Counted from the first letter of the stretch, positions 1 through 64,000 are shown. The stretch: 64,000 nucleotides of DNA from Neoechinorhynchus agilis (GCA_051530055.1 CM121342.1:9563480-9627479); one strand, 5' to 3'. The notes: generated by a model not told the origin, from the sequence alone. Made by a program: numbers and translations.

Positions 1-1028
1 TGAAGTTAAATTGCTTGATTATCATTTTTAATCATCAGATCACTCTTGATGGTGGGTTTCTTGAATGTAAGGAATTCGTAATACCCAAGTCTTTATTTTA
101 ATAATAAAGTCCTATGGGCGATCTTTTTACCCGGCATATTATATACAGCAACACCAGAGGATTGGCCATCGCCCGTCTCAAATTAAAACGAACAAACCTA
201 CGGAGAATTTGCAGTCGCAAAACGATCTTTTTCACAGCCATCCATATCCGATCCATTCATCGGGCAGCTCCTAAGGTCTCATACGCTCCACAGCTCGATT
301 AGATACAGCAGTTTAAAAGCACTTTCTTATTTATAGCCTTCTTTATATAAATTGATATGAGTTAATTTTTTGTCCGAAATGCCTGAACTAAGCCGTGAAC
401 TTCCCGGTATTCAAATTCTCTATTATCAAAGTATAAACCGTTTTTCCGTTTAATTCCCCATTATTTTCTTCTATTCGTGCATAATAAAAAATAATAACAC
501 TTTTTATTTGTTGATGCATAAAGAATAGGACCCAATGTTTATCTTATGGTTCGTTGATCGATTTCATTTGTGCTAAATCAGGTAGTCATTCCTGTATCGT
601 CGATGTTTTGATATGCTCTTTAAACTCTCATCTTTTCGATTGATCGGTGTGCGAACCAAAAGGCAGTTTAAAGGGATCCAAACAATGCATTGTTTACGGA
701 GATGATCGAATTGGTTAGGTAGATTTTAATTATTTAGAGTCAGTTAGAAGTCTATGAAACATCAAATAACGAAATTTAAGTACTGTGACCCTTTCATCGA
801 ATACGAGTTGTTTGTATTTTAAATGCATAAATGTATTAAATTTTTATTGGTTAAGGTAAGAATTTTCTTCTTGTATTTGCCACTGACTGGCTAGAATATA
901 AACTAATTTTTCAGCTTGTACTACAAGTAAAAAATGTTGGAGTATATCACGACGATCACCAAACATAACCAACATACTCATGGACCATTTCATTTACTCG
1001 TGAAAGATTAACGTTAACGTGACTAAAA

Positions 1029-1978
1029 ATGGGCCACTATTTTAGACAAAACTTATATAAGTTACCTGGATCGCATTTGTCGCAAAGCACATCGCGTTTT
1101 AACGGTCAAGCTAGACTGTAACATTATATCGCTTCTAAAACCTCTGATCAGAATCAATGGAATTGATAACAGTTTTAATATCGCTAAGTCCGTTTTAATT
1201 CCTAAAAACTGTCGACTTTATTTAAGTTTGTTTAGCGTACTTTAAGTGCCGATGTATACCACTGTATACCCCCGAGTATTTTGAATCTAGCGAAAACGGT
1301 AACAATGTATCCGGGTATTCATACCTCGAAGAAGAATTTCATACCAAAGAAATGGATATTAAAAGGGGCGAGATGAGTGATGGTTACGAATTTAAAACTA
1401 ATTTCAATTTAATCGGAGATCACTCGTTGTTGCATCAACAAACTTCACTTGGAGACTCCCAAAAAAATATATTCAATACATTACCAGTGCAATATTCTAA
1501 ACGGATTATTCCCGAGCGAGTTCTTGAAGATCAAACTAGTATTGCAAACCCAAAAAATATTCGTCAACCATTCGAAAGCTCTGTTCGGAAGGATCAGGAA
1601 CCATCTTTTGAAAGATTTGCTCGTATATTGAGAAACGTGAATTGCGTACCCGCAAAAGCAGAGTTCATTCATCAAAACAGTGACAAAATCGTTCAGATTT
1701 TTTCTAACAGTAGTGACATTGATGAATTTAATGAAGGGGATTTAATGATGATCGAATTGGACTCAGCCAAGATGGATCTAATTAATGATGTTTGTAAAAG
1801 CTATAAAAATCAAAGTAGGATCAACAAAAGATCATTCAGAAAAACCTTTTTGACGGAATGGTCGTACAAGATACAACTTATCGAAACTTCCCTATACTAT
1901 CGAACAATGTTGTTGATGATGTTTTGTGTAACTGTCCTTTTTGTAATTGTCTATATTCTGGGCCTAATGATGGCATAA
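1029..1978 (+). CDS. Orphan protein with C-terminal transmembrane helix; predicted exons 1029-1039 and 1240-1978 (249 aa)
   Basis: ORF 1352-1978 stays open upstream to about 1240. Removing the TA-bounded hairpin 1040-1239 joins it in frame to aaaaATGGGC at 1029 (MGHY|FKCRC...). Hydrophobic C-terminus MLLMMFCVTVLFVIVYILGLMMA. Further upstream exons are possible. Confidence 0.5.
1040..1239 (+). other. TA-bounded hairpin intervening sequence (200 nt)
   Basis: TA(1038-39)-ttt-tagacaaaacttatataa ... ttatttaagtttgttta-gcg-TA(1238-39); about 16 bp stem; removal is in frame. Confidence 0.6.
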
Positions 1979-2589
1979 AAATCGTTGACCAGTAGCCTGC
2001 GAGTTAGATGTATGAACAAACACTAAATTTAGAGAAACATCAGCAATCTAATTGAAATTAAAAAAATTTTAACAACTTAATTTTTTGTCCAACTGATGAA
2101 AATTGCGGTTTTAACTAAACTGATAATGAAATTTCTATTTCAACTAAAATGCTGGACATATTCAAAATAAATTGCAACGCTAAAATAGGAGATGCATGTA
2201 ATTTTTGTTCTATTTCTACATTGCAGCATAACAATCAAAATGAAAGCATTCACCTTAACACTATAGCATTTTATATTGATAAATATGATAAAAACGGTTT
2301 ATTAAAGCATCGATAGAAAGTCCTTCGGGATAATAAAATTACACTTTCGGTGAGAATAATCCCGGTCATTACATATTTTATTTATTCGAAATATTTCGCG
2401 AGGTATCCTCGCCTCTTCAGTCATCTAAAAATAGGTTTTCCATATTACGATTTTTGCTCGAGTGCATGGGATAGGGACCAATTACCCGATCGTGTTTCGT
2501 TTTTTGTTTTTCCATTGATTTTTTATATTGATTTTTATCACGTCGCTGGCTGGAAGTTTCAAGCTAAAATTAGCTTTATTTCCCTCCAT

Positions 2590-3073
2590 TGTGTTTGACG
2601 CAGCGATGTGTAAAGCCTACCAGGCGTCTTTTTAAGATTTTTTCTTTTTCCAGGAAGTAGGTGCCATTAAAATCAGCGCGATGCTTAAAAGTCTCTTGAT
2701 GATTTGAGATTGCCGAAGAATGCTCAAATCGAATGCAAGCTTGCTTATGTTGCGAGACCCTCTTCTTAATGCCCTGCATCGTTTGTCCGATGTAGACTTG
2801 TTCACAGTGCATTCTGTATATTTCATGCATCGGCTCAGTTTTACTCTTCCCCTTGAATGTGCATCTGAGGGCGATTCCTTTATTGTTATAGAGACGAGTT
2901 CCAGCCTTCTTACTCATAATGGAGTAGATCATCTGATTTGTTTCATCATCAATAAAGTTCACTTTTTCGAAGCATACAGGCTCTGCAGAAGATTTTTGGT
3001 TGTGGTTGTTGTGTGGATGGTAATTCCCGCTTTTGATTCCACGGTCTATAATCCATTTCGGATATCCTCTCAT
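2590..3073 (-). mobile_element. Penelope-like element fragment (GIY-YIG endonuclease end)
   Basis: RGYPKWII and IYRMHCEQVYIGQT...RVSQHK, the typical PLE RT-thumb/GIY-YIG signature. Confidence 0.75.
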
Positions 3074-3720
3074 TTTTAGCTCCTGGACTATCCTCTCCCT
3101 TTCTATACTTCACGCCAATCGAGTGGATGAGATAAGAGAGGCTCTTCGGAAGTATGAAGAGACCGCCGAGATTTTATGCCTTATCGGTTGGTGGCTTGAC
3201 CAGTGTGGTGGTCCCCATGGTAGGTTCGCCTTAGAACGCTTGACAAGGACGTCCAGGAACGAGACCTCACCGTCGATGCCCTCTTACGCCTTTTGCGAGG
3301 GATAGACTGATAAAAAAGGTAGAATGGCAGTGAATGTATTGTTTGCGATTGTGAAGATAAGATTCGAGCCAGCGGATCTGCCACAAGTGGAAACCAAAAT
3401 CGGAGCAGGCCCGGAGAAGGAGTGAATTGTCCACGGAGTCGAATGCTTTCGATAAATCAAGTTGAATGAGACGGGTGACGAGCAAAGGATTATTGTCGAG
3501 GTTACGTAGGAGCGTGTCATAAATGCAAAGTAGGGCCTCGATTGCAGAAAAACTGGGTCGGACGCCGTGAAAGAAGGTGAGATTAAAAACATTTTTCTAT
3601 GATTTTTGAAAGAGCGGATAGAATAGAAATTGGACGAAATGATTAGGTGGAAATAGTATGTCTGTTTTTGGAATAAGGATAAGTTTAGCAGTTTTCAGGC
3701 ATGAGAAGTTTTCAGGCGTT
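3074..3720 (-). mobile_element. L2/CR1-like LINE RT fragment
   Basis: LDLSKAFDSVD RT motif; near-identical to the 23740-24020 copy and similar to 59300-59700. Confidence 0.8.
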
Positions 3721-4429
3721 AAAAAAGCAAATATCATCTCACCCAACGGATTCATTGATTGTTCATTGAGCTCATATTTTTAAACCGTATCATGCAATCA
3801 ATGAATCCGTTTTTCGTGTAAGCTAAAAAGCTTAAGTGGAAATCTTGGAATCGAGTTCCAAGAAAATCAATTCGTTTTTTTGTTCTCGTCAGAAATTGGG
3901 CTTTTAATGTAAATTGTAATCTTTCTCATGTATCTATTTAATCTTTCAAATTTTTTATGAGAAGCTCATAAGAGTTCAAAAACCATAATCCGTTCATTAA
4001 GGGTTATGCAAAAGAGATCAATAAAAATAATTGTTTGAAAATTGCAGCGATGTCAAATATGGACAATTTTGAAAGGAAGCATCACGATCTTTTTTCAAAT
4101 TCCTATAAATAACATATGAATTTTATAGCTTCTAATAACGCATCGAGTTGTAATCAACGATTTGACGAAAGCTTTATCTACGTTAACTTTATAATTTCCT
4201 TTTTTATGCCGTTAAATGATACAATTTTAGTATAGAATACATTTACAGTGCTATACCTGCGAAAAGTGCAAAGATTGTGCTACTTGGGGACTTTTTATGA
4301 ATAGAATAGCAACTAATAAGCTGAGAATTAAAGTTGCTAGGGATAAAAGTTTATTTATAAATTTGATAAAGTGCCCTTTTGGCTTATGGAAGATAAAGGG
4401 TTGTATCAGAGATTGGTTATTCCACATGC

Positions 4430-4690
4430 ATTTTGATGTTGTCGACTTCAAAGAAGAATCAATCACTGTTGAGTTCCGAAGTAGAGACGTATGGAGCGCT
4501 TGGCAGCTCGGCACTCACTCTGCTCCAGGATCTCTCGAAGAAATTGAGAGAAACGACCGGCGACGCACGAGCAGGTGTATTCCTGCGACAAAATATCTCG
4601 CTTGCAGTACAACGAGGCAATATTGCTAGCGTGATAGCGACAGCCGAGGAACGAGCGAAGCTCCAATTTTGCGGACTGTGGTGATTGCGC
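4430..4690 (+). mobile_element. 3' fragment of CRE-clade (RLE) non-LTR retrotransposon
   Basis: VETYGALG...TGDARAGVFLRQNISLAVQRGNIASV, the restriction-like endonuclease tail. Confidence 0.75.
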
Positions 4691-4944
4691 GTTTTGTACT
4701 TTAACAAGTAAAATTTAATGGTTTTAATTTTTTTAATGCATCAAGTATTCTTTTTAGAAATATCGCTATGTAATGAATCTGTGGTAAATAAAATTATTGT
4801 ATTTGTCTGCACGTTTTAATAGAAATTTCTCGCAATTTGATTAAATTCTTACAAGAAATCTCTATTCGTGTTTCCGGCGCATTTTAATTTCGATAACTGA
4901 AAAATTAGCCAATAATGTATATTTTGTAAGGTATCCACAGCTTC

Positions 4945-5205
4945 TTCGTCTATCACTCTGGATCACTCAGCTGCCGTCCTAATGTAACGGTCGAAATGGC
5001 AAATGCAGCGTCCCCCTCGTTGCACAGCCAGGCATTTGTTTTTTTAGTAAGAATGCCTTCGGATCATCATCGATTCGTCTTTATATTTTGGACAATTGTT
5101 TTACGAGGTACTACGGCACGGTCTTAAAAAGACCCGAGTGTCCCGACCCCAAAGGGAACGAAATAATGATTTCGCCCCAGGTCCCTATATTTGGTCTTTT
5201 TTGCA
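4945..5205 (+). repeat. Dispersed repeat, second copy at about 45810-45995 (possible SINE)
   Basis: Shared blocks ctctggatcactcagct.ccgtcct..tgtaa.ggtcgaaa and ccaaaggga....aataatgatttcg.ccca.gt. Confidence 0.55.
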
Positions 5206-5303
5206 AGAAAACGCGGAAATTCCATTCATTCGTAACGATCTTAAAATTGGATTTAACTTCTTTTTATGATATTTGTTTCACGTTTTTCTCTGCATTTTAG
5301 AAG

Positions 5304-6484
5304 ATGAGACTTAAAGCTCGATTCAAAGATGTCTATCAGATGCAGCGAGTTCTTGCACTGATTTTAAAAACCAGCAAGCATGGTATAATCCGATTTTCAA
5401 ACACCAAAGTCAGTCTCATGGCACGAGAGCATTTATGCTGTTCGAGCAGTTGCAGTCGAATTTGGTGTGAGATCGATCGAGACTGCATTTTCGATCAATA
5501 CTCATTAGATGGCAACCTCTGTGGCCCAAGTGATCTTCAATCAAATTGCAGTTGTGATATCGTAATTGAAGTGAATCTCGAAGATTTTCTCAAAGCGCTT
5601 AGATCAGGTAATCAAAATAGTTCGGTTTGCTACTTAAAATTGACAAAAAGAGAGAACATTTGCCTAAGCGTTCAATTGACTGTTCCGCTTGACTGCGATA
5701 CGCGAATGAGAGTTACTGAAAATGCCAGCACGGATGATATTCCTCATACTCAACTAACTCATAACATCGCAGTAAAGCTCATTGACCGACGATTTTGGGA
5801 TCAATTAGGCGAGCCACAAGTTCTAAGGTACGATGCGAGTGTAAGCCTTAATCCGCAACTTAAAAGAACACTCAGAAATCTAACGTTGATGCTTCATTCG
5901 AACATACAGCAAAGTTGTTTCAAAAGGTTATTAAAAAATAAATTTGCAAAATCATCATAATTTTTAGGCCCCATAAATTGGTAAGTAAGATTTGGGTTTA
6001 GATTCGCGTTATGTACTCCTTTATTCGAGATAAATTGGATCCTTTAAAGAATTCTACCAAAAACGAAATAATGATCAAATAAAATTCAAATGGCGTTTTT
6101 TGAATTCTTACTAGATCAAATGAAGTGTCACCAGTACTCGATAGACTAAAATTGATTTCTCCGACGGTTAAAATCGGTCTTCATGGCTCATCGCTTTTGA
6201 TCTCTGTAAAAACCGATTCAGTCAGTATCGAAGGAGCTCTTAAAAATGTCCAAGTGCTAGAAAGAGTTGCAAATGCAACATTAGATACCTCCGAAGTATT
6301 CGATAATTTGAGCTGCCCAAGTCCACGCTGCAGTGTGAACGTCGACTGTAAAGAAATTGCCAACTTTTTGCAAGCGTCAGGTAACATGGGAGGAAATCTG
6401 ATCTGCAATATAAGGACTGGAGAGCAAATCAGTTTATTTTTGATTAGCCACCACCTGAAAATTCAGTTTACGATTCCGTGTTAG
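5304..6484 (+). CDS. HUS1: Checkpoint clamp subunit HUS1; exons 5304-5882 and 6137-6484
   Basis: MRLKARF..., IWCEI...IFDQY, LKLTK...CLSV, THNIAVKLI...W..L.EP, then LRNL|LDRLKLIS after splicing, and C-terminal IQFTIP. Confidence 0.85.
5883..6136 (+). other. TA-bounded hairpin intervening sequence (254 nt)
   Basis: TA-acgt-tgatgcttcatt ... aatgaagtgtca-ccag-TA; removal is in frame. Confidence 0.7.
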
Positions 6485-7046
6485 TTTAAAATTTACATAA
6501 ATCGTTTCTGTTTCGTACTTTAAACATGGGGATTTGACTCCAATGAAGATCGTGGTTCTTTTCCTTCTTTTTGTTCGTGAAGCTATTAAAGTTCAATCTC
6601 AAATCAGCGCATAAACAATCCGCGAACGCATAAATTTTATAATTTTTTCTTAATCAATATTGTAAATGATTATTATCCAAGATTTTTCTTAACAAAAGAT
6701 AAAATATCAGGAACATCACGAGTTTAGATCGTAGAAATTTAAGATTCTCAAAGTTTTGTGTCGATAATATATAAAACTAAATTCAACTATCCCAAGTTTT
6801 GTATTTACTCTCAAATCTTAGCTCAACAGATCACATTCACCAAAGTAACTCACTGATGAATTGTAACAAACTCGATTTAGAGGTAGAGTTTATTTTTGTT
6901 TGGTAATAATCGGTCAGTGCCCGTACACGAAACACAGTGAAGTCGTTCTTTTGACCGCACTGTACTGCGAACGCGTGTAAGGCACTTGTTCTGAAACAAT
7001 GCGCAAGTGGGCGGCATCCACTTCCCCAGAGCCGTCCTTCGTTGGC

Positions 7047-8897
7047 CTATTTAGCTTCCTTGTTGCCGCACAAGCGCTCATTTGATCGATCGTCAGATGA
7101 GTCACAATGTTCACTCGAATGGATCGATGTTAAATCGAGCGCAAGGTCCGATCGGACAAACGTTAAATCTGCCGTGAAATCCGTCCTTTCATAAGTATCG
7201 TCAATAGGGAAAATATCCATAGAGTATTCTGTTTCATTGCTGCTGTAATCGGGTTCTTTTACTTGAACTTGATTTCTATCCTGATCTGAGATTGCGTCGT
7301 CCTCAACACTGCTGACTGAAGAAATGCGTTCATGTTGACTATCATTCAACTTATTGGCCGTCAATGAACAATGATGGTTGTCAGTTGATGCAACGCTAAA
7401 CGTGTCTTGCGATTGAGTAGCTGGAGTTACTTGAACAGGAGTCTTATTATTAACTACAGGATAAATTCCAAGTTCTTTCATTCTGTTGAAATTCGCTTTC
7501 CGGGCGTCAAATCGCTTCATGATCGATAAAGCGTCCGTAGCCTGTCGTCCCAGACGATCGGCGCTGTTGTCACGAATCAAAATTCGAGCAGTTTGAAGAT
7601 TTGTGCGTCTAACGAATCCTCCTTGCTCAATCCATGGATGATTTAGAACATCAGAAGCCGTGTATCGCTTTTTCGAATCTCTCACAAGTAATTTTGAAAT
7701 CAGATCTTTGGCTGCAAATGAAATGTTTCTCCATTCTGCGTCGGGAAATTCGTATGCACCGCTCTGAATAACGGCAAATACCATATTTCGGCAGGTTTCA
7801 CACGCCATACCTTCCTGCCAGCCACAATTTTGAGAGTTGCACCGAGCTCGGAAGGGAGTGTATCCGCACAGCATCGTATATATGAGAACCCCGAAACTCC
7901 ACATATCACATTGCTTGTCGTAAAAAAGAGGCGAGAGAGGTGCTTCCCTCTGTTCTGAATCCATGCCATCTTGTGCTTGAACTGGAGCTGATTGTGATAT
8001 TGCTTTTTCTTCATAAAGCCAAAGATTAACGACTTCGGGTGCCATAAAGTCGGTTGTTCCAACTGGAGTTGAAAGAGGAGGCACACTGCCGACTGTCATG
8101 CCCGGTAAAGTACTACCAGAGCCAGCGAGATCGAAGTCGCAAATCTTGACCGGAAATAACTCATTGGCATTAACACATAAAATATTTTCGGGTTTAACGT
8201 CGCGGTGTGCAAGTCCTCTATGGTGGATGTAATCCAGAGCTAAAGCGACTTGTTTGGCGACGCGGCTAGCTTCTCTTTCAGTGAGTCTACCTCTTGATTC
8301 AATTTGCTTCAAGAGATGTCCACCTTTCATTAGTTCGAACACCAGATAGTAGTAATTTTCATCTTCGTAGAATTCATGTAAATCAATGATCTGCTTGCAG
8401 GGACGACAAACAAAGTAGTCGTCACATTCCTTCCTAACGCGGGATCGTTCAACGTAGTCCTTGTTTATCATCTTTACAGCGTATTCCGCCTTACTGCGTT
8501 TGTGAACGCATCGGCACACTAGTCCACTCGAACCTCTGCCAAGAACTTCATCGGTGAGTTGGTAAACATCGTAGAAGTCAGGCATGTAGGACCGGTGTCT
8601 TTGTTTTGAACTACGCAGCCATCTACAATTGCTGCCCGGTGGTTGCAGTGGTGGTGATTGTGGTGATGGTGGTGAAGGAGGAGAATTGTTGTGGACCAAG
8701 TTGATAAAAACTCCAAGATTATTAGTGTTGTTATTGTTTTTGGTCGTCAATTTATCCTGCTGCTGCTGCTGTTGAGGAGTACCGTCGCCTGCTCCCGTGT
8801 TCCGTCTCCGTTTGTTCAAATTCATTGAATGAACTGTTGAATTGATAAATGAAGAATTGCTGTTGTTTTGTAGAACTTTTGTACACTTCAAATTCAA
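7047..8897 (-). CDS. MKNK: MAP kinase-interacting kinase (MNK/Lk6); intronless kinase ORF, true start possibly ATG at 8825 or an upstream exon
   Basis: LGRGSSG, YAVKMI, HRDVKPENILC, the MNK-specific DFD motif (KICDFDL), TPVGTTDFMAPEVV, YDKQCDMWSFGV. Confidence 0.9.
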   Translation of the reverse strand: MNLKCTKVLQNNSNSSFINSTVHSMNLNKRRRNTGAGDGTPQQQQQQDKLTTKNNNNTNNLGVFINLVHNNSPPSPPSPQSPPLQPPGSNCRWLRSSKQRHRSYMPDFYDVYQLTDEVLGRGSSGLVCRCVHKRSKAEYAVKMINKDYVERSRVRKECDDYFVCRPCKQIIDLHEFYEDENYYYLVFELMKGGHLLKQIESRGRLTEREASRVAKQVALALDYIHHRGLAHRDVKPENILCVNANELFPVKICDFDLAGSGSTLPGMTVGSVPPLSTPVGTTDFMAPEVVNLWLYEEKAISQSAPVQAQDGMDSEQREAPLSPLFYDKQCDMWSFGVLIYTMLCGYTPFRARCNSQNCGWQEGMACETCRNMVFAVIQSGAYEFPDAEWRNISFAAKDLISKLLVRDSKKRYTASDVLNHPWIEQGGFVRRTNLQTARILIRDNSADRLGRQATDALSIMKRFDARKANFNRMKELGIYPVVNNKTPVQVTPATQSQDTFSVASTDNHHCSLTANKLNDSQHERISSVSSVEDDAISDQDRNQVQVKEPDYSSNETEYSMDIFPIDDTYERTDFTADLTFVRSDLALDLTSIHSSEHCDSSDDRSNERLCGNKEAK

Positions 8898-11800
8898 AGG
8901 AAATACCTAAGCAAATGGGTAATGTTCTTAGCCGTAGTCGGAGGAACGAACTATGCGATCAATGAGACTACTCCTTTCAAACCCAATTTAGATTTAAAAA
9001 AGAAACTTAAAACCTCGGCCGCATGAGCTTTTAGGCTCCAAGACTACCTTGTCGGGATTTAACATTACAAAGGTCGGGGTCTGAGGTTGTTTTTGGTTGT
9101 GGCGGAGTACAACGAATGGAAAGAAACCCTTACACACGCAACCTAAAGAATGCAATAGACTAAAGTTTTGTGTCAATGACTAAAGAAGTTGTCAGAGAAA
9201 AGCACGGAGTAAAAGGACTTGTCAGCCCGAAAGGACCTGGTCTTTATTCTAGGATAAAGAGTTTTATGTGAAGAAAAAGCGTACGTCTAATCCTTGTTTG
9301 AACGCAATGACCTTCAAGGAGAAAAGGTTAACTCAAGTACCTCAATGGCATTTTCTCTTTTTCCCTTGCTTTATATATGGCCCGTGACACATTCGGATAA
9401 TATTCGGTACGAGGTGGATATGCAGCTCACAAGTGTCAGCTGGCTACGATGGCGTATCTCTCTCTTTTCTCCACTTGGAATAATCACAGGAAGATACACT
9501 TCTCTCACGCGCACACATTATGTTCTCCGTATGAGAATGCAAAGAACGGAAGGATAAAGAAATATGGGAAAATTATCCACGTTCACACACACAAAAAAAC
9601 CGGAAAGGGCGGGAATCAACCAAAAGTTCAGTTCAAAGACGTGACTTTGCAGGAGAAAACGTGGGAAGTGCCAAAAAACAAGTTGTGTTTTTTTAAGAAC
9701 GATGAAAGGGGAATCAAAGTATTTTTGATCCACAAAGTAATTAAAACGGTTTCCTTGATCATTAATCGTAAACTAATGGCTCACTAGAGAAATGGTCATA
9801 ATAATCGATGGTTTCGGCGTTAGGTGTAAAGAGGTAGACACCATAATGTCTGATAAACAATTAGTTTCCAGTCTTTCCTAATTCTTCAAAAAAATTAGAT
9901 TTTGTGGTTTAAAATAAAGTATTTTAGATCAGAAAATCAATTGCAGCATTTTATTGTTATTTAGGTCGCTTATAAACACCCGAGAAAGTTCATTAAAGAA
10001 ATCATTTTATCAATTGCTTGTAAATTTTTTCTCGGATCGACCTAAACAACAATATATCCCTAACCACTCAACCAAATGTAATCCTCAATGAAACTAATAA
10101 AAATCATATTTGCTAAACAAAGATTTGTTAGTGGAAATGGCGGAGATAGAATTCGGTGGTGTTAGATGAAACTCGTAATGTTATGCATTTTGAAATGCAT
10201 TCGCCAAGTCGTAAGATAGTGTCTCGACCTGACAGGTAATCTAGCAGTGGAATATGATACAGAGTTCAATTTTCAAAAGACAACCTGGATCTAATGGTGG
10301 AAGTAGAATGGTAAGCGTTGAAGCTGGCGATGAAGGCACTATAAAATTAAAAAAGCAATCATTCATAAGCGTTTCTGAACTTGTGGTATATTAAAATAAA
10401 ATTAGTACAAATTTAACGCTCACATAACGAAATCAACCTTTGATCTGAAATTTTGTATTTGTTAACAGGAACGAACATTAGGAGACAGTTTTTATCCAAT
10501 CAAAAAGACGTTGAACTCTACGTTTGAATAATATATATCAGTCACAATTCTCAGACAAGAGAGATGAAAAAAGTAAGGTACGCTTTTGAGCATGAATGTG
10601 ACAAAGGTATCGCTAAGAAAAGATGATTCACAATTTCCTAAAAAATAAGCTATCTCGTTACCTTTCTTTAAACAAAACATTTAACACATACTGCACTAAA
10701 TTAAATCCAGCAATCAAATGTACCCATTTTCATTTAAAAAACTTTATAAAGGACAAAAAATTTAAAACGCGAATAATTTAAAACTTTATGCAATTCTATA
10801 AGAAAATCGTGAGAAATAATTTTTTTCTAAACTACTAAAGCAGTAATCTTCGATTTTTGTACAAAAAAGTAGAATTTGAATTTTGCGACTGCAACTCAAA
10901 GTTTGGTATATTATTTAATTGTTGCTGCAAATAAATTTTTAATATCGAAAGCCACTTTAAGCATTAAACTCGGCCCAATGTCAAAACGAAAATAATTCAG
11001 GTAAATAAATTCGAAAAAAAAATTGTACCACTTTTACATTACTCAAAATGTAATCTTCTGTTTTTATGCCGAAAAGCGAAATTTAAGTTTGGAAAAAATC
11101 AAAAAGACGTATATTTAAATTAAAGATAAATCGATTAATACTTTTTATTCTCCTTTGAGTCCGAAAAATACAATTTGAGATAGATGACTGCAACTAAAAG
11201 TTATTTAAAAATAAAAAGAAAATCAAGAAGCGTTATTTCAAATAAAGATTCATTGCCCCGAGATAGTTTATACTTACATTGCGAATGTTATCGTCAATAA
11301 TTTGACATTTATATTCACATTAGGGAACAAGGCGACGGTGAACAAAAATATTTATTGGCCAAGATAAGTTGCAACAACGTTGCCACCTAACAAGCAGACG
11401 ATCAATATCTTTAAGTTCTCACAATTTTACGAGAAAGGATATAAAAAACATTCACATAAATTCACTTACCGAAAAAGAAACAATATCTTTGAATTAGTAT
11501 GAAAGTGGTCCGAAATAACGTTTCATACGACGATGCACTTGAGCCTAACGACAGTAAAAACAACAACCATAGTTTGAAACGTATATAGTTGAGTAGTCGG
11601 CAAAAAAGTCCCACGATGTGGCTAAATGTTGATCGTCTTTGAGTTGGTCTAGGCGTCCTATTGGCTGTTTTTTTTACAATCCAAAAGTGTACTGATATTA
11701 TTTGCTACAAATGCATATAATGTCTCTGATAGAAGAGGTGATGTTTTATGAACAAAAGACTGTAGACAGAATGGAGGGAAGCATTTATATAGACGCTCGG

Positions 11801-12179
11801 TGAACTCTTATGCGACACGTTCACATGCAAATATTATTGAACGAAAAATTAGCATTTGGAGCGTATTCTGGTGATGCAGAGCAAGAATAACGCTACACAA
11901 CGACTTTTTGAAAAAGAATCCGTCTTATGAACAAAATTCTCCAAGGAAAAAAGATCAGGTCGTTCCATATTAATTTAAAATAAAATAACAACGTTCCTAT
12001 TGTAGTCTTATCGAAACGAAATTACCTGCCGACAATTGAGTTAGAAAATCTCGTTATTCCGCTAGGAAGATCGATGCGAGGACCAAGAGGTCGTGTTGGC
12101 ATCAGGAGATCTGTCTCTTAGCTACAATTGTATGGATTTTGTAAAGCGTATTTTTTCTTTTATTTACGCTTTTTAATGG

Positions 12180-13290
12180 CGTCAAAATTAAGGGAATTTA
12201 TTAAATCTGATATTTCAACGGCACAATCTGATCTACCATAAAATATTGGAAAAACTTTAAAAGTAAGTTTATGACTCATTCACAATAATTCATTCTTATT
12301 AATTTTGTATCTAAAAAAAATCAATAATACACATGGAAAATTCCATTAACAACAAATAGCGAAAATGATTTGCTTTTTCCTAAACCTGCAAATTATAAAA
12401 GTGCATTTCACCTAAAAAATCACAACTATGATTTGCTCATCGAAAATTGTGAGAAAACTTCACTTAAAAGAATCTCGATAAAATATTGGAAACACTTTAA
12501 AAGTAATGCTCGTTCACAATAATTCATTCTTATTGATTTTGTATCTAAAAAAATCAATCATACACATGGAAAATTTTCTTAACAATAAATTAGCGTAAAT
12601 GATTTGCTTTTTCGTAAACTTGCAAATTGGGAAAAAAGGTGTATTTCACCTCCAAAATCATGATTGCGATTTGCTCACGAAAATTGTGCTAAAACTTCAC
12701 TTAAAAGAATTTCGATAAAATATTGGAAAAACTTCAAAAGTTTATAGCCCGTTCACAATAATTCATTCTTATTGATTTTGCATCTAAAAAAATCAATCAT
12801 ACACATGGAAAATTTTCTTAGCAATAAATTAGCGCAAATGATTTGCTTTTTCGCAAACTTTCAAATTGGGAAAAAAGGTGTATTTCACCTCCAAAATCAT
12901 GATTGCGATTTGCTCATCGAAAATTGTGCTAAAACTTCACTTAAAAGAATTTCGATAAAATATTGGAAAAACTTCAAAAGTTTATAGCCCGTTCACAATA
13001 ATTCATTCTTATTTCGCCTCCAAAATCATGTTGCGATTTGCTTACGAAAATGTGCTAAACTCTTAAAAGAATTTCGATAAAATATTGGAAAAACTTCAAA
13101 AGTTTATAGCCCGTTCACAATAATTCATTCTTGTTGATTTTGTATCTAAAAAATCAATAGTACACATGGAAAATTCCCTTAACAATAAATTAGCGCAAAT
13201 GATTTGCTTTTTCGCAAACTTTCAAATTGAAAAAAAATGTGTATTTCGCCTCCAAAATCATGATTGCGATTTGCTTACGAAAAAATAGTG
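12180..13290. repeat. Degenerate tandem repeat, about 235-240 bp unit, 4-5 copies
   Basis: ttcacaataattcattctt recurs near 12280, 12514, 12752, 12992 and 13114. Confidence 0.85.
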
Positions 13291-14119
13291 TTAAAACTTC
13301 ACTTACAAAACGATGGATGGATCTGAATAAAAATCATAAATCTTATTTGCATTCGATCTATCATTGAAAAGTTATACAAACCTGCGTAGGAGCAAGACGG
13401 CGGCTGGTATCCATCCAGGGCATCAGATCAACGAAGAAATAATATCCGGTGATTGTAGCATTTTAATAGTGAGTAAAATAGAGAATGCTACGTTGCGCAA
13501 ACCGCCCTTACAGCACGAATTTGAGTTATGTGAGTGCGTGTTTTGGTTCTATGGAAGAGCACAGTGAGTCAACTGGCGTACGTTTAGATTTGTGTGTGTG
13601 TTTGTAAAGCTCGAGGGGTCGTCGGCTGTCAAAGAATGCGTTGACAGGTCGACGGTTAGTGCCAAAGGATTAACAATTAATGGCTTTCTTGGTGGGTCAC
13701 AGTGTGCATTTGGCCAAATAGTAGTCGGCTAATGGATGCTAGACAAACTGTATGGAGATATAATTATTCTTCGGGGAGGAAACAATTAGAAGCACATGTG
13801 TGTGCTCTCTTCGTATAATGAAAGGTTGAGTGGATACTCTTGGATTCATTATTAAAATGGAAATTTTGTCTTTCTTGAACTGCCGCAAATGCGCCTTTGT
13901 GAGACGAAGAATACCCATTTGGAATTGTTCAAAACAAGTACGGCCGTAGATCGCTAAAGTGGTCAAATGTTTTAAAAGAAAACGTAAAATTAGGCATCCA
14001 AAATCTTTAAAAGGAGGTGGATTCATTAGTTGTTCAAAAGAATTATGCGTGGAGCTTTTTATGTACTTGTGATTCATTGCCAAAATTAAAGGGGTCATCT
14101 CTTTAAGAGCTGCGAAGAA

Positions 14120-14635
14120 TGAATTCTCTAAAAGTTTGTTCAAAAAAGGGTTTGAACAGAATCTGAATTACATTGATGAACTGGTAGAAAAAGCTACGAT
14201 TTATCGAATCGTTATAGACGACGAGATTGTTCAAAGGAACTATGAATAGGGCAGCAAAAAATGAATTCTCTAGAAGTTTGTTCAAAAAAGGGTTTGAACA
14301 GAATCTGAATTACATTGATGAACTGTTAGAAAAAGCTACGATTCATCGAATCGTTATAGACGACGGGATTGTTCAAAGGAACTATGAATAGGGCAGCAAA
14401 AAATGAATTCTTTAAAATTGTTCAAAAAAGGGTTTGAACAGAATCTGAATTACATTGATGAACTGGTAGAAAAAGCTACGATTCATCGAATCGTTATAGA
14501 CGACGGGATTGTTCAAAGGAACTATGAATAGGGCAGCAAAAAATGAATTCTTTAAAATTGTGTTCAAAAAAGGGTTTGAACAGAATCTGAATTACATTGA
14601 TGAACTGTTAGAAAAAGCAACGATTTATCGAATCT
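14120..14635. repeat. Tandem repeat, about 141 bp unit, about 3.7 copies
   Basis: gaattct....aa..ttgttcaaaaaagggtttgaacagaatctg recurs near 14121, 14264, 14405 and 14545. Confidence 0.9.
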
Positions 14636-15404
14636 TTAATTGTTGACCGAACACTGATAAAAACTTTAAGAAGTCAAAAGTATTTTCATAGGACGAATAA
14701 TGTCTCCTATAGAAGTGGACTTCTAAAAAAAGGTTCAATGTATGCTTATAATGGTTATTGGGAAACCTTTAAACCAAAAAAAGCGACTTGAATTAGAGTT
14801 CAAAAGAGATCTATGAAAAGAAAGAGTAAATCGCGTTTTTTCGAATAAAAACTCGATTGGGCGTTCTTACCTCGTATGGATGATAAAAGTATCCTAACAT
14901 ACGTATCCGCGCGTGTTCTCCGCACTACCAAATCATTCTCTTGTCCTATTTCCACACACACCGAACTCTCCGTTGGTTCTCTTCTGCTTCTCGTCGTCGC
15001 CGTAGTGGTGGTGGTTGGAAGTACACACACACACAGAGTGGAAGCTACTAGAAGTATTCGTTTGGTGCCTTTTATACTCTCTCTCGCTCTCTCTCGCTCG
15101 CTTTGAGACAAACGCAGCGTCGCTGCTATGTGTCGGGAACTCTCGGTTCCTCGAGCTCCTATCTACGAATAGGCCATCATCAATGCAGTCGTCGTTGCGG
15201 GAGCAATGACAACGAGACTGTGCACTCCAATGGGGCTCTGGAAATGCGTCCGTTAGCGCAGTGGTGTGCTGCAATGGAAACACAAAGTTTGGCTTTTTAA
15301 CGACTTCTGACTGGACACTTTTACGTGAGGAAACCTTTTGTACCACTTCCCAACACAAACATCTCACCCTTGGATCAACATACGAGAAGGCGATGATCAT
15401 CCCT

Positions 15405-16240
15405 CCTTAATTATTAGGAATCTTTTTGACCATTTTGTTTAATTTGAATCCCGTTTGATCCACTCAAAAATACGGACAATCGGAACTCAAGTCCATTGGG
15501 CCAACTTTACATAATTAAAAAATAGTAAAAACTCTTTTTCACAGGTTTTGTTGCTTGGGCACACCGTTCACCCCTTAATTATTAGGAATCTTTTTGGCCA
15601 TTTTGTTTAATTTGAATCCCGTTTGACCCACTCAAAAATACGGACAATCGGAACTCAAGTCCATTGGGCCAACTTTACATAATTAAAAAATAGTAAAAAC
15701 TCTTTTTCACAGGTTTTGTTGCTTGGGCACACCGTTCACCCCTTAATTATTAGGAATCTTTTTGGCCATTTTGTTTAATTTGAATCCCGTTTGACCCACT
15801 CAAAAATACGGACAATCGGAACTCAAGTCCATTGGGCCAACTTTACATAATTAAAAAATAGTAAAAACTCTTTTTCACAGGTTTTGTTGCTTGGGCACAC
15901 CGTTCACCCCTTAATTATTAGGAATCTTTTTGGCCATTTTGTTTAATTTGAATCCCGTTTGACCCACTCAAAAATACGGACAATCGGAACTCAAGTCCAT
16001 TGGGCCAACTTTACATAATTAAAAAATAGTAAAAACTCTTTTTCACAGGTTTTGTTGCTTGGGCACACCGTTCACCCCTTAATTATTAGGAATCTTTTTG
16101 GCCATTTTGTTTAATTTGAATCCCGTTTGACCCACTCAAAAATACGGACAATCGGAACTCAAGTCCATTGGGCCAACTTTACATAATTAAAAAATAGTAA
16201 AAACTCTTTTTCACAGGTTTTGTTGCTTGGGCACACCGTT
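15405..16240. repeat. Near-perfect tandem repeat, 168 bp x 5
   Basis: ccttaattattaggaatc at 15405, 15573, 15741, 15909 and 16077. Confidence 0.95.
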
Positions 16241-16349
16241 CCCGATGATGTATTTTGGATCAAAATAGCGCACACGAAATCACACTTAATTGTTCAAGAG
16301 ATTGCACCTATTTTATTGCTGAGCAGGAAAATGACCGACTTCGTCTTCT

Positions 16350-17526
16350 CTATAAAGTATTTAGTTTTGTAGCCAAAACAACGCGAACACACTGATCAAA
16401 AGCTCCAACGCAACCGAGTCCGACCATGTCTTTACTCCAATCAATACTATTAAGCGGCTGAGTACTTAATAATGCACTTCCCTTCTGGATTAAATCATTG
16501 TTCTCGTACTTCCACAGGTTTACATGACCACTCCCTGAACAAGTAGTGATGAGTGATCGATTCTGTGGAATGTGTCGAACGGACCATACTGTTGATCCGG
16601 CCGCGCAAATCTATAATAAAAAAACAAATTATTAAATCTTTGGAAAAGCACACGAAACCTTCTTGTTTAGACAAACGTGATTGTTCGGCTGATCGAATCT
16701 TATGAGAGTAAGTTGTGATTGGAGGCATCCAACAGCCACTCGGTTAAGTTTCTTTTCTTTTCTATCAAATTCTAGACTACATACGCCATTCAAGAGATTT
16801 ACCTCCCAAAAAATTGTCGAATTCCGCATGTCAAACAGTTTCAAGTCGCCATTTGCGTACCCGGAACAAACAAATAGGCCATCAGCGTCATCGGCACCAC
16901 CGAAACCCACCGACCAACACTCTACTCTCGTGTTCTTTGCTTTCATCGCCATAACTGCTTTTGTTGGTTCTCGAGAATCCCAAACTCGGACAACGCCATC
17001 GTCTCCGCCCGTCACCAACTCACAAACACCTGAGCCGACACCGATCCCGTCCAAACAATTAATAACTCCCGGATGAGCGCATGTCTTAAACACATCGCTA
17101 CTAGGATCATCTTTATTCAAATGTTCCAAATCTCTATTAATAATGATAGTAAAGTAAACCTTGAGTAGTGCTTGAGAAGCTTACATGACAGAAAGCCTTC
17201 CACTGAATTCAGCCAGTGCAACCTGCCTTGACAAGCAAATATTTCCTGCAAATGTCATGCACTTTACACCTGAAGGCCGTGAAATCTACAAAAAAAGACG
17301 AGGAGGTCAATGTTTTTTCGCAAATTCCATCAACCTTGGTAACTAGACGAATATCTCTTTTGTCGTTTGTCTTTGTCAATTCGTAAGTTTCCACTGAACC
17401 TTTCATGTCCGGCTTTGTTCCGCATACCATGAATGAGGCTGTAGACGGAATCCACTTGCAATCGTGTACAGTGTAATCCACTTGCTTCTCAGAATGTAAA
17501 ACTATCATGCTTTTAGAAGTACTCAT
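16350..17526 (-). CDS. WDR92: WD40 dynein axonemal assembly factor WDR92/DNAAF10; three canonical introns 17286-17334, 17134-17184, 16611-16658
   Basis: DYTVHDCKWIP, ELVTGGDDGVVRVWDSR, CSGYANGDLKLFDMRN, NGVCSLEFDRK, STVWSVRHIPQNR, STQPLNSIDWS, AFDQCVRV. GT-AG introns of 49, 51 and 48 nt restore the frame. Confidence 0.93.
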
Positions 17527-19899
17527 TTGTTTTTGTCAAATAGGCTGCTTATCGCTCAATAACCATATTAGGTTGCCTTGGAAACAATGTATTTCCATTT
17601 GAAAACATCACGCATGGATATGCTTAACGATCTCGAACCATTCGACCTATTTTTCGGACCGTTGAAAGTTTTAGACCCGAGCCGCCGTGAGTCCCTTGAA
17701 TTCGTTTATTTGAACCTGATTTTATGTTTTAGCCTATAGAATTTTTGGTTGATTCTCTTAATGCGTTTAAGATTAATAGCCAAAAGTAAAAGATTTGTGA
17801 AATAAAAAAGGGTTGATTAACTATCTCGCCGCCTGTAACATTATTTATTTACAAGAAAGTACTACAACCATAACACTAGGCATAATACTGCGAAATATAC
17901 AAAAAATACCGAAACACGATCATTAAGTTTTCGACTTCAGTTGCTTGAATTGCTTTTTTGTATTATAGATAATGACAATGGCTCATTTAGACTAAGAGAT
18001 TTATGCAAAATCGTTTTTTAAATATAAGATGATACTGATTCGTGAATTTTCTAAGATTGGAGACGATCGATGCTCATTAATTTCACGAATATACCCAGTA
18101 ATTACGCCGCTCAAATTATAAATGTTTCAACGCGAGATAAAAGTTTGCGTTTTAAGTTTTGAAATTTATGCCACAGAATTCCTTTCCGTCTACAATGGTC
18201 GTCAATGACCTATTTTTAAATCTATATGCGTTGGACTATGTTTTACTTAAAACAAAATTCTCACAAATATGCTTGAGGTCCCTATATTGATAATTGAAGA
18301 TTATTAAACTATCAACGTTCGATCGTACTTGGAGGCGAAAGCTTAGTTCCGAAATTTCATCGATCAAGGAGTTATTTTCTGAAATAGCTCCCGCTTTTTC
18401 GATGTGCCGTCAATCACAGGAATTGCATTATTTTAATGGATTAGGCAGTTTCTTATTTATTTTAATACAATTAAGTAATTAGTACTTATTTAGTTACCTC
18501 AATGCTAGAATTTCACTAATCTGATCTTAAAATTATTTAAAATTAAACTAATGACCATAAATCAATCACAATGTTTGAGAGAACAACAGTATATCGCACA
18601 AATTCAAAGAAAGCATAAAAATCAAAAAATATATATTTTTAAGACAATCGAATGCGATTTTATCCACTGAATCTTGCTTGCCTATAACGTTTTTACGGCG
18701 CTACCTGAGTAATTCGCAATAGTTTGCTGATTTAACGCAGTTTCCAACAAAGTGCGCAACAGCTTCAAATGAAACGAACATTTAATAGATTTTCGCTAGA
18801 TCGTATTTTGCTTCTCAATTTTGCACCACGATTTCCTATTAGTTTATGCATTCAGCATGGATATGCCTCGGATTTTAGTCTACGCGGATTGTAATTTTTA
18901 AATGAAATGTTTCAAAAATTTGAGGCCGTTTGTTTTCCAAAGAAATCGGAAATTAAAACAATGGTTCATGAAAAGAGTGGAGCGTCCAAGAGGTGTATTG
19001 ATTGTTTTTGAGACATGATTCGCTGAAGGTTTCTAGAACACTTAATAAAACATTTGATTTTGTTAAAAGTACTCTTCAAGGAAGAGTTTATACTTTATAC
19101 CGGGAAAATCGACACCCGCAATTCTGTTTTGTCTTTTAATGTTATAATATTTTGGGTAGAATTTATTAAGTTGGTTAGTGAGATTCTTAGAGCATGCTAG
19201 TTAGTCAAAGGATGATAAAAGTTTTTGTAGGTGAAAGATGTGATAACTGTACAATGGAGATCAAACTCGTAATAAAAGGATTTGGATTTAACCAAATTTT
19301 AGAAACAAAAATATTTTGTCTAAAACATCAAATACTTTGTTAATTTATTTGTATTCATGCTCTCATTCATAGAATTGAGATCCACTAAAAGAAAATACAC
19401 TTAGCGGAGAAGTATAAATCCATGTAAAGTGGAATTAGGTGACGTAATTCTAAGAATAAAATTGTCTCTAAAAGAGAGACTTTTGATTTTTAAACAAATA
19501 AAATCACGACCGATATTCATTTGGTATTGAACCTGTGTGCTGGGATAAAAAAGGGGATATCCTTAAAGATCGCTTCACAAAGGACCAGTCTCCTGAAAAC
19601 AGGAAGCACAAGGACGCTTCTTAAATACCTTACAAAAGGTGCAGTTGGCATACGATATGCCTTTGAGAAGTCGAAATAGAGAATCTGATTATTCGTGGGA
19701 AAGGTAAGTGTATTTTGATCTTTTTTATTTCCTGAAAATTCATGAGCTGAGACTACGGTGAATAGTTTCTAGTCTCCATTCCAGGGGAAAAACTTGTTTG
19801 TTTTCCTGCCAAAGCTGGAGGAAGAAATGTTTTGACGAACATTTAAGGGGTTCGGTATAGGGGACCGGAGTGTCCAGGTTATTGTTCTATTTATTCTAT

Positions 19900-21330
19900 T
19901 ATTAGTTTATTTGTTTAAGCATAGTACTGATCCAATTTCTTACAAAAGAAACACGATAGCTCTTATATTTTAGTAAAAATGGTAGTTGTCCGTTCAAAGA
20001 ATTTTTTTCAGCTGATTTACTATCTCGAGATTCGTGTGCCGGAGTATCTACTATTCTAAGTCAGATACACGAAGTCCATCGAAAATTGGCTCACCCAGGA
20101 GTCACTCGAATGCTACATTACACGAAGCATAACAACCTTGCTTTTTCGACAGAAGAGATTCGAAAAGTAACTGCATCGTGTCTAGTATGCTGTCGAATCA
20201 AGCCAAAAAATTTCAGGGGTTAGGATTCCATCTGATTAAAAAGCGTTCGAGATATTATCCATTAACTTTAAGGGCCACTTCCGTCCATCGGCAATGGGCC
20301 TCGATATCTACTGGTTGAGTTAGACGAATATTGAAGATTTCCAATTGCGTTTACATACGGTGCCTCTCACAGATTTTTGCGATCCTTGGACGACCCGATT
20401 ACATCTACTTAGACCGTGGCTCTTCCTTCACTTGTAAGGATCTTCAACAATGGCTAAACTCTCAAAACATTTGTCTGAGTCACACAACAGCTTTCGATCC
20501 TCATGGTTATGGACAGTACGAACGTTACAGCGACACTATTCGGAAAACCATTCAAATAATCTTCGCGGCCCCTAGTACTCCAGGAAGCCCTATATGCAAA
20601 ATACGGATGCTGTAGTGTACAAGCACTGGGCAAACGCCGCATGAAACTCAAGGCGTGTAGTGTGACTTCAAGACTACCACCAAGTTGGATTAACTCCTCC
20701 GGTAAGGTTTACCTCAAGAACTTCTTCTCACGCATTTTTCTCTCTCGAGAGGTTGCGGTTCCCTCGACAACCAATTTATCCTGCTTGGTGCAATAAACCC
20801 ATCGTTTCTTCGGCCTTCCTCGTCGGTGATTTCCCATTATATCCAGTTTCTCCGTCTTCGAAATTTTTATCGTGCCAGAGCGAAGAACTTGCGCGTCGCA
20901 TACAGGGAACGCTTTAGTTCTTTGATTGATTCGGTTGTTGGTTGTCATTTGGATCAAAATTTGGCAAGAATTTTACAGCCGGATGCCCCTCCTGACGCCA
21001 ACCCTCCTCCTTTTTCAGCCAGGCTTGGGACCGTCCTTGGCGGAGTTACCTCATGAACTTCAACAACAATTCAAAATAAGACGATAAAGTCAGCGACAAG
21101 ATATAGTCTCAATACAGAAACTGGCACCTTACAGATCGGACATTGCGGACGAACGAGGAAGCACAGACGAGCCTGTGCAATCGAACACCGAGGAAAATGG
21201 GAACGTTGCTCCATCTGATCAAATGGGCTCAAAATATGTTATTGAAGACGGCCGGGAAGTAAGACGCTCATGCCGAAACCGAAGGAATGCGGCCAAAATT
21301 GAAATTCTGATGAAAAGAAATAATTTAAAT
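19900..21330 (+). mobile_element. Decayed Ty3/gypsy LTR retrotransposon pol (RNase H end, integrase), interrupted by an insertion at about 20710-21060
   Basis: ADLLSR, HRKLAHPGVTR...C..C zinc finger, DRGSSF...ERY core, and C-terminal VSIQKLAP...RRSCR; frameshifts and stops. Confidence 0.7.
20710..21060 (-). mobile_element. SINE-like element with RTE-type 3' tail
   Basis: About 100 bp head (gtcaggaggggcatccggctgtaaaa) shared with 44344-44437, followed by RRGRPKKRW, an RTE ORF2 C-terminal motif. Confidence 0.55.
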
Positions 21331-21788
21331 TACATTTCAATCTTTTCGTCAAAATAAGTTCCCTAAAAATTTAAGATTAATAAAACCACGATGTTCACAA
21401 CGGCTCGACTACTGGTTTATGCGTTCTATCTGCGATTTATTGAGGAATCTCTAAGTACACAAAGATTGTCATTTTCAAACCATTAGATTTTCGTCAATTC
21501 ACACCGTTGAACTTTAACATGATTCAATTGAGCGTTATATTTTTAAACGAACAAGTTCTTTGTTCGTAAAGGTGCTCACGATGTGACATACTTCATTTTT
21601 GTTTCGTAGGTTACAACGAGTTTCATTGTTAGAGGTTTTCTGTACCTCGATGGATTCTAGTACCCCTGCTCATTTTTATACTCAGCCCAAAGCCCTCTGT
21701 TGCCTGTTAGGCTGAATCACACCGAAAAATGATGTATGAAGACTTTTCTATTTTTTGAAACTAAACCTATTTTACAGTTCAAGACAGG

Positions 21789-22577
21789 ATGCCGTCCGAA
21801 TACACTATAAGAAAAATCAACTCACATAGTTCCAAATACCACCATAGACGAACGATTGCAGATAGAGTTCGAAAGGGACGCCATGACAAGCATAGAAGTT
21901 CAAGAAGGGTTGTGTACATTGACACGAGCAGCTCTTCATCAGACTCTTCATCGGATTCAGAAACTGAAGAAATCCAAATTCGGAAATCGCGAAGAGGATG
22001 GCCGTCTAATATACATGTGACTTGCAGCATGGCACAACCACCGTCGACGATTAAATCGAATGCTACTGTCGACACCCAAGAAGTTCATGTTGCACGTCCA
22101 GCCAACTATAGTCCGTCAGCAACAATGCTGACAGGTGTGAAAAACCTTGGATGTTATTCCCTCCCAGCTACAACTGGAATCGGATTAGGAAATATTGCTG
22201 GATTGCCTGGTCAACTTGGTGGTTTGGCCGGTATTAGCAGTCCTGGATTACTTGGTCAACTTGGTGGATTGGCCGGTATTGGCGGTCCTGGATTGCTTGG
22301 TCAACTTGGTGGATTGGCCGGTCTAACTCCGGGAATAAAGAATTTGGGATGTTACGTCCTCCCACCAGGGGGGATGGTTAATCAGGCATTACCTACAATG
22401 TCAAGTTATGGCTTTTCGCCCCCGCCGTACGGCGGTTTTCGGCCTCCGCCGTACGGTGGTTTTCCGCCGTACGGTGGTTTTCCGCCTCCGCCTTACGGTG
22501 GATATCCTCAAATGCCGCCTGCCGTGCCGGGCGCAAAACCGTATTATTTAAAGCCAATCAATCAACAAAGACGTTGA
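21789..22577 (+). CDS. Orphan low-complexity protein (basic/Ser-rich N-terminus, GLLGQLGGLAG and PPYGGF repeats)
   Basis: 262-aa ORF whose repeats vary at synonymous positions; acceptor-like ttttacag 11 nt before the ATG. Confidence 0.7.
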   Translation: MPSEYTIRKINSHSSKYHHRRTIADRVRKGRHDKHRSSRRVVYIDTSSSSSDSSSDSETEEIQIRKSRRGWPSNIHVTCSMAQPPSTIKSNATVDTQEVHVARPANYSPSATMLTGVKNLGCYSLPATTGIGLGNIAGLPGQLGGLAGISSPGLLGQLGGLAGIGGPGLLGQLGGLAGLTPGIKNLGCYVLPPGGMVNQALPTMSSYGFSPPPYGGFRPPPYGGFPPYGGFPPPPYGGYPQMPPAVPGAKPYYLKPINQQRR

Positions 22578-23739
22578 GTTATCCTGACAGATGAAAGCAC
22601 ATTCTTGGCGCTTAACGCTATTAAACTAACTTTAATATGTGGAATAAATAAAATTGCATTCAGAACTGGGCGAATCGATGCTTTAATCAAAAACGAAATA
22701 GTTCAAAGTTGATTTTAATGGAAGAGGTTAACTTTTCGATATTTTCATTCGACAAATCAAATTCGTTTCTAACAACTAATGTTCGAGCATGCGTATTTCC
22801 TTAATGCAATTTGAACTATAAGTACTATTAATGTTGAGTATCTAACGACATAAATTTCAGGATATAAATGTCTTATAGTTATGGAAAGTTATTGCTCAAG
22901 CTTCTAGTAAATATTTAAACAATAGAAACCTTTGAAAAACAACTGGTACAACGTATTAATTTGAACAAACATGTAAATTTAAAAATTAAACTTTTATTTT
23001 TGAAGTCTGGCCAGCCGGTAACTTTTCAGCATCTATGTGTCGCCTTTTTCAAGGCTGATAATTTTCCTTGGGCAATAAGCGTCTCAAATGAAGCATCTTG
23101 AGCGGAATAATATTAGTTGATTTGTGGTGACCCTCTGAATTTGTAAACCCTGCCAAATACATAATGATATTAAAAATTTAAGCGCTTAAGCTTTTAACCT
23201 TAAACCGAATTGTAGGCTATTTGTGAATAAACAATAAAAATGAGAATCTTTCACAAACTACATTTCTACGATTTTGTTGAAGGTTACGAATTTGAGGAAA
23301 ATATCTGCTCAGTATTATTGCGGGTGGTGTATCATCTGTGGATGTTATTTCCTTTGTAATAGTCGTTGCTTCCCCCTGTGGTTATATCTTGCGTGGATGT
23401 TGTTTCGCATGTAGGTATCTCTTCGGTGGTTGTCTAGTTTGTAGTTGTTATTTCCTTTGAAAAGGTTGTTTTTCCTAGTAGTATGTGTCGTTGTCGCTTC
23501 TGTAGAGGTTATTTAGTTTGTTTAGTTGTTGTTTCCCTTTAGTTCTCTCTTGTGTGGTTGTTTTCTCCTTAATGGTTGCTATTTCCATTGTAGAGATTAT
23601 TTTCTTTGTAATGGTTGTTGCATCCCTGTGATTATCTCTTGTGTGTATGTTGTTTCCCCTGTTGTCATCTCTTTTGTGGTTGTTGTCTCTTCTGTAGAGC
23701 TTATTTCATTTGCACTGGTTGTTGTTTACCGATTACCCC

Positions 23740-24890
23740 CTACAACAGGGCTTCCGACCCAGTTTTTCTGCAATCGAGGCCCTACTTTGCATTTATGACA
23801 CGCTCCTACGTAACCTCGACAATAATCCTTTGCTCGTCACCCGTCTCATTCAACTTGATTTATCGAAAGCATTCGACTCCGTGGACAATTCACTCCTTCT
23901 CCGGGCCTGCTCCGATTTTGGTTTCCACTTGTGGCAGATCCGCTGGCTCGAATTTTATCTTCACAATCGCAAACAATACATTCACTGCCATTCTACCTTT
24001 TTTATCAGTCTATCCCTCACCAAAGGCGTATCTCAAGATGCTGTGCTGTCACCACGTCTTCTTAATATTTTCCTAAACGACCTCAAACCTCTTTCCTCTC
24101 GCTCTAAACTCTTCTTCTATGCCGACGATATCACCCATCCAACACCCATTCAACACCCACCTCTCCCTTTCTTTATCCTCTGAAGAAATCATACACATAA
24201 AAGATTTATGCTCCAATCAGAAACTCCATCTCAATTTCTCTAAATGCTCCGAAATGATTTCCTCATTCTCCCGGAACCCCATGTCCTCCCCGAGATTCTA
24301 AATGACATCCTACGAGTCACCTCCCTCAGAATTCTGGGTCTAGAAATTTCAATCAAACTTGAAATGGGACTCGCACTTCACTCTCTCCGCATCCGACATT
24401 TGGGAATTTCTTCACCCGATCTCTACAAATTTTACCTGCTTTATTTTACTTTCCCTCACCTACGATTATCCCGCCTTTTGCAACCTTTCCAAATCGCAAA
24501 TCCGCCGTTTTGAAATTCTTCACAAAAGAGCATCTAAAATTTGCACAGTCGGTTTTCCCCCCCTCACCGAATGCCTTGATACTATTTTCATAAAACAATC
24601 AAAACGCCTCTCAACCCACCCCAATTCGTTTCATCGACCTCGACCCGAATCGTCTTGGATATCAGAACTTGAAATGAACCTGAGGAAAGACCAACCTTAA
24701 AAGCGCTAATGCAAACAATAACCACCAATTCCACCAGAACGGACCTTCCAACATGACCAAATATTCCAACCCGCCCAGACTCGTAATCCACTATAAAATC
24801 AATAGCCAGTTTCATTTTCCAATCAGAACTCGGATGTTTATGAGGACCCAAAGGTACATGGGTCCTCTTTGTGCATCAACAAATAAAACG
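23740..24890 (+). mobile_element. 5'-truncated L2/CR1-like LINE (RT and 3' tail)
   Basis: LQQGFRP.FS, LDLSKAFDSVD, GVSQDAVLSP.L.NIF, YADD; 3' end ggtacatgggtcc...aataaa shared with 58540-58570. Confidence 0.85.
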
Positions 24891-25272
24891 TGTTATTGTA
24901 AAGTCTTTAAAGATTGGAAATAACTGATTCATTTGTGCGTTTCAGTAGGCGATTGATGATACTTCACTTGAGTTTAATGGGATATTTGTGCCTTCTTAGA
25001 ATTTATTCCGATCTGTACGTTCTCCTTTGGTTTTTAATTTCGTTCAAGGTATAAAACAAAATCCAGAATTTCTTTGTCATTACCGAAAATATCATATTTT
25101 TAAAGTGATTCTTCACTCGGATTTAATCAAATATGTGTTCGCCTTCTCAGAATTAATTCTAATATCGATTCTCAGCTCGTGTATCCACATCGAAAAAATA
25201 CACCTATAAGAATGCTTAAATCGGAAAGCTTGTCCGGGCTAAAGTGGCGAAGATTGTACATTCCGTAGTTGT

Positions 25273-25344
25273 GCTGAGATGGTCAAGTGGACTAATGCCC
25301 TTGATCCCAGTTAAGGATCAACTGGTTCGAATCCGTTATCGCCG
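25273..25344 (+). ncRNA. Degenerate tRNA-like Pol III unit (tRNA pseudogene or SINE head)
   Basis: Box A tggtcaagtgg (25280-90) and box B ggttcgaatcc (25324-34) within 72 nt; acceptor and D stems are imperfect. Confidence 0.4.
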
Positions 25345-25543
25345 ATGACGGACAACCAAAGGGGACCAAATAACTCGTTGATGGGAAGAGGAAACTCACT
25401 GATGAGTCCCGCCTCCTCCGGAGATATCTGAGAATCCGGAGGAATGTACAAACTCTTAACCGTACGCTTCCCAGGTGCATGAATCATGGATGTGACAGTC
25501 TAAACCATAACGAGAGGCTCCACATTTATAGCGTTGATAATTC

Positions 25544-27550
25544 ATGCATACAATTGCGGTATCCTTTCCAAAAGGCACACTACGTCCAATCGTATTAACA
25601 GCGATTATCATAACAGGTCTAAATTACGTTTTCTTCAATTTTAAATACCTGAAGGCGTTATGTTTTCGATTCGTTATTCGGAATGCACCGTTGGTACATG
25701 GAAAAATTCAAACAGTTAGGAAGGAATACAAGCAAAGTTTCCTTAAAAATAATAAAAACGCAAATAAAGACGTCCGAATATTTCGATCCCTTCCCGAAGA
25801 ACCAATCAAGGAAAGTGAATTAATGGACTTAATGCATGCAAATTCCAATTTGACTTCTATTGAAATTCACACTGGCTCTTTATCTGGGATTGTCTATAGA
25901 GATAGCGAATATCTTGACCGAGTTGCTTTGAACACTATCAAACTATTTACAGACTCTAATCCCCTCCATGCCGATGTATTTGTTGGAACAAGAAAGATTG
26001 AAGCCGAAATTGTTCGAATGGTGGCTGGAATGTTCAATGGAGACGATCAAGTGATCGGTTCAGTGACTTCTGGAGGTAGCGAATCACTTATTCTGGCCGT
26101 CAAAACATATCGTGATCGCTTCGTAAAAGAAAATAAAAGATCTGGGAGATGTGAGCTCGTACTTCCATCAACGGCACATCCAGCTATTCTAAAAGGATGC
26201 CACTACTTTGGTATTGATCCAGTTTGTATAGAAGTGGATCCAGCGAACAAGAAAGTTCGAGCGGTCGATATTGTATCCGCTATAAGTCCTAAAACCTGCG
26301 CCATTTTCTTATCCGCCCCGTCTTATCCACATGGAGTACCAACGTACGATGCTTTCTTCAATGAGGAGCTTGATAAGAGCGTCTTTTAGCACTCGATCAA
26401 AACCATTATAGACTTTTAAATCAATTGCATTGTCGTTCAATTATCCAGCGCTAATGAGGTTCAATAAACTAGGAGTAAAAACGTTAGGCAGCTATTTGTA
26501 AAATTATGAAATTTCCATTTTCACCTAACAAAGCAATTTATAATTTCAGTTTCATCCTTTTTTGGAAGGGGAAAAAGTAGTTCCAAAGGATTTAGCATTA
26601 AATATTTTGACGCTTTAGTCTATTTTTTTAGATTTTAGTAAACTAAATTGTTTCGACTTTATGTACTTTTGTGTCATTTTTTAGTTCCAAACTAATAAAT
26701 CCCATCGTATTTTTTTGCTTTCGCATAAAATCAAATGTCAAACAATTTTTTGTTTCAAAAAGCATCCTATGTAATAATGGACCCGATCGCAGAAATCTCT
26801 AAATGCTGCAAAGGAATTCCTATCCACGTTGATGCATGCCTTGGTAGTTTTATCGTTCCTTTCCTAAGCCACCTCGATCCTTTTGATTTCAGAATTTCCG
26901 GAGTTACCAGCATTTCTTGTGATACACATAAATACGGTTTATGTCCGAAAGGCTCATCAGTACTGATTTACCGAAATTCGGACTACTTTGCCCATCAGAT
27001 TTTTGCGTGGGCCAAGTGGCCCGGTGGAGTGTATGGTACTCCGACAATAGCCGGTAGTCGTCCTGGCATGATATCATGTGCTGCGTATGCTACAATGCTA
27101 GCAGTCGGTGAACGAGGATACAGAGAACAAGCTCAAGGAATCTATAAAGCTTGTCAAAAAGTATCCGAAGGCATAAAATCAATCGAAGGTTTGAGTATGA
27201 TCACTGAACCACAAGTGAATGTAGTGTCGGCAACATGTAACCACGTCTATGAACTCATTGATCTAATGAAAAAATCCGGATGGATATTGTCCCCACTACA
27301 GGATCCGCCTGGATTTCATATCGCCATTACCCAGAACCATCTCCGTGACGAGTGCATTGAGCGTTTAATATTCGATCTCAAGTCTTCGATGGATATTTTA
27401 AGACAGAGAAAAGACTTCACGGATAAATCCGAATTGACAGTTCTGTATGGAAGTGGTCAAATGCTTCGAGATACAGACTTAATTGAAGATTTATTGGTTG
27501 ATTATTTTGTTTCCCTTTACACAATCCCACCGTCCATTGAACATAAATGA
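25544..27550 (+). CDS. SGPL1: Sphingosine-1-phosphate lyase; exons 25544-26338 and 26777-27550
   Basis: SNPLHADVF, GSVTSGGSESL, SAPSYPHGV|MDPI, IHVDACLG, PLP lysine motif SCDTHKYG, GGVYGTPTIAGSRPG. Confidence 0.93.
26339..26776 (+). other. TA-bounded hairpin intervening sequence (438 nt)
   Basis: TA-cca-acgtacgatgcttt ... aaagcatcctatgt-aa-TA; removal gives PHGVMDP. Confidence 0.8.
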
Positions 27551-27552
27551 GT

Positions 27553-28557
27553 TTAGTTTTCACTGTTCAAAAACAAACCTTTTATTCGTTCTCTTTGTCG
27601 TTTGTTCGCCATCTTTATTTCACGAATGACAATATCATAGAGGCGTTCAACTGCACCATTAAGATTAGAAGTCGATTCACGAGCGCAAATTAGATCCTTT
27701 CGAGCTTCCAAATAATCCCTCCGACCTATTGCATTCACTAGGGCTCGTCTATATAGACTTTTGTGTCGTAGCAAAAGTCCTGTGTCTCCTAAAGTCTCAC
27801 AAAATTCGATTACGCGGGTACAATTCCGTTCAATCCTTTTCAACATGACTTTAGCATCGTCCACATTGACACACAAATTATCGTCAATATCTAGTTTAAT
27901 TCTTCGAATTTGACAAGCGACAATATTTGAGAGCGCCCGTGCTTTAATGATCCGCATTTCAATCTCGTCTCCGGTTAATTTTCGACAAATTTCCGCTAAA
28001 CGAATTGAACGCCTGTACGTGTAACGATGGGATTGCTTTAACGTTCATCACACAAAAAAGGAATTAAAATCCCATCGTAGCACCATTTACGAGTACACTG
28101 CAGTCAGCATTGCGTAATCGTCGCTTCTCTGATCACTATTCAACGTTTTAGAGCGCATTTCGTATACGGAATTTCCGTGTTCAATAAAACTCAAAGGCGC
28201 TGATTTAAGCCAATCGATAGGTGGCGTAAACCTTTGCGTTGAAGGTCGGACAACCGTACACTCAATAAGTTCGATAGAAAACACAACTTCGTGGTTTTTG
28301 AGTTCACACAATTCACCTTCGATTAGGGACAATGTGACAAGATGAACGATGGCATGAGTGAGCAATGTGTCCGAGTCGAAAACAAAACGGTCCTTCCACT
28401 GACCAAGAAATGGTATTTCCAATTTAATTAATCCATTTATTCTTAATTTGCATTGACAGCCTTCTTGAGCCAAATGTCCGTTTCCTTTTCTAACAACTTT
28501 TTTTATCCATTGATCGCCTGCGAAATTAAATGCTTTTTCGGCCTTGTCTGAACTCAT
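27553..28557 (-). CDS. FKBP-like/TPR co-chaperone; one intron of about 72-78 nt near 28013-28090
   Basis: KKVVRKGNG and FSIELI degenerate FKBP fold; TPR motifs GNSVY, ALSNIVACQ, KSLYRRALV...DYLEARKDL. Confidence 0.6.
28016..28087 (-). other. Hairpin intron with two in-frame solutions (TA-TA 28016-28087 or GT-AG 28013-28090)
   Basis: Perfect 11 bp arms acgatgggatt/aatcccatcgt (28024-34 and 28068-78). Confidence 0.6.
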
Positions 28558-28630
28558 CTACAAAAAAAGGAACAACAATTATCAATGATTAAAACGATAT
28601 AATGAGAAAAGAACAATATTTTTCTAAGAT

Positions 28631-29450
28631 CTAGTCATCATGAACCCGTAACCATTTCATGATTCGGTCTTTCCATTCACTTTCAACAATACTGTCAGCG
28701 ACAAACAAAACAGCCCTACACCCTTCCATAGCAGCGTCCGTGAGTCGTTTAAAATCATTTCCATGAACTGACCGTCCATACTTTGATCCGACTTCTAGCC
28801 AAACGACAAGACCGATTTTTGAACATATACACACGGTGACTGTAGGACCGTTTACACTTTCCTCTTGAGCGTCTACATCAGAAAATCTCACTAGCTCATG
28901 AAATGTTCTGCTTTACGTCCACAAGGTACTTTCCCCTTAACAAAGAAGCCGTACAACAAGTGAGAATATCTTTCATCGGAATAGCGGTGCTCATTGTAGC
29001 GAATGAAACAGCGTTCATCACGGTTGCAAGAACGCTACCATCGATGGTCTCAATGTCCACATAGACATCGAACACAGATCGAGAACTCTGATCCCAGATT
29101 ATTGTTGATTCCAAAGCTTGCTTTACTAAGGATGCAATTGTGGACAGCTCGATTGGCAGTCCTCTAAGAGCCTCTCTATTTCCGTTCACTTGACAATTTA
29201 CACTCAGTTGACCAGTAATAGAATGACGTGAAGGACATTGATGTCTTAAATCGGTAGCATCGACCTCATGGGGTCCGTAAACTCCGCAAACAACCGAAGT
29301 TCCTCCTTGTCGTAACCAAATTGATCCAGTTGCGGTTTTACACATATCGAAACGGTGTTCAATACGGCGAAGTTCGTAAGGACGGCGACCGTCTCCACGT
29401 ATTGAATGGTCCTCAAGAAGGTCAAGAATAGTGCCAATGTTTGACGTCAT
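28631..29450 (-). CDS. EXOSC4: Exosome component RRP41; exons 29450-28914 and 28873-28631
   Basis: DGRRPYELR, GGTSVVCGVYGPHEV, DGSVLATVMNA, PMKD, then LVDV|DAQEE. Confidence 0.85.
28874..28913 (-). other. TA-bounded hairpin intervening sequence (40 nt)
   Basis: TA-aag-cagaacatttca-tgagctag-tgagattttctg-atg-TA. Confidence 0.75.
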
Positions 29451-29734
29451 CGCCAGAAATAAACTGAAAACTCAAAATACTTAAAAAATATAACAGAATG
29501 ATATCATCATTCACTCCTAGAAAAAAAACCCTACATTCATGAGCAACAAGGCGAAATTTTCTTTAAGAAAATGCCTTTTAAATCACGAAATAAAACACGA
29601 ACGAGCTCAACAACGAAAACTAATTGGAAACATTCAAACTAAAACGAAAAGTCAATGACGAACTATAAAATAAATACGAAGGAAACAACATACTAATGAA
29701 TTCTTCGATGTTTCCGCGTCTTGAAATAATGTTT

Positions 29735-31190
29735 TGACTTTTTTCCCAAAGCGGATAAAGATCCCTCATTTCGTCTGTTTGGTTAGCGTATGAAATTGAA
29801 CTTTTCGATCGTTCGGTATTGTCCAGAATTAAGAATCTCATATACGAAAGAAACACAAACTGCTCTTCACGTTGGCGAACTGTGCGTATTTTTCACATGT
29901 TTGTTGGAATGTTCCGAGAATTTTCCCAAAACGGATAAAGTTCCCTCATTTCGTCTGTTTGGTTAGCGTATGAAATTGAACTTTTCGATCTTTTGCGATT
30001 GTCTAGAATTTTTGACCTCATTCAAATGTCCTGCATAAATACGAAAGAAACACAAACTGCTCCTCACGTTGGCGAACTATGCGGATTTTTCACATGTTTG
30101 TTGGAATGTTCCGAGTTTTTTCCCAAAACGGATAAAGTTCCCCTATTTCGTCTGTTTTGTCAGCGAATGAAATCGAACTTTTCGATCTTTTGCGATTGTC
30201 TAGAATTTTTGACCTCATTCAAATGTTCTGTCTAAATACGAAAGAGACACAAACTGCTCTTCACGTTGGCTAACAATGCGGAATTTTCACATGTTTGTTG
30301 GAATTTTCCGAGTTTTTTCACAGAGCGGAAAAAGATCCCTCATTTCGTCTGTTTGTTTAGCGAATGAAAATGAACTTTTCGATCTTTCGGTATTGTCCAG
30401 AATTAAGAATCTCATTCAAATGTCCTGCATAAATACGAAAGAAACACAAACTGCTCCTCACGTTGGCGAACTGTGCGGAATTTTCACATGTTTGTTGGAA
30501 TGTTCCAAGTTTTTTCCCAAAACGGATAAAGTTGCCCTATTTCGTCTGTTTGGTTAGCGTATGAAATTGAACTTTTCGATCTTTCGGTATTGTCCAGAAT
30601 TAAGAATCTCATATACGGAAGAAACACAAACTGCTCTTCACGTTGGCGAACTGTGCGGATTTTTCACATGTTTGTTGGAATGTTCCGAGAATTTTCCCAG
30701 AGCGGAAAAAGATCCCTCATTTCGTCTGTTTGTTTAGCGAATGAAAATGAACTTTTCGATCTTTCGGTATTGTCCAGAATTAAGAATCTCATATACGAAA
30801 GAAACACAAACTGCTCTTCACGTTGGCGAACTGTGCGGATTTTTCACATGTTTGTTGGAATGTTCCGAGAATTTTCCCAGAGCGGAAAAAGATCCCTCAT
30901 TTCGTCTGTTTGTTTAGCGAATGAAAATGAACTTTTCGATCTTTCGGTATTGTCCAGAATTAAGAATCTCATTCAAATGTCCTGGATAAATACGAAAGAA
31001 ACACAAACTGCTCTTCACGTTGGCGAACTGTGCGGAATTTTCACATGTTTGTTTGAATTTTCCGAGTTTTTTCCCAAAACGGATAAAGTTCCCCTATTTC
31101 GTCTGTTTTGTCAGCGAATGAAATTGGACTTTTCGATCTTTTGCGATTGTCTAGAATTTTTGACCTCATTCAAATGTTCTGTCTAAATAC
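29735..31190. repeat. Composite tandem repeat, about 180/198 bp units, about 7 copies
   Basis: acacaaactgctc.tcacgttggc recurs with spacings of about 198, 198, 196, 179, 180 and 199 bp; lies between the divergent EXOSC4 and SRSF genes. Confidence 0.92.
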
Positions 31191-31325
31191 GATGGAAACA
31201 ACGAACGACCGTGCACGTTAACGAGCTCTATGGAATTCTTCCTTTCGCTCTTTGCTGGGGGCGCGTTTTGTCTATTCTTTTTGTTTTAAAATATTTTTTT
31301 AGATACATTGTTTTTGTGCATTTCA

Positions 31326-32682
31326 ATGAGCAGTCGAATTTTTGTTGGTAATCTACCATTGGGTACTCGTCCGGACGATTTGGAGGCATTGTTCTCTCGA
31401 TACGGGCAACTGATGCGTTGTGATTTACGAGAAGGAATACGTGGCGGATACGCATTTATTGACTACAGTGGGCGAAGGTTTGACTGAGTAGTTAACGTTC
31501 GTTCAGATTGATTATGGCAGGGAAGCTGAGGAAGCGGTCTACGGTCTAGAAGGTTACGACTTTGGCGGTCTACGACTAAAGGTTGAATTCTACGACGCTG
31601 ATAACCGAAAAAGGCGTCCTGGTATGATAAATGACGAGGGTGGTCGTCGTTTTGGTGGACCTCGGAGATTTGATCCTTATGAGACGGCCGACGGTGGTAG
31701 GTACGGTGCTACTAGAGCGGAAAAGCGGATATGCAGAGGAGAATTCCGAGTTATTGTTACAAGTACGTTTTTGTGGGACGTACAACGTCTTGTCAATGTA
31801 TTTATATAGACGTTCCATATTCGGCTAGTTGGCAGGACTTGAAAGATCATATGCGTGAGGCTGGAGATATTGTTTTTGCTGATGTGAATCGAGACGGTAC
31901 TGGATCGGTTGAGTACTCCAACTATGAATCAATGCAAGCAGCGCTGAAACGTTTGGACGAGTCTAAAATGAGATCTAGACAGGTACTTGGGTATTTTCGA
32001 ATAAGGAACGTTTAATGGTAGATTAAAAATTGTTTGTTGAAGGAAAAGCTGAATTAGAATCTCAGAGAAGTTTAAATTAATTGCCCCTCTATTTTAGAAA
32101 TACTTTAAATCCACTCATTTTCTTATGCGCTAATTTTAAGAATCGAGTTCTGATTTTGAAAGTTGTTAAAAATACGAATCATAATCCATCGATTTGATGA
32201 TTTCAAATTATGTGAATTCAGTTGACCGCATCTAGAAGAAGATGTTTGTAATTTCCTTATTTCTTGCATATTTGGTAGAACATCCTGTTCATTATCGATA
32301 TTTCACGGCATTTTTGTTTCACAAGTTTCCTGATTTCTTCTAAGTTGTTTTTCCTAGAGCTGACGGTAATGTTAGAAATATATGCGTAATAGATAAGTAT
32401 GGAATAGAAACCAAAATAAAATCACTCATAAAAACTGAATTTCACGAATAGGGTGATGTTTCGTACATTAGAGTCAAACCGAACCGTTCGTTAATGCCCA
32501 GACGTTTTCTGGGCAGTGGAGATGGATTTCGAAATCGAAGAAGCGATAATTCAATGAATATGGAAAGACGAGATCGGCGTTTGATGTCAAGAAGTCCAGC
32601 TCGTCCATACACTAGCGGACGTAGATACGGAATGGACGCCCAAACTCCAAGACGGATGGGCGGTGATTACGGCTTTACTTGA
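31326..32682 (+). CDS. SRSF1: SRSF1/9-like splicing factor; canonical introns 31478-31520, 31763-31809, 31983-32451
   Basis: RIFVGNLP, YAFIDY..RREAEEAVYG..GYDFGG.RLKVEF, and the pseudo-RRM motif SWQDLKDHMREAGD; GDVSYIRVK. Confidence 0.85.
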
Positions 32683-32816
32683 GACACGGATGGGGTTGAA
32701 CGCGAGTGCGATATATTAAGAACGTTGCGCGTGAGTCAGACTGGAGTTTGGGACGGGTTTAGAAAATGGATTACGGTTGACTAAGCGCGGACCCATTACT
32801 ACTTCGACCATTTAAT

Positions 32817-35800
32817 GTGTGTGTTTTTTCGTCAAAGTTTAAGACAATGCTACCATCGGTAGATAAAACGAGTCATTCGATGAAATCATCAAAGGAACGT
32901 CTTAAACCAATCAAACTTCCTGATTGGTGGTCAAAGCCAGAACTGACCCTAGATTATTATCCGAGTGCTGAAAAATACGACGGAAACGTGCGCGACATTT
33001 GCAATTTCCCCGTGGACGAACAAGAGTCTCTGATAGTCCACGATCTTATCCTATGTATGAGTGGAGTTGAAGGTCGTTATATAAAGACACCGACGCTTGT
33101 TGATGGCCGAACACGATCAAGATCTTTCCATATAACACAGACACAAAGATGATTAAAGTCCGGGTAATGGACACTTGTTGAGATCGTCTTTGTCTCAGTT
33201 TAGACCGTGGACTGAGTGCGAGTCTACGTGAGTTGGCTAAGCGCGTCCTTGAACTCTGTTGCGATTACTCTTTTGTTGTAAGATTCCAGCAGTCGTTCGG
33301 AGGAGATGAGCAAGGAGGACAAGTCCTTCACTCGTTTTGTGACGCCCTAAACGACGTCCTTAAGGACTACCACATTTTTATTGGAAAGGTTTGCTCGCTT
33401 AAACCACTGCCCTCACTACAGGCTCTATGGTGTTTGTGTCAGCCGATGCGGTCAAACATGGCCACATTGGCGAGTCTTGTGGAAATCGGTTGGCATTCTC
33501 ACACGGGTTCTCCAAAGTCGGCTGAAATTTTGAATCAAATGCGTTCACTTCTGGACAGAACCGTTGATCCGTGCGAACAGAAACTTATTGAATGTGTATT
33601 GAATAAGGCAGCCAAGCCCTATGTAGACAAAATATTACCAAGGTTTTTGAGCAGTGGAATCGTATTTGATGATCCGTACAATGAGTTTGAACTCGACGAT
33701 GAAAGTGATAAATTGCCGTATTTTCTTGAACCTTTTACCATTTACTGTGCACACGCGCGCCAAAGAAAGGGTTGACGGTTCTTAAATTCCTATAGTTTTT
33801 GAGGGTTTCATTTTGCATTTTGATTGTAAATCCATGTCTAAAAATACAGTACAATGTCGCTTTTTTTCGGATAACCGAAAACTCAATGTGATTACAGAAT
33901 ACGATGGGAAGTGGGTTTAAAGGCCATTTTTAGCTTTATTCGTGAAAATAATCGCTTATCTGATCTCTTTTTACCATTGGACGCTTTTGTGTGTGCTTTT
34001 TCGCTGCGAGGTCACTTGACTAGGAAAGCAATCTGGGCCAAAATTGTCGTTCCTTTGTATTTAACTTTAAGAAACAATCCCCCCCCAAAAGAAACAAGCT
34101 CTAAGTTCGTTTTCTTTGACTGCATCGGGTTAAATATTTCGTTTTTTGTTTCGAAAATTAAATATTTACGTCGAAATCTCTCAAAACATTAGAGATTAAA
34201 TATTTTTTGGATTCGAATCTGAATTTCTATGTTTGCAAAACATACACCAGCCCTTTTATTTGCAATGTTTTGGCCAAAATGCGATATTTCGGCACACTCG
34301 TCTGCTGCTCTAATCAAGGTTGTTTGTAAGTTTTTACAACAAAATCCTGATCTAAATCATTTTAAGTTATAACATTGCCAGTTCAATGTTCAAAAACGTT
34401 TCATTTTGACGACTGGTCGTTGCCACAAACGTATCAAAGAAAAATCTTTTTTCGTGCGTATTTTTCAGTGAACGATTACGAGAGCTGTGTGCACAGTAGA
34501 CGAAGACAGATGATGATCGACACTGGCCGTTACTTGAGTATTCTAAGTAAAATTGGGCCAAACTCCGTTGTTATAAACGTACCTTCAAGAGGATCAGAAT
34601 CGATCCAAACTGAATCGCTTGAGGCTACGACAGAGCATAAAATCCGAAGCAGTTACGAGCAAGCAAGTCGAGCGCTGTTCGATTTAGCAGTTGGCCCCCT
34701 CTCGATCTTCGGACGTCTGAATTCCATTCTAAACTACTTTTTACTCCGCAAAGCTGACTTTCTAGTTCATTTTCTCGACACAGCGGAACAAGAACTCCGC
34801 GCGAGTTCCAGTACAGCACCGTTAAATCGCCTGGATGCACTTCTCGATCTCTCTATCCGAACGAGTTGCCTAGCAAACGATCAACACAGTGAACCAGTTC
34901 ATTCATGCTTTCTCGATTGCGATCTCATGAGTTACATTACGAGTGTTGGGAACCAAGAATTGCTCAAACCTTCATCGGTCAATACGTCTTCTTCGTCGTC
35001 ATCCATACCTGCATTTGAACTATTAACTCTGGATCGTGAAATGCCGTGGCCACTCACAGTGCCAGCCGATACGAAGAAATCGCTTCAACGTCTCTTCCAT
35101 CATATCTTCTATCTTAAATTCATTGAACGAGCACTTTGTAACGTCGGGCGAGGCTACATGCAATACCACAGGAAACATTGGGCTTACAAAAGCACGTCGT
35201 TCGACATCGCCACGGTGTTCGCTCTCCGTCAACGGATGCTTCATTTCGTTCAAAACCTTCTGTACTTTACGTGCATCGACGTTATTGAACCGAATTGGGC
35301 GACTTTTATTGGGTCAATGCAACACCTAAGAGATAATCGGTCGGAATCTTGCAATGTAGCAAACATTGATCTTATCTCATTCGGATTCAGTGAGTTCGTC
35401 GAGAGCTGTATGGAAGATGGCCTTCTAAGTAAGTCAAGCACCGATATATTTATGCTCATCTACAAGACCTTAGCGCGCAATCGGCGATTGGTTCCCATTT
35501 TGTGGTGGTGGTAAAGTTTTTTGTGTAATTGAGAACGCCTAAAAAACACGAACCAATCACCGTCGTCTATCAATCTGTAAACTATTTGCCCTTCAAAGTG
35601 ACGTTCTTCTAAAGATCAGGGCGGTTCGTTCTGGAGCTTCGTCTCGAGCTCCGTCTCCAATGTCTCGCTCGCCGAGTGGTTTTTCGGTTTATTCGCCTTC
35701 AATGAGTTCCCTGAACAGCTCTGACACTCTACTCACCGCACAGTCAAAACAACGATACGGGGTTATTTTCGTCAGTAAATTCTCAAAAGCTATGCGTATC

Positions 35801-35953
35801 CTTCTCAAATCACTGCAACAAATGACGGATGCGGCGTGTTGTACCGTTTCTGGCAGGTTGGCAGCCGCCAGTGATAACATGCTTACACGACTTGATTACA
35901 ATCGATATTATCGCGATTTCGAGGAACAATCTGACGACGTTTGTGCGTTCTAA
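32817..35953 (+). CDS. TUBGCP2: Gamma-tubulin complex component 2; three hairpin introns
   Basis: QESLIVHDLILCMSGVEGRYI, SLRELAKRVL, DPYNEF, DTGRYL, YFLLRKADFLVHFLD, QRMLHFVQNLLYFTCIDVIEPNW, LTRLDYNRYY. Confidence 0.9.
33135..33202 (+). other. TA-bounded hairpin intervening sequence (68 nt)
   Basis: TA-aca-cagacacaaagatgatt ... gatcgtctttgtctcag-tt-TA; removal gives SFHI|DRGL. Confidence 0.8.
33738..34504 (+). other. Hairpin intervening sequence (767 nt TA/AA, or 761 nt TA/TA ending at 34498)
   Basis: TA-cca-tttactgtgcacac ... gtgtgcacagtaga-cg-AA; 14 bp stem. Confidence 0.75.
35473..35569 (+). other. TA-bounded hairpin intervening sequence (97 nt)
   Basis: Arms cggcgattggttc (35482-94) and gaaccaatcaccg (35550-62); removal gives IYKTL|SICKLF. 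Confidence 0.7.
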
Positions 35954-36106
35954 CTTAAGTTTTCGCTATGAATGTGTGGTTTCGCTACTTTCAAAATGGA
36001 GAAAAAAGCATTAATACGCAATCGCTCGCACAATCGTCATTTGAAAATCGTCGGTGGTGCTCTGTACACCATTAAGTTTGTTTAAAAATTCTCATTGGGG
36101 GATATT

Positions 36107-38040
36107 CTAATGGCGGGCTCGCCGGAATTGAGTATAAGTCAGCATCCCACTTCGAGCAAGTGCCATACCGTTCATTATCCTTCGATTGGCCTCGCGTGCC
36201 CTTGCGAAAGTCCCACGCGGCAACCGTCTCGAATTAAGAATCGGGGAATGTTGTTGCGCAATGTTAACCAAGGCGGCCAATACTTGGTTTTGTTGGGCAG
36301 CGACGATTGTCGCCGGCACGGGCAAATGCTGTCGCTGCATTCGATGTAGGTTCGGTATTGGAAATTGCTGTCTTATTTGAGAGAGATTTATCGAACCAGG
36401 ATTCGGTAGTCGTATCGGTGAACTGGGTGCGATCGGCGGTCGTCCAATCACGTTCAAAGATACTTCCGACGTGGAGTATGAATTGTCAATGTCGCTGTAG
36501 CACCGAAGAGGCCTGTTTCGTGTGAAATCGTCCGTTGAACTCTCAGGATCGTCCACGCGGTCTATTTCAACGGGTATATGCGCCTTAAAAATCGAGGTAC
36601 ACCTAATGGAAAAACATCACTATTCTTCTCTTACTTTGAAACAACGATTAATCTATTTAGATATTCAAGAGGGAATTCTGTACAAAAAAGTAACACCTTT
36701 TGTGGTTTTGATAGCGAACCTTGAAAACTTTTATGAAAACGTCATGATTTTAAAGCAGTTTTTGCGACAACGACACGTCCATAGTTAAAAAAAACATTAA
36801 TTTTTAAAATCTATTAGTAAGAAGAGAAGATAATTTTTGGAATGACGACTAAGTCTAAAAAATCGTTGGATCGCAAGTCAGGGGAATTCCTTTTTTTTAT
36901 GAAAACCAGCGCGTATAACCGTTGATATAAGTCGACAGGTTTGCTGGCCACCGCAGTGATTTTTTTTGGAACAGAAGGTAGAATGACCTTGCGTTGTTTA
37001 TCAATGATTTGTTCTAGATATTGAAATCGTTTTCGCATTCTAATCGACTCGATAACATCGTCGGGTATAGCTGCGTTATTAATTTCTTTGTCCGGTTTAG
37101 CTGGTACTTCTGGTACAGGCAAAATCAATGTAGGCATAACGTTCGCGTTTTTTGTCTTTTGTTTTTGCCTAGCCTTCGTCTTTCGTGATACAGGTTTCGG
37201 TTCAACGGTCTGTAAAAGATTTTCCGCGAGGGACTGTACAATCGTCGTTGAAGGGCACGTGTACTTGAAGAACGCTAAGGGGACAATGGACGCCGGTCTT
37301 TCCAGCGGATAACAATCGTCATCAAATCCGTATACATATACAAGCCAAGAACCTTTCGGCTGTACATTTTCGGATATGTCACTCATGTCCGAGACATGGT
37401 GGTCGTAGACGGGTTGAGGTTCCATTGGAAGACGAGATTCGTTCAGTGGCTGCATCTGGGTTCGTCGACCGCTTCGTAGCGCGATGCGACATAGTAAAAT
37501 ACGAATAAAGTCTGATGGCTCCTTTTGTGCCCAATGATGCTCAATCACGTGCTCGACCGAGGAGAACAAATGGACGCCATGTTCAGGTTTGCCCAAGACA
37601 TGAGAAAACGTCGAGCAGTCAATGTCCGAACACGCAAGTCCTTTTTTGGATATTGTTTCCAATGACGATGCCTTATGAATCAAAGCAAATGCTGTACGTA
37701 CAAAGGGTTTTGCACCTTTATCTTGGTCTTCTGACAAATCATTTCTATGTTTCCAATAACGAGCTATTAGCTCCCCATTTTCGATTCCTTTCGCCTCCGT
37801 GATTTGGTCTTCGGCGAACGTGAGTTTACTGGTCGAATTACTGGCTTTTCGCACTTGTACAAGCAAATCGACGAATTCCTTTTCGGTTCTACGAATCGGA
37901 TACAAATTCCCATTTGTTGAGCGGTGTTTTCGAGGTATTTTGTAATTCATAAGAACCTCATTCAAAGTACTCTTTTCTTGTTCTTCGTCTTCCACAATTG
38001 CCGAAGATTGCTTTTTGTTCGTTTTGGAACGAGTCTGCAT
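36107..38040 (-). CDS. TASOR/FAM208-like protein with pseudo-PARP (DUF3715) domain; exons 38040-36928 and 36562-36107
   Basis: ISKKGL...LGKPEHGVHL, MEPQPVYDHHVS and LVYVYGFDD...RPASIVPLA resemble TASOR motifs (LGSPSMGVYL, LDPTPKHECHVS, YYFYEYGFD...RPRHVCPYA) as I recall them. Confidence 0.7.
36563..36927 (-). other. TA-bounded hairpin intervening sequence (365 nt)
   Basis: TA-tat-caacggttatacgcgc ... gcgcatatacccgttg-aaa-TA; removal is in frame. Confidence 0.75.
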
Positions 38041-40653
38041 CTGCAGAAATACATTTAAAAACAAACGTTTAAATTTTTATTGCAGATGTCATTTTTTAAT
38101 AGTTTGTCAGCGAACATTTTTCGATCACAACATGAAGAGAGAGAAAAGAAGTAATCTGTTGAAATGGAAAACTTTTTAATGACCGCTTGATACGATCGGA
38201 AAATGGACAATAGAAAGTCTGGGTTCGTGTAGAATCCGTTAAAATATTGAACACACAAATTTAGCTTTTAAACACTTTTATAAGAATATTGTTTGGCTAC
38301 AAGTTAAAAATTGTTTTAGCTAAGATTTTTGATTTCTGTTTAAAGGTTCACTTTTGGGTGCACGTGAAATTCAATAAAAATTTAAATGTAAAAAGCATTC
38401 GTAAATGCATGGTACGATTTTGAACCAACCAATCGAGTTATTTAAGAAAATGTCGTAATAACTTTCAAATTCTTTTGAATCTCAGAAGCATTTAAAAATA
38501 ACCTTTTCTAAAATTTTTACATGCAAAATGTCTTAAAATAGTATAGCCAAAGCAAGTACAACATTTACACTAAGAGTTTGAAACCAAGTTTAAAGCAGCA
38601 TTGATGTTAAAAAACATTCATTGGTGTTATGTTGCTTCCGAAGTTCTAAGATTTGCAGAATTAGTAAAACATTTCAGCGTTTGTGGTCTAACCTCTTCTA
38701 GGAGGGATTGAAAGTGATAAGGATAATTTGGGCTTAGAAAAAATACGACGCATTTTGATCGTATTTCAGTCGCTGGTGTGTGTGCCGCGAGGCTAAAAAC
38801 AGACTGACACTTGACAAGACGTTAACTCGAAGTTTCATCTTTGGCAATACACTTTAAAAAAATGAATAATGCGAACTTTTCTTTATGTTAAGATTAGTTA
38901 ACAACTAATTCGTGTAGAATACAAGCAGTTTTCCGCAGCAATAAATACGAGCATTTTGTTACAGAGGGCAATTATATCACGATGATAATAATTATATTAT
39001 CGTGGTTCCTAGACGAGTTTTAAGAAGCCGGAAATTATGACCAAAGCAATACCCACAATAAATCACTTGAAATATGTCGATATGTGAGGTACCAGGGGGA
39101 ATGTGATTGGAATTATTGTTCAGGTCTACACCCGGTAAATGATTATTTATTAAACACGTTTCGAACCTCGTAGGGTTCATTATCAGCTCTACTTGTATTT
39201 TAGAACTGATGATAAATCCGACAAGGTTCAAAGAACGTCTTTAATAAATAATCGTTTACCGGGTCAGAAGTATTCTACATGGCAATTTTAAAATTGTTTT
39301 GAGCATGTTCTGAAAAGAAAAAAACGAAGGTACAAAAGAGCAGCAAATTCCCTTTTCTAGCAAAAGAGTTTAAAGTTGTCGCTGATAATCATGTTCTAGG
39401 TACATTGTAAAGTACAACATCAAAGATGGCTTGAAACAATGGCGACCAAATGTTCCGAGAAAAATTGTGCTTTTCTAAAGCCGGTATTTTTATTGGGTGA
39501 AACCACAATGGTTGAAAATTAGTGTTTATAAATGACCACAAAAAATCAGAAGCACAGGAGTATGGAAAGGAAATTAGTCAGGGATCGGAAAGTAGTATAA
39601 GAGACTCAGCAACGAAACCGACTGAAAGAAAAAACACTCCATAAGTAAACGGATTGACAATGGAAGTTTTCTATGAAAGAGAAAACGACTGAGGGACAAA
39701 AGGCAGGATTAAAAGACTGGGCAACGAAAACAGCTTAAAGAAAAAGAATTTATAGGATGAGTATTCACAAAAGTAGCATATGAATGCAAAATGCGAGACT
39801 AAGCAACCATTGAATACGACGTAGATATTGAGTATAAAAACACGCGTTCATTGCGACGCATTTTTCGATGCATTTAACATTCACGATACGCATGGTTGTG
39901 TATTTTAAATGTACGTTAATTAAGAGTAATTGGTGTAGCCAAAATGCGTTTCCTGGTGCTCGCTATTTATAACAGCGATAGTTTCGACAGGTTATTAAGT
40001 ACATTGAAAAAAACACAAGGGCAACACGGGTAATAATACCCTACAAGCACAAAAGAAACTTTTTAAACATATTCGTTGTAGATTTATAGAAAGTGAAGAA
40101 CCAGACAAAACAAGTTTACGAGGCTAAACTCCAAACACGTTATAATTTGCAAAATATTTGCTTCAATGCGTTTTGAACGACTTAACCATAACAAAAGGAT
40201 TTGACGTTGGGTTTTTAGAGCGTCAAGTCCTTAATTGGAGATACGGTGATAATAATACCCCGAACCGACCTATCCGGCTCGGGTTTGTGATCACTACACA
40301 TCTCCAATTCAATAACCCCGAAGGATTTTCTCTTGATGATCAAATTTTTAACTTTTACCCATTGAAGGCTCAATTGAATGGATTTCATTGTGATCTTCGA
40401 TTGAGCCTTCAATGAGTAACAACTAAAGATTTGACGCTTTAAAAGAAACCGAAAGTGAAACGTAGCGCTTACAAGATTTACACAATGAACTTCCACGAAC
40501 ACAGACAACATAACAAAGAGCCGAAACTCATACAAAAAAGGACCACAGAACGCAAAGTTGACAAAACGAACGAGCAAATTTAAGGAAGGAGAGGGATCGC
40601 TGAGTAAAAGATAATATATACGGAAGAAATCACAATAAACGCGTCGTAAAATT

Positions 40654-41478
40654 TTATTTCTTTTTCACTTTTCGTCCTTTCTTCTTCTTTTTCTTCTTTT
40701 TCTGTTGTGCAATCTCCTTAGTCCTCTTAAAATCATCGTCATTCAGCAATGAAACGAACTTTAAATAGTCGAAACTGTTTTCGTTTTCCGAATTGTTCAA
40801 TGAACGTTTCACCAGAGACTCAAAATACTTGAACAGCGCTGCGCGATCACGGTTTCCAAGTTCAGTTTGTTTTAGACCATCTAAAATTTCCCTAGAATCA
40901 AGACGCCCTTCTCGTAAGGTGTCTAATTTCACAAACATATCTAGTTGATGATTACGGTTTCGAGGAGGATATTAATAAAACCGATAACCGATCAAATGCA
41001 CTAGATCATCGAATTCAACCTCTACATAAGAGTCCATCACCAATCGAACCAATTCTTCTAAACCTAACTTTTTGTCTTTCTTTATCTTTAATTTCGCCAA
41101 AATTAGTTGCAAATGAGCAGGTTTCGTGTAAGGCCATATTTCCTTTATCAGTGTTATCGCCTTCTTTCGACTAATACTCGCTTGGGTTTTAAATTTAACT
41201 TGGTATCGCTTTCTTAACAAACTGTCCAACATTATAATCGAAAAGGAAGAAGACTGTCGGTCATTTGGATTCCATTCGGTACCATGGTAACTGGTAAAGA
41301 TCTTTTCTCGCATTTTGGTCTTTTGACATCTTGGGTTATAATTAATTTCTTCATTACGAATCAATGTGCAATCTGATAAAAAGCTGTAACCGCAATTTTC
41401 GAATGTTTTAAAAAGCAGTGATTTAACCCAAAAAGAAAAATTGTGCACGACGGATGATTTCGATCGGCTTAAAATCAA
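40654..41478 (-). CDS. EF-hand-containing protein with Lys-rich tail; canonical intron 40941-40988; 5' end uncertain
   Basis: MFVKLDTLREGRLDSREI and FDYLKFVSLL EF-hand-like motifs; a 48-nt GT-AG intron joins the two ORFs in frame. Confidence 0.6.
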
Positions 41479-41609
41479 TAACCAACTTCAAAATGCAAAT
41501 TTCATTCGATTAAAACTAATTATAATCCCAAAAAACACGTTTTTTGAAAGCAACTCTTTCATTTATCACACACAGCAACAAAACGTTTCAACAATCACCA
41601 CCGTCCACG

Positions 41610-43520
41610 TTGAAGAGGCATAGATCTATCCTCAGTGATCGCGATTACGCTCGCTGCGTTTCCTCTTTAGATCGCGAGAACAATGTTTTGGCGCAGGAAG
41701 GCACCAGCTCTTGTATTTCCTGTCTTTGCCCGGAGTCTATTCGGTAACTTCGAAGATCTAAGTGCCGAGCTACCGAGCGCACGAAGAGTCTCCACACAAG
41801 AACGTGAGACCTACTTAATTCTCTATATTTCGCCACCTTTCGATCCTCCGCGGAAGTAGCTGCTCTCCCCCTGGGGACAGCACCACAAACTTCCTGTTAG
41901 TTGCCGCGAACGTGTCTACACCCGTGGCGTCCCAGAGAAGACATTTGCCTTCTCGTAACGAGAATACGGTGACGCCATTCGGACGACAACCATCCAGACT
42001 GCACAGGTTGCTTGGCTCTAAAATGTTTGGGACGTTCACCGTAATTAGGGCACGCGAAATTACGTCGTTCAATTCAGCATGCCGTGAGAAACGACCCCCA
42101 TATTTGTTGCAAAGAAGACCATGTCTCCCAAGTGGATCAACGATCTGTCCACACTGGTAACGATGTTCGACACAAATTGATAGACTTAATCTGAGAACTG
42201 CTTCGTCTACGAGGAGTGTTCCTGCGAATGCAATGGGTAGGGCTTTCAACCATGCTCCCGATTCTCTTGTAGAGACTGCCAGCAATCTAGCCCGGTCGAC
42301 CTCGTCGCGAGAGCCTGAAATTAGAGAACTATGAGCTCAGGCGACTAAAGTTTTATCGGAAATTAGTTGTAACCGGTCTTCTCACACCATTCCGGAACCG
42401 CTGCTTGAAATTTGTCCGCTAAACAGAACTTGGGTCCCAATATACGTCCAACTGAGAACGACATCTTATCCTTTAATTGCTGAGGACGAAGTTCATCGAG
42501 GCCATGACCAGAGCCATTGGCGAAGGAGAATATGGCCATTCTCAGTTCAACTGTCGAAGTGGAGTGCCTTTGAGGGACGGAACATGTAGGAATTTCTGTT
42601 TGGGTTAAACTTTGCGGATGCTTCAACTTTAAACCCTGAAGTGTGGGGGCCGAATCACTTGCAAATGTATCAGAGGAGGACAAAATATGGATTGCTCCCC
42701 GAACATCTCCATCGGCGAGTTTTGAAGACACGTGCTTAGCAAGCTGTCTCGTAGATGCTCGATGGCAGTTAGTCTCATTCGCACGTTGTTTGGGATCCTC
42801 CTTTGCTAAACGACGAATGCTCAAGAAACTTTCGTCAAAGGATACGAGGCGTCTTTTGATTACCGCAGTGAGGGACTCATCCGAACTGTCGCCAACGGGA
42901 AGCAAAGAACCGTGTCCAAGAAGACTTTAAAATTTGCTCGAAGCAGTCCAGCAGAAGTGTAGTGAATCCTTTAGCTACTAGATATCGTGCGCCCTTTGGG
43001 ATCCGTTTCAGAATGTTCCTAGGAAGAGTACGTACGAGATCAGCAGCGGAAGGAAGACTGCCGGCGTCATCGGGGAGCGTCGACGGATTTTCTGGTGTTG
43101 TCGGTTGAAGCGATCGCAGGATTTGACCAGATCCTTCACAAAGTGATTTGGCGGGCCCATGAATGCGCAGAACCCCGAATTTCGTGATGGAAAAAGAGTG
43201 TAAACAAACGGGCATATAACTTTGGAAAGGCGGAGCGGGCAAGTTTCCGTCTTCATGTTGTGGTTTAGCATCCAGGTTCCGAGCGAAGCGAGGGGACGGC
43301 ATCGGTGTCGTCGGTGTCGTTGTTGGTGGAGCGCGATTCAGAAAGGGAATGCTGCATCCTCTAGGCAATGGAGGATAAATATGTTCATCCGTAAATTTGT
43401 TATGAAGATTTTCTCGAAAGGATTCGCCCCAGAAAATCGTCATTTATAACAAATTTACGGATGAACATATTTTTCCTTTATTGCCTAGAGGATGCAGCAT
43501 TCCCTTTCTGAATCGCTGAT
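41610..43520 (-). mobile_element. Decayed CRE-clade RLE non-LTR retrotransposon with internal deletion
   Basis: KRIPKGAR, GDVRGAIHILSS, GLDELRPQQLKD, ESGAWLKALP, C..CG..VDPLGRHGLLC, RHAELND, LEP...DG.RP.G, LLWDAT.VDT. Confidence 0.85.
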
Positions 43521-44019
43521 TTTCTGATAAAAACAGTTGGCTGCTTTGTAGTCCTTTGTTGTTGCTAACAACCATTTTCCAACCTCTATTAAAAATTCTG
43601 CGATGCTTGGTGCGACGGCACCGATTGTCTCAATAGCGAGTCTCCTTTTTTCCGTGCCTTTTTCGCCATTTCATCGGCTCTTGAAGCGGATTGGTGAAGA
43701 GATTCGGTTTCGCTGCAGCCAGTTGGCGCGCTCGTTTTTTCCGGTCAGCATAAGAACCGTGAAGGTTTCGAAATTCCTGTTCAAACCAAGGGTCAAGTCA
43801 ATTCCTGAAACGAAAGAATCGTTATTGACAAATGAATTTTTTTACAAGGTCGCCATTGCTTTACGGGGTTCACTTGTGGAGTATTGGTTTCAAATGGTGT
43901 AAAGTTTGAAATTTCTTTTATTGGCGAACATGGCTATTTTTGCCAATCCATAAGGCGTTTTTATTTTAGAGTGCTATCAGAGCATTAAAATGCTTATTCA
44001 TCTCACGCTTTTCTCTCTT

Positions 44020-44440
44020 TCAAGAGGTCGCGTTACCTATGTGATACATGCCGCATCCAATTTTACTACGATTTTGGTTTACACGATCCACCCAACGCTT
44101 CTTCAGTCTCCCTCGGCACCGCCTTCCCAATATCTCGATCACCTCTATGCTTATATCTCCTCTCTCGCTATTCATAACGTTATTGAACCACTGCAATCTT
44201 CTTTGAACTATCACTTCGGTGCATCGGCTCCCTAGCATCCCTCTAATATCCTCGTTTCTTTTCCTATACCTGAATGTGAAGCCAGCTGACCATCTCAACA
44301 TCCTCATTTCATTCGATTCTAATCGACTGAAGTCGTCCACGTAAAGACGGTCCCAAGCCTGGCTGAAAAAGGAGGAGTACTGGCGTCAGGAAGGGCATCC
44401 GGCTGTAAAATTCTTGCCAAATTTTGATCCAAATGACATA
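44020..44440. mobile_element. RTE-type ORF2 3' fragment (minus) joined to the SINE-like head (plus)
   Basis: EMRMLRWSAG...RNEDIR...RRLQWF...RGRLKKRW.D; 44344-44437 is the reverse complement of about 20930-21034. Confidence 0.65.
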
Positions 44441-44566
44441 ATATCGGAATCAATAAATTCTTTTAAATGTTCCGCCATATAAAAACAATTCTAACCATAT
44501 AACCCGAGGTACCTCCTCGTCACATATCGACAGTGTCATTGTTTAGAAACGTTTTCTTTTCAGAAG

Positions 44567-45160
44567 ATGGTATCCTCCAAAAAGAAGCAATCGATGCCGG
44601 ATTATATTCCGGTGGAGCCTCTGTCCGAAGGGATTAAGGAACCAAAACGTGATTCGCAGTCACTGGACACTGGAGATGCGTCTAAACCTGTCGTGGTATA
44701 CTTTGGCCATTTACCAGAGGGCCTATTCGAGTCTCAATTGTATTCTTACTGTTCACAATTTGGATCTATACGGCGACTTAAAATGCCGAGAAGTAAGCGG
44801 ACGCATCGTGTTCGTGGTTATGCGTTTGTGGAATTTGACCGTTTGGACGTTGCCCGAGTTGTTGTAGAGGCCATGAACGGGTATGTGATGTTTGAACGGA
44901 TGCTGGTCTGTAAGATCCGAGAGATGGATGATGAGGAGCGCAATAGATTGTTTAAGTGTTGGGACCAATTTAAAAGACCGAAGAGAGCGCGACTAATGAG
45001 ATGGATACATAATCGAAGTAAGAGTCCTTCGAAGATCGAGAAGTATACACAACGAAGAAAGAAAAACATTCGGCGGAAAATGGAACAAATGAAAACGTTA
45101 GGCATAAATCTAAAAGTGACCGAAAATGGAAGTGTTGGTTGTGAAGAACCTAAAAATTAA
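44567..45160 (+). CDS. NIFK: Nucleolar RRM protein NIFK/Nop15 (intronless)
   Basis: VVYFGHLPEGLFESQL..Y.SQFG.I.RL...RSKRT...RGYAFVEF....A..V.E.MNGY.MFER.L.CK. Confidence 0.85.
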   Translation: MVSSKKKQSMPDYIPVEPLSEGIKEPKRDSQSLDTGDASKPVVVYFGHLPEGLFESQLYSYCSQFGSIRRLKMPRSKRTHRVRGYAFVEFDRLDVARVVVEAMNGYVMFERMLVCKIREMDDEERNRLFKCWDQFKRPKRARLMRWIHNRSKSPSKIEKYTQRRKKNIRRKMEQMKTLGINLKVTENGSVGCEEPKN

Positions 45161-45439
45161 AATCAAAAGCTTCCATATTAGATCAATGGCACTCTATATC
45201 TTCTTTTAGGATATTTTTTAGAGGCCCGCTGGTCCAATTCCGCAAAATATTGTTTTAGCTGTAAAGAAGTTGTTTTCGTGAATATATTCTGTTTGGTGAT
45301 ATAGAGTTTAATTTATTGATTCCTTTTCACAGGAGATGCTTTGTCAATAGAATATCCCGATATTGCTCAGATAACTCGAATGTAATCTGGGTAAAGTTAG
45401 AGTTTTACTCAGAATTATAGGATATCCCATGAAGCATTT

Positions 45440-45800
45440 GGAACGTTGTATAAGAGATGCGAACCCTTTGTAAATTACCAATAACATTCCAACTTAAAAA
45501 GATAGTTGAAATCATCTTGCCAACACAATGCATGGACAAAGGTACTAAAGATTCCCCAAATAAATATGACTTTCCCAAGGTGTACATTAGACAAAGTAAC
45601 AATTTCAATCGTCGAGTTGTAGCGACAAAGAGCTTCGATGAATCATTCGGTTGATTTTGGTTGTGTAAAAACATTGGACCATAACGATGATCGCTATGAG
45701 CCTGTAATTGTCGAAACATTCGAAACTGAGATCCCAACCACCTTGACCATCCTACGTTTTCTAGATTCTGAAAAAGTCCCACGCGTAGAGGACGAAATAT
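45440..45800 (+). mobile_element. Highly decayed Penelope-like GIY-YIG remnant
   Basis: KVYIRQSNNFNRR resembles VYIGQ.....R; multiple stops. Confidence 0.35.
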
Positions 45801-46019
45801 TTAAGACTACCGCTCTGGATCACTCAGCTTCCGTCCTGGTGTAATGGTCGAAAGTACGGATGCTGTCTCAATCTCTTAGACCATTGATTGACCAGGTCCT
45901 GTGCTACGGTATCAAACGACCCGATTGTCTCGACGCCAAAGGGAATAAAATAATGATTTCGACCCAAGTTTCTGTATTTTGTCTTTTTGCGTTATTCGGC
46001 AGCAGTTGCTGCTCCCCCC

Positions 46020-46470
46020 TCCGGTTTAACAGCGGCGAATTTTATGTTGCTGGCTGCTAACATGGCGTCCCAGAGAAGGAATTTTCCTCCCCGCGCCACG
46101 GGAATACTGTGACACCCTCCGGTCTACGGCCATCGAGTGGCAAAGATTGCTCGACTCTAGGATGTTGGGCGCATTCACAGTATTCAGAGCACGACTAAGA
46201 ATTGCGTTCACTTCGGCGTGTCGTAAGTACCTTCCGCCTGATTGCCGACAGACGAGATCATGGCGTCCCGATGGTTTCACGGTCGCTCCGCAACGGCAGC
46301 GATGGGATGTACACATCGGTACCCGAAGTCTCAGGTTCACTGCAATCCTTACTGTCTCGTCGGAGAGAAGGGTACCCACAGAAGCGATTGGGATAGCGTT
46401 GAGCCAAGCACCCGATTCTCTTGTAGAGAATGCCGTCAATCGCCAGCGATCGAAGTGTGCATCGTAAATG
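46020..46470 (-). mobile_element. CRE-clade retrotransposon fragment
   Basis: ESGAWLNAIPIASVGTLL, HRCRCG, RHAEVN, NILE.SNL. Confidence 0.8.
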
Positions 46471-46790
46471 TCATATTTGCTTTAAACCGAAAAGAGAAGA
46501 TGTAAAACTGGCTCACATGATTGTTCTATTGGCTGAAATACATTGACTGACCCGAATAAAAATGAAAGGTAATATTGTTCCGACCATAATCTTCTTGGGC
46601 GATTTCAATGCAGTTTCGGATTCAACATTATGGCGGTTTATAGCTGGCGGAAAGATCGATCTTGGAAACGTAAAAAGGGACACATGAGACCGTTTGGACT
46701 TTATTCTTGAAATGGTCCGTTGAGTGATTACTATGTCACTGTCGACCACGTATTCTATTCGAATGGGGACGACGTCGCTTTGGATCCAGT
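46469..46790 (+). pseudogene. Angel/CCR4-family EEP domain fragment with in-frame stops
   Basis: HICFKPKREDVKLAHMIVLLAEIH*...PTIIFLGDFNAVSDSTLWRFIAGG and VTVDHVFYS; 5' end abuts the CRE fragment. Confidence 0.6.
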
Positions 46791-47277
46791 TTCAAAATTA
46801 AAGATCTTTATCCTCATCGTGCTGGTCCAAATGGACAGAAGACGCATTTCTAAAGTGAGTGGTAAATTGTGCCCTGGAGTGTCTATAAAGCGAGCGATAC
46901 GAGATGTGAAATCCAGTGGAAGGACGAATTCTAAAAAGAGGAAAAAGGTGAATGAGCGTTGGTTGGGTTCGTTAAGTTCGTTATTAGACCCCTTTAAAGT
47001 GTGATTTTCATCTATTAGTCCATGCGACTACAAAAAACACGATCAATAAACAGTACGAGTTCTGAGATTTTTTCGATCTCAAGCGTTCTTTTCAAAGTTG
47101 AGATCGGGAAGTGGAGGAGAACAAAGCGTGCTATTCACAACAAAAAGAGGTGAAACTATTTCGACTTTAATTTTTCGTCCATGATTTGCTGAATTCGTAA
47201 CTTTTTCGAAACGGAACACTTGAATTCGTGATGTTTTAAAGCCGTTTCACATTTTAGATAGGTCGTCCATGTTTTCA

Positions 47278-50200
47278 TTAAATTCCCAAAGGTCCATACG
47301 CCTTATGACAAGCGATCATTCGATCGGTAAACGAAGGACCATAAACGAATCCCGGAGAAGTTCTCGCGCTGAACATTTCTCGTGACTCCTCTATGATACA
47401 AGACGACAAACGATGCACTGCTTCAGTGTACCGGCGATTGAAATCTTGGATAGTATTGTGGCTTTCTTTAAAACCTTCAAGGCTAATTTGAATCGATAAT
47501 ATTTGTTTGTATACCGTGAGTGCATAAGTGGAGGCAGCTCTGATTCTTCGGAACGAACAAGCACAATGTCTTCGACGAGACTGGAGAAGATCGAGAGCCA
47601 GTGTGATGTCTCGGTTCAAGGCAGCTGAAGCTATTCGGCGAGCATATCGCAAACAATCGCAAGTAATCAAAGCGTCAACGAGTGTGGATTTGTTGAGGAC
47701 GGAATAAAGTACACAGAATGGACGTTCGATGCAGAAGTGATGGTTCGCCGAATGCATCCATTTGGTCTGAACGAACAATGAGCTGAGCGAAGTGAACACA
47801 TGGGATTTGAGCGCAAGGCGACTGAAATGCCACAAGATGTTCCAATAGACCGACGGGTGCCGAAATCGAAGACCGCTAACGCCAAGATTTTGCTCAATTA
47901 CATACTCGATTTCTTTGCGAAGCGCCATCGGGCTCAAATATTCTAATAGACGAGACTACGAAGCTTGAAAAGGCATACGAGAATCAGTGGGGAGAATTGC
48001 CGATTATTGCTCGAATAGAGGAAGGTAAGAAGCATCAATATTCTTAAAAGAATTGTTATTTTAGAGTTTTATACTTGCTTTTAACGCAACTTGTATTGAT
48101 AAATGCTAGTAGATTTTGATTTATATGAAATAAATAATATTTTGAAATGGGAGGGCTGATTTTGAGCCCGGAAATCGTGAATAGGTTACAAAAGCGATCC
48201 GTACCTTTATGCGCATAGTCTCGTCTAACATACAACCGCGGATTCAATCCATTTTTGAGATTTCTCGTTAATTCTCGTGTACACAGAAAGTGAAGGGACA
48301 ATCAATGCCGAACAGTAAACGCACCGGACTCTAAGTTCTGAATCATTAAGCGCCCACGCAGCCGTGATTTCCTCATCGAAAAGATAACAAGAACATACTG
48401 AACACTTTGAGCAACTGGTAATGGCAACGCATGGATCCGTCTTTCGTGAACTGGTTTTCCATTTGAAATTCAGACACTTTGAGTTGTCAATCTTCTTCTT
48501 GCGCTCAAGCTCATGTCGATGAGATGCAAATGGGATAAAATCCCTTTCGTCTAATATTTTCTTCTTCTTTTCTTGCTCGTTTGATTCTACCAAAAGAGGA
48601 TGAGATTTAACCGGATGCAATCTTTGTCCATAAAGCTCTTCTTTCCTTACATTTACTAGCTCTTGATTCGAGTCAACGACTTTGGTATCCGTTATGTAGC
48701 TAAGAAACCCACGTTCGATGGACAAAGGCTTGAAAGTGCTCATCAAAATACCGGCTTGGCACCGATAAGCAACCAAAAGGATATGACGGTATCCGTCACC
48801 GAATAGATCCAATCTGCTTTTATCATCTACAGAGCTACTAGTAGATTCGTAATTGTCAGAATTCAAGAACCGATCAAAGCTCGGAAAGTTTGTCGTTGGA
48901 AGCTTTAGATTCATTATAGTTTTAAGAAATGAATAACCTTGTCGTGGTTCGTGTCTCGCCTTTACAGACTTATTCAAGTACGAAATCGCATTTAGTACGT
49001 GCCTTAGTTTCCGCCATCGATTAATCGGCCGATCAGAATTCCATCTCAATAAAACTTGATTGTAAGCGGCAGTTGTTACGACGTCTACTGGATAGTTAAA
49101 CATTCTAAGTGTATTCATGAGTCGAACAGCGAGAGAAGCTCTTTGGTATACGTTACACATTTGCATTAAAATGCGAGGACATATCGGATCCGGTTGCTTG
49201 TTTGGGAAGCTGTGGTGATAATCCACTAGAAGACAAATTCCATATTCCATCGGATCGAATTCAGGATCGGTACACGTACAAAAATGATTCCGACTAAATG
49301 TTAAAAGCATTTAAAAATTTCGACGAAAATGATGTCGGAACTTTTATTTTGTTCCTTTTTTTCTTGAAAATAAAATCTCGAAAAATTTGTGATCACTTTT
49401 GATTAAGAATCGGAACCGTTTTAAGATTTCTATTGAAAACTTCATTAGCATATGCAGGTAAAAGCATAAACCAGATAGCCAGCGAATGATTGATCATCAC
49501 AGCACTACATTGGGCATCATCGTTGAACGTCTCATCACTTGCTTGTTCATCTTTCTCCGGTTTATTTCTCAACAATTTTAAAATCCGAAATTGCCGATAC
49601 AATGAATCAGTATCGTTGTTGTCCTCTATTTCCGTTGAATCAAGTCCTTCCTCGTTTTGCAGACTTTGAACCAGTCGTTCAATATAATCCATGTCGAGCA
49701 CAAACTTTCCCACCGTTAGAGCATCGTCTTTCGTTTCATAACTAGGAGGTAGAACAACAATGGTGTTTTTCGTTAGATCATGAATTGATTTCACAGATGA
49801 TCTACTTAAGGACAATTGCGAATTGGATTCTCGGGAAATGCAGTCATCATCATCATCATCATCGAAGTCGATAGTCTGCAATTCTTGTTTTGAACCACAA
49901 ATTTTATGCATAAACTGTTCGAATTTCACATGTCGCACATGATCAGGAGAAAGAACTCGTTGTTCAAAATATCTGTTAACTCAACCAATCTTAGAGAAAA
50001 ACGCTCAACTCGAAGACTGGTCGACTGAAATGACTGGGTTTGAACCAATAAATCAAAAAACTTACGAGAGTCCGGACGAGTCCGGACAAATCCTTCAGTG
50101 TCGAACAGAGAATTATCTTTTTCCGACGTTGTATGGCAGAATGATTGATACCCGCTCAATATACGTGCCATAAACGTCATAAGACCTTCGGATATCACTT

Positions 50201-52282
50201 CATTATCAACCTCGGGGCTCGACAGTTGCCGGGCAAGTAATTGCTTTAAAACTTTGTGTGGTTTTCTAGGTAAAAGTTTGAGGTTTATGTTATCCCTTTT
50301 GTCGGGCCACTTTATACTACCCGTGTCTATTGCAAGAATTCCTTTATTCAAAGAAACTGGATCTAAATGATATTCGCGAGACGTAAAAAAGGTCTTGAAT
50401 AACAGAACAAAATTTCTCAAACAAGAAAACGAACTATTCTCAATTTCTGTGTCTATAAATCTAAATTTTAACGATAGTTTTTTTTCACTCGTTTGTAGGT
50501 TAATCAAGCTAAGAAAAAAATGCTAGGTGATTTCATTAAAATATTTAGGCGAAACAAGGGCTATGTGCAACTCTGGGATCCTTGCATTTTAAATCGATAG
50601 CGACAACATCGTCCGGCGGAGTGTGATGGTCATAAAAGCAAGTATTTATCCCAAGGATGAACGGGAATGGAGCTTCTAATATTCCAGCGAGTCCTAAAGG
50701 GCATGTTGGAACATAAGCGCATTGCCATTGCAATGGATAAATCAGCTCATAGATAGATTCACATGCGGGTGTTAGCGATACAGTCTTCAATGCATGAACG
50801 ATGATTTTAACTTCGAGTAAAACGGCCAGAAGAGTGAGCAAGAAGCCTTCAACTCCGAGACATTTAAGAAGGGATCCAAAAGACGACATAGACTGCCTCG
50901 CGCTAAGGACGTTTGCTTGGATCGGTGGATCGTATTGAATGCTGATACGTGTAGGAATCGATTCAATCAATGGAATTTCATTCAGAAAATGAACTATAAG
51001 ACGTTCTATAGGTGGCGATTTGGTTAAACCATTAACCGATTTGTCATGGATGAGCGTAAGGATTCGTCGAAATGGTTCCGATAATGGAAACGCCGATAGG
51101 ATACAAATGGCTTTTGTCGAAAAATACGCCCAGTCATTTATGCGGTTTCCGGAAGTGAGAGCGTCGACGACTGGAACAGGAAGCGAATCAGCTTCGTCAC
51201 TTGATAGTTTTTCATAGAAACAAAGAGTGAACCCGTAGAGTTTGTTGAGATAATCCGTCTTTAATACGAATGAGAAGAACGTACGCAGGGTGCCAATGTT
51301 TGTTCTACCGATCTTCTGTTAATGTTTTCAAGAATTAAAGTGGCGTCATAAATTCTCAATTAAAATCTAGAATTAACCCATTTTCCTATGAGTAGGTGGG
51401 CCTCGACGTTTCATTTTATTTTTTGCCAAAAAATCTAAAAAAGATTCAGTGTCAATAGAGGGAAGCACAGAAAAAAGCGCTACCATTCGCTTCAAATTTC
51501 TGCCCTTTGAACCAGTATTGATCGTGGATACCTCGCATTTTGAATAAGAAGATCACTAGGCATAAATCCCGTTTATTAATTTCGACAGCCGCATTTTGTG
51601 GAAAGCAGAACGATGCCACTTTTTCGGGAATGGCACAATCGTTGGCGGATAAACTGCTTTTTAGTCCGTGTAAGAGTAAAGGGGCGCATTGGACCCTGGA
51701 GTAGGATATAAATGCTTTTTTGTAACAAATGAAAAGATCAGATCCTCCAAGAAGACTTCTATTTAAAGCTTTGTTTACGAGATTATAAGTATGTGGGACA
51801 TGGTCACCTTTTAAAATTATTAAGACATCCCGGACGGCTGGTAGGTTATTCTGACCGTTTGAAAAGCTCGCTCGTCTATACGTAAGGAATATTCGCGTTG
51901 ATCCAGGTTGAGCAGCATTAACATTGGCACAATGACCATCGACGGTTTCTCGGATTACACTTACATCGTCTAAAGGAACGTCTTTGTGTTCATAAAGAAC
52001 ACCTACGTCACATAAAGGAGGTTTCTCGAATCCTCGTTTAAAGCAAAGGAACATTTGTCTTGGACGTAAACCAGAAGAGTGAGTAAGACTCGCGCATGCA
52101 CCGGAAACCGTCTCCGTTATGATCTCGTATCCAGGCGGGCATTTCTCATTCTCAATCAAATTCACTAAAGCAATATCGGTAATAGGTTTTGGTGATTGAG
52201 TCGGGATAAACACGTCAGAAACAGTCAATCGAGGAGATACTCCAACCACGACAAATGAATCAATCATTGGATTCGATTCCAT
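47278..52282 (-). CDS. DENND4: DENND4/Crag-like Rab GEF (MABP, uDENN, DENN, dDENN); five hairpin-ended introns
   Basis: PITDIALV..CPPGYEII MABP domain, KVASFCFP, LYGFTLCFYE, YPLQWQCAYVPTCP, EAPFPFILGI, VAIDL|DTG, FMARILSGYQSF, RILMQMC, YLSPMALRKE, HPSVYWNILWHFSRLAL. Confidence 0.88.
47944..48230 (-). other. TA-bounded hairpin intervening sequence (287 nt)
   Basis: TA-tgt-tagacgagacta ... tagtctcgtcta-t-TA; perfect 12 bp arms; removal gives AVV|EYLSP. Confidence 0.85.
49277..49421 (-). other. TA-bounded hairpin intervening sequence (145 nt); a GT-AG alternative exists
   Basis: TA-aaacggttccgatt ... agtcggaatcattt-ttg-TA; removal is in frame. Confidence 0.55.
49973..50027 (-). other. Hairpin intron without TA/TA; GT-AG 49973-50025 or non-canonical 49978-50027
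   Basis: 12 bp stem tcgaccagtctt/aagattggttga with two G-U pairs. Confidence 0.55.
50328..50589 (-). other. TA-bounded hairpin intervening sequence (262 nt)
   Basis: TA-aaa-tgcaaggatcc ... ggaattcttgca-a-TA; removal gives IDL|DTG. Confidence 0.8.
51304..51556 (-). other. Hairpin-ended intron, exact junction unresolved
   Basis: TA-g-tgatcttct ... agaagatcg-g-TA, but TA/TA removal (251 nt) is out of frame; in-frame options are 253 nt (non-canonical) or 241 nt (GT-AG, 51316-51556). Confidence 0.45.
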
Positions 52283-53211
52283 TCGGCAAAAAAGAAGACA
52301 TTAAAACAATAAAAAAATTGAGGATAACTCGAATAATTGTTCTTTCGGTCTTGTTAAAAAATAATAAACTACATTTCGTATACACTTTTTATGGCGAATA
52401 CGCGAAGGCCGAAAATTATCAAATAAATGAATTAATTATTATAAAATTCGCTATAAAAAAGTAAATGATGAATACCTTTACAATTTCTTATGCGAAGCAC
52501 AATGATTTTTGCTCTTTTTGTAGATTTTATTATAAAAATAAATAGTCTTCGACGGTTAAAGGATGCTTTCTTTTTCTTAGTCAAAAATTAACTGATTTAT
52601 TTCCCAGATTGCAAAACGGGGACTCACTCCTTTTAAGATGTGTTTTTATGTAAAAAAGGTTTTCCTCACGCTGGCAGCATTCCCTCGTTGTATTGCGAGG
52701 GAGATGTTTAAGGAATGTTGTCGCACGTGGGTCCCTTTTCATCGCCATCGACCTCTTGGCTATATCTGAAACCAGCTGAAGTGCGGATTCTCCGAGGGTC
52801 CGAACGTTTCGATCCCGAAAGGCACAAAATGAAAGCTCTCCCTCAGCTCAGCGTATTTTGAAGCTTTCCGGCGCTCCGCTGCAGGCCTTTACTGGCTAAA
52901 TCAGCGAAGTACTTGGCCATGCGATTTTATTAGTAACTTTTATAGGGTCGATCTTTAATATTGGCATGATCTCGCATTGTCGAAATAGAATTCTCGTTTT
53001 TTACAAAATGGTTCCTGTGAACTGTTTCTTAATTTTGATTTAGCTAAAGTAACACGAGTGAAAAATAGATCATTAAAAATTATTATTTTGAGGGGATTGT
53101 ATTTGTTGGCATCCGCTGAAGATCCCCAATCACGTGCTAAACCCAAGGAAATGAAGCACGGCTACAGTTATAAAGAAAACTTGTGATCATAAATTTGAGT
53201 ATTTCTTTTTT

Positions 53212-55590
53212 TTATGGCAGGTTGCATCCCATAAGAGGCTTGCTCGGCTCCAAGATGTTTGAAATGTTGATGGAGGTCAGGGCACTACTCTTCGGCATGT
53301 CCAGGTAACCGTCCGGCTGACCGAATGCACATGATAAAGCATTTAATCCTTTGGCGTCTAATTGCGAGCCGCAGCGACATTCGTGTGGGAAACAGATGGG
53401 GGCACCCAATCTCAAAGAGAAAGCTATCCGGAATGTTTCGTTGCCCAAAAGAGTACCCAACTTTTCGGCCGGGATAGCTTCCAGCCAGGCGCCGGACTCC
53501 TTCGTCGAGCAAGCCATTAGTCGCGAACGTGACCTCTCGTCCAGTTGGTCTAGAAGTGATTTGTGAACCTTCTGCACCATCGATAAGTCCCACGATGACT
53601 GCTTTTGGCACTTCTGGGGGATTGTGGCTTTACCGACTTTAGAGGTCCATAAGGAGAGAGCATTATTAAAATGCTCTTCGTTAGACTCCGGATAGATCTT
53701 AAGGGAGTTCTCTCGACTAGCCGAAATCGAATAAAGAAAGGCCGGCAATGCGACGTCCTCCATGAGTCTGAGTCCTGAACCTCCGTAGTTAGAGGGTACG
53801 AGGAATGGTCGAAATCGATATTTACGATTTGGCTGAGCTTATTCCGAAGAAGATCATCCCGGCTCGACGGATCATCCTTGCACGCGAAGGCGGGTGCAGA
53901 TCTCGGCATGTGCAAAAACTTTGGGATACAGAGGCGGTTTTTAATAAAAAAACGGCTTCGTGAGGCTTTAGCTCTGAACATCTCTCACACAGTAAACTCA
54001 GGGCGGCAAAGATATTCGCTACGTCCTTCGAAGCGTTCTCCTTGAAAACGCATGAACCCAGGAGACTGAAGTCACAAATATTGATTCGTTTGATGCCCGG
54101 AGCGACATTTTTGAATTGCTCGAGTATCTGCGAACTTTCTGTTTCGTTCATGTTCAGGAGTAGCAATTCACACTTTGAGCTGTTCAACTCGAGGCATATC
54201 TTGGAGCTGATCTCGATGAAGTACGATTTTAGTGACCTCACCAATGGATTGATTGCAATGGAGAAGCCTATCGGGCCGAGAGGCCGCGTTGGGACCTCAT
54301 AATTTTTCCGCGCCGTAGACTGAAGAAATATTGTAGAGCCTGCAGGATGTGCATTTTAACTTTGTCAAGTAGGGCATTCCGTTCCAGAGAATTGAAAGCA
54401 TTTTTGAAGTCCACCTTAAAGACTACGCATCGATCCGTCGAAGTTTCAACGAAGTTCCTTAAGGCGTGAACGATTGATAGGCATCCAACAGCCGAAGAAA
54501 CCCCTTTCGAAACGATTTTGGCCACTAAACACCTGAGTGTATTGAAAACAGCGATCAGACGGGGGCAACCCCCTCTTTTCGTTAGGGCGTAAAGGGAAGG
54601 CAGAGAATAAAAGCTGAGTAATAAACGATCCTAGATTGTGATTAAGCAAGCAATCGAGCAACTTTCAAAAGGCTAGTTGGACTGAGATGCCACTCCCAGC
54701 GAAAGTGAAGGATACCATATCTTTTGGGTGTTGAGGACGTAAACCATCGACGCCGTGTCCTGAACCATTGGCAAAAGAAAATATCGCACGATTCAGCTCC
54801 TCGTCGATAATCGGATCAATAGGATCGGTAGTAAGGGCGGGTGATAGTTGTTGTTCGGGTACATCCGCTACTGTTGTAGGCGTCGTTTAGGGCGACTAAG
54901 GTAGAAGAGGAGGGTTCGCAGAACGTGGTCTCGGAGGACAAGATGCGTACAACCCCTCGGATGTCTCCATAATTTAACTTAGCAGATACCCGAGCACCCG
55001 TTGAGCGAGGTTTACTGGGCTTAAACGCGACTGAGTCATCTGAAGATTTTCGAGCTCTTTTCAAAAGATCGTCAAAGATGTTTTTTAAGTTCAGGATAGG
55101 TTTTTTAATTGAAGTGGTAAGGTTTTCGTCGGGTGTCAAGTCGTCCACACTTAATACTAAACGCGGGTACGCGAAGAGTTGTATCCATGCCAGGTCGGAG
55201 TCACAATCAGTAGCCTGGGATAGTTTCTCCGCATAGGCCGTGGCGACTTGGAAGCGGGCACCTTTAGGGATCCCACTTGGGAGAGATGATACGAGCGATA
55301 CCATGGAGGGATGTGTGGCACTAGGCAACGGATCGGGGAATGTGCTTTTCTTAATCTCGGACTTCACTGAATCAATAGGATGGTTAGATCCTGGGAATCG
55401 GTAGGAAATCGGGCCGCGAATTCTGATAAGTCCTCCTTTGGTGATTTGGAAAGTCTTTCTACATATCGGGCATGAAGATGAGGCTTGGGCGCAGTCGTTG
55501 TCCTTCTGGTCGTATTTAATGGCCGGGGATGCGGTTTCCGTGATGAAGTGACGTGTAGTTTCCGATGATGAGGGTGGTTGTCTCACCTCA
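53212..55590 (-). mobile_element. Decayed near full-length CRE-clade RLE retrotransposon
   Basis: CPICRKTF zinc finger, IPKGAR, GDIRGVVRILSS, KVDFKNAFNSL, CLELNSSKCEL, ESGAWLEAIP, CFPHECRCG. Confidence 0.85.
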
Positions 55591-56470
55591 CGAAATATAC
55601 CATTCGAGATTTACTCTTTTTCGAATCCCTTGATTTGTCTGTGCAACATTGACTTGGTCGCAATCCATAAGCTGTGATTGTTTCACTTTCAATATCCCGC
55701 TCAGTTTTAGTCCTGACGGATAGTAGGGAACCAGGTTCGTCGAGTTCGATTTTCTGAACAAGTATGTCAGCATGTTACCCGTCCTCGTTGAGATGAACTG
55801 AACTCGGATGAATTTCTTCTTTAAACCGTCTCTACCATCACTTTTTGTCGTGGTCTTCGCTCTAGCCAATGCCTTCCTTATAGCGTATGCCGGGTACTCA
55901 AGGTCCTAAAGTTTTGTAAAGATACTCTCAATGTCCTTAATCATCACATGGGCATTGTTTGCGATTTTTATGGCTCGCTTGAGGATGTTTACCGCAGCAT
56001 TGATTTTGTACTTGGTAGGTCCGTAGCTTCCCCAATGGTTCGTCCTTCAGGGTATACCTGGCTTATGTAATTGCGAATCAACACATCTAAGAAGCCTTCC
56101 CTGGTCATCCTCTGGGGTGATGCCCATCTTTATCGACGGATTTATTCCGTTCAATTGATCCTCTAACTTCATTTTAATAGGATCCTTGTTAGTCACTGCA
56201 AACCCATCGTCAACGTACCTCCAACACGCCACAATGTCAGGGGCGTTGATAAAAGAGGCTCTGACAAGATTTCTATCCAATTGTTCCTCCGAGTGGATGT
56301 GTATTCTCAATGGCGAATTGTTACACACTCGAGTTTTATTGAAATCAATCTTGCGAATTTTCAAGGCCTCCTTCTCAAGCATTGTTTCGCAGGCTGATGC
56401 CTTGAAAATTCGCAATGAAGATTTCAATAATAAAACTCGAGCAGTGTAACAATTCGCCATTGGGAATACA
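55590..56470 (-). mobile_element. Penelope-like element fragment (RT C-terminal part and endonuclease remnant)
   Basis: WRYVDDGF, LNGINPSI..., GPTKYKINAA, QTNQGIRKRV. Confidence 0.7.
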
Positions 56471-57130
56471 CATCCATTCGAAGGAACAATTGGATAGAAT
56501 TTAATTTGTTTGTTAAAGTAGTGAGAAATAGTAAATTAATGTTGCTTTTTCTTAATAAAAGTTCGTTAGCTACTCAAAACTGTTGAAGATTCAATTTGTT
56601 ACCATATTTTGTTCAGTCATTTTTCTGTTTCTTGATATTTTTACCGCTTTAGCAAAACATTTACTCGTATATAAGATCTGACAATGATTGCACACTTGCA
56701 AACAATGACAACCCTTGAAAAAAATGTTGGAATTATCTGACGATGTGAAATAAATCATCGGTGAATTTTTTAATCCCGGGGAGGGGGTTGCAAAACTACG
56801 AAAACGAAGGAAAAAACGAGTTTAAAATCGTGTTTTTACGTTATCTCACTAATTGTTTTGAAGTTTAAATAATTCAGCGACGAAAATAGTGAACATTAAA
56901 CAGTTAAGTATCCATCGAAGCATTCATTTCCAAATAACTCCATTTAAAAACTACCAATAATAAACTTTTCCAGCCGCATGATTGATCAAGTTTCGTAATT
57001 GATAAGAAAATACTTTGTTTTATCACAGACGTGCATTCCGCGAAACCTTGGATTCTTCCTTCCTTCGCCACCGACGTCTTTCATCCACTCGTCCCAAAAG
57101 CAATTCTCTCTCGCTTTCTTGTGACTTAGA

Positions 57131-57589
57131 ATGGCTCCAGTTCATGCTAAGAAGCGCCAAGCGACCGTTCGTGAAGTGGACCAAACGAAATTCGTCAAAA
57201 ACTATGCGGCTTTGCTAAAGAAACAAGGTCGAATCGAAGTCCCAAGTTGGGTGGACATTGTTAAAACTGGACCACATAAGGAACTATCCCCGGACGACGA
57301 AGATTGGTTCTATCTGAGATGTGCGGCAGTTGCTCGTCATTTATACTTTGAACGAAAAGGTTGCGGGCAATTGGCGTATAAATTCGGTGGACCGAAAAGA
57401 AACGGAGTTGCTCCAAATCACTTTACGAGGGCCTCTAGAGGTATAATCCGACGATGTCTTCAATCTCTTGAAAAAATCGGTGTATGTGAAGTTATTGCCA
57501 CGGCGAAGGGAGGTAGGAGACTTACAAAGGAAGGCAGGAAAGCTTTGGACGAAGTGGCTACTCAGATACTTCATGGAATTACCGTCTAA
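57131..57589 (+). CDS. RPS19: 40S ribosomal protein S19 (intronless)
   Basis: TVREVDQ, VPSWVDIVKTG..KELSP.D.DWFY.R.A...RHLY, FGG.KRNGVAPNHF..AS..IIR..LQSLEK, GGRRLT..G...LD. Confidence 0.97.
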   Translation: MAPVHAKKRQATVREVDQTKFVKNYAALLKKQGRIEVPSWVDIVKTGPHKELSPDDEDWFYLRCAAVARHLYFERKGCGQLAYKFGGPKRNGVAPNHFTRASRGIIRRCLQSLEKIGVCEVIATAKGGRRLTKEGRKALDEVATQILHGITV

Positions 57590-58529
57590 TGCTCTTATTT
57601 AAATAAGTTGTGGTTTCATGAAATGGTGATCACAGTGTGTGAAATACACTAATTGAATTCTTGAATCCATTGACTTTCTATATTTATTTCCGCAGGTTGG
57701 TTTTAAAAGATAGCTTAAAGAAGTTGTTAGTTTTTTATTCACTCTCAGATGTACACAACTTTTCATATATGGAGCCGGAGTAATTTATTGAATTCCATTG
57801 TTTTCGGGGAAGCTCAATTTTTTACGCTTTTTTGTATCAAAGTTGTTTCACAAATTAATCGCAAATTGAAAGAACTTTGATCAAAAGACGTACAAGATTG
57901 TGCCTCCGAAATGCTGGATCTAGTAGATTCTTTTAATTTTTCTGCCGCAGGTTGGACATTGCTAAAGTATTTAAAGAAAATTGTTGTTGACCTATAACGA
58001 ATTCTTCTTCCCTGAAATCAAATTTATTGATATCTCATTTTGCTAGTTATTGATGGTGAACAAATTTAATTCTGTTCTGGGCACAACGTACATACAGAAA
58101 TCATTATTTACACACTTTTTGGCCAATAACGAGGTCTAAATACCTACTTTATGTCCGTAAAGGGGAATTAAAATTCCCTTTTGAAGTGTTTGACACCACT
58201 CAGAAAAATCAATAAATTTCTTCAGATTAATCTAATCATGAATTTTCACACAATTTAAAAACAATTTTAAATCACCTGTAAAATGGATATAGTTTGGGTG
58301 GTTTCATCTCATTTTTGAAAGGTCTGCATCATTCACATAGCAGAGAGATTATATTTTTTAGTTCTCAATGAAAGATTCTAAATTGTCTATAAAAATTCTC
58401 CATGAATATATTTGAAAAAACAAAATATTGTTTCTTTCTATAATCTCTTATTTATAAACCCCAAATTCAGCTTCGGATGCAAGTCAATACGATTTGGTCT
58501 GTAAGAACGAATATTTGATTAATAATAAC

Positions 58530-59720
58530 ACGTTTATTGTAAAAAATTGTACAAAGTAGGACCCATGTGCCTTCAAAGAAACGTATCCGTTGGGATGGGA
58601 ATATCCGGTCGGGAGATTTCCGTTCTGGTTTGTGAGGTTGGGTCTTTCCTCAGGTTCATTTCAAGTTCTGATATCCAAGAAGATTCAGCAGTATTGAAAA
58701 AGGAGCGGAGTGTGAAAAGGGGGTGATATCTGGTAGAAATCGTGGTGGTAGGGTTAATAGGCGTTTTGATTGTTTTATGAAAATAGTATCAAGGCATTCG
58801 TAAATTTTAGATGCGCTTTTATGAAACATTTTAAGACGACGCAATTGAAATTTTGATAGGTTGCAAAAGACGGGATAACCGTAGGTGAGGGAGGGTAAAA
58901 TAAAGCTGAGGTAAAATTTGGAGAGATCGGGTGAAGGGAATCCTAAATACCGGAGGCGTTTGAGCTTGAGAAAGAGAGTGATGTGCGAGTCCCATTTTAA
59001 ACTTAACTGAAATCGGAGGCCCAGAATTCTTAGGGAGATTAATCCTAGGATGTAATTTAAGAGCTCAGGGAAGGGTGTGGGGTTTCTGGAGAGAGGGGAT
59101 CATCTCGAAACATTTAGAGAAATTCAGGTGGAGTTTGTGATTGGTGCAGAAGTCTTTTATGTGTGTGATTTCGTTAGAGGTTAAGGAAAGGGAAAGGGAG
59201 AGGTGGGGTGGTGAATGGGTGATATCGTCGGCGTATAAGAAGAGTTTAGAGTGAGAGGAGAGAGTTTTGAAGTCGTTTAGGAAAATATTAAAGAGAAGTG
59301 GTGACAGCACAGCATCTTGAGATACGCCTTTGGTGAGGGATAGACTGATAGAAGAGGTAGAACGGCAGTGAATGTATTGTTTGTGATTCTTAAGATAAGA
59401 TTCGAGCCAGCGGATCTGCTACAAGTTGAGGCCAAAATCGGAACAAACGCGGAGAAGGAGTGAATAGTCCACGAAGTCGAATGCTTTCCATAAATCCACT
59501 TGAATTAGACGGATGACGTGGGAGGGATTATTGTCGAGGTAACGGAGTAGCATGTCATAAATGCAACGTACGGCGTCGCTTGTAGAAAATTTTGGCCGGA
59601 AATCGAATTGTAGGGGCGATAACTTTTCGCTGAGAAGTGAAAGAAGGCGAGATTTAAAACATTTTTCGATGATTGGTCCGAACAACCTATGGATAACAAG
59701 CGGCAACGGAAATTTCAAGT
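58530..59720 (-). mobile_element. L2/CR1-like LINE, 3' part (RT and tail)
   Basis: PLQFDFRPKFST.DA, VDLWKAFD.VD, LSPLLFNIF, YADD. Confidence 0.85.
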
Positions 59721-59759
59721 ACTCTGGGAGGTGAGGTTAATGCTGCGTGAGATCCGAAG

Positions 59760-62190
59760 GTTTTAACACATAATTTCCCGGTCTGTGACAAGCAGATCAA
59801 AATTACGAAATAGGGAGAATTTTGGACTCACGGCCCAAGGGATTCCCGATGTGTTGGTTCCGGCCTTCTGCTAGCAAACTTTGCTCCTCAGCTCAATGAA
59901 CCTCTTCAGAGCATCCAAAACATCGTCCATTGCACACCTTCGTTGCTGGAGATCGTGCGCTGCCCAGAAACATCCTGAAGCGGATCCCGTAGGGCGCTCG
60001 ATTTTAGGGAGCGAAAGGTATTCAGTCCTGCTGAGCGACTGTCTCAAGACAAATACCGAAATATCTTGGAAATCTGACGTGTCCCTTGTTACCCTCATCA
60101 AAAACCGGGTGTCCTCCTTCGACAACTCGTTTGGAGAGGTCCTACGCAAAGCGCACGTTTTTAAGGGAGATTTTTCAATGCCACCGAATTCGAGCCGAGT
60201 TTCAACCCGTTCAATGACCTAGAGAGTGTCTTCTAAACTCGCCGATGGTGAGGCGCGGTTCGCATTATATCATCCACCAACGAATTCGCAAGAGATGATA
60301 CGAAAACTCTCCAACTTCTCAGAGAGAAACATCCTCGACCCATTGGTCATCTAGAATATTCGGAGATTATCCCCTCGTGCACCCCGTTAGAATTTTCGGT
60401 TGATGCTGTTAAGACAGCCGTTTCATTGTTCGCAAATGGGTCAGCACATTGGCTCGACGGACTTCGGCATCAGCACTTAAAGGACATAATGTCCTTCTCC
60501 GTAGGTGATCCATCCCACGTTCTCTTGAACGCCTTGACTCGGTTAGTCGGCGTTTTCTCTGGAGACAACCTGTCCCCGAAAGCGACCGAATTGCTTTTGG
60601 GCGCTTCCTTCTGCGCTTTAGAAAAGAAGGACGGTGGGATTAGTCCCATCGCGATTGGCTCTACATTGAGACAGCTAGTAGGGAAAGTGATTTCTAGGCG
60701 AGTCTCAAAAGGTGTTGCTGAAATTCTTCGTCCACTTCAACTAGGTTGCTGCACACCTTGCGGGGCGGAAGCCATGATCATGAAATTAGATTTCCGGAAC
60801 GCCTTCAATTCCGTTATTCGCGACTCGCTCTTAAAAGCCGTCAGAGATCACGCACCGGAGGCTTACGGTATTTTAGAAATTCGTAGGGAGCTGCGTCTCC
60901 TCTTGTATTCAACGATCACATCATTCCTTCCGAAAGAGGCGTTCAAAAGGGAGACCCATTGGGTCTCATTGGTTTCGCGCTCACAGTGAAGGAATTAGCG
61001 CATTCTCTTGATGCGGAATTCAACGCCTGGTACAAGGACGATGCTACGCTGAGAAGCGATCCCCAGGTAGTTTGTCCGTGACCTGGAGAAAATCAAGATG
61101 GGGCAAGCAAGCTGGGCATTGAATTGAACACAGAAAAGTGCGATGGGAATGTAGAACACGAAATTAACAGCCTTCTAAAGAAATTATCGGTGTTTTGTGA
61201 TAGGGTCTGTGAGCTTGGATCACACGAGGCTCTGTTCTTGATAAAGAACACCCTCTTCATCCCAAGTTCCTTTATGCTCTACGCATTGCGCCGTTTTTCT
61301 AGCACAAGGTTCAGCTTGGCAAGCTAAATAACAGATTGAAGGACTGTCTCAAGCATGTTTTAAATGTCCAGCTGGCAGAAGAGGCATGGCGACAAGCATC
61401 ATTGCCTGTATCTTCTGGCGGGTTGGGTATCCGGAAAACAGCAGACATATCCTTGCCCGCATTTCTAGGCTCCCATGAGGAAAGCAGAAGCTCAGTTGAG
61501 CGCAGTTTGAAAGATGCGTATCGCCTTGATAGGCATTTTGACGAGGACTACCGATGTGTCATCCCCACCGTTGCCGCTGCGGTGCAAATGTGGATTCGTC
61601 GGGACGTCATGGTCTCATCTGTAGAAAATCAGCCGGCAGATTCGCAAGACATTTCGAAATTAACATGGTGCTGAGCCGGGCACTTGTTACGCGGTAAATA
61701 CCCCCAATATTTTGGAACCTGCCAACCTCTGTAGAGACGACGGACGTAGACCTGATGGGGTGACCGCATTTCCGTGGCAGGAAGATAAATGCCCCCTCTG
61801 AGACGCCACTTGCTTCGATACACTCGCGGCCAGCAATTTCAAGTTCTCGCTGGAAATGCAGCGAGCGCCGCGGAAGGACGGAAAACGGCGAAATACCCCG
61901 ATCTGGCCACGGCCCATGTGTTTGTGCCTTTTTGGGTTGCGACCTACGGATCTCTTGGTAGCGAGGCTCTTCAACTCCTGAGGTATCTGAAGCGACGCCT
62001 TCAGGTTACAACCGGCGATGCAAGGTCAGGTCAATCAATACCTGGCAGCTGCATGTGGAGAATATGCAAACATAGAACGTACGGGTTCAAAATATCAGCA
62101 TCGCCGTGTTGAGAGGCAACACTGCAAGCATTCGGGCGACAATTGAGGACGAGGACGGCGAATAATTATGCTTATATCTTTAAAATAAAA
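59760..62190 (+). mobile_element. CRE-clade RLE retrotransposon nested in an L2/CR1-like LINE
   Basis: LDGLRHQHLKD, KKDGGISPIAIG.TLR, KLDFRNAFNS, QASLPVSSGGLGIR, DGRRPDG.T, SIAVLRGNTASI. Confidence 0.85.
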
Positions 62191-62199
62191 TCTATCATT

Positions 62200-64000
62200 C
62201 TTTAAAAAAGAATGGAAATTGGACGGAATGATTCAGCCGAAATAGGATGCCTTCTTTTTACCAAGTATAACTTTGGCAGTTTTTAGGCATGAGGGGTAGA
62301 TGCATATAAAAAGCTGAGGTTTATAATGTGGGTAAGAGATGAGTTCGGGGTGATGCAACGAGGAGCCAGTTTGGGATTTCAGATTGAGAGGACGGTTTTT
62401 TAGGTAATTTCATGAAATACTGTAGTACTTCATATGATGAAACTAAGGGGAGTATCGGCGAGTTGGCAGAAGTTTCAGGTGTGGGCGTGAAAGATTGTAT
62501 GGTGACTGAGGTTGAGCAGTGATTGTAAATTAAGTCAGGGCAGAGGTTCTGATTAATGGAATCTAGAACCTGTTTTAATTCAGTGGAGAATAAATTAAGG
62601 AAGGGATTCGGGTGGTGCAGACCAAGAGAGTTTTTGACGGCGCGCCACCATGTTGAGTTGCCACCTGATCGAATTTTAGGGGAAAGGAAGTTTTTGCGTA
62701 CGATAAGCATTTTGTTAGTAAGTGCTTTTTGTAAACGGGGAGAGTCTGGAGAGTTATTGCGATGGGCCTTAGAAGCTTGTCATTGTAGAAGTTTTAAAAT
62801 AAGGGTTATCCATGCAGGGTTGCGGTTGGAGATCCTAATGAGTTTCTTGGGAATTGCCGAAGCAAGGCATTTTCTATGATTGAGGTTAGGGAGTACATGG
62901 CCAAGGAAGGGTCATTTGTGTTGTCAGAGTGGGATGTGCGGATGTTAGAGTTGAATAATTTTATAAAATTTTGGATGTGATGATCACGTTTATCTCAGAC
63001 GTGTAAACGGGGAGATTTTATAGGCTGAGGTGGGGTGGCGGGAGTGATAAGGGCATAGGAATGGTCAGAATTCGCGGGGGGAGGGAGTTTAGAGGCGGAT
63101 GAGTAGGTGTCGATATTTGTGAACACTTTGTCGGGTTCAGCGTCAAGATGAGTTGGGAAGTCAATTAGTTGACGCAATTCGGAGAAGGGTAGAGGAGGAA
63201 ATAGATTATTGAAGTCTTCTACAATTAAGAAATGGTGCAAATTTGTGGAGTTTATGAGCTCCATCATAGAGTCAATTTGAAGCGAGGAGGACTCAGGTCG
63301 AGATGCTGGAGGGTGATAGACGCCAGCAATGGTGAATTCCCTAAGGCCGTTTCTCAGAGGAGCTATGAAATGGACTGCGATAAATTCTAAATCGGGGTTT
63401 CGCAGAGAGCCTGTGAGAGATAAAGAGTAAGGTAGCGATTGCCGTACGTAAATTGAGACCCCCTCCTGGACGGTCATAACGGTAGGGAAGGAAGAGTACC
63501 CGGGAAGGATGGCTGACTCGCTGTTGAAGGGGGTAAGCCACGTTTCTGTTAAGATGACTGACATAGGGTATTTGGATCGATAATGCGCGACCGGTAAAAC
63601 GCGTGTTAACGGGTGCAAACATAGTGTGGTGTGTTAGTGAGTTTGCTGCCATTCAAGAGCCGAAAGTAAGAATTGGCGGTAGAAAATGGTATCATTCTCT
63701 GGCTAGGCAGAGTCATTGTTCCAAACTCTTCGAAATAGCGTTCTATCCTATCTGCACACTGGTCACTCTGGGATATCAGGAATGAAGTCGTTAGCAAGAT
63801 ATCACATATGGTGACCTGGAATCGACGCAGATCTTGAAAAATTCGTGGGATTGTGCCTGATGTTAGACCTATCTCCATTCAGAATTCGTTTGTTTCCATA
63901 TACGAGCGAGTTCTGGCCAAAATTATAATGGATTTTTCTTTTAAACATCACCTTATTGATGAGCGCTGGCATGGTTTCCTCCCAGGGAAATCTGTTCATA
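62200..64000 (-). mobile_element. L2/CR1-like LINE, 5' part (ORF1-like end and APE endonuclease)
   Basis: VILTETWL, GVSIYVR, GVYHPP, LIVEDFN, SDH endonuclease motifs (62995-63618); 62200-62290 matches 3620-3700. Confidence 0.8.

What the first reader, a model, noticed from the sequence alone, without database searches (positions are those of the whole stretch)
1038..51558. A second, structure-defined intron class: TA-NNN-[hairpin]-N(1-3)-TA inserts in conserved genes
Seen: 14 ORF interruptions in 8 genes (orphan, HUS1, SGPL1, FKBP-like, EXOSC4, TUBGCP2 x3, TASOR-like, DENND4 x5; 40-767 nt) end in 8-16 bp inverted repeats. Twelve have an in-frame TA...TA direct repeat just outside the stem. 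Removing the insert plus one TA restores family motifs (PHGV|MDP, SFHI|DRGL, IDL|DTG, VV|EYLSP, LVDV|DAQEE, LRNL|LDRLK, YKTL|SIC). For 10 of them I found no in-frame GT-AG solution that keeps the conserved residues. Arm sequences differ at every site, so pairing rather than sequence appears conserved, and I saw no shared transposon body. Known analogues: euglenid nonconventional introns (end-pairing), Fritillaria non-canonical introns, Introner transposons, TA-bounded Paramecium IESs and Tc1/mariner TA target duplication. Inference: a distinct splicing or excision system in an animal-like genome. I do not know a description of this exact architecture in animals, but I cannot search the literature.
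Basis: partly seen in the sequence, partly recalled or inferred. Interest (0 to 1): 0.96.

Follow-up and report, generated by a model that had tools for sequence, protein, structure and literature searches.

The report
Hairpin-defined non-GT-AG introns, spliced in RNA
Conserved genes of this worm (probably the thorny-headed worm Neoechinorhynchus agilis) are interrupted by inserts that lack normal intron signals but have self-pairing ends; public RNA data show five of them cut out of the RNA exactly while staying in the DNA, so the animal has a second, structure-guided kind of intron.

Summary
I laid three RNA runs and one raw-read DNA run on the DENND4-like gene. The RNA contigs skip five inserts of 50-287 nt. 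None has GT-AG ends. Joining the exons gives one open 1,337-codon frame. About 15x of DNA reads show no skip, so removal is from RNA, not DNA.

Each insert has a terminal stem starting about 3 nt inside each junction. End-pairing is in the top 0.07-2.7% of random intervals (combined p = 4e-8). In-frame GT-AG alternatives at three sites are not used.

Seven more sites (HUS1, SGPL1, EXOSC4, FKBP-like, TUBGCP2 x2, TASOR-like) share the anatomy. Homology or Pfam co-linearity backs five of them. TUBGCP2 intron 2 and the orphan site are uncertain.

TA...TA is frequent but not required: the five proven sites have repeats TA, TA, TT, A and T. Canonical GT-AG introns without stems sit in the neighbouring SR-protein gene.

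The closest known systems are SOS splicing of transposons (Nature 2025) and euglenid nonconventional introns. The enzymes were not tested.

This scan had already flagged the same class in other windows of this genome, without transcript evidence in the notes I saw. I found no paper reporting it for this phylum.

The parts
51301..51562 (-). DENND4-like hairpin intron 1 (262 nt), proven by RNA. It reads exon ...GATTTA | TGC-stem...stem-AACA | AAC. The direct repeat is A.
   Evidence: the joint 51300>51563 appears in 3 RNA runs, including a 1,436-nt contig spanning it, and in 0 DNA reads; 12-pair terminal stem, end energy -16.4, p = 0.005.
50328..50589 (-). DENND4-like hairpin intron 2 (262 nt), proven by RNA. 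It is TA-bounded and joins ...VVAIDL|DTGSIK.
   Evidence: the joint 50327>50590 appears in 3 RNA runs with a 2-nt ambiguity (TA), and in 0 DNA reads; stem offsets 3/3, p = 0.013.
49978..50027 (-). DENND4-like hairpin intron 3 (50 nt, nearly all hairpin), proven by RNA. The direct repeat is TT, not TA.
   Evidence: the joint 49977>50028 lies in 829-nt contigs of X8 and X9. The main X7 contig retains the insert. MFE -19.3; p = 0.0007.
49278..49425 (-). DENND4-like hairpin intron 4 (148 nt), proven by RNA. The direct repeat is T. The TA...TA model (49421) is wrong by 3 nt.
   Evidence: the joint 49277>49426 appears in 3 RNA runs and in 0 DNA reads; stem offsets 3/3; p = 0.027.
47944..48230 (-). 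DENND4-like hairpin intron 5 (287 nt), proven by RNA. It is TA-bounded with a 16-pair stem. The in-frame GTATGT...GTAG alternative is not used.
   Evidence: the joint 47943>48231 has depth 40-70 in 3 RNA runs and appears in 0 DNA reads; the GT-AG alternative is 48233..47956; p = 0.0013.
5883..6136 (+). HUS1 candidate hairpin intron (254 nt), TA-bounded. It joins LRNL|LDRLK.
   Evidence: the Pfam Hus1 profile runs 1-159 in the upstream ORF and 158-285 in the downstream ORF; the PDB alignment ends at ...LRNL; end energy -15.3, p = 0.006. No RNA test.
26339..26776 (+). SGPL1 candidate hairpin intron (438 nt), TA-bounded. It joins PHGV|MDP.
   Evidence: the upstream ORF aligns to human SGPL1 up to residue 237, and the downstream ORF from 236. 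The join is co-linear without a gap; p = 0.005. No in-frame GT-AG lies within 36 nt of the junctions.
28016..28087 (-). FKBP-like/TPR gene candidate hairpin intron (72 nt), TA-bounded.
   Evidence: 11-bp perfect core stem, end energy -22.1, p = 0.002. An in-frame GT-AG alternative (GTGTAC...TACAG) exists and is not excluded. The gene identity is weak.
28874..28913 (-). EXOSC4/RRP41 candidate hairpin intron (40 nt, nearly all hairpin). It joins LVDV|DAQEE.
   Evidence: both ORFs align to human RRP41 around D172-L173, and the join is co-linear (LVDVDAQEE against LADLSHVEE). The adjacent GTAAAG...GTAG pair is out of frame by 1 nt; p = 0.02.
33135..33202 (+). GCP2-type (TUBGCP2) candidate hairpin intron 1 (68 nt), TA-bounded. 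It joins SFHI|DRGL.
   Evidence: there is no GT before the in-frame stop; a homologue HSP ends exactly at 33134, and the join is co-linear within 2 residues; p = 0.004.
33738..34498 (+). GCP2-type interruption 2 (about 760 nt). An 11-bp stem spans about 740 nt. The exact junction is uncertain.
   Evidence: three in-frame solutions fit. They are TA...TA at 33738..34498, the stem-offset rule at 33742..34499, and GT-AG at 33718..34484. Homologue alignments restart at 34495-34513.
35473..35569 (+). GCP2-type candidate hairpin intron 3 (97 nt), TA-bounded. It joins YKTL|SIC.
   Evidence: sequence; a homologue HSP ends exactly at 35472; the GCP_C profile continues in the next ORF; end energy -19.6.
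36563..36927 (-). TASOR-like (DUF3715) candidate hairpin intron (365 nt), TA-bounded.
   Evidence: 12-bp stem plus extension, end energy -22.3, p = 0.0007. No homology check across the junction.
1040..1239 (+). Orphan-gene site. Removing it would put an ATG in frame with ORF 1226-1975. This is a weak member.
   Evidence: end energy -9.5, p = 0.12, and the stem offsets are larger. No homology. Not verifiable.
31763..31809 (+). Contrast: a canonical 47-nt GT-AG intron (GTACGT...TATAG) in the neighbouring SR-protein gene, with no terminal stem.
   Evidence: the join gives RVIVTNVPYSASWQDLKD. End energy is -5.1, the same as the random mean. No RNA test.
31983..32451 (+). Contrast: a canonical GT-AG intron (GTACTT...AATAG) in the same SR-protein gene, with no terminal stem.
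   Evidence: the join gives ...SRQ|GDVSYIRVK. End energy is about -3 (measured on 31991-32451). No RNA test.

Best explanation
These are true intervening sequences. They are present in the DNA of every copy sampled, transcribed with the gene, and then cut out of the RNA at junctions with no GT-AG or other sequence consensus.

Each is defined by a stem between its two ends. The stem starts about 3 nt inside the 5' junction and ends about 3 nt before the 3' junction, which brings the two cut sites side by side. A 1-2 nt direct repeat (often TA) spans the junctions.

The most likely route is structure-guided and outside the spliceosome: recognition of the paired inverted repeat, two cuts at the base of the stem, and exon ligation. 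This is how SOS splicing (AKAP17A-CAAP1-RTCB) removes inverted-repeat transposons from C. elegans and human mRNAs. Here it would work precisely and constitutively on fixed inserts, probably derived from transposons.

Shown:
- removal from RNA at five sites;
- retention in DNA;
- non-canonical ends;
- enrichment of the terminal stem;
- restoration of the reading frame;
- GT-AG introns without stems in a neighbouring gene (called from sequence and homology, not tested with RNA).

Inferred:
- independence from the spliceosome;
- the enzymes involved;
- a transposon origin;
- membership of the nine sites not tested with RNA.
For: -: five non-GT-AG joints appear in three RNA runs, at depths equal to or above the unspliced form. 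About 15x of raw DNA reads show none.
- the RNA-defined exons give one 1,337-codon ORF.
- every RNA-defined intron has a terminal stem of 11-16 pairs with offsets of 3/3 (once 3/4). Combined p = 3.9e-8 against random intervals. These junctions were set by RNA, not chosen for their stems.
- in-frame GT-AG alternatives with good donors (GTATGT, GTAAGT) lie at or near three of the sites and are not used.
- the 40-nt and 50-nt members are almost entirely hairpin, leaving little room for a branch site and pyrimidine tract.
- canonical introns in the neighbouring gene lack stems.
[quoted passage not shown] Its sites lie in or near the repeat ends and are rarely GU-AG. The element stays in the DNA.
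- G-U pairs outnumber A-C mismatches in the stems, 17 to 6. The count favours G-U by the way stems are called.
Against: - No enzyme or end chemistry was tested, and a modified spliceosome is not excluded.
- SOS splicing as described is imprecise, with many junctions and indels. Here each site shows one junction. Contigs hide rare variants, so this is not settled.
- The inserts form no repeat family in the window and carry no transposase or known transposon ends. A transposon origin is therefore only suggested, by the inverted repeats and the frequent TA.
- Only one gene was tested with RNA.
- The evidence is assembled contigs, not raw RNA reads.
- The species name rests on earlier scan notes and matching metadata.
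Confidence: 0.6

Rival explanations
1. The ordinary (U2-type) spliceosome removes these introns with relaxed splice-site recognition, as in the tunicate Fritillaria borealis. The terminal stem would be a relic of transposon inverted repeats, or a helper that brings the sites together.
For: - A working GT-AG system is present in the same window, on sequence and homology grounds.
- Fritillaria shows that an animal spliceosome can process mostly non-GT-AG introns derived from transposons.
- All five proven junctions fall between codons, as many spliceosomal introns do.
Against: - The intron ends share no dinucleotide or longer consensus: TG..CA, AA..TA, CA..TT, CT..GT and TG..TA. Fritillaria introns do, with AG-AC and AG-AT.
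- Good GT-AG pairs a few nt away are ignored.
- The 40-50 nt members are almost fully base-paired.
- The cut sites keep a fixed distance from the stem rather than from any sequence.
Confidence: 0.3
2. The joints are not biological. One possibility is that reverse transcriptase jumped across the hairpins at short direct repeats. Another is that the RNA comes from insert-free alleles or paralogues.
For: - Template switching is known to produce non-canonical 'introns' flanked by direct repeats across stable structure (general knowledge).
- The evidence here is contigs from one study.
- The RNA and DNA samples come from different individuals.
Against: - The same junctions are required independently by the protein. 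Removing all five gives one 1,337-codon ORF with the uDENN, DENN and dDENN motifs intact, while the unspliced form has stops and frameshifts.
- The repeats are only 1-2 nt.
- The spliced form equals or exceeds the unspliced form in three libraries.
- Neither DNA source gives any sign of insert-free copies. The 2026 raw reads show no skip, and the 2025 assembly-source contigs hold 99% of the stretch's sampled words, inserts included.
- The exon sequence is identical in spliced and unspliced contigs.
Confidence: 0.04
3. The inserts are cut out of somatic DNA (IES-like, TA-bounded), and the RNA only reflects the rearranged genes.
Against: - None of 575 laid DNA reads (about 15x) skips any of the five inserts, while most RNA does.
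- Unspliced RNA is present at every site, as expected for a precursor.
Confidence: 0.02

Closest known systems
SOS splicing of DNA transposons from C. elegans and human mRNAs (Zhao et al., Nature 2025, PMC12779559)
   Same: It occurs in animals. The insert sits in an exon and has base-pairing terminal inverted repeats. It is removed from RNA while staying in the DNA. The junctions lie at or near the ends of the repeat and are not GU-AG. TA is the target-site duplication of the Tc1/mariner elements that it acts on.
   Different: SOS splicing is described as an imprecise rescue of recent transposon insertions, with many junctions and few products in frame. Here each site shows one exact junction. 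The inserts are short, unrelated to each other and to known transposons, and fixed in conserved motifs of housekeeping genes. Dependence on AKAP17A, CAAP1 or RTCB is untested.
Nonconventional introns of euglenids (PMC6221363, PMC11282704, PMC12501133)
   Same: The borders are variable and non-canonical. A stem brings the two ends together and starts at intron position +4. Short direct repeats make the junction ambiguous. They coexist with conventional introns and are removed slowly or late. Lengths range from tens to hundreds of nt.
   Different: The euglenid stem has a CAG/CTG consensus at +4..+6 and -8..-6, which puts 5 nt at the 3' side. Here there is no consensus and about 3 nt at the 3' side. 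Euglenids are protists, whereas this is a protostome animal. Circular excision products are known in Euglena and untested here.
Non-canonical introns and introner elements of Amoebophrya (PMC7789003)
   Same: The ends are not GT-AG. There are 8-20 nt inverted repeats at the intron ends and short direct repeats over the junctions. The splice position varies relative to the hairpin. Most cannot be assigned to transposon families.
   Different: Amoebophrya is a dinoflagellate parasite. Its direct repeats are 3-5 nt, against 1-2 nt here. Part of its introns form repeated families, and none do in this window.
Non-canonical introns of Fritillaria borealis (Henriet et al. 2019, as summarised in PMC11282704 and PMC13326754)
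   Same: It is an animal. It has many species-specific non-GT-AG introns with features of inverted terminal repeats and target-site duplications.
   Different: Fritillaria introns have preferred ends (AG-AC, AG-AT) and are attributed to a modified U2 spliceosome. There is no such consensus here.

Membership tests
SOS-splicing substrate (PMC12779559) | Exonic insert whose two ends are inverted repeats able to base-pair | tested here: met
   11-16 pairs at all five RNA-proven sites. Combined p = 3.9e-8.
SOS-splicing substrate (PMC12779559) | Removed from RNA while present in DNA | tested here: met
   joints appear in three RNA runs and in none of about 15x raw DNA reads.
SOS-splicing substrate (PMC12779559) | Junctions in or near the repeat ends, rarely GU-AG | tested here: met
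   junctions lie 3-4 nt outside the stem. Ends are TG..CA, AA..TA, CA..TT, CT..GT and TG..TA.
SOS-splicing substrate (PMC12779559) | Requires AKAP17A, CAAP1 and RTCB, and is independent of the spliceosome | not testable with these tools
An earlier unchecked scan note reports an RtcB gene about 1 Mb away.
SOS-splicing substrate (PMC12779559) | Imprecise: several junctions per insert, with indels | tested here: inconclusive
   one junction per site, the same in every run that shows it (three runs at four sites, two at the 50-nt site). Contigs drop rare variants.
SOS-splicing substrate (PMC12779559) | The insert is a recognisable DNA transposon | tested here: not met
   no insert resembles another or any other part of the window. 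None carries an ORF of a transposase. The whole genome was not searched.
Euglenid nonconventional intron | Non-canonical, variable borders with short direct repeats | tested here: met
   1-2 nt of ambiguity at all five junctions.
Euglenid nonconventional intron | Pairing of +4..+6 with -8..-6, usually CAG/CTG | tested here: not met
   the 5' offset of 3 nt fits. The 3' offset is 3-4 nt rather than 5, and there is no CAG/CTG consensus.
Euglenid nonconventional intron | Excised as a full-length circular RNA | not testable with these tools
   One search lists no back-joints, but contigs would not show them.
Fritillaria-type spliceosomal non-canonical intron | Preferred AG-AC or AG-AT ends | tested here: not met
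   none of the five has these ends in any allowed register.
Introner / MITE-derived canonical intron | GT-AG (or GC-AG) sites supplied by the element and its target duplication, in a multi-copy family | tested here: not met
U12-type AT-AC intron | ATATCC 5' site and TCCTTAAC branch site | tested here: not met
   only intron 1 can be read AT..AC, and its 5' end is ATGCCTAG.
Ciliate-type IES / DNA excision | Precise removal from DNA | tested here: not met
   no DNA reads carry the joints.
Bulge-helix-bulge (tRNA-endonuclease) intron | An outer helix formed with exon sequence around two 3-nt bulges | tested here: inconclusive
   exon-flank pairing is not above controls (mean -3.1 against -2.2, p = 0.09). 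Intron-to-exon 2 pairing was checked by eye at one site only.

The most novel reading that the evidence does not exclude
An animal has turned the spliceosome-independent, RTCB-type 'SOS' repair splicing into a precise, constitutive second intron-removal system. It would act on many fixed hairpin introns in essential genes, here on all five introns of one 4-kb coding sequence. If so, mRNA splicing without a spliceosome works at genome scale in a metazoan, and the cut sites are measured from the base of an RNA stem.
Probability: 0.4. Interest if true: 0.95.

Novelty: new variant of a known kind. Interest (0 to 1): 0.86.

Why it matters
1. Hairpin-defined introns without GT-AG ends were thought to be confined to euglenozoans and a few other protists. 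In animals only larvacean tunicates were known to break the GT-AG rule on a large scale, and they keep a sequence consensus. An acanthocephalan with introns of this kind, confirmed by RNA, would be an independent origin within animals.

2. The authors of SOS splicing ask what its natural targets are, and whether it can protect genes over evolutionary time. Fixed, precisely removed inverted-repeat inserts in conserved motifs would answer both. They would also supply dozens of natural substrates for finding the unknown nuclease and its measuring rule.

3. There is a practical consequence. Gene finders that assume GT-AG break these genes. The public model of the GCP2-type gene here is a 360-residue fragment. 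The published genome scores 47% complete metazoan BUSCOs against 55% for the transcriptome. Part of the reported 'gene loss' in this parasite lineage may therefore be an annotation artefact.

Tried and rejected
- Rfam and tRNA scans of the window found nothing.
- I searched the protein collection for products of spliced transcripts, to read junctions at protein level. Only the window's own 184-residue EXOSC4 fragment came back.
- All-against-all and insert-against-window blastn found no shared family.
- A bare motif scan for TA-N(2-4)-stem...stem-N(0-3)-TA is only 1.6-3.5x enriched over dinucleotide shuffles, and most hits are not at ORF breaks. I rejected it as a detector.
- Exon-exon flank pairing, which would suggest a bulge-helix-bulge motif, is not significant.
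- The G-U against A-C count in the stems (17 to 6) is suggestive, but the way stems are called biases it. I give it little weight.
- Other large palindromes in the window (39130-39264, 40340-40434, 43333-43516, 56271-56499) lack TA or other flanking duplications and have no tie to the introns.
- PDB alignment of the second HUS1 ORF gave no significant match.
Full report
**What the window is.** It is a compact, gene-dense animal sequence of 36-47% GC. It has no Rfam or tRNA hits.

Pfam and PDB searches identify the genes. They are HUS1, a protein kinase, a WD-repeat gene, SGPL1, EXOSC4/RRP41, an SR-protein gene, a GCP2-type gamma-tubulin complex gene, a DUF3715/TASOR-like gene, a DENND4-like gene (MABP, DENN and dDENN domains) and RPS19. 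Retroelement remnants lie between them.

The window lies on CM121342.1, a 16.4-Mb chromosome of assembly GCA_051530055.1. Earlier notes of this scan name the species as Neoechinorhynchus agilis. The set of public runs fits the N. agilis papers: mRNA-Seq, small RNA and genomic DNA from 2025, and Hi-C and WGS from 2026. So does a genome made of three large scaffolds. I did not see the organism name directly.

**The decisive test.** I laid three RNA runs (Logan contigs) and one raw-read WGS run on 47200-52400, the whole DENND4-like gene on the minus strand. The RNA contigs carry five joints:

| Intron | Skipped | Length | Junction ambiguity |
|---|---|---|---|
| 1 | 51301-51562 | 262 nt | 1 nt |
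| 2 | 50328-50589 | 262 nt | 2 nt |
| 3 | 49978-50027 | 50 nt | 2 nt |
| 4 | 49278-49425 | 148 nt | 1 nt |
| 5 | 47944-48230 | 287 nt | 2 nt |

- Four joints appear in all three RNA runs. The 50-nt one appears in two runs and is retained in the main contig of the third.
- The DNA run contributed 575 reads, about 15x, and shows no joint at any of the five places.
- Unspliced contigs also exist, at lower or similar word depth. At intron 5 the depths are 8.7 unspliced against 44 spliced, and at intron 2 they are 8.2 against 13.
- Removal is therefore from RNA, is incomplete, and is not a DNA rearrangement.
- Joining the RNA-defined exons gives one open frame of 1,337 codons with a single terminal stop.

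**Anatomy of the five proven introns**.
- On the gene strand their ends read TG..CA, AA..TA, CA..TT, CT..GT and TG..TA. No allowed register gives GT-AG or GC-AG.
- Only intron 1 can be read AT..AC, and it lacks the U12 5' motif.
- Each has a terminal stem of 11-16 pairs, including 1-2 G-U pairs.
- I placed each cut as far 3' as the RNA allows. The stem then starts after 3 unpaired nt and ends 3 unpaired nt before the junction (4 nt in intron 1). In that register all five cuts fall between codons.
- The junction repeats are A, TA, TT, T and TA.
- End-pairing energy (first against last 22 nt) is -13.7 to -24.5 kcal/mol. Random intervals of equal length from the window give -5.7 +/- 3. The per-site p values are 0.0007-0.027, and Fisher's combined p is 3.9e-8.
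- These junctions were set by RNA, not chosen for their stems, so the test is unbiased.

**Canonical sites are ignored.** Three of the five sites have in-frame GT-AG alternatives nearby:
- GTATGT...GTAG at 48233..47956;
- GTAAGT...AAG at 50065..49884;
- GTGATC...TAG at 49396..49294.

None appears as a joint. The neighbouring SR-protein gene has two ordinary GT-AG introns, at 31763-31809 and 31983-32451. They restore RRM motifs and have no end pairing, with energies of -5.1 and about -3.

**The other nine sites of the finding.** No RNA test was possible.
- HUS1 (5883-6136), SGPL1 (26339-26776) and EXOSC4 (28874-28913) have the same anatomy. Their predicted joins are co-linear with Pfam profiles or human proteins, without gaps.
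- At EXOSC4 the adjacent GTAAAG...GTAG pair is out of frame by one base.
- GCP2 introns 1 and 3 (33135-33202, 35473-35569) are supported by homologue alignments that end exactly at the predicted donors.
- The TASOR-like site (36563-36927) and the FKBP-like site (28016-28087) have strong stems but no homology check. The FKBP-like site also has an in-frame GT-AG alternative.
- GCP2 intron 2 has a clear 11-bp stem spanning about 740 nt, but three in-frame junction solutions, one of them GT-AG.
- The orphan site is weak.
- The eight candidate stems give a combined p of 1.6e-12. These sites were picked with stems in mind.

- TA...TA is common: two of the five proven sites and most of the candidates. 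It is not required.
- Used as a rule, it misplaces DENND4 introns 1 and 4 by 3-4 nt. The distance from the stem predicts better.
- The bare motif is frequent by chance.

**Mechanism.** Shown: removal from RNA at non-consensus sites that flank a terminal stem at a near-constant distance.

Inferred: the stem is the recognition element, and a structure-measuring activity makes the cuts. The best precedent in animals is SOS splicing (PMC12779559). There, paired inverted repeats in an exon are necessary and sufficient. The sites lie in or near the repeat ends and are rarely GU-AG. The element stays in the DNA, RTCB ligates, and the nuclease is unknown.

The lead to that paper came from an earlier scan note. 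I then read the paper myself.

The differences from SOS splicing are precision, constitutive use, and the lack of any recognisable transposon.

Euglenid nonconventional introns share the geometry of three free nucleotides and then a stem, the direct repeats, and late or partial removal. They have a CAG/CTG consensus that is absent here. Amoebophrya introners share the layout of inverted repeat plus direct repeat. A relaxed spliceosome, as in Fritillaria, remains a real rival. I give it about 0.3.

An artefact from reverse transcriptase or from insert-free alleles is unlikely. The protein requires the same junctions independently, the repeats are only 1-2 nt, and neither DNA source shows insert-free copies.

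**Novelty.** Full-text searches pairing acanthocephalans or rotifers with non-canonical introns or splicing found nothing relevant. The N. agilis genome and transcriptome paper does not contain the word 'intron'.

This scan has flagged the same class repeatedly in other windows of this genome. The follow-up notes I saw say transcripts had not been checked.

**Limits.**
- One gene was tested with RNA.
- The evidence is contigs rather than raw RNA reads, so rare junction variants, editing and circles are invisible.
- Word depths are rough.
- The phase-0 regularity is unexplained and rests on few sites.

Noticed in passing
window 47944-51562 and the other candidate sites: I placed each cut as far 3' as the RNA joints allow. 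In that register all five proven introns, and six of seven other well-supported sites, lie exactly between codons. Exon 2 often starts GAC, GAA or AAC. I have no explanation.
   Followed up: partly
window 49978-50027: The main contig of RNA run X7 retains the 50-nt DENND4 intron, while X8 and X9 have it spliced. Its removal may differ between samples, for example by sex or stage.
   Followed up: no
window 16611-16637 (-): The WD-repeat gene has a 27-nt AT-rich candidate mini-intron (ATT-TAATAA...TTATTA-TAG) with a 4-nt direct repeat, ATTT. Removing it keeps the frame (..FPK|ICAAGS). The stem is very weak (-0.6 kcal/mol).
   Followed up: partly
window 31458-31506 (+): The first interruption of the SR-protein gene is 49 nt, flanked by the direct repeat ATTGA(c/t)TA. 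I found no in-frame GT-AG. The join gives GYAF|IDYGREAEEA. End pairing is moderate (p = 0.04), and the stem is not at the 3' end.
   Followed up: partly
window 34510-35430 (P0002): The public protein for the GCP2-type gene has 360 residues. It starts inside ORF 34366-35511 and leaves it 13 codons before hairpin intron 3. The deposited gene model looks broken by these introns.
   Followed up: partly
window 29939-31183 (+), also 12300-13160 and 14100-14600: These are tandemly repeated units with open frames that repeat the same peptide, lying between EXOSC4 and the SR-protein gene. Two further intergenic arrays are also present.
   Followed up: no
window 3270-3600, 23700-24700, 41800-43450, 46030-46480, 53200-55900, 58660-62110: There are several reverse-transcriptase and retroelement ORF remnants on both strands. 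Some occur as near-identical copies, for example 3287-3694 and 23612-24073.
   Followed up: no
window 39130-39264, 40340-40434, 43333-43516, 56271-56499: These are large palindromes with arms of 31-74 nt, outside the conserved genes. They have no flanking TA or other target duplication.
   Followed up: partly
window 48352, 49099, 51046: The 2026 DNA run differs from the assembly at three places (G>A, A>G, A>G). The RNA contigs carry the assembly's letter. This is ordinary polymorphism between individuals.
   Followed up: no
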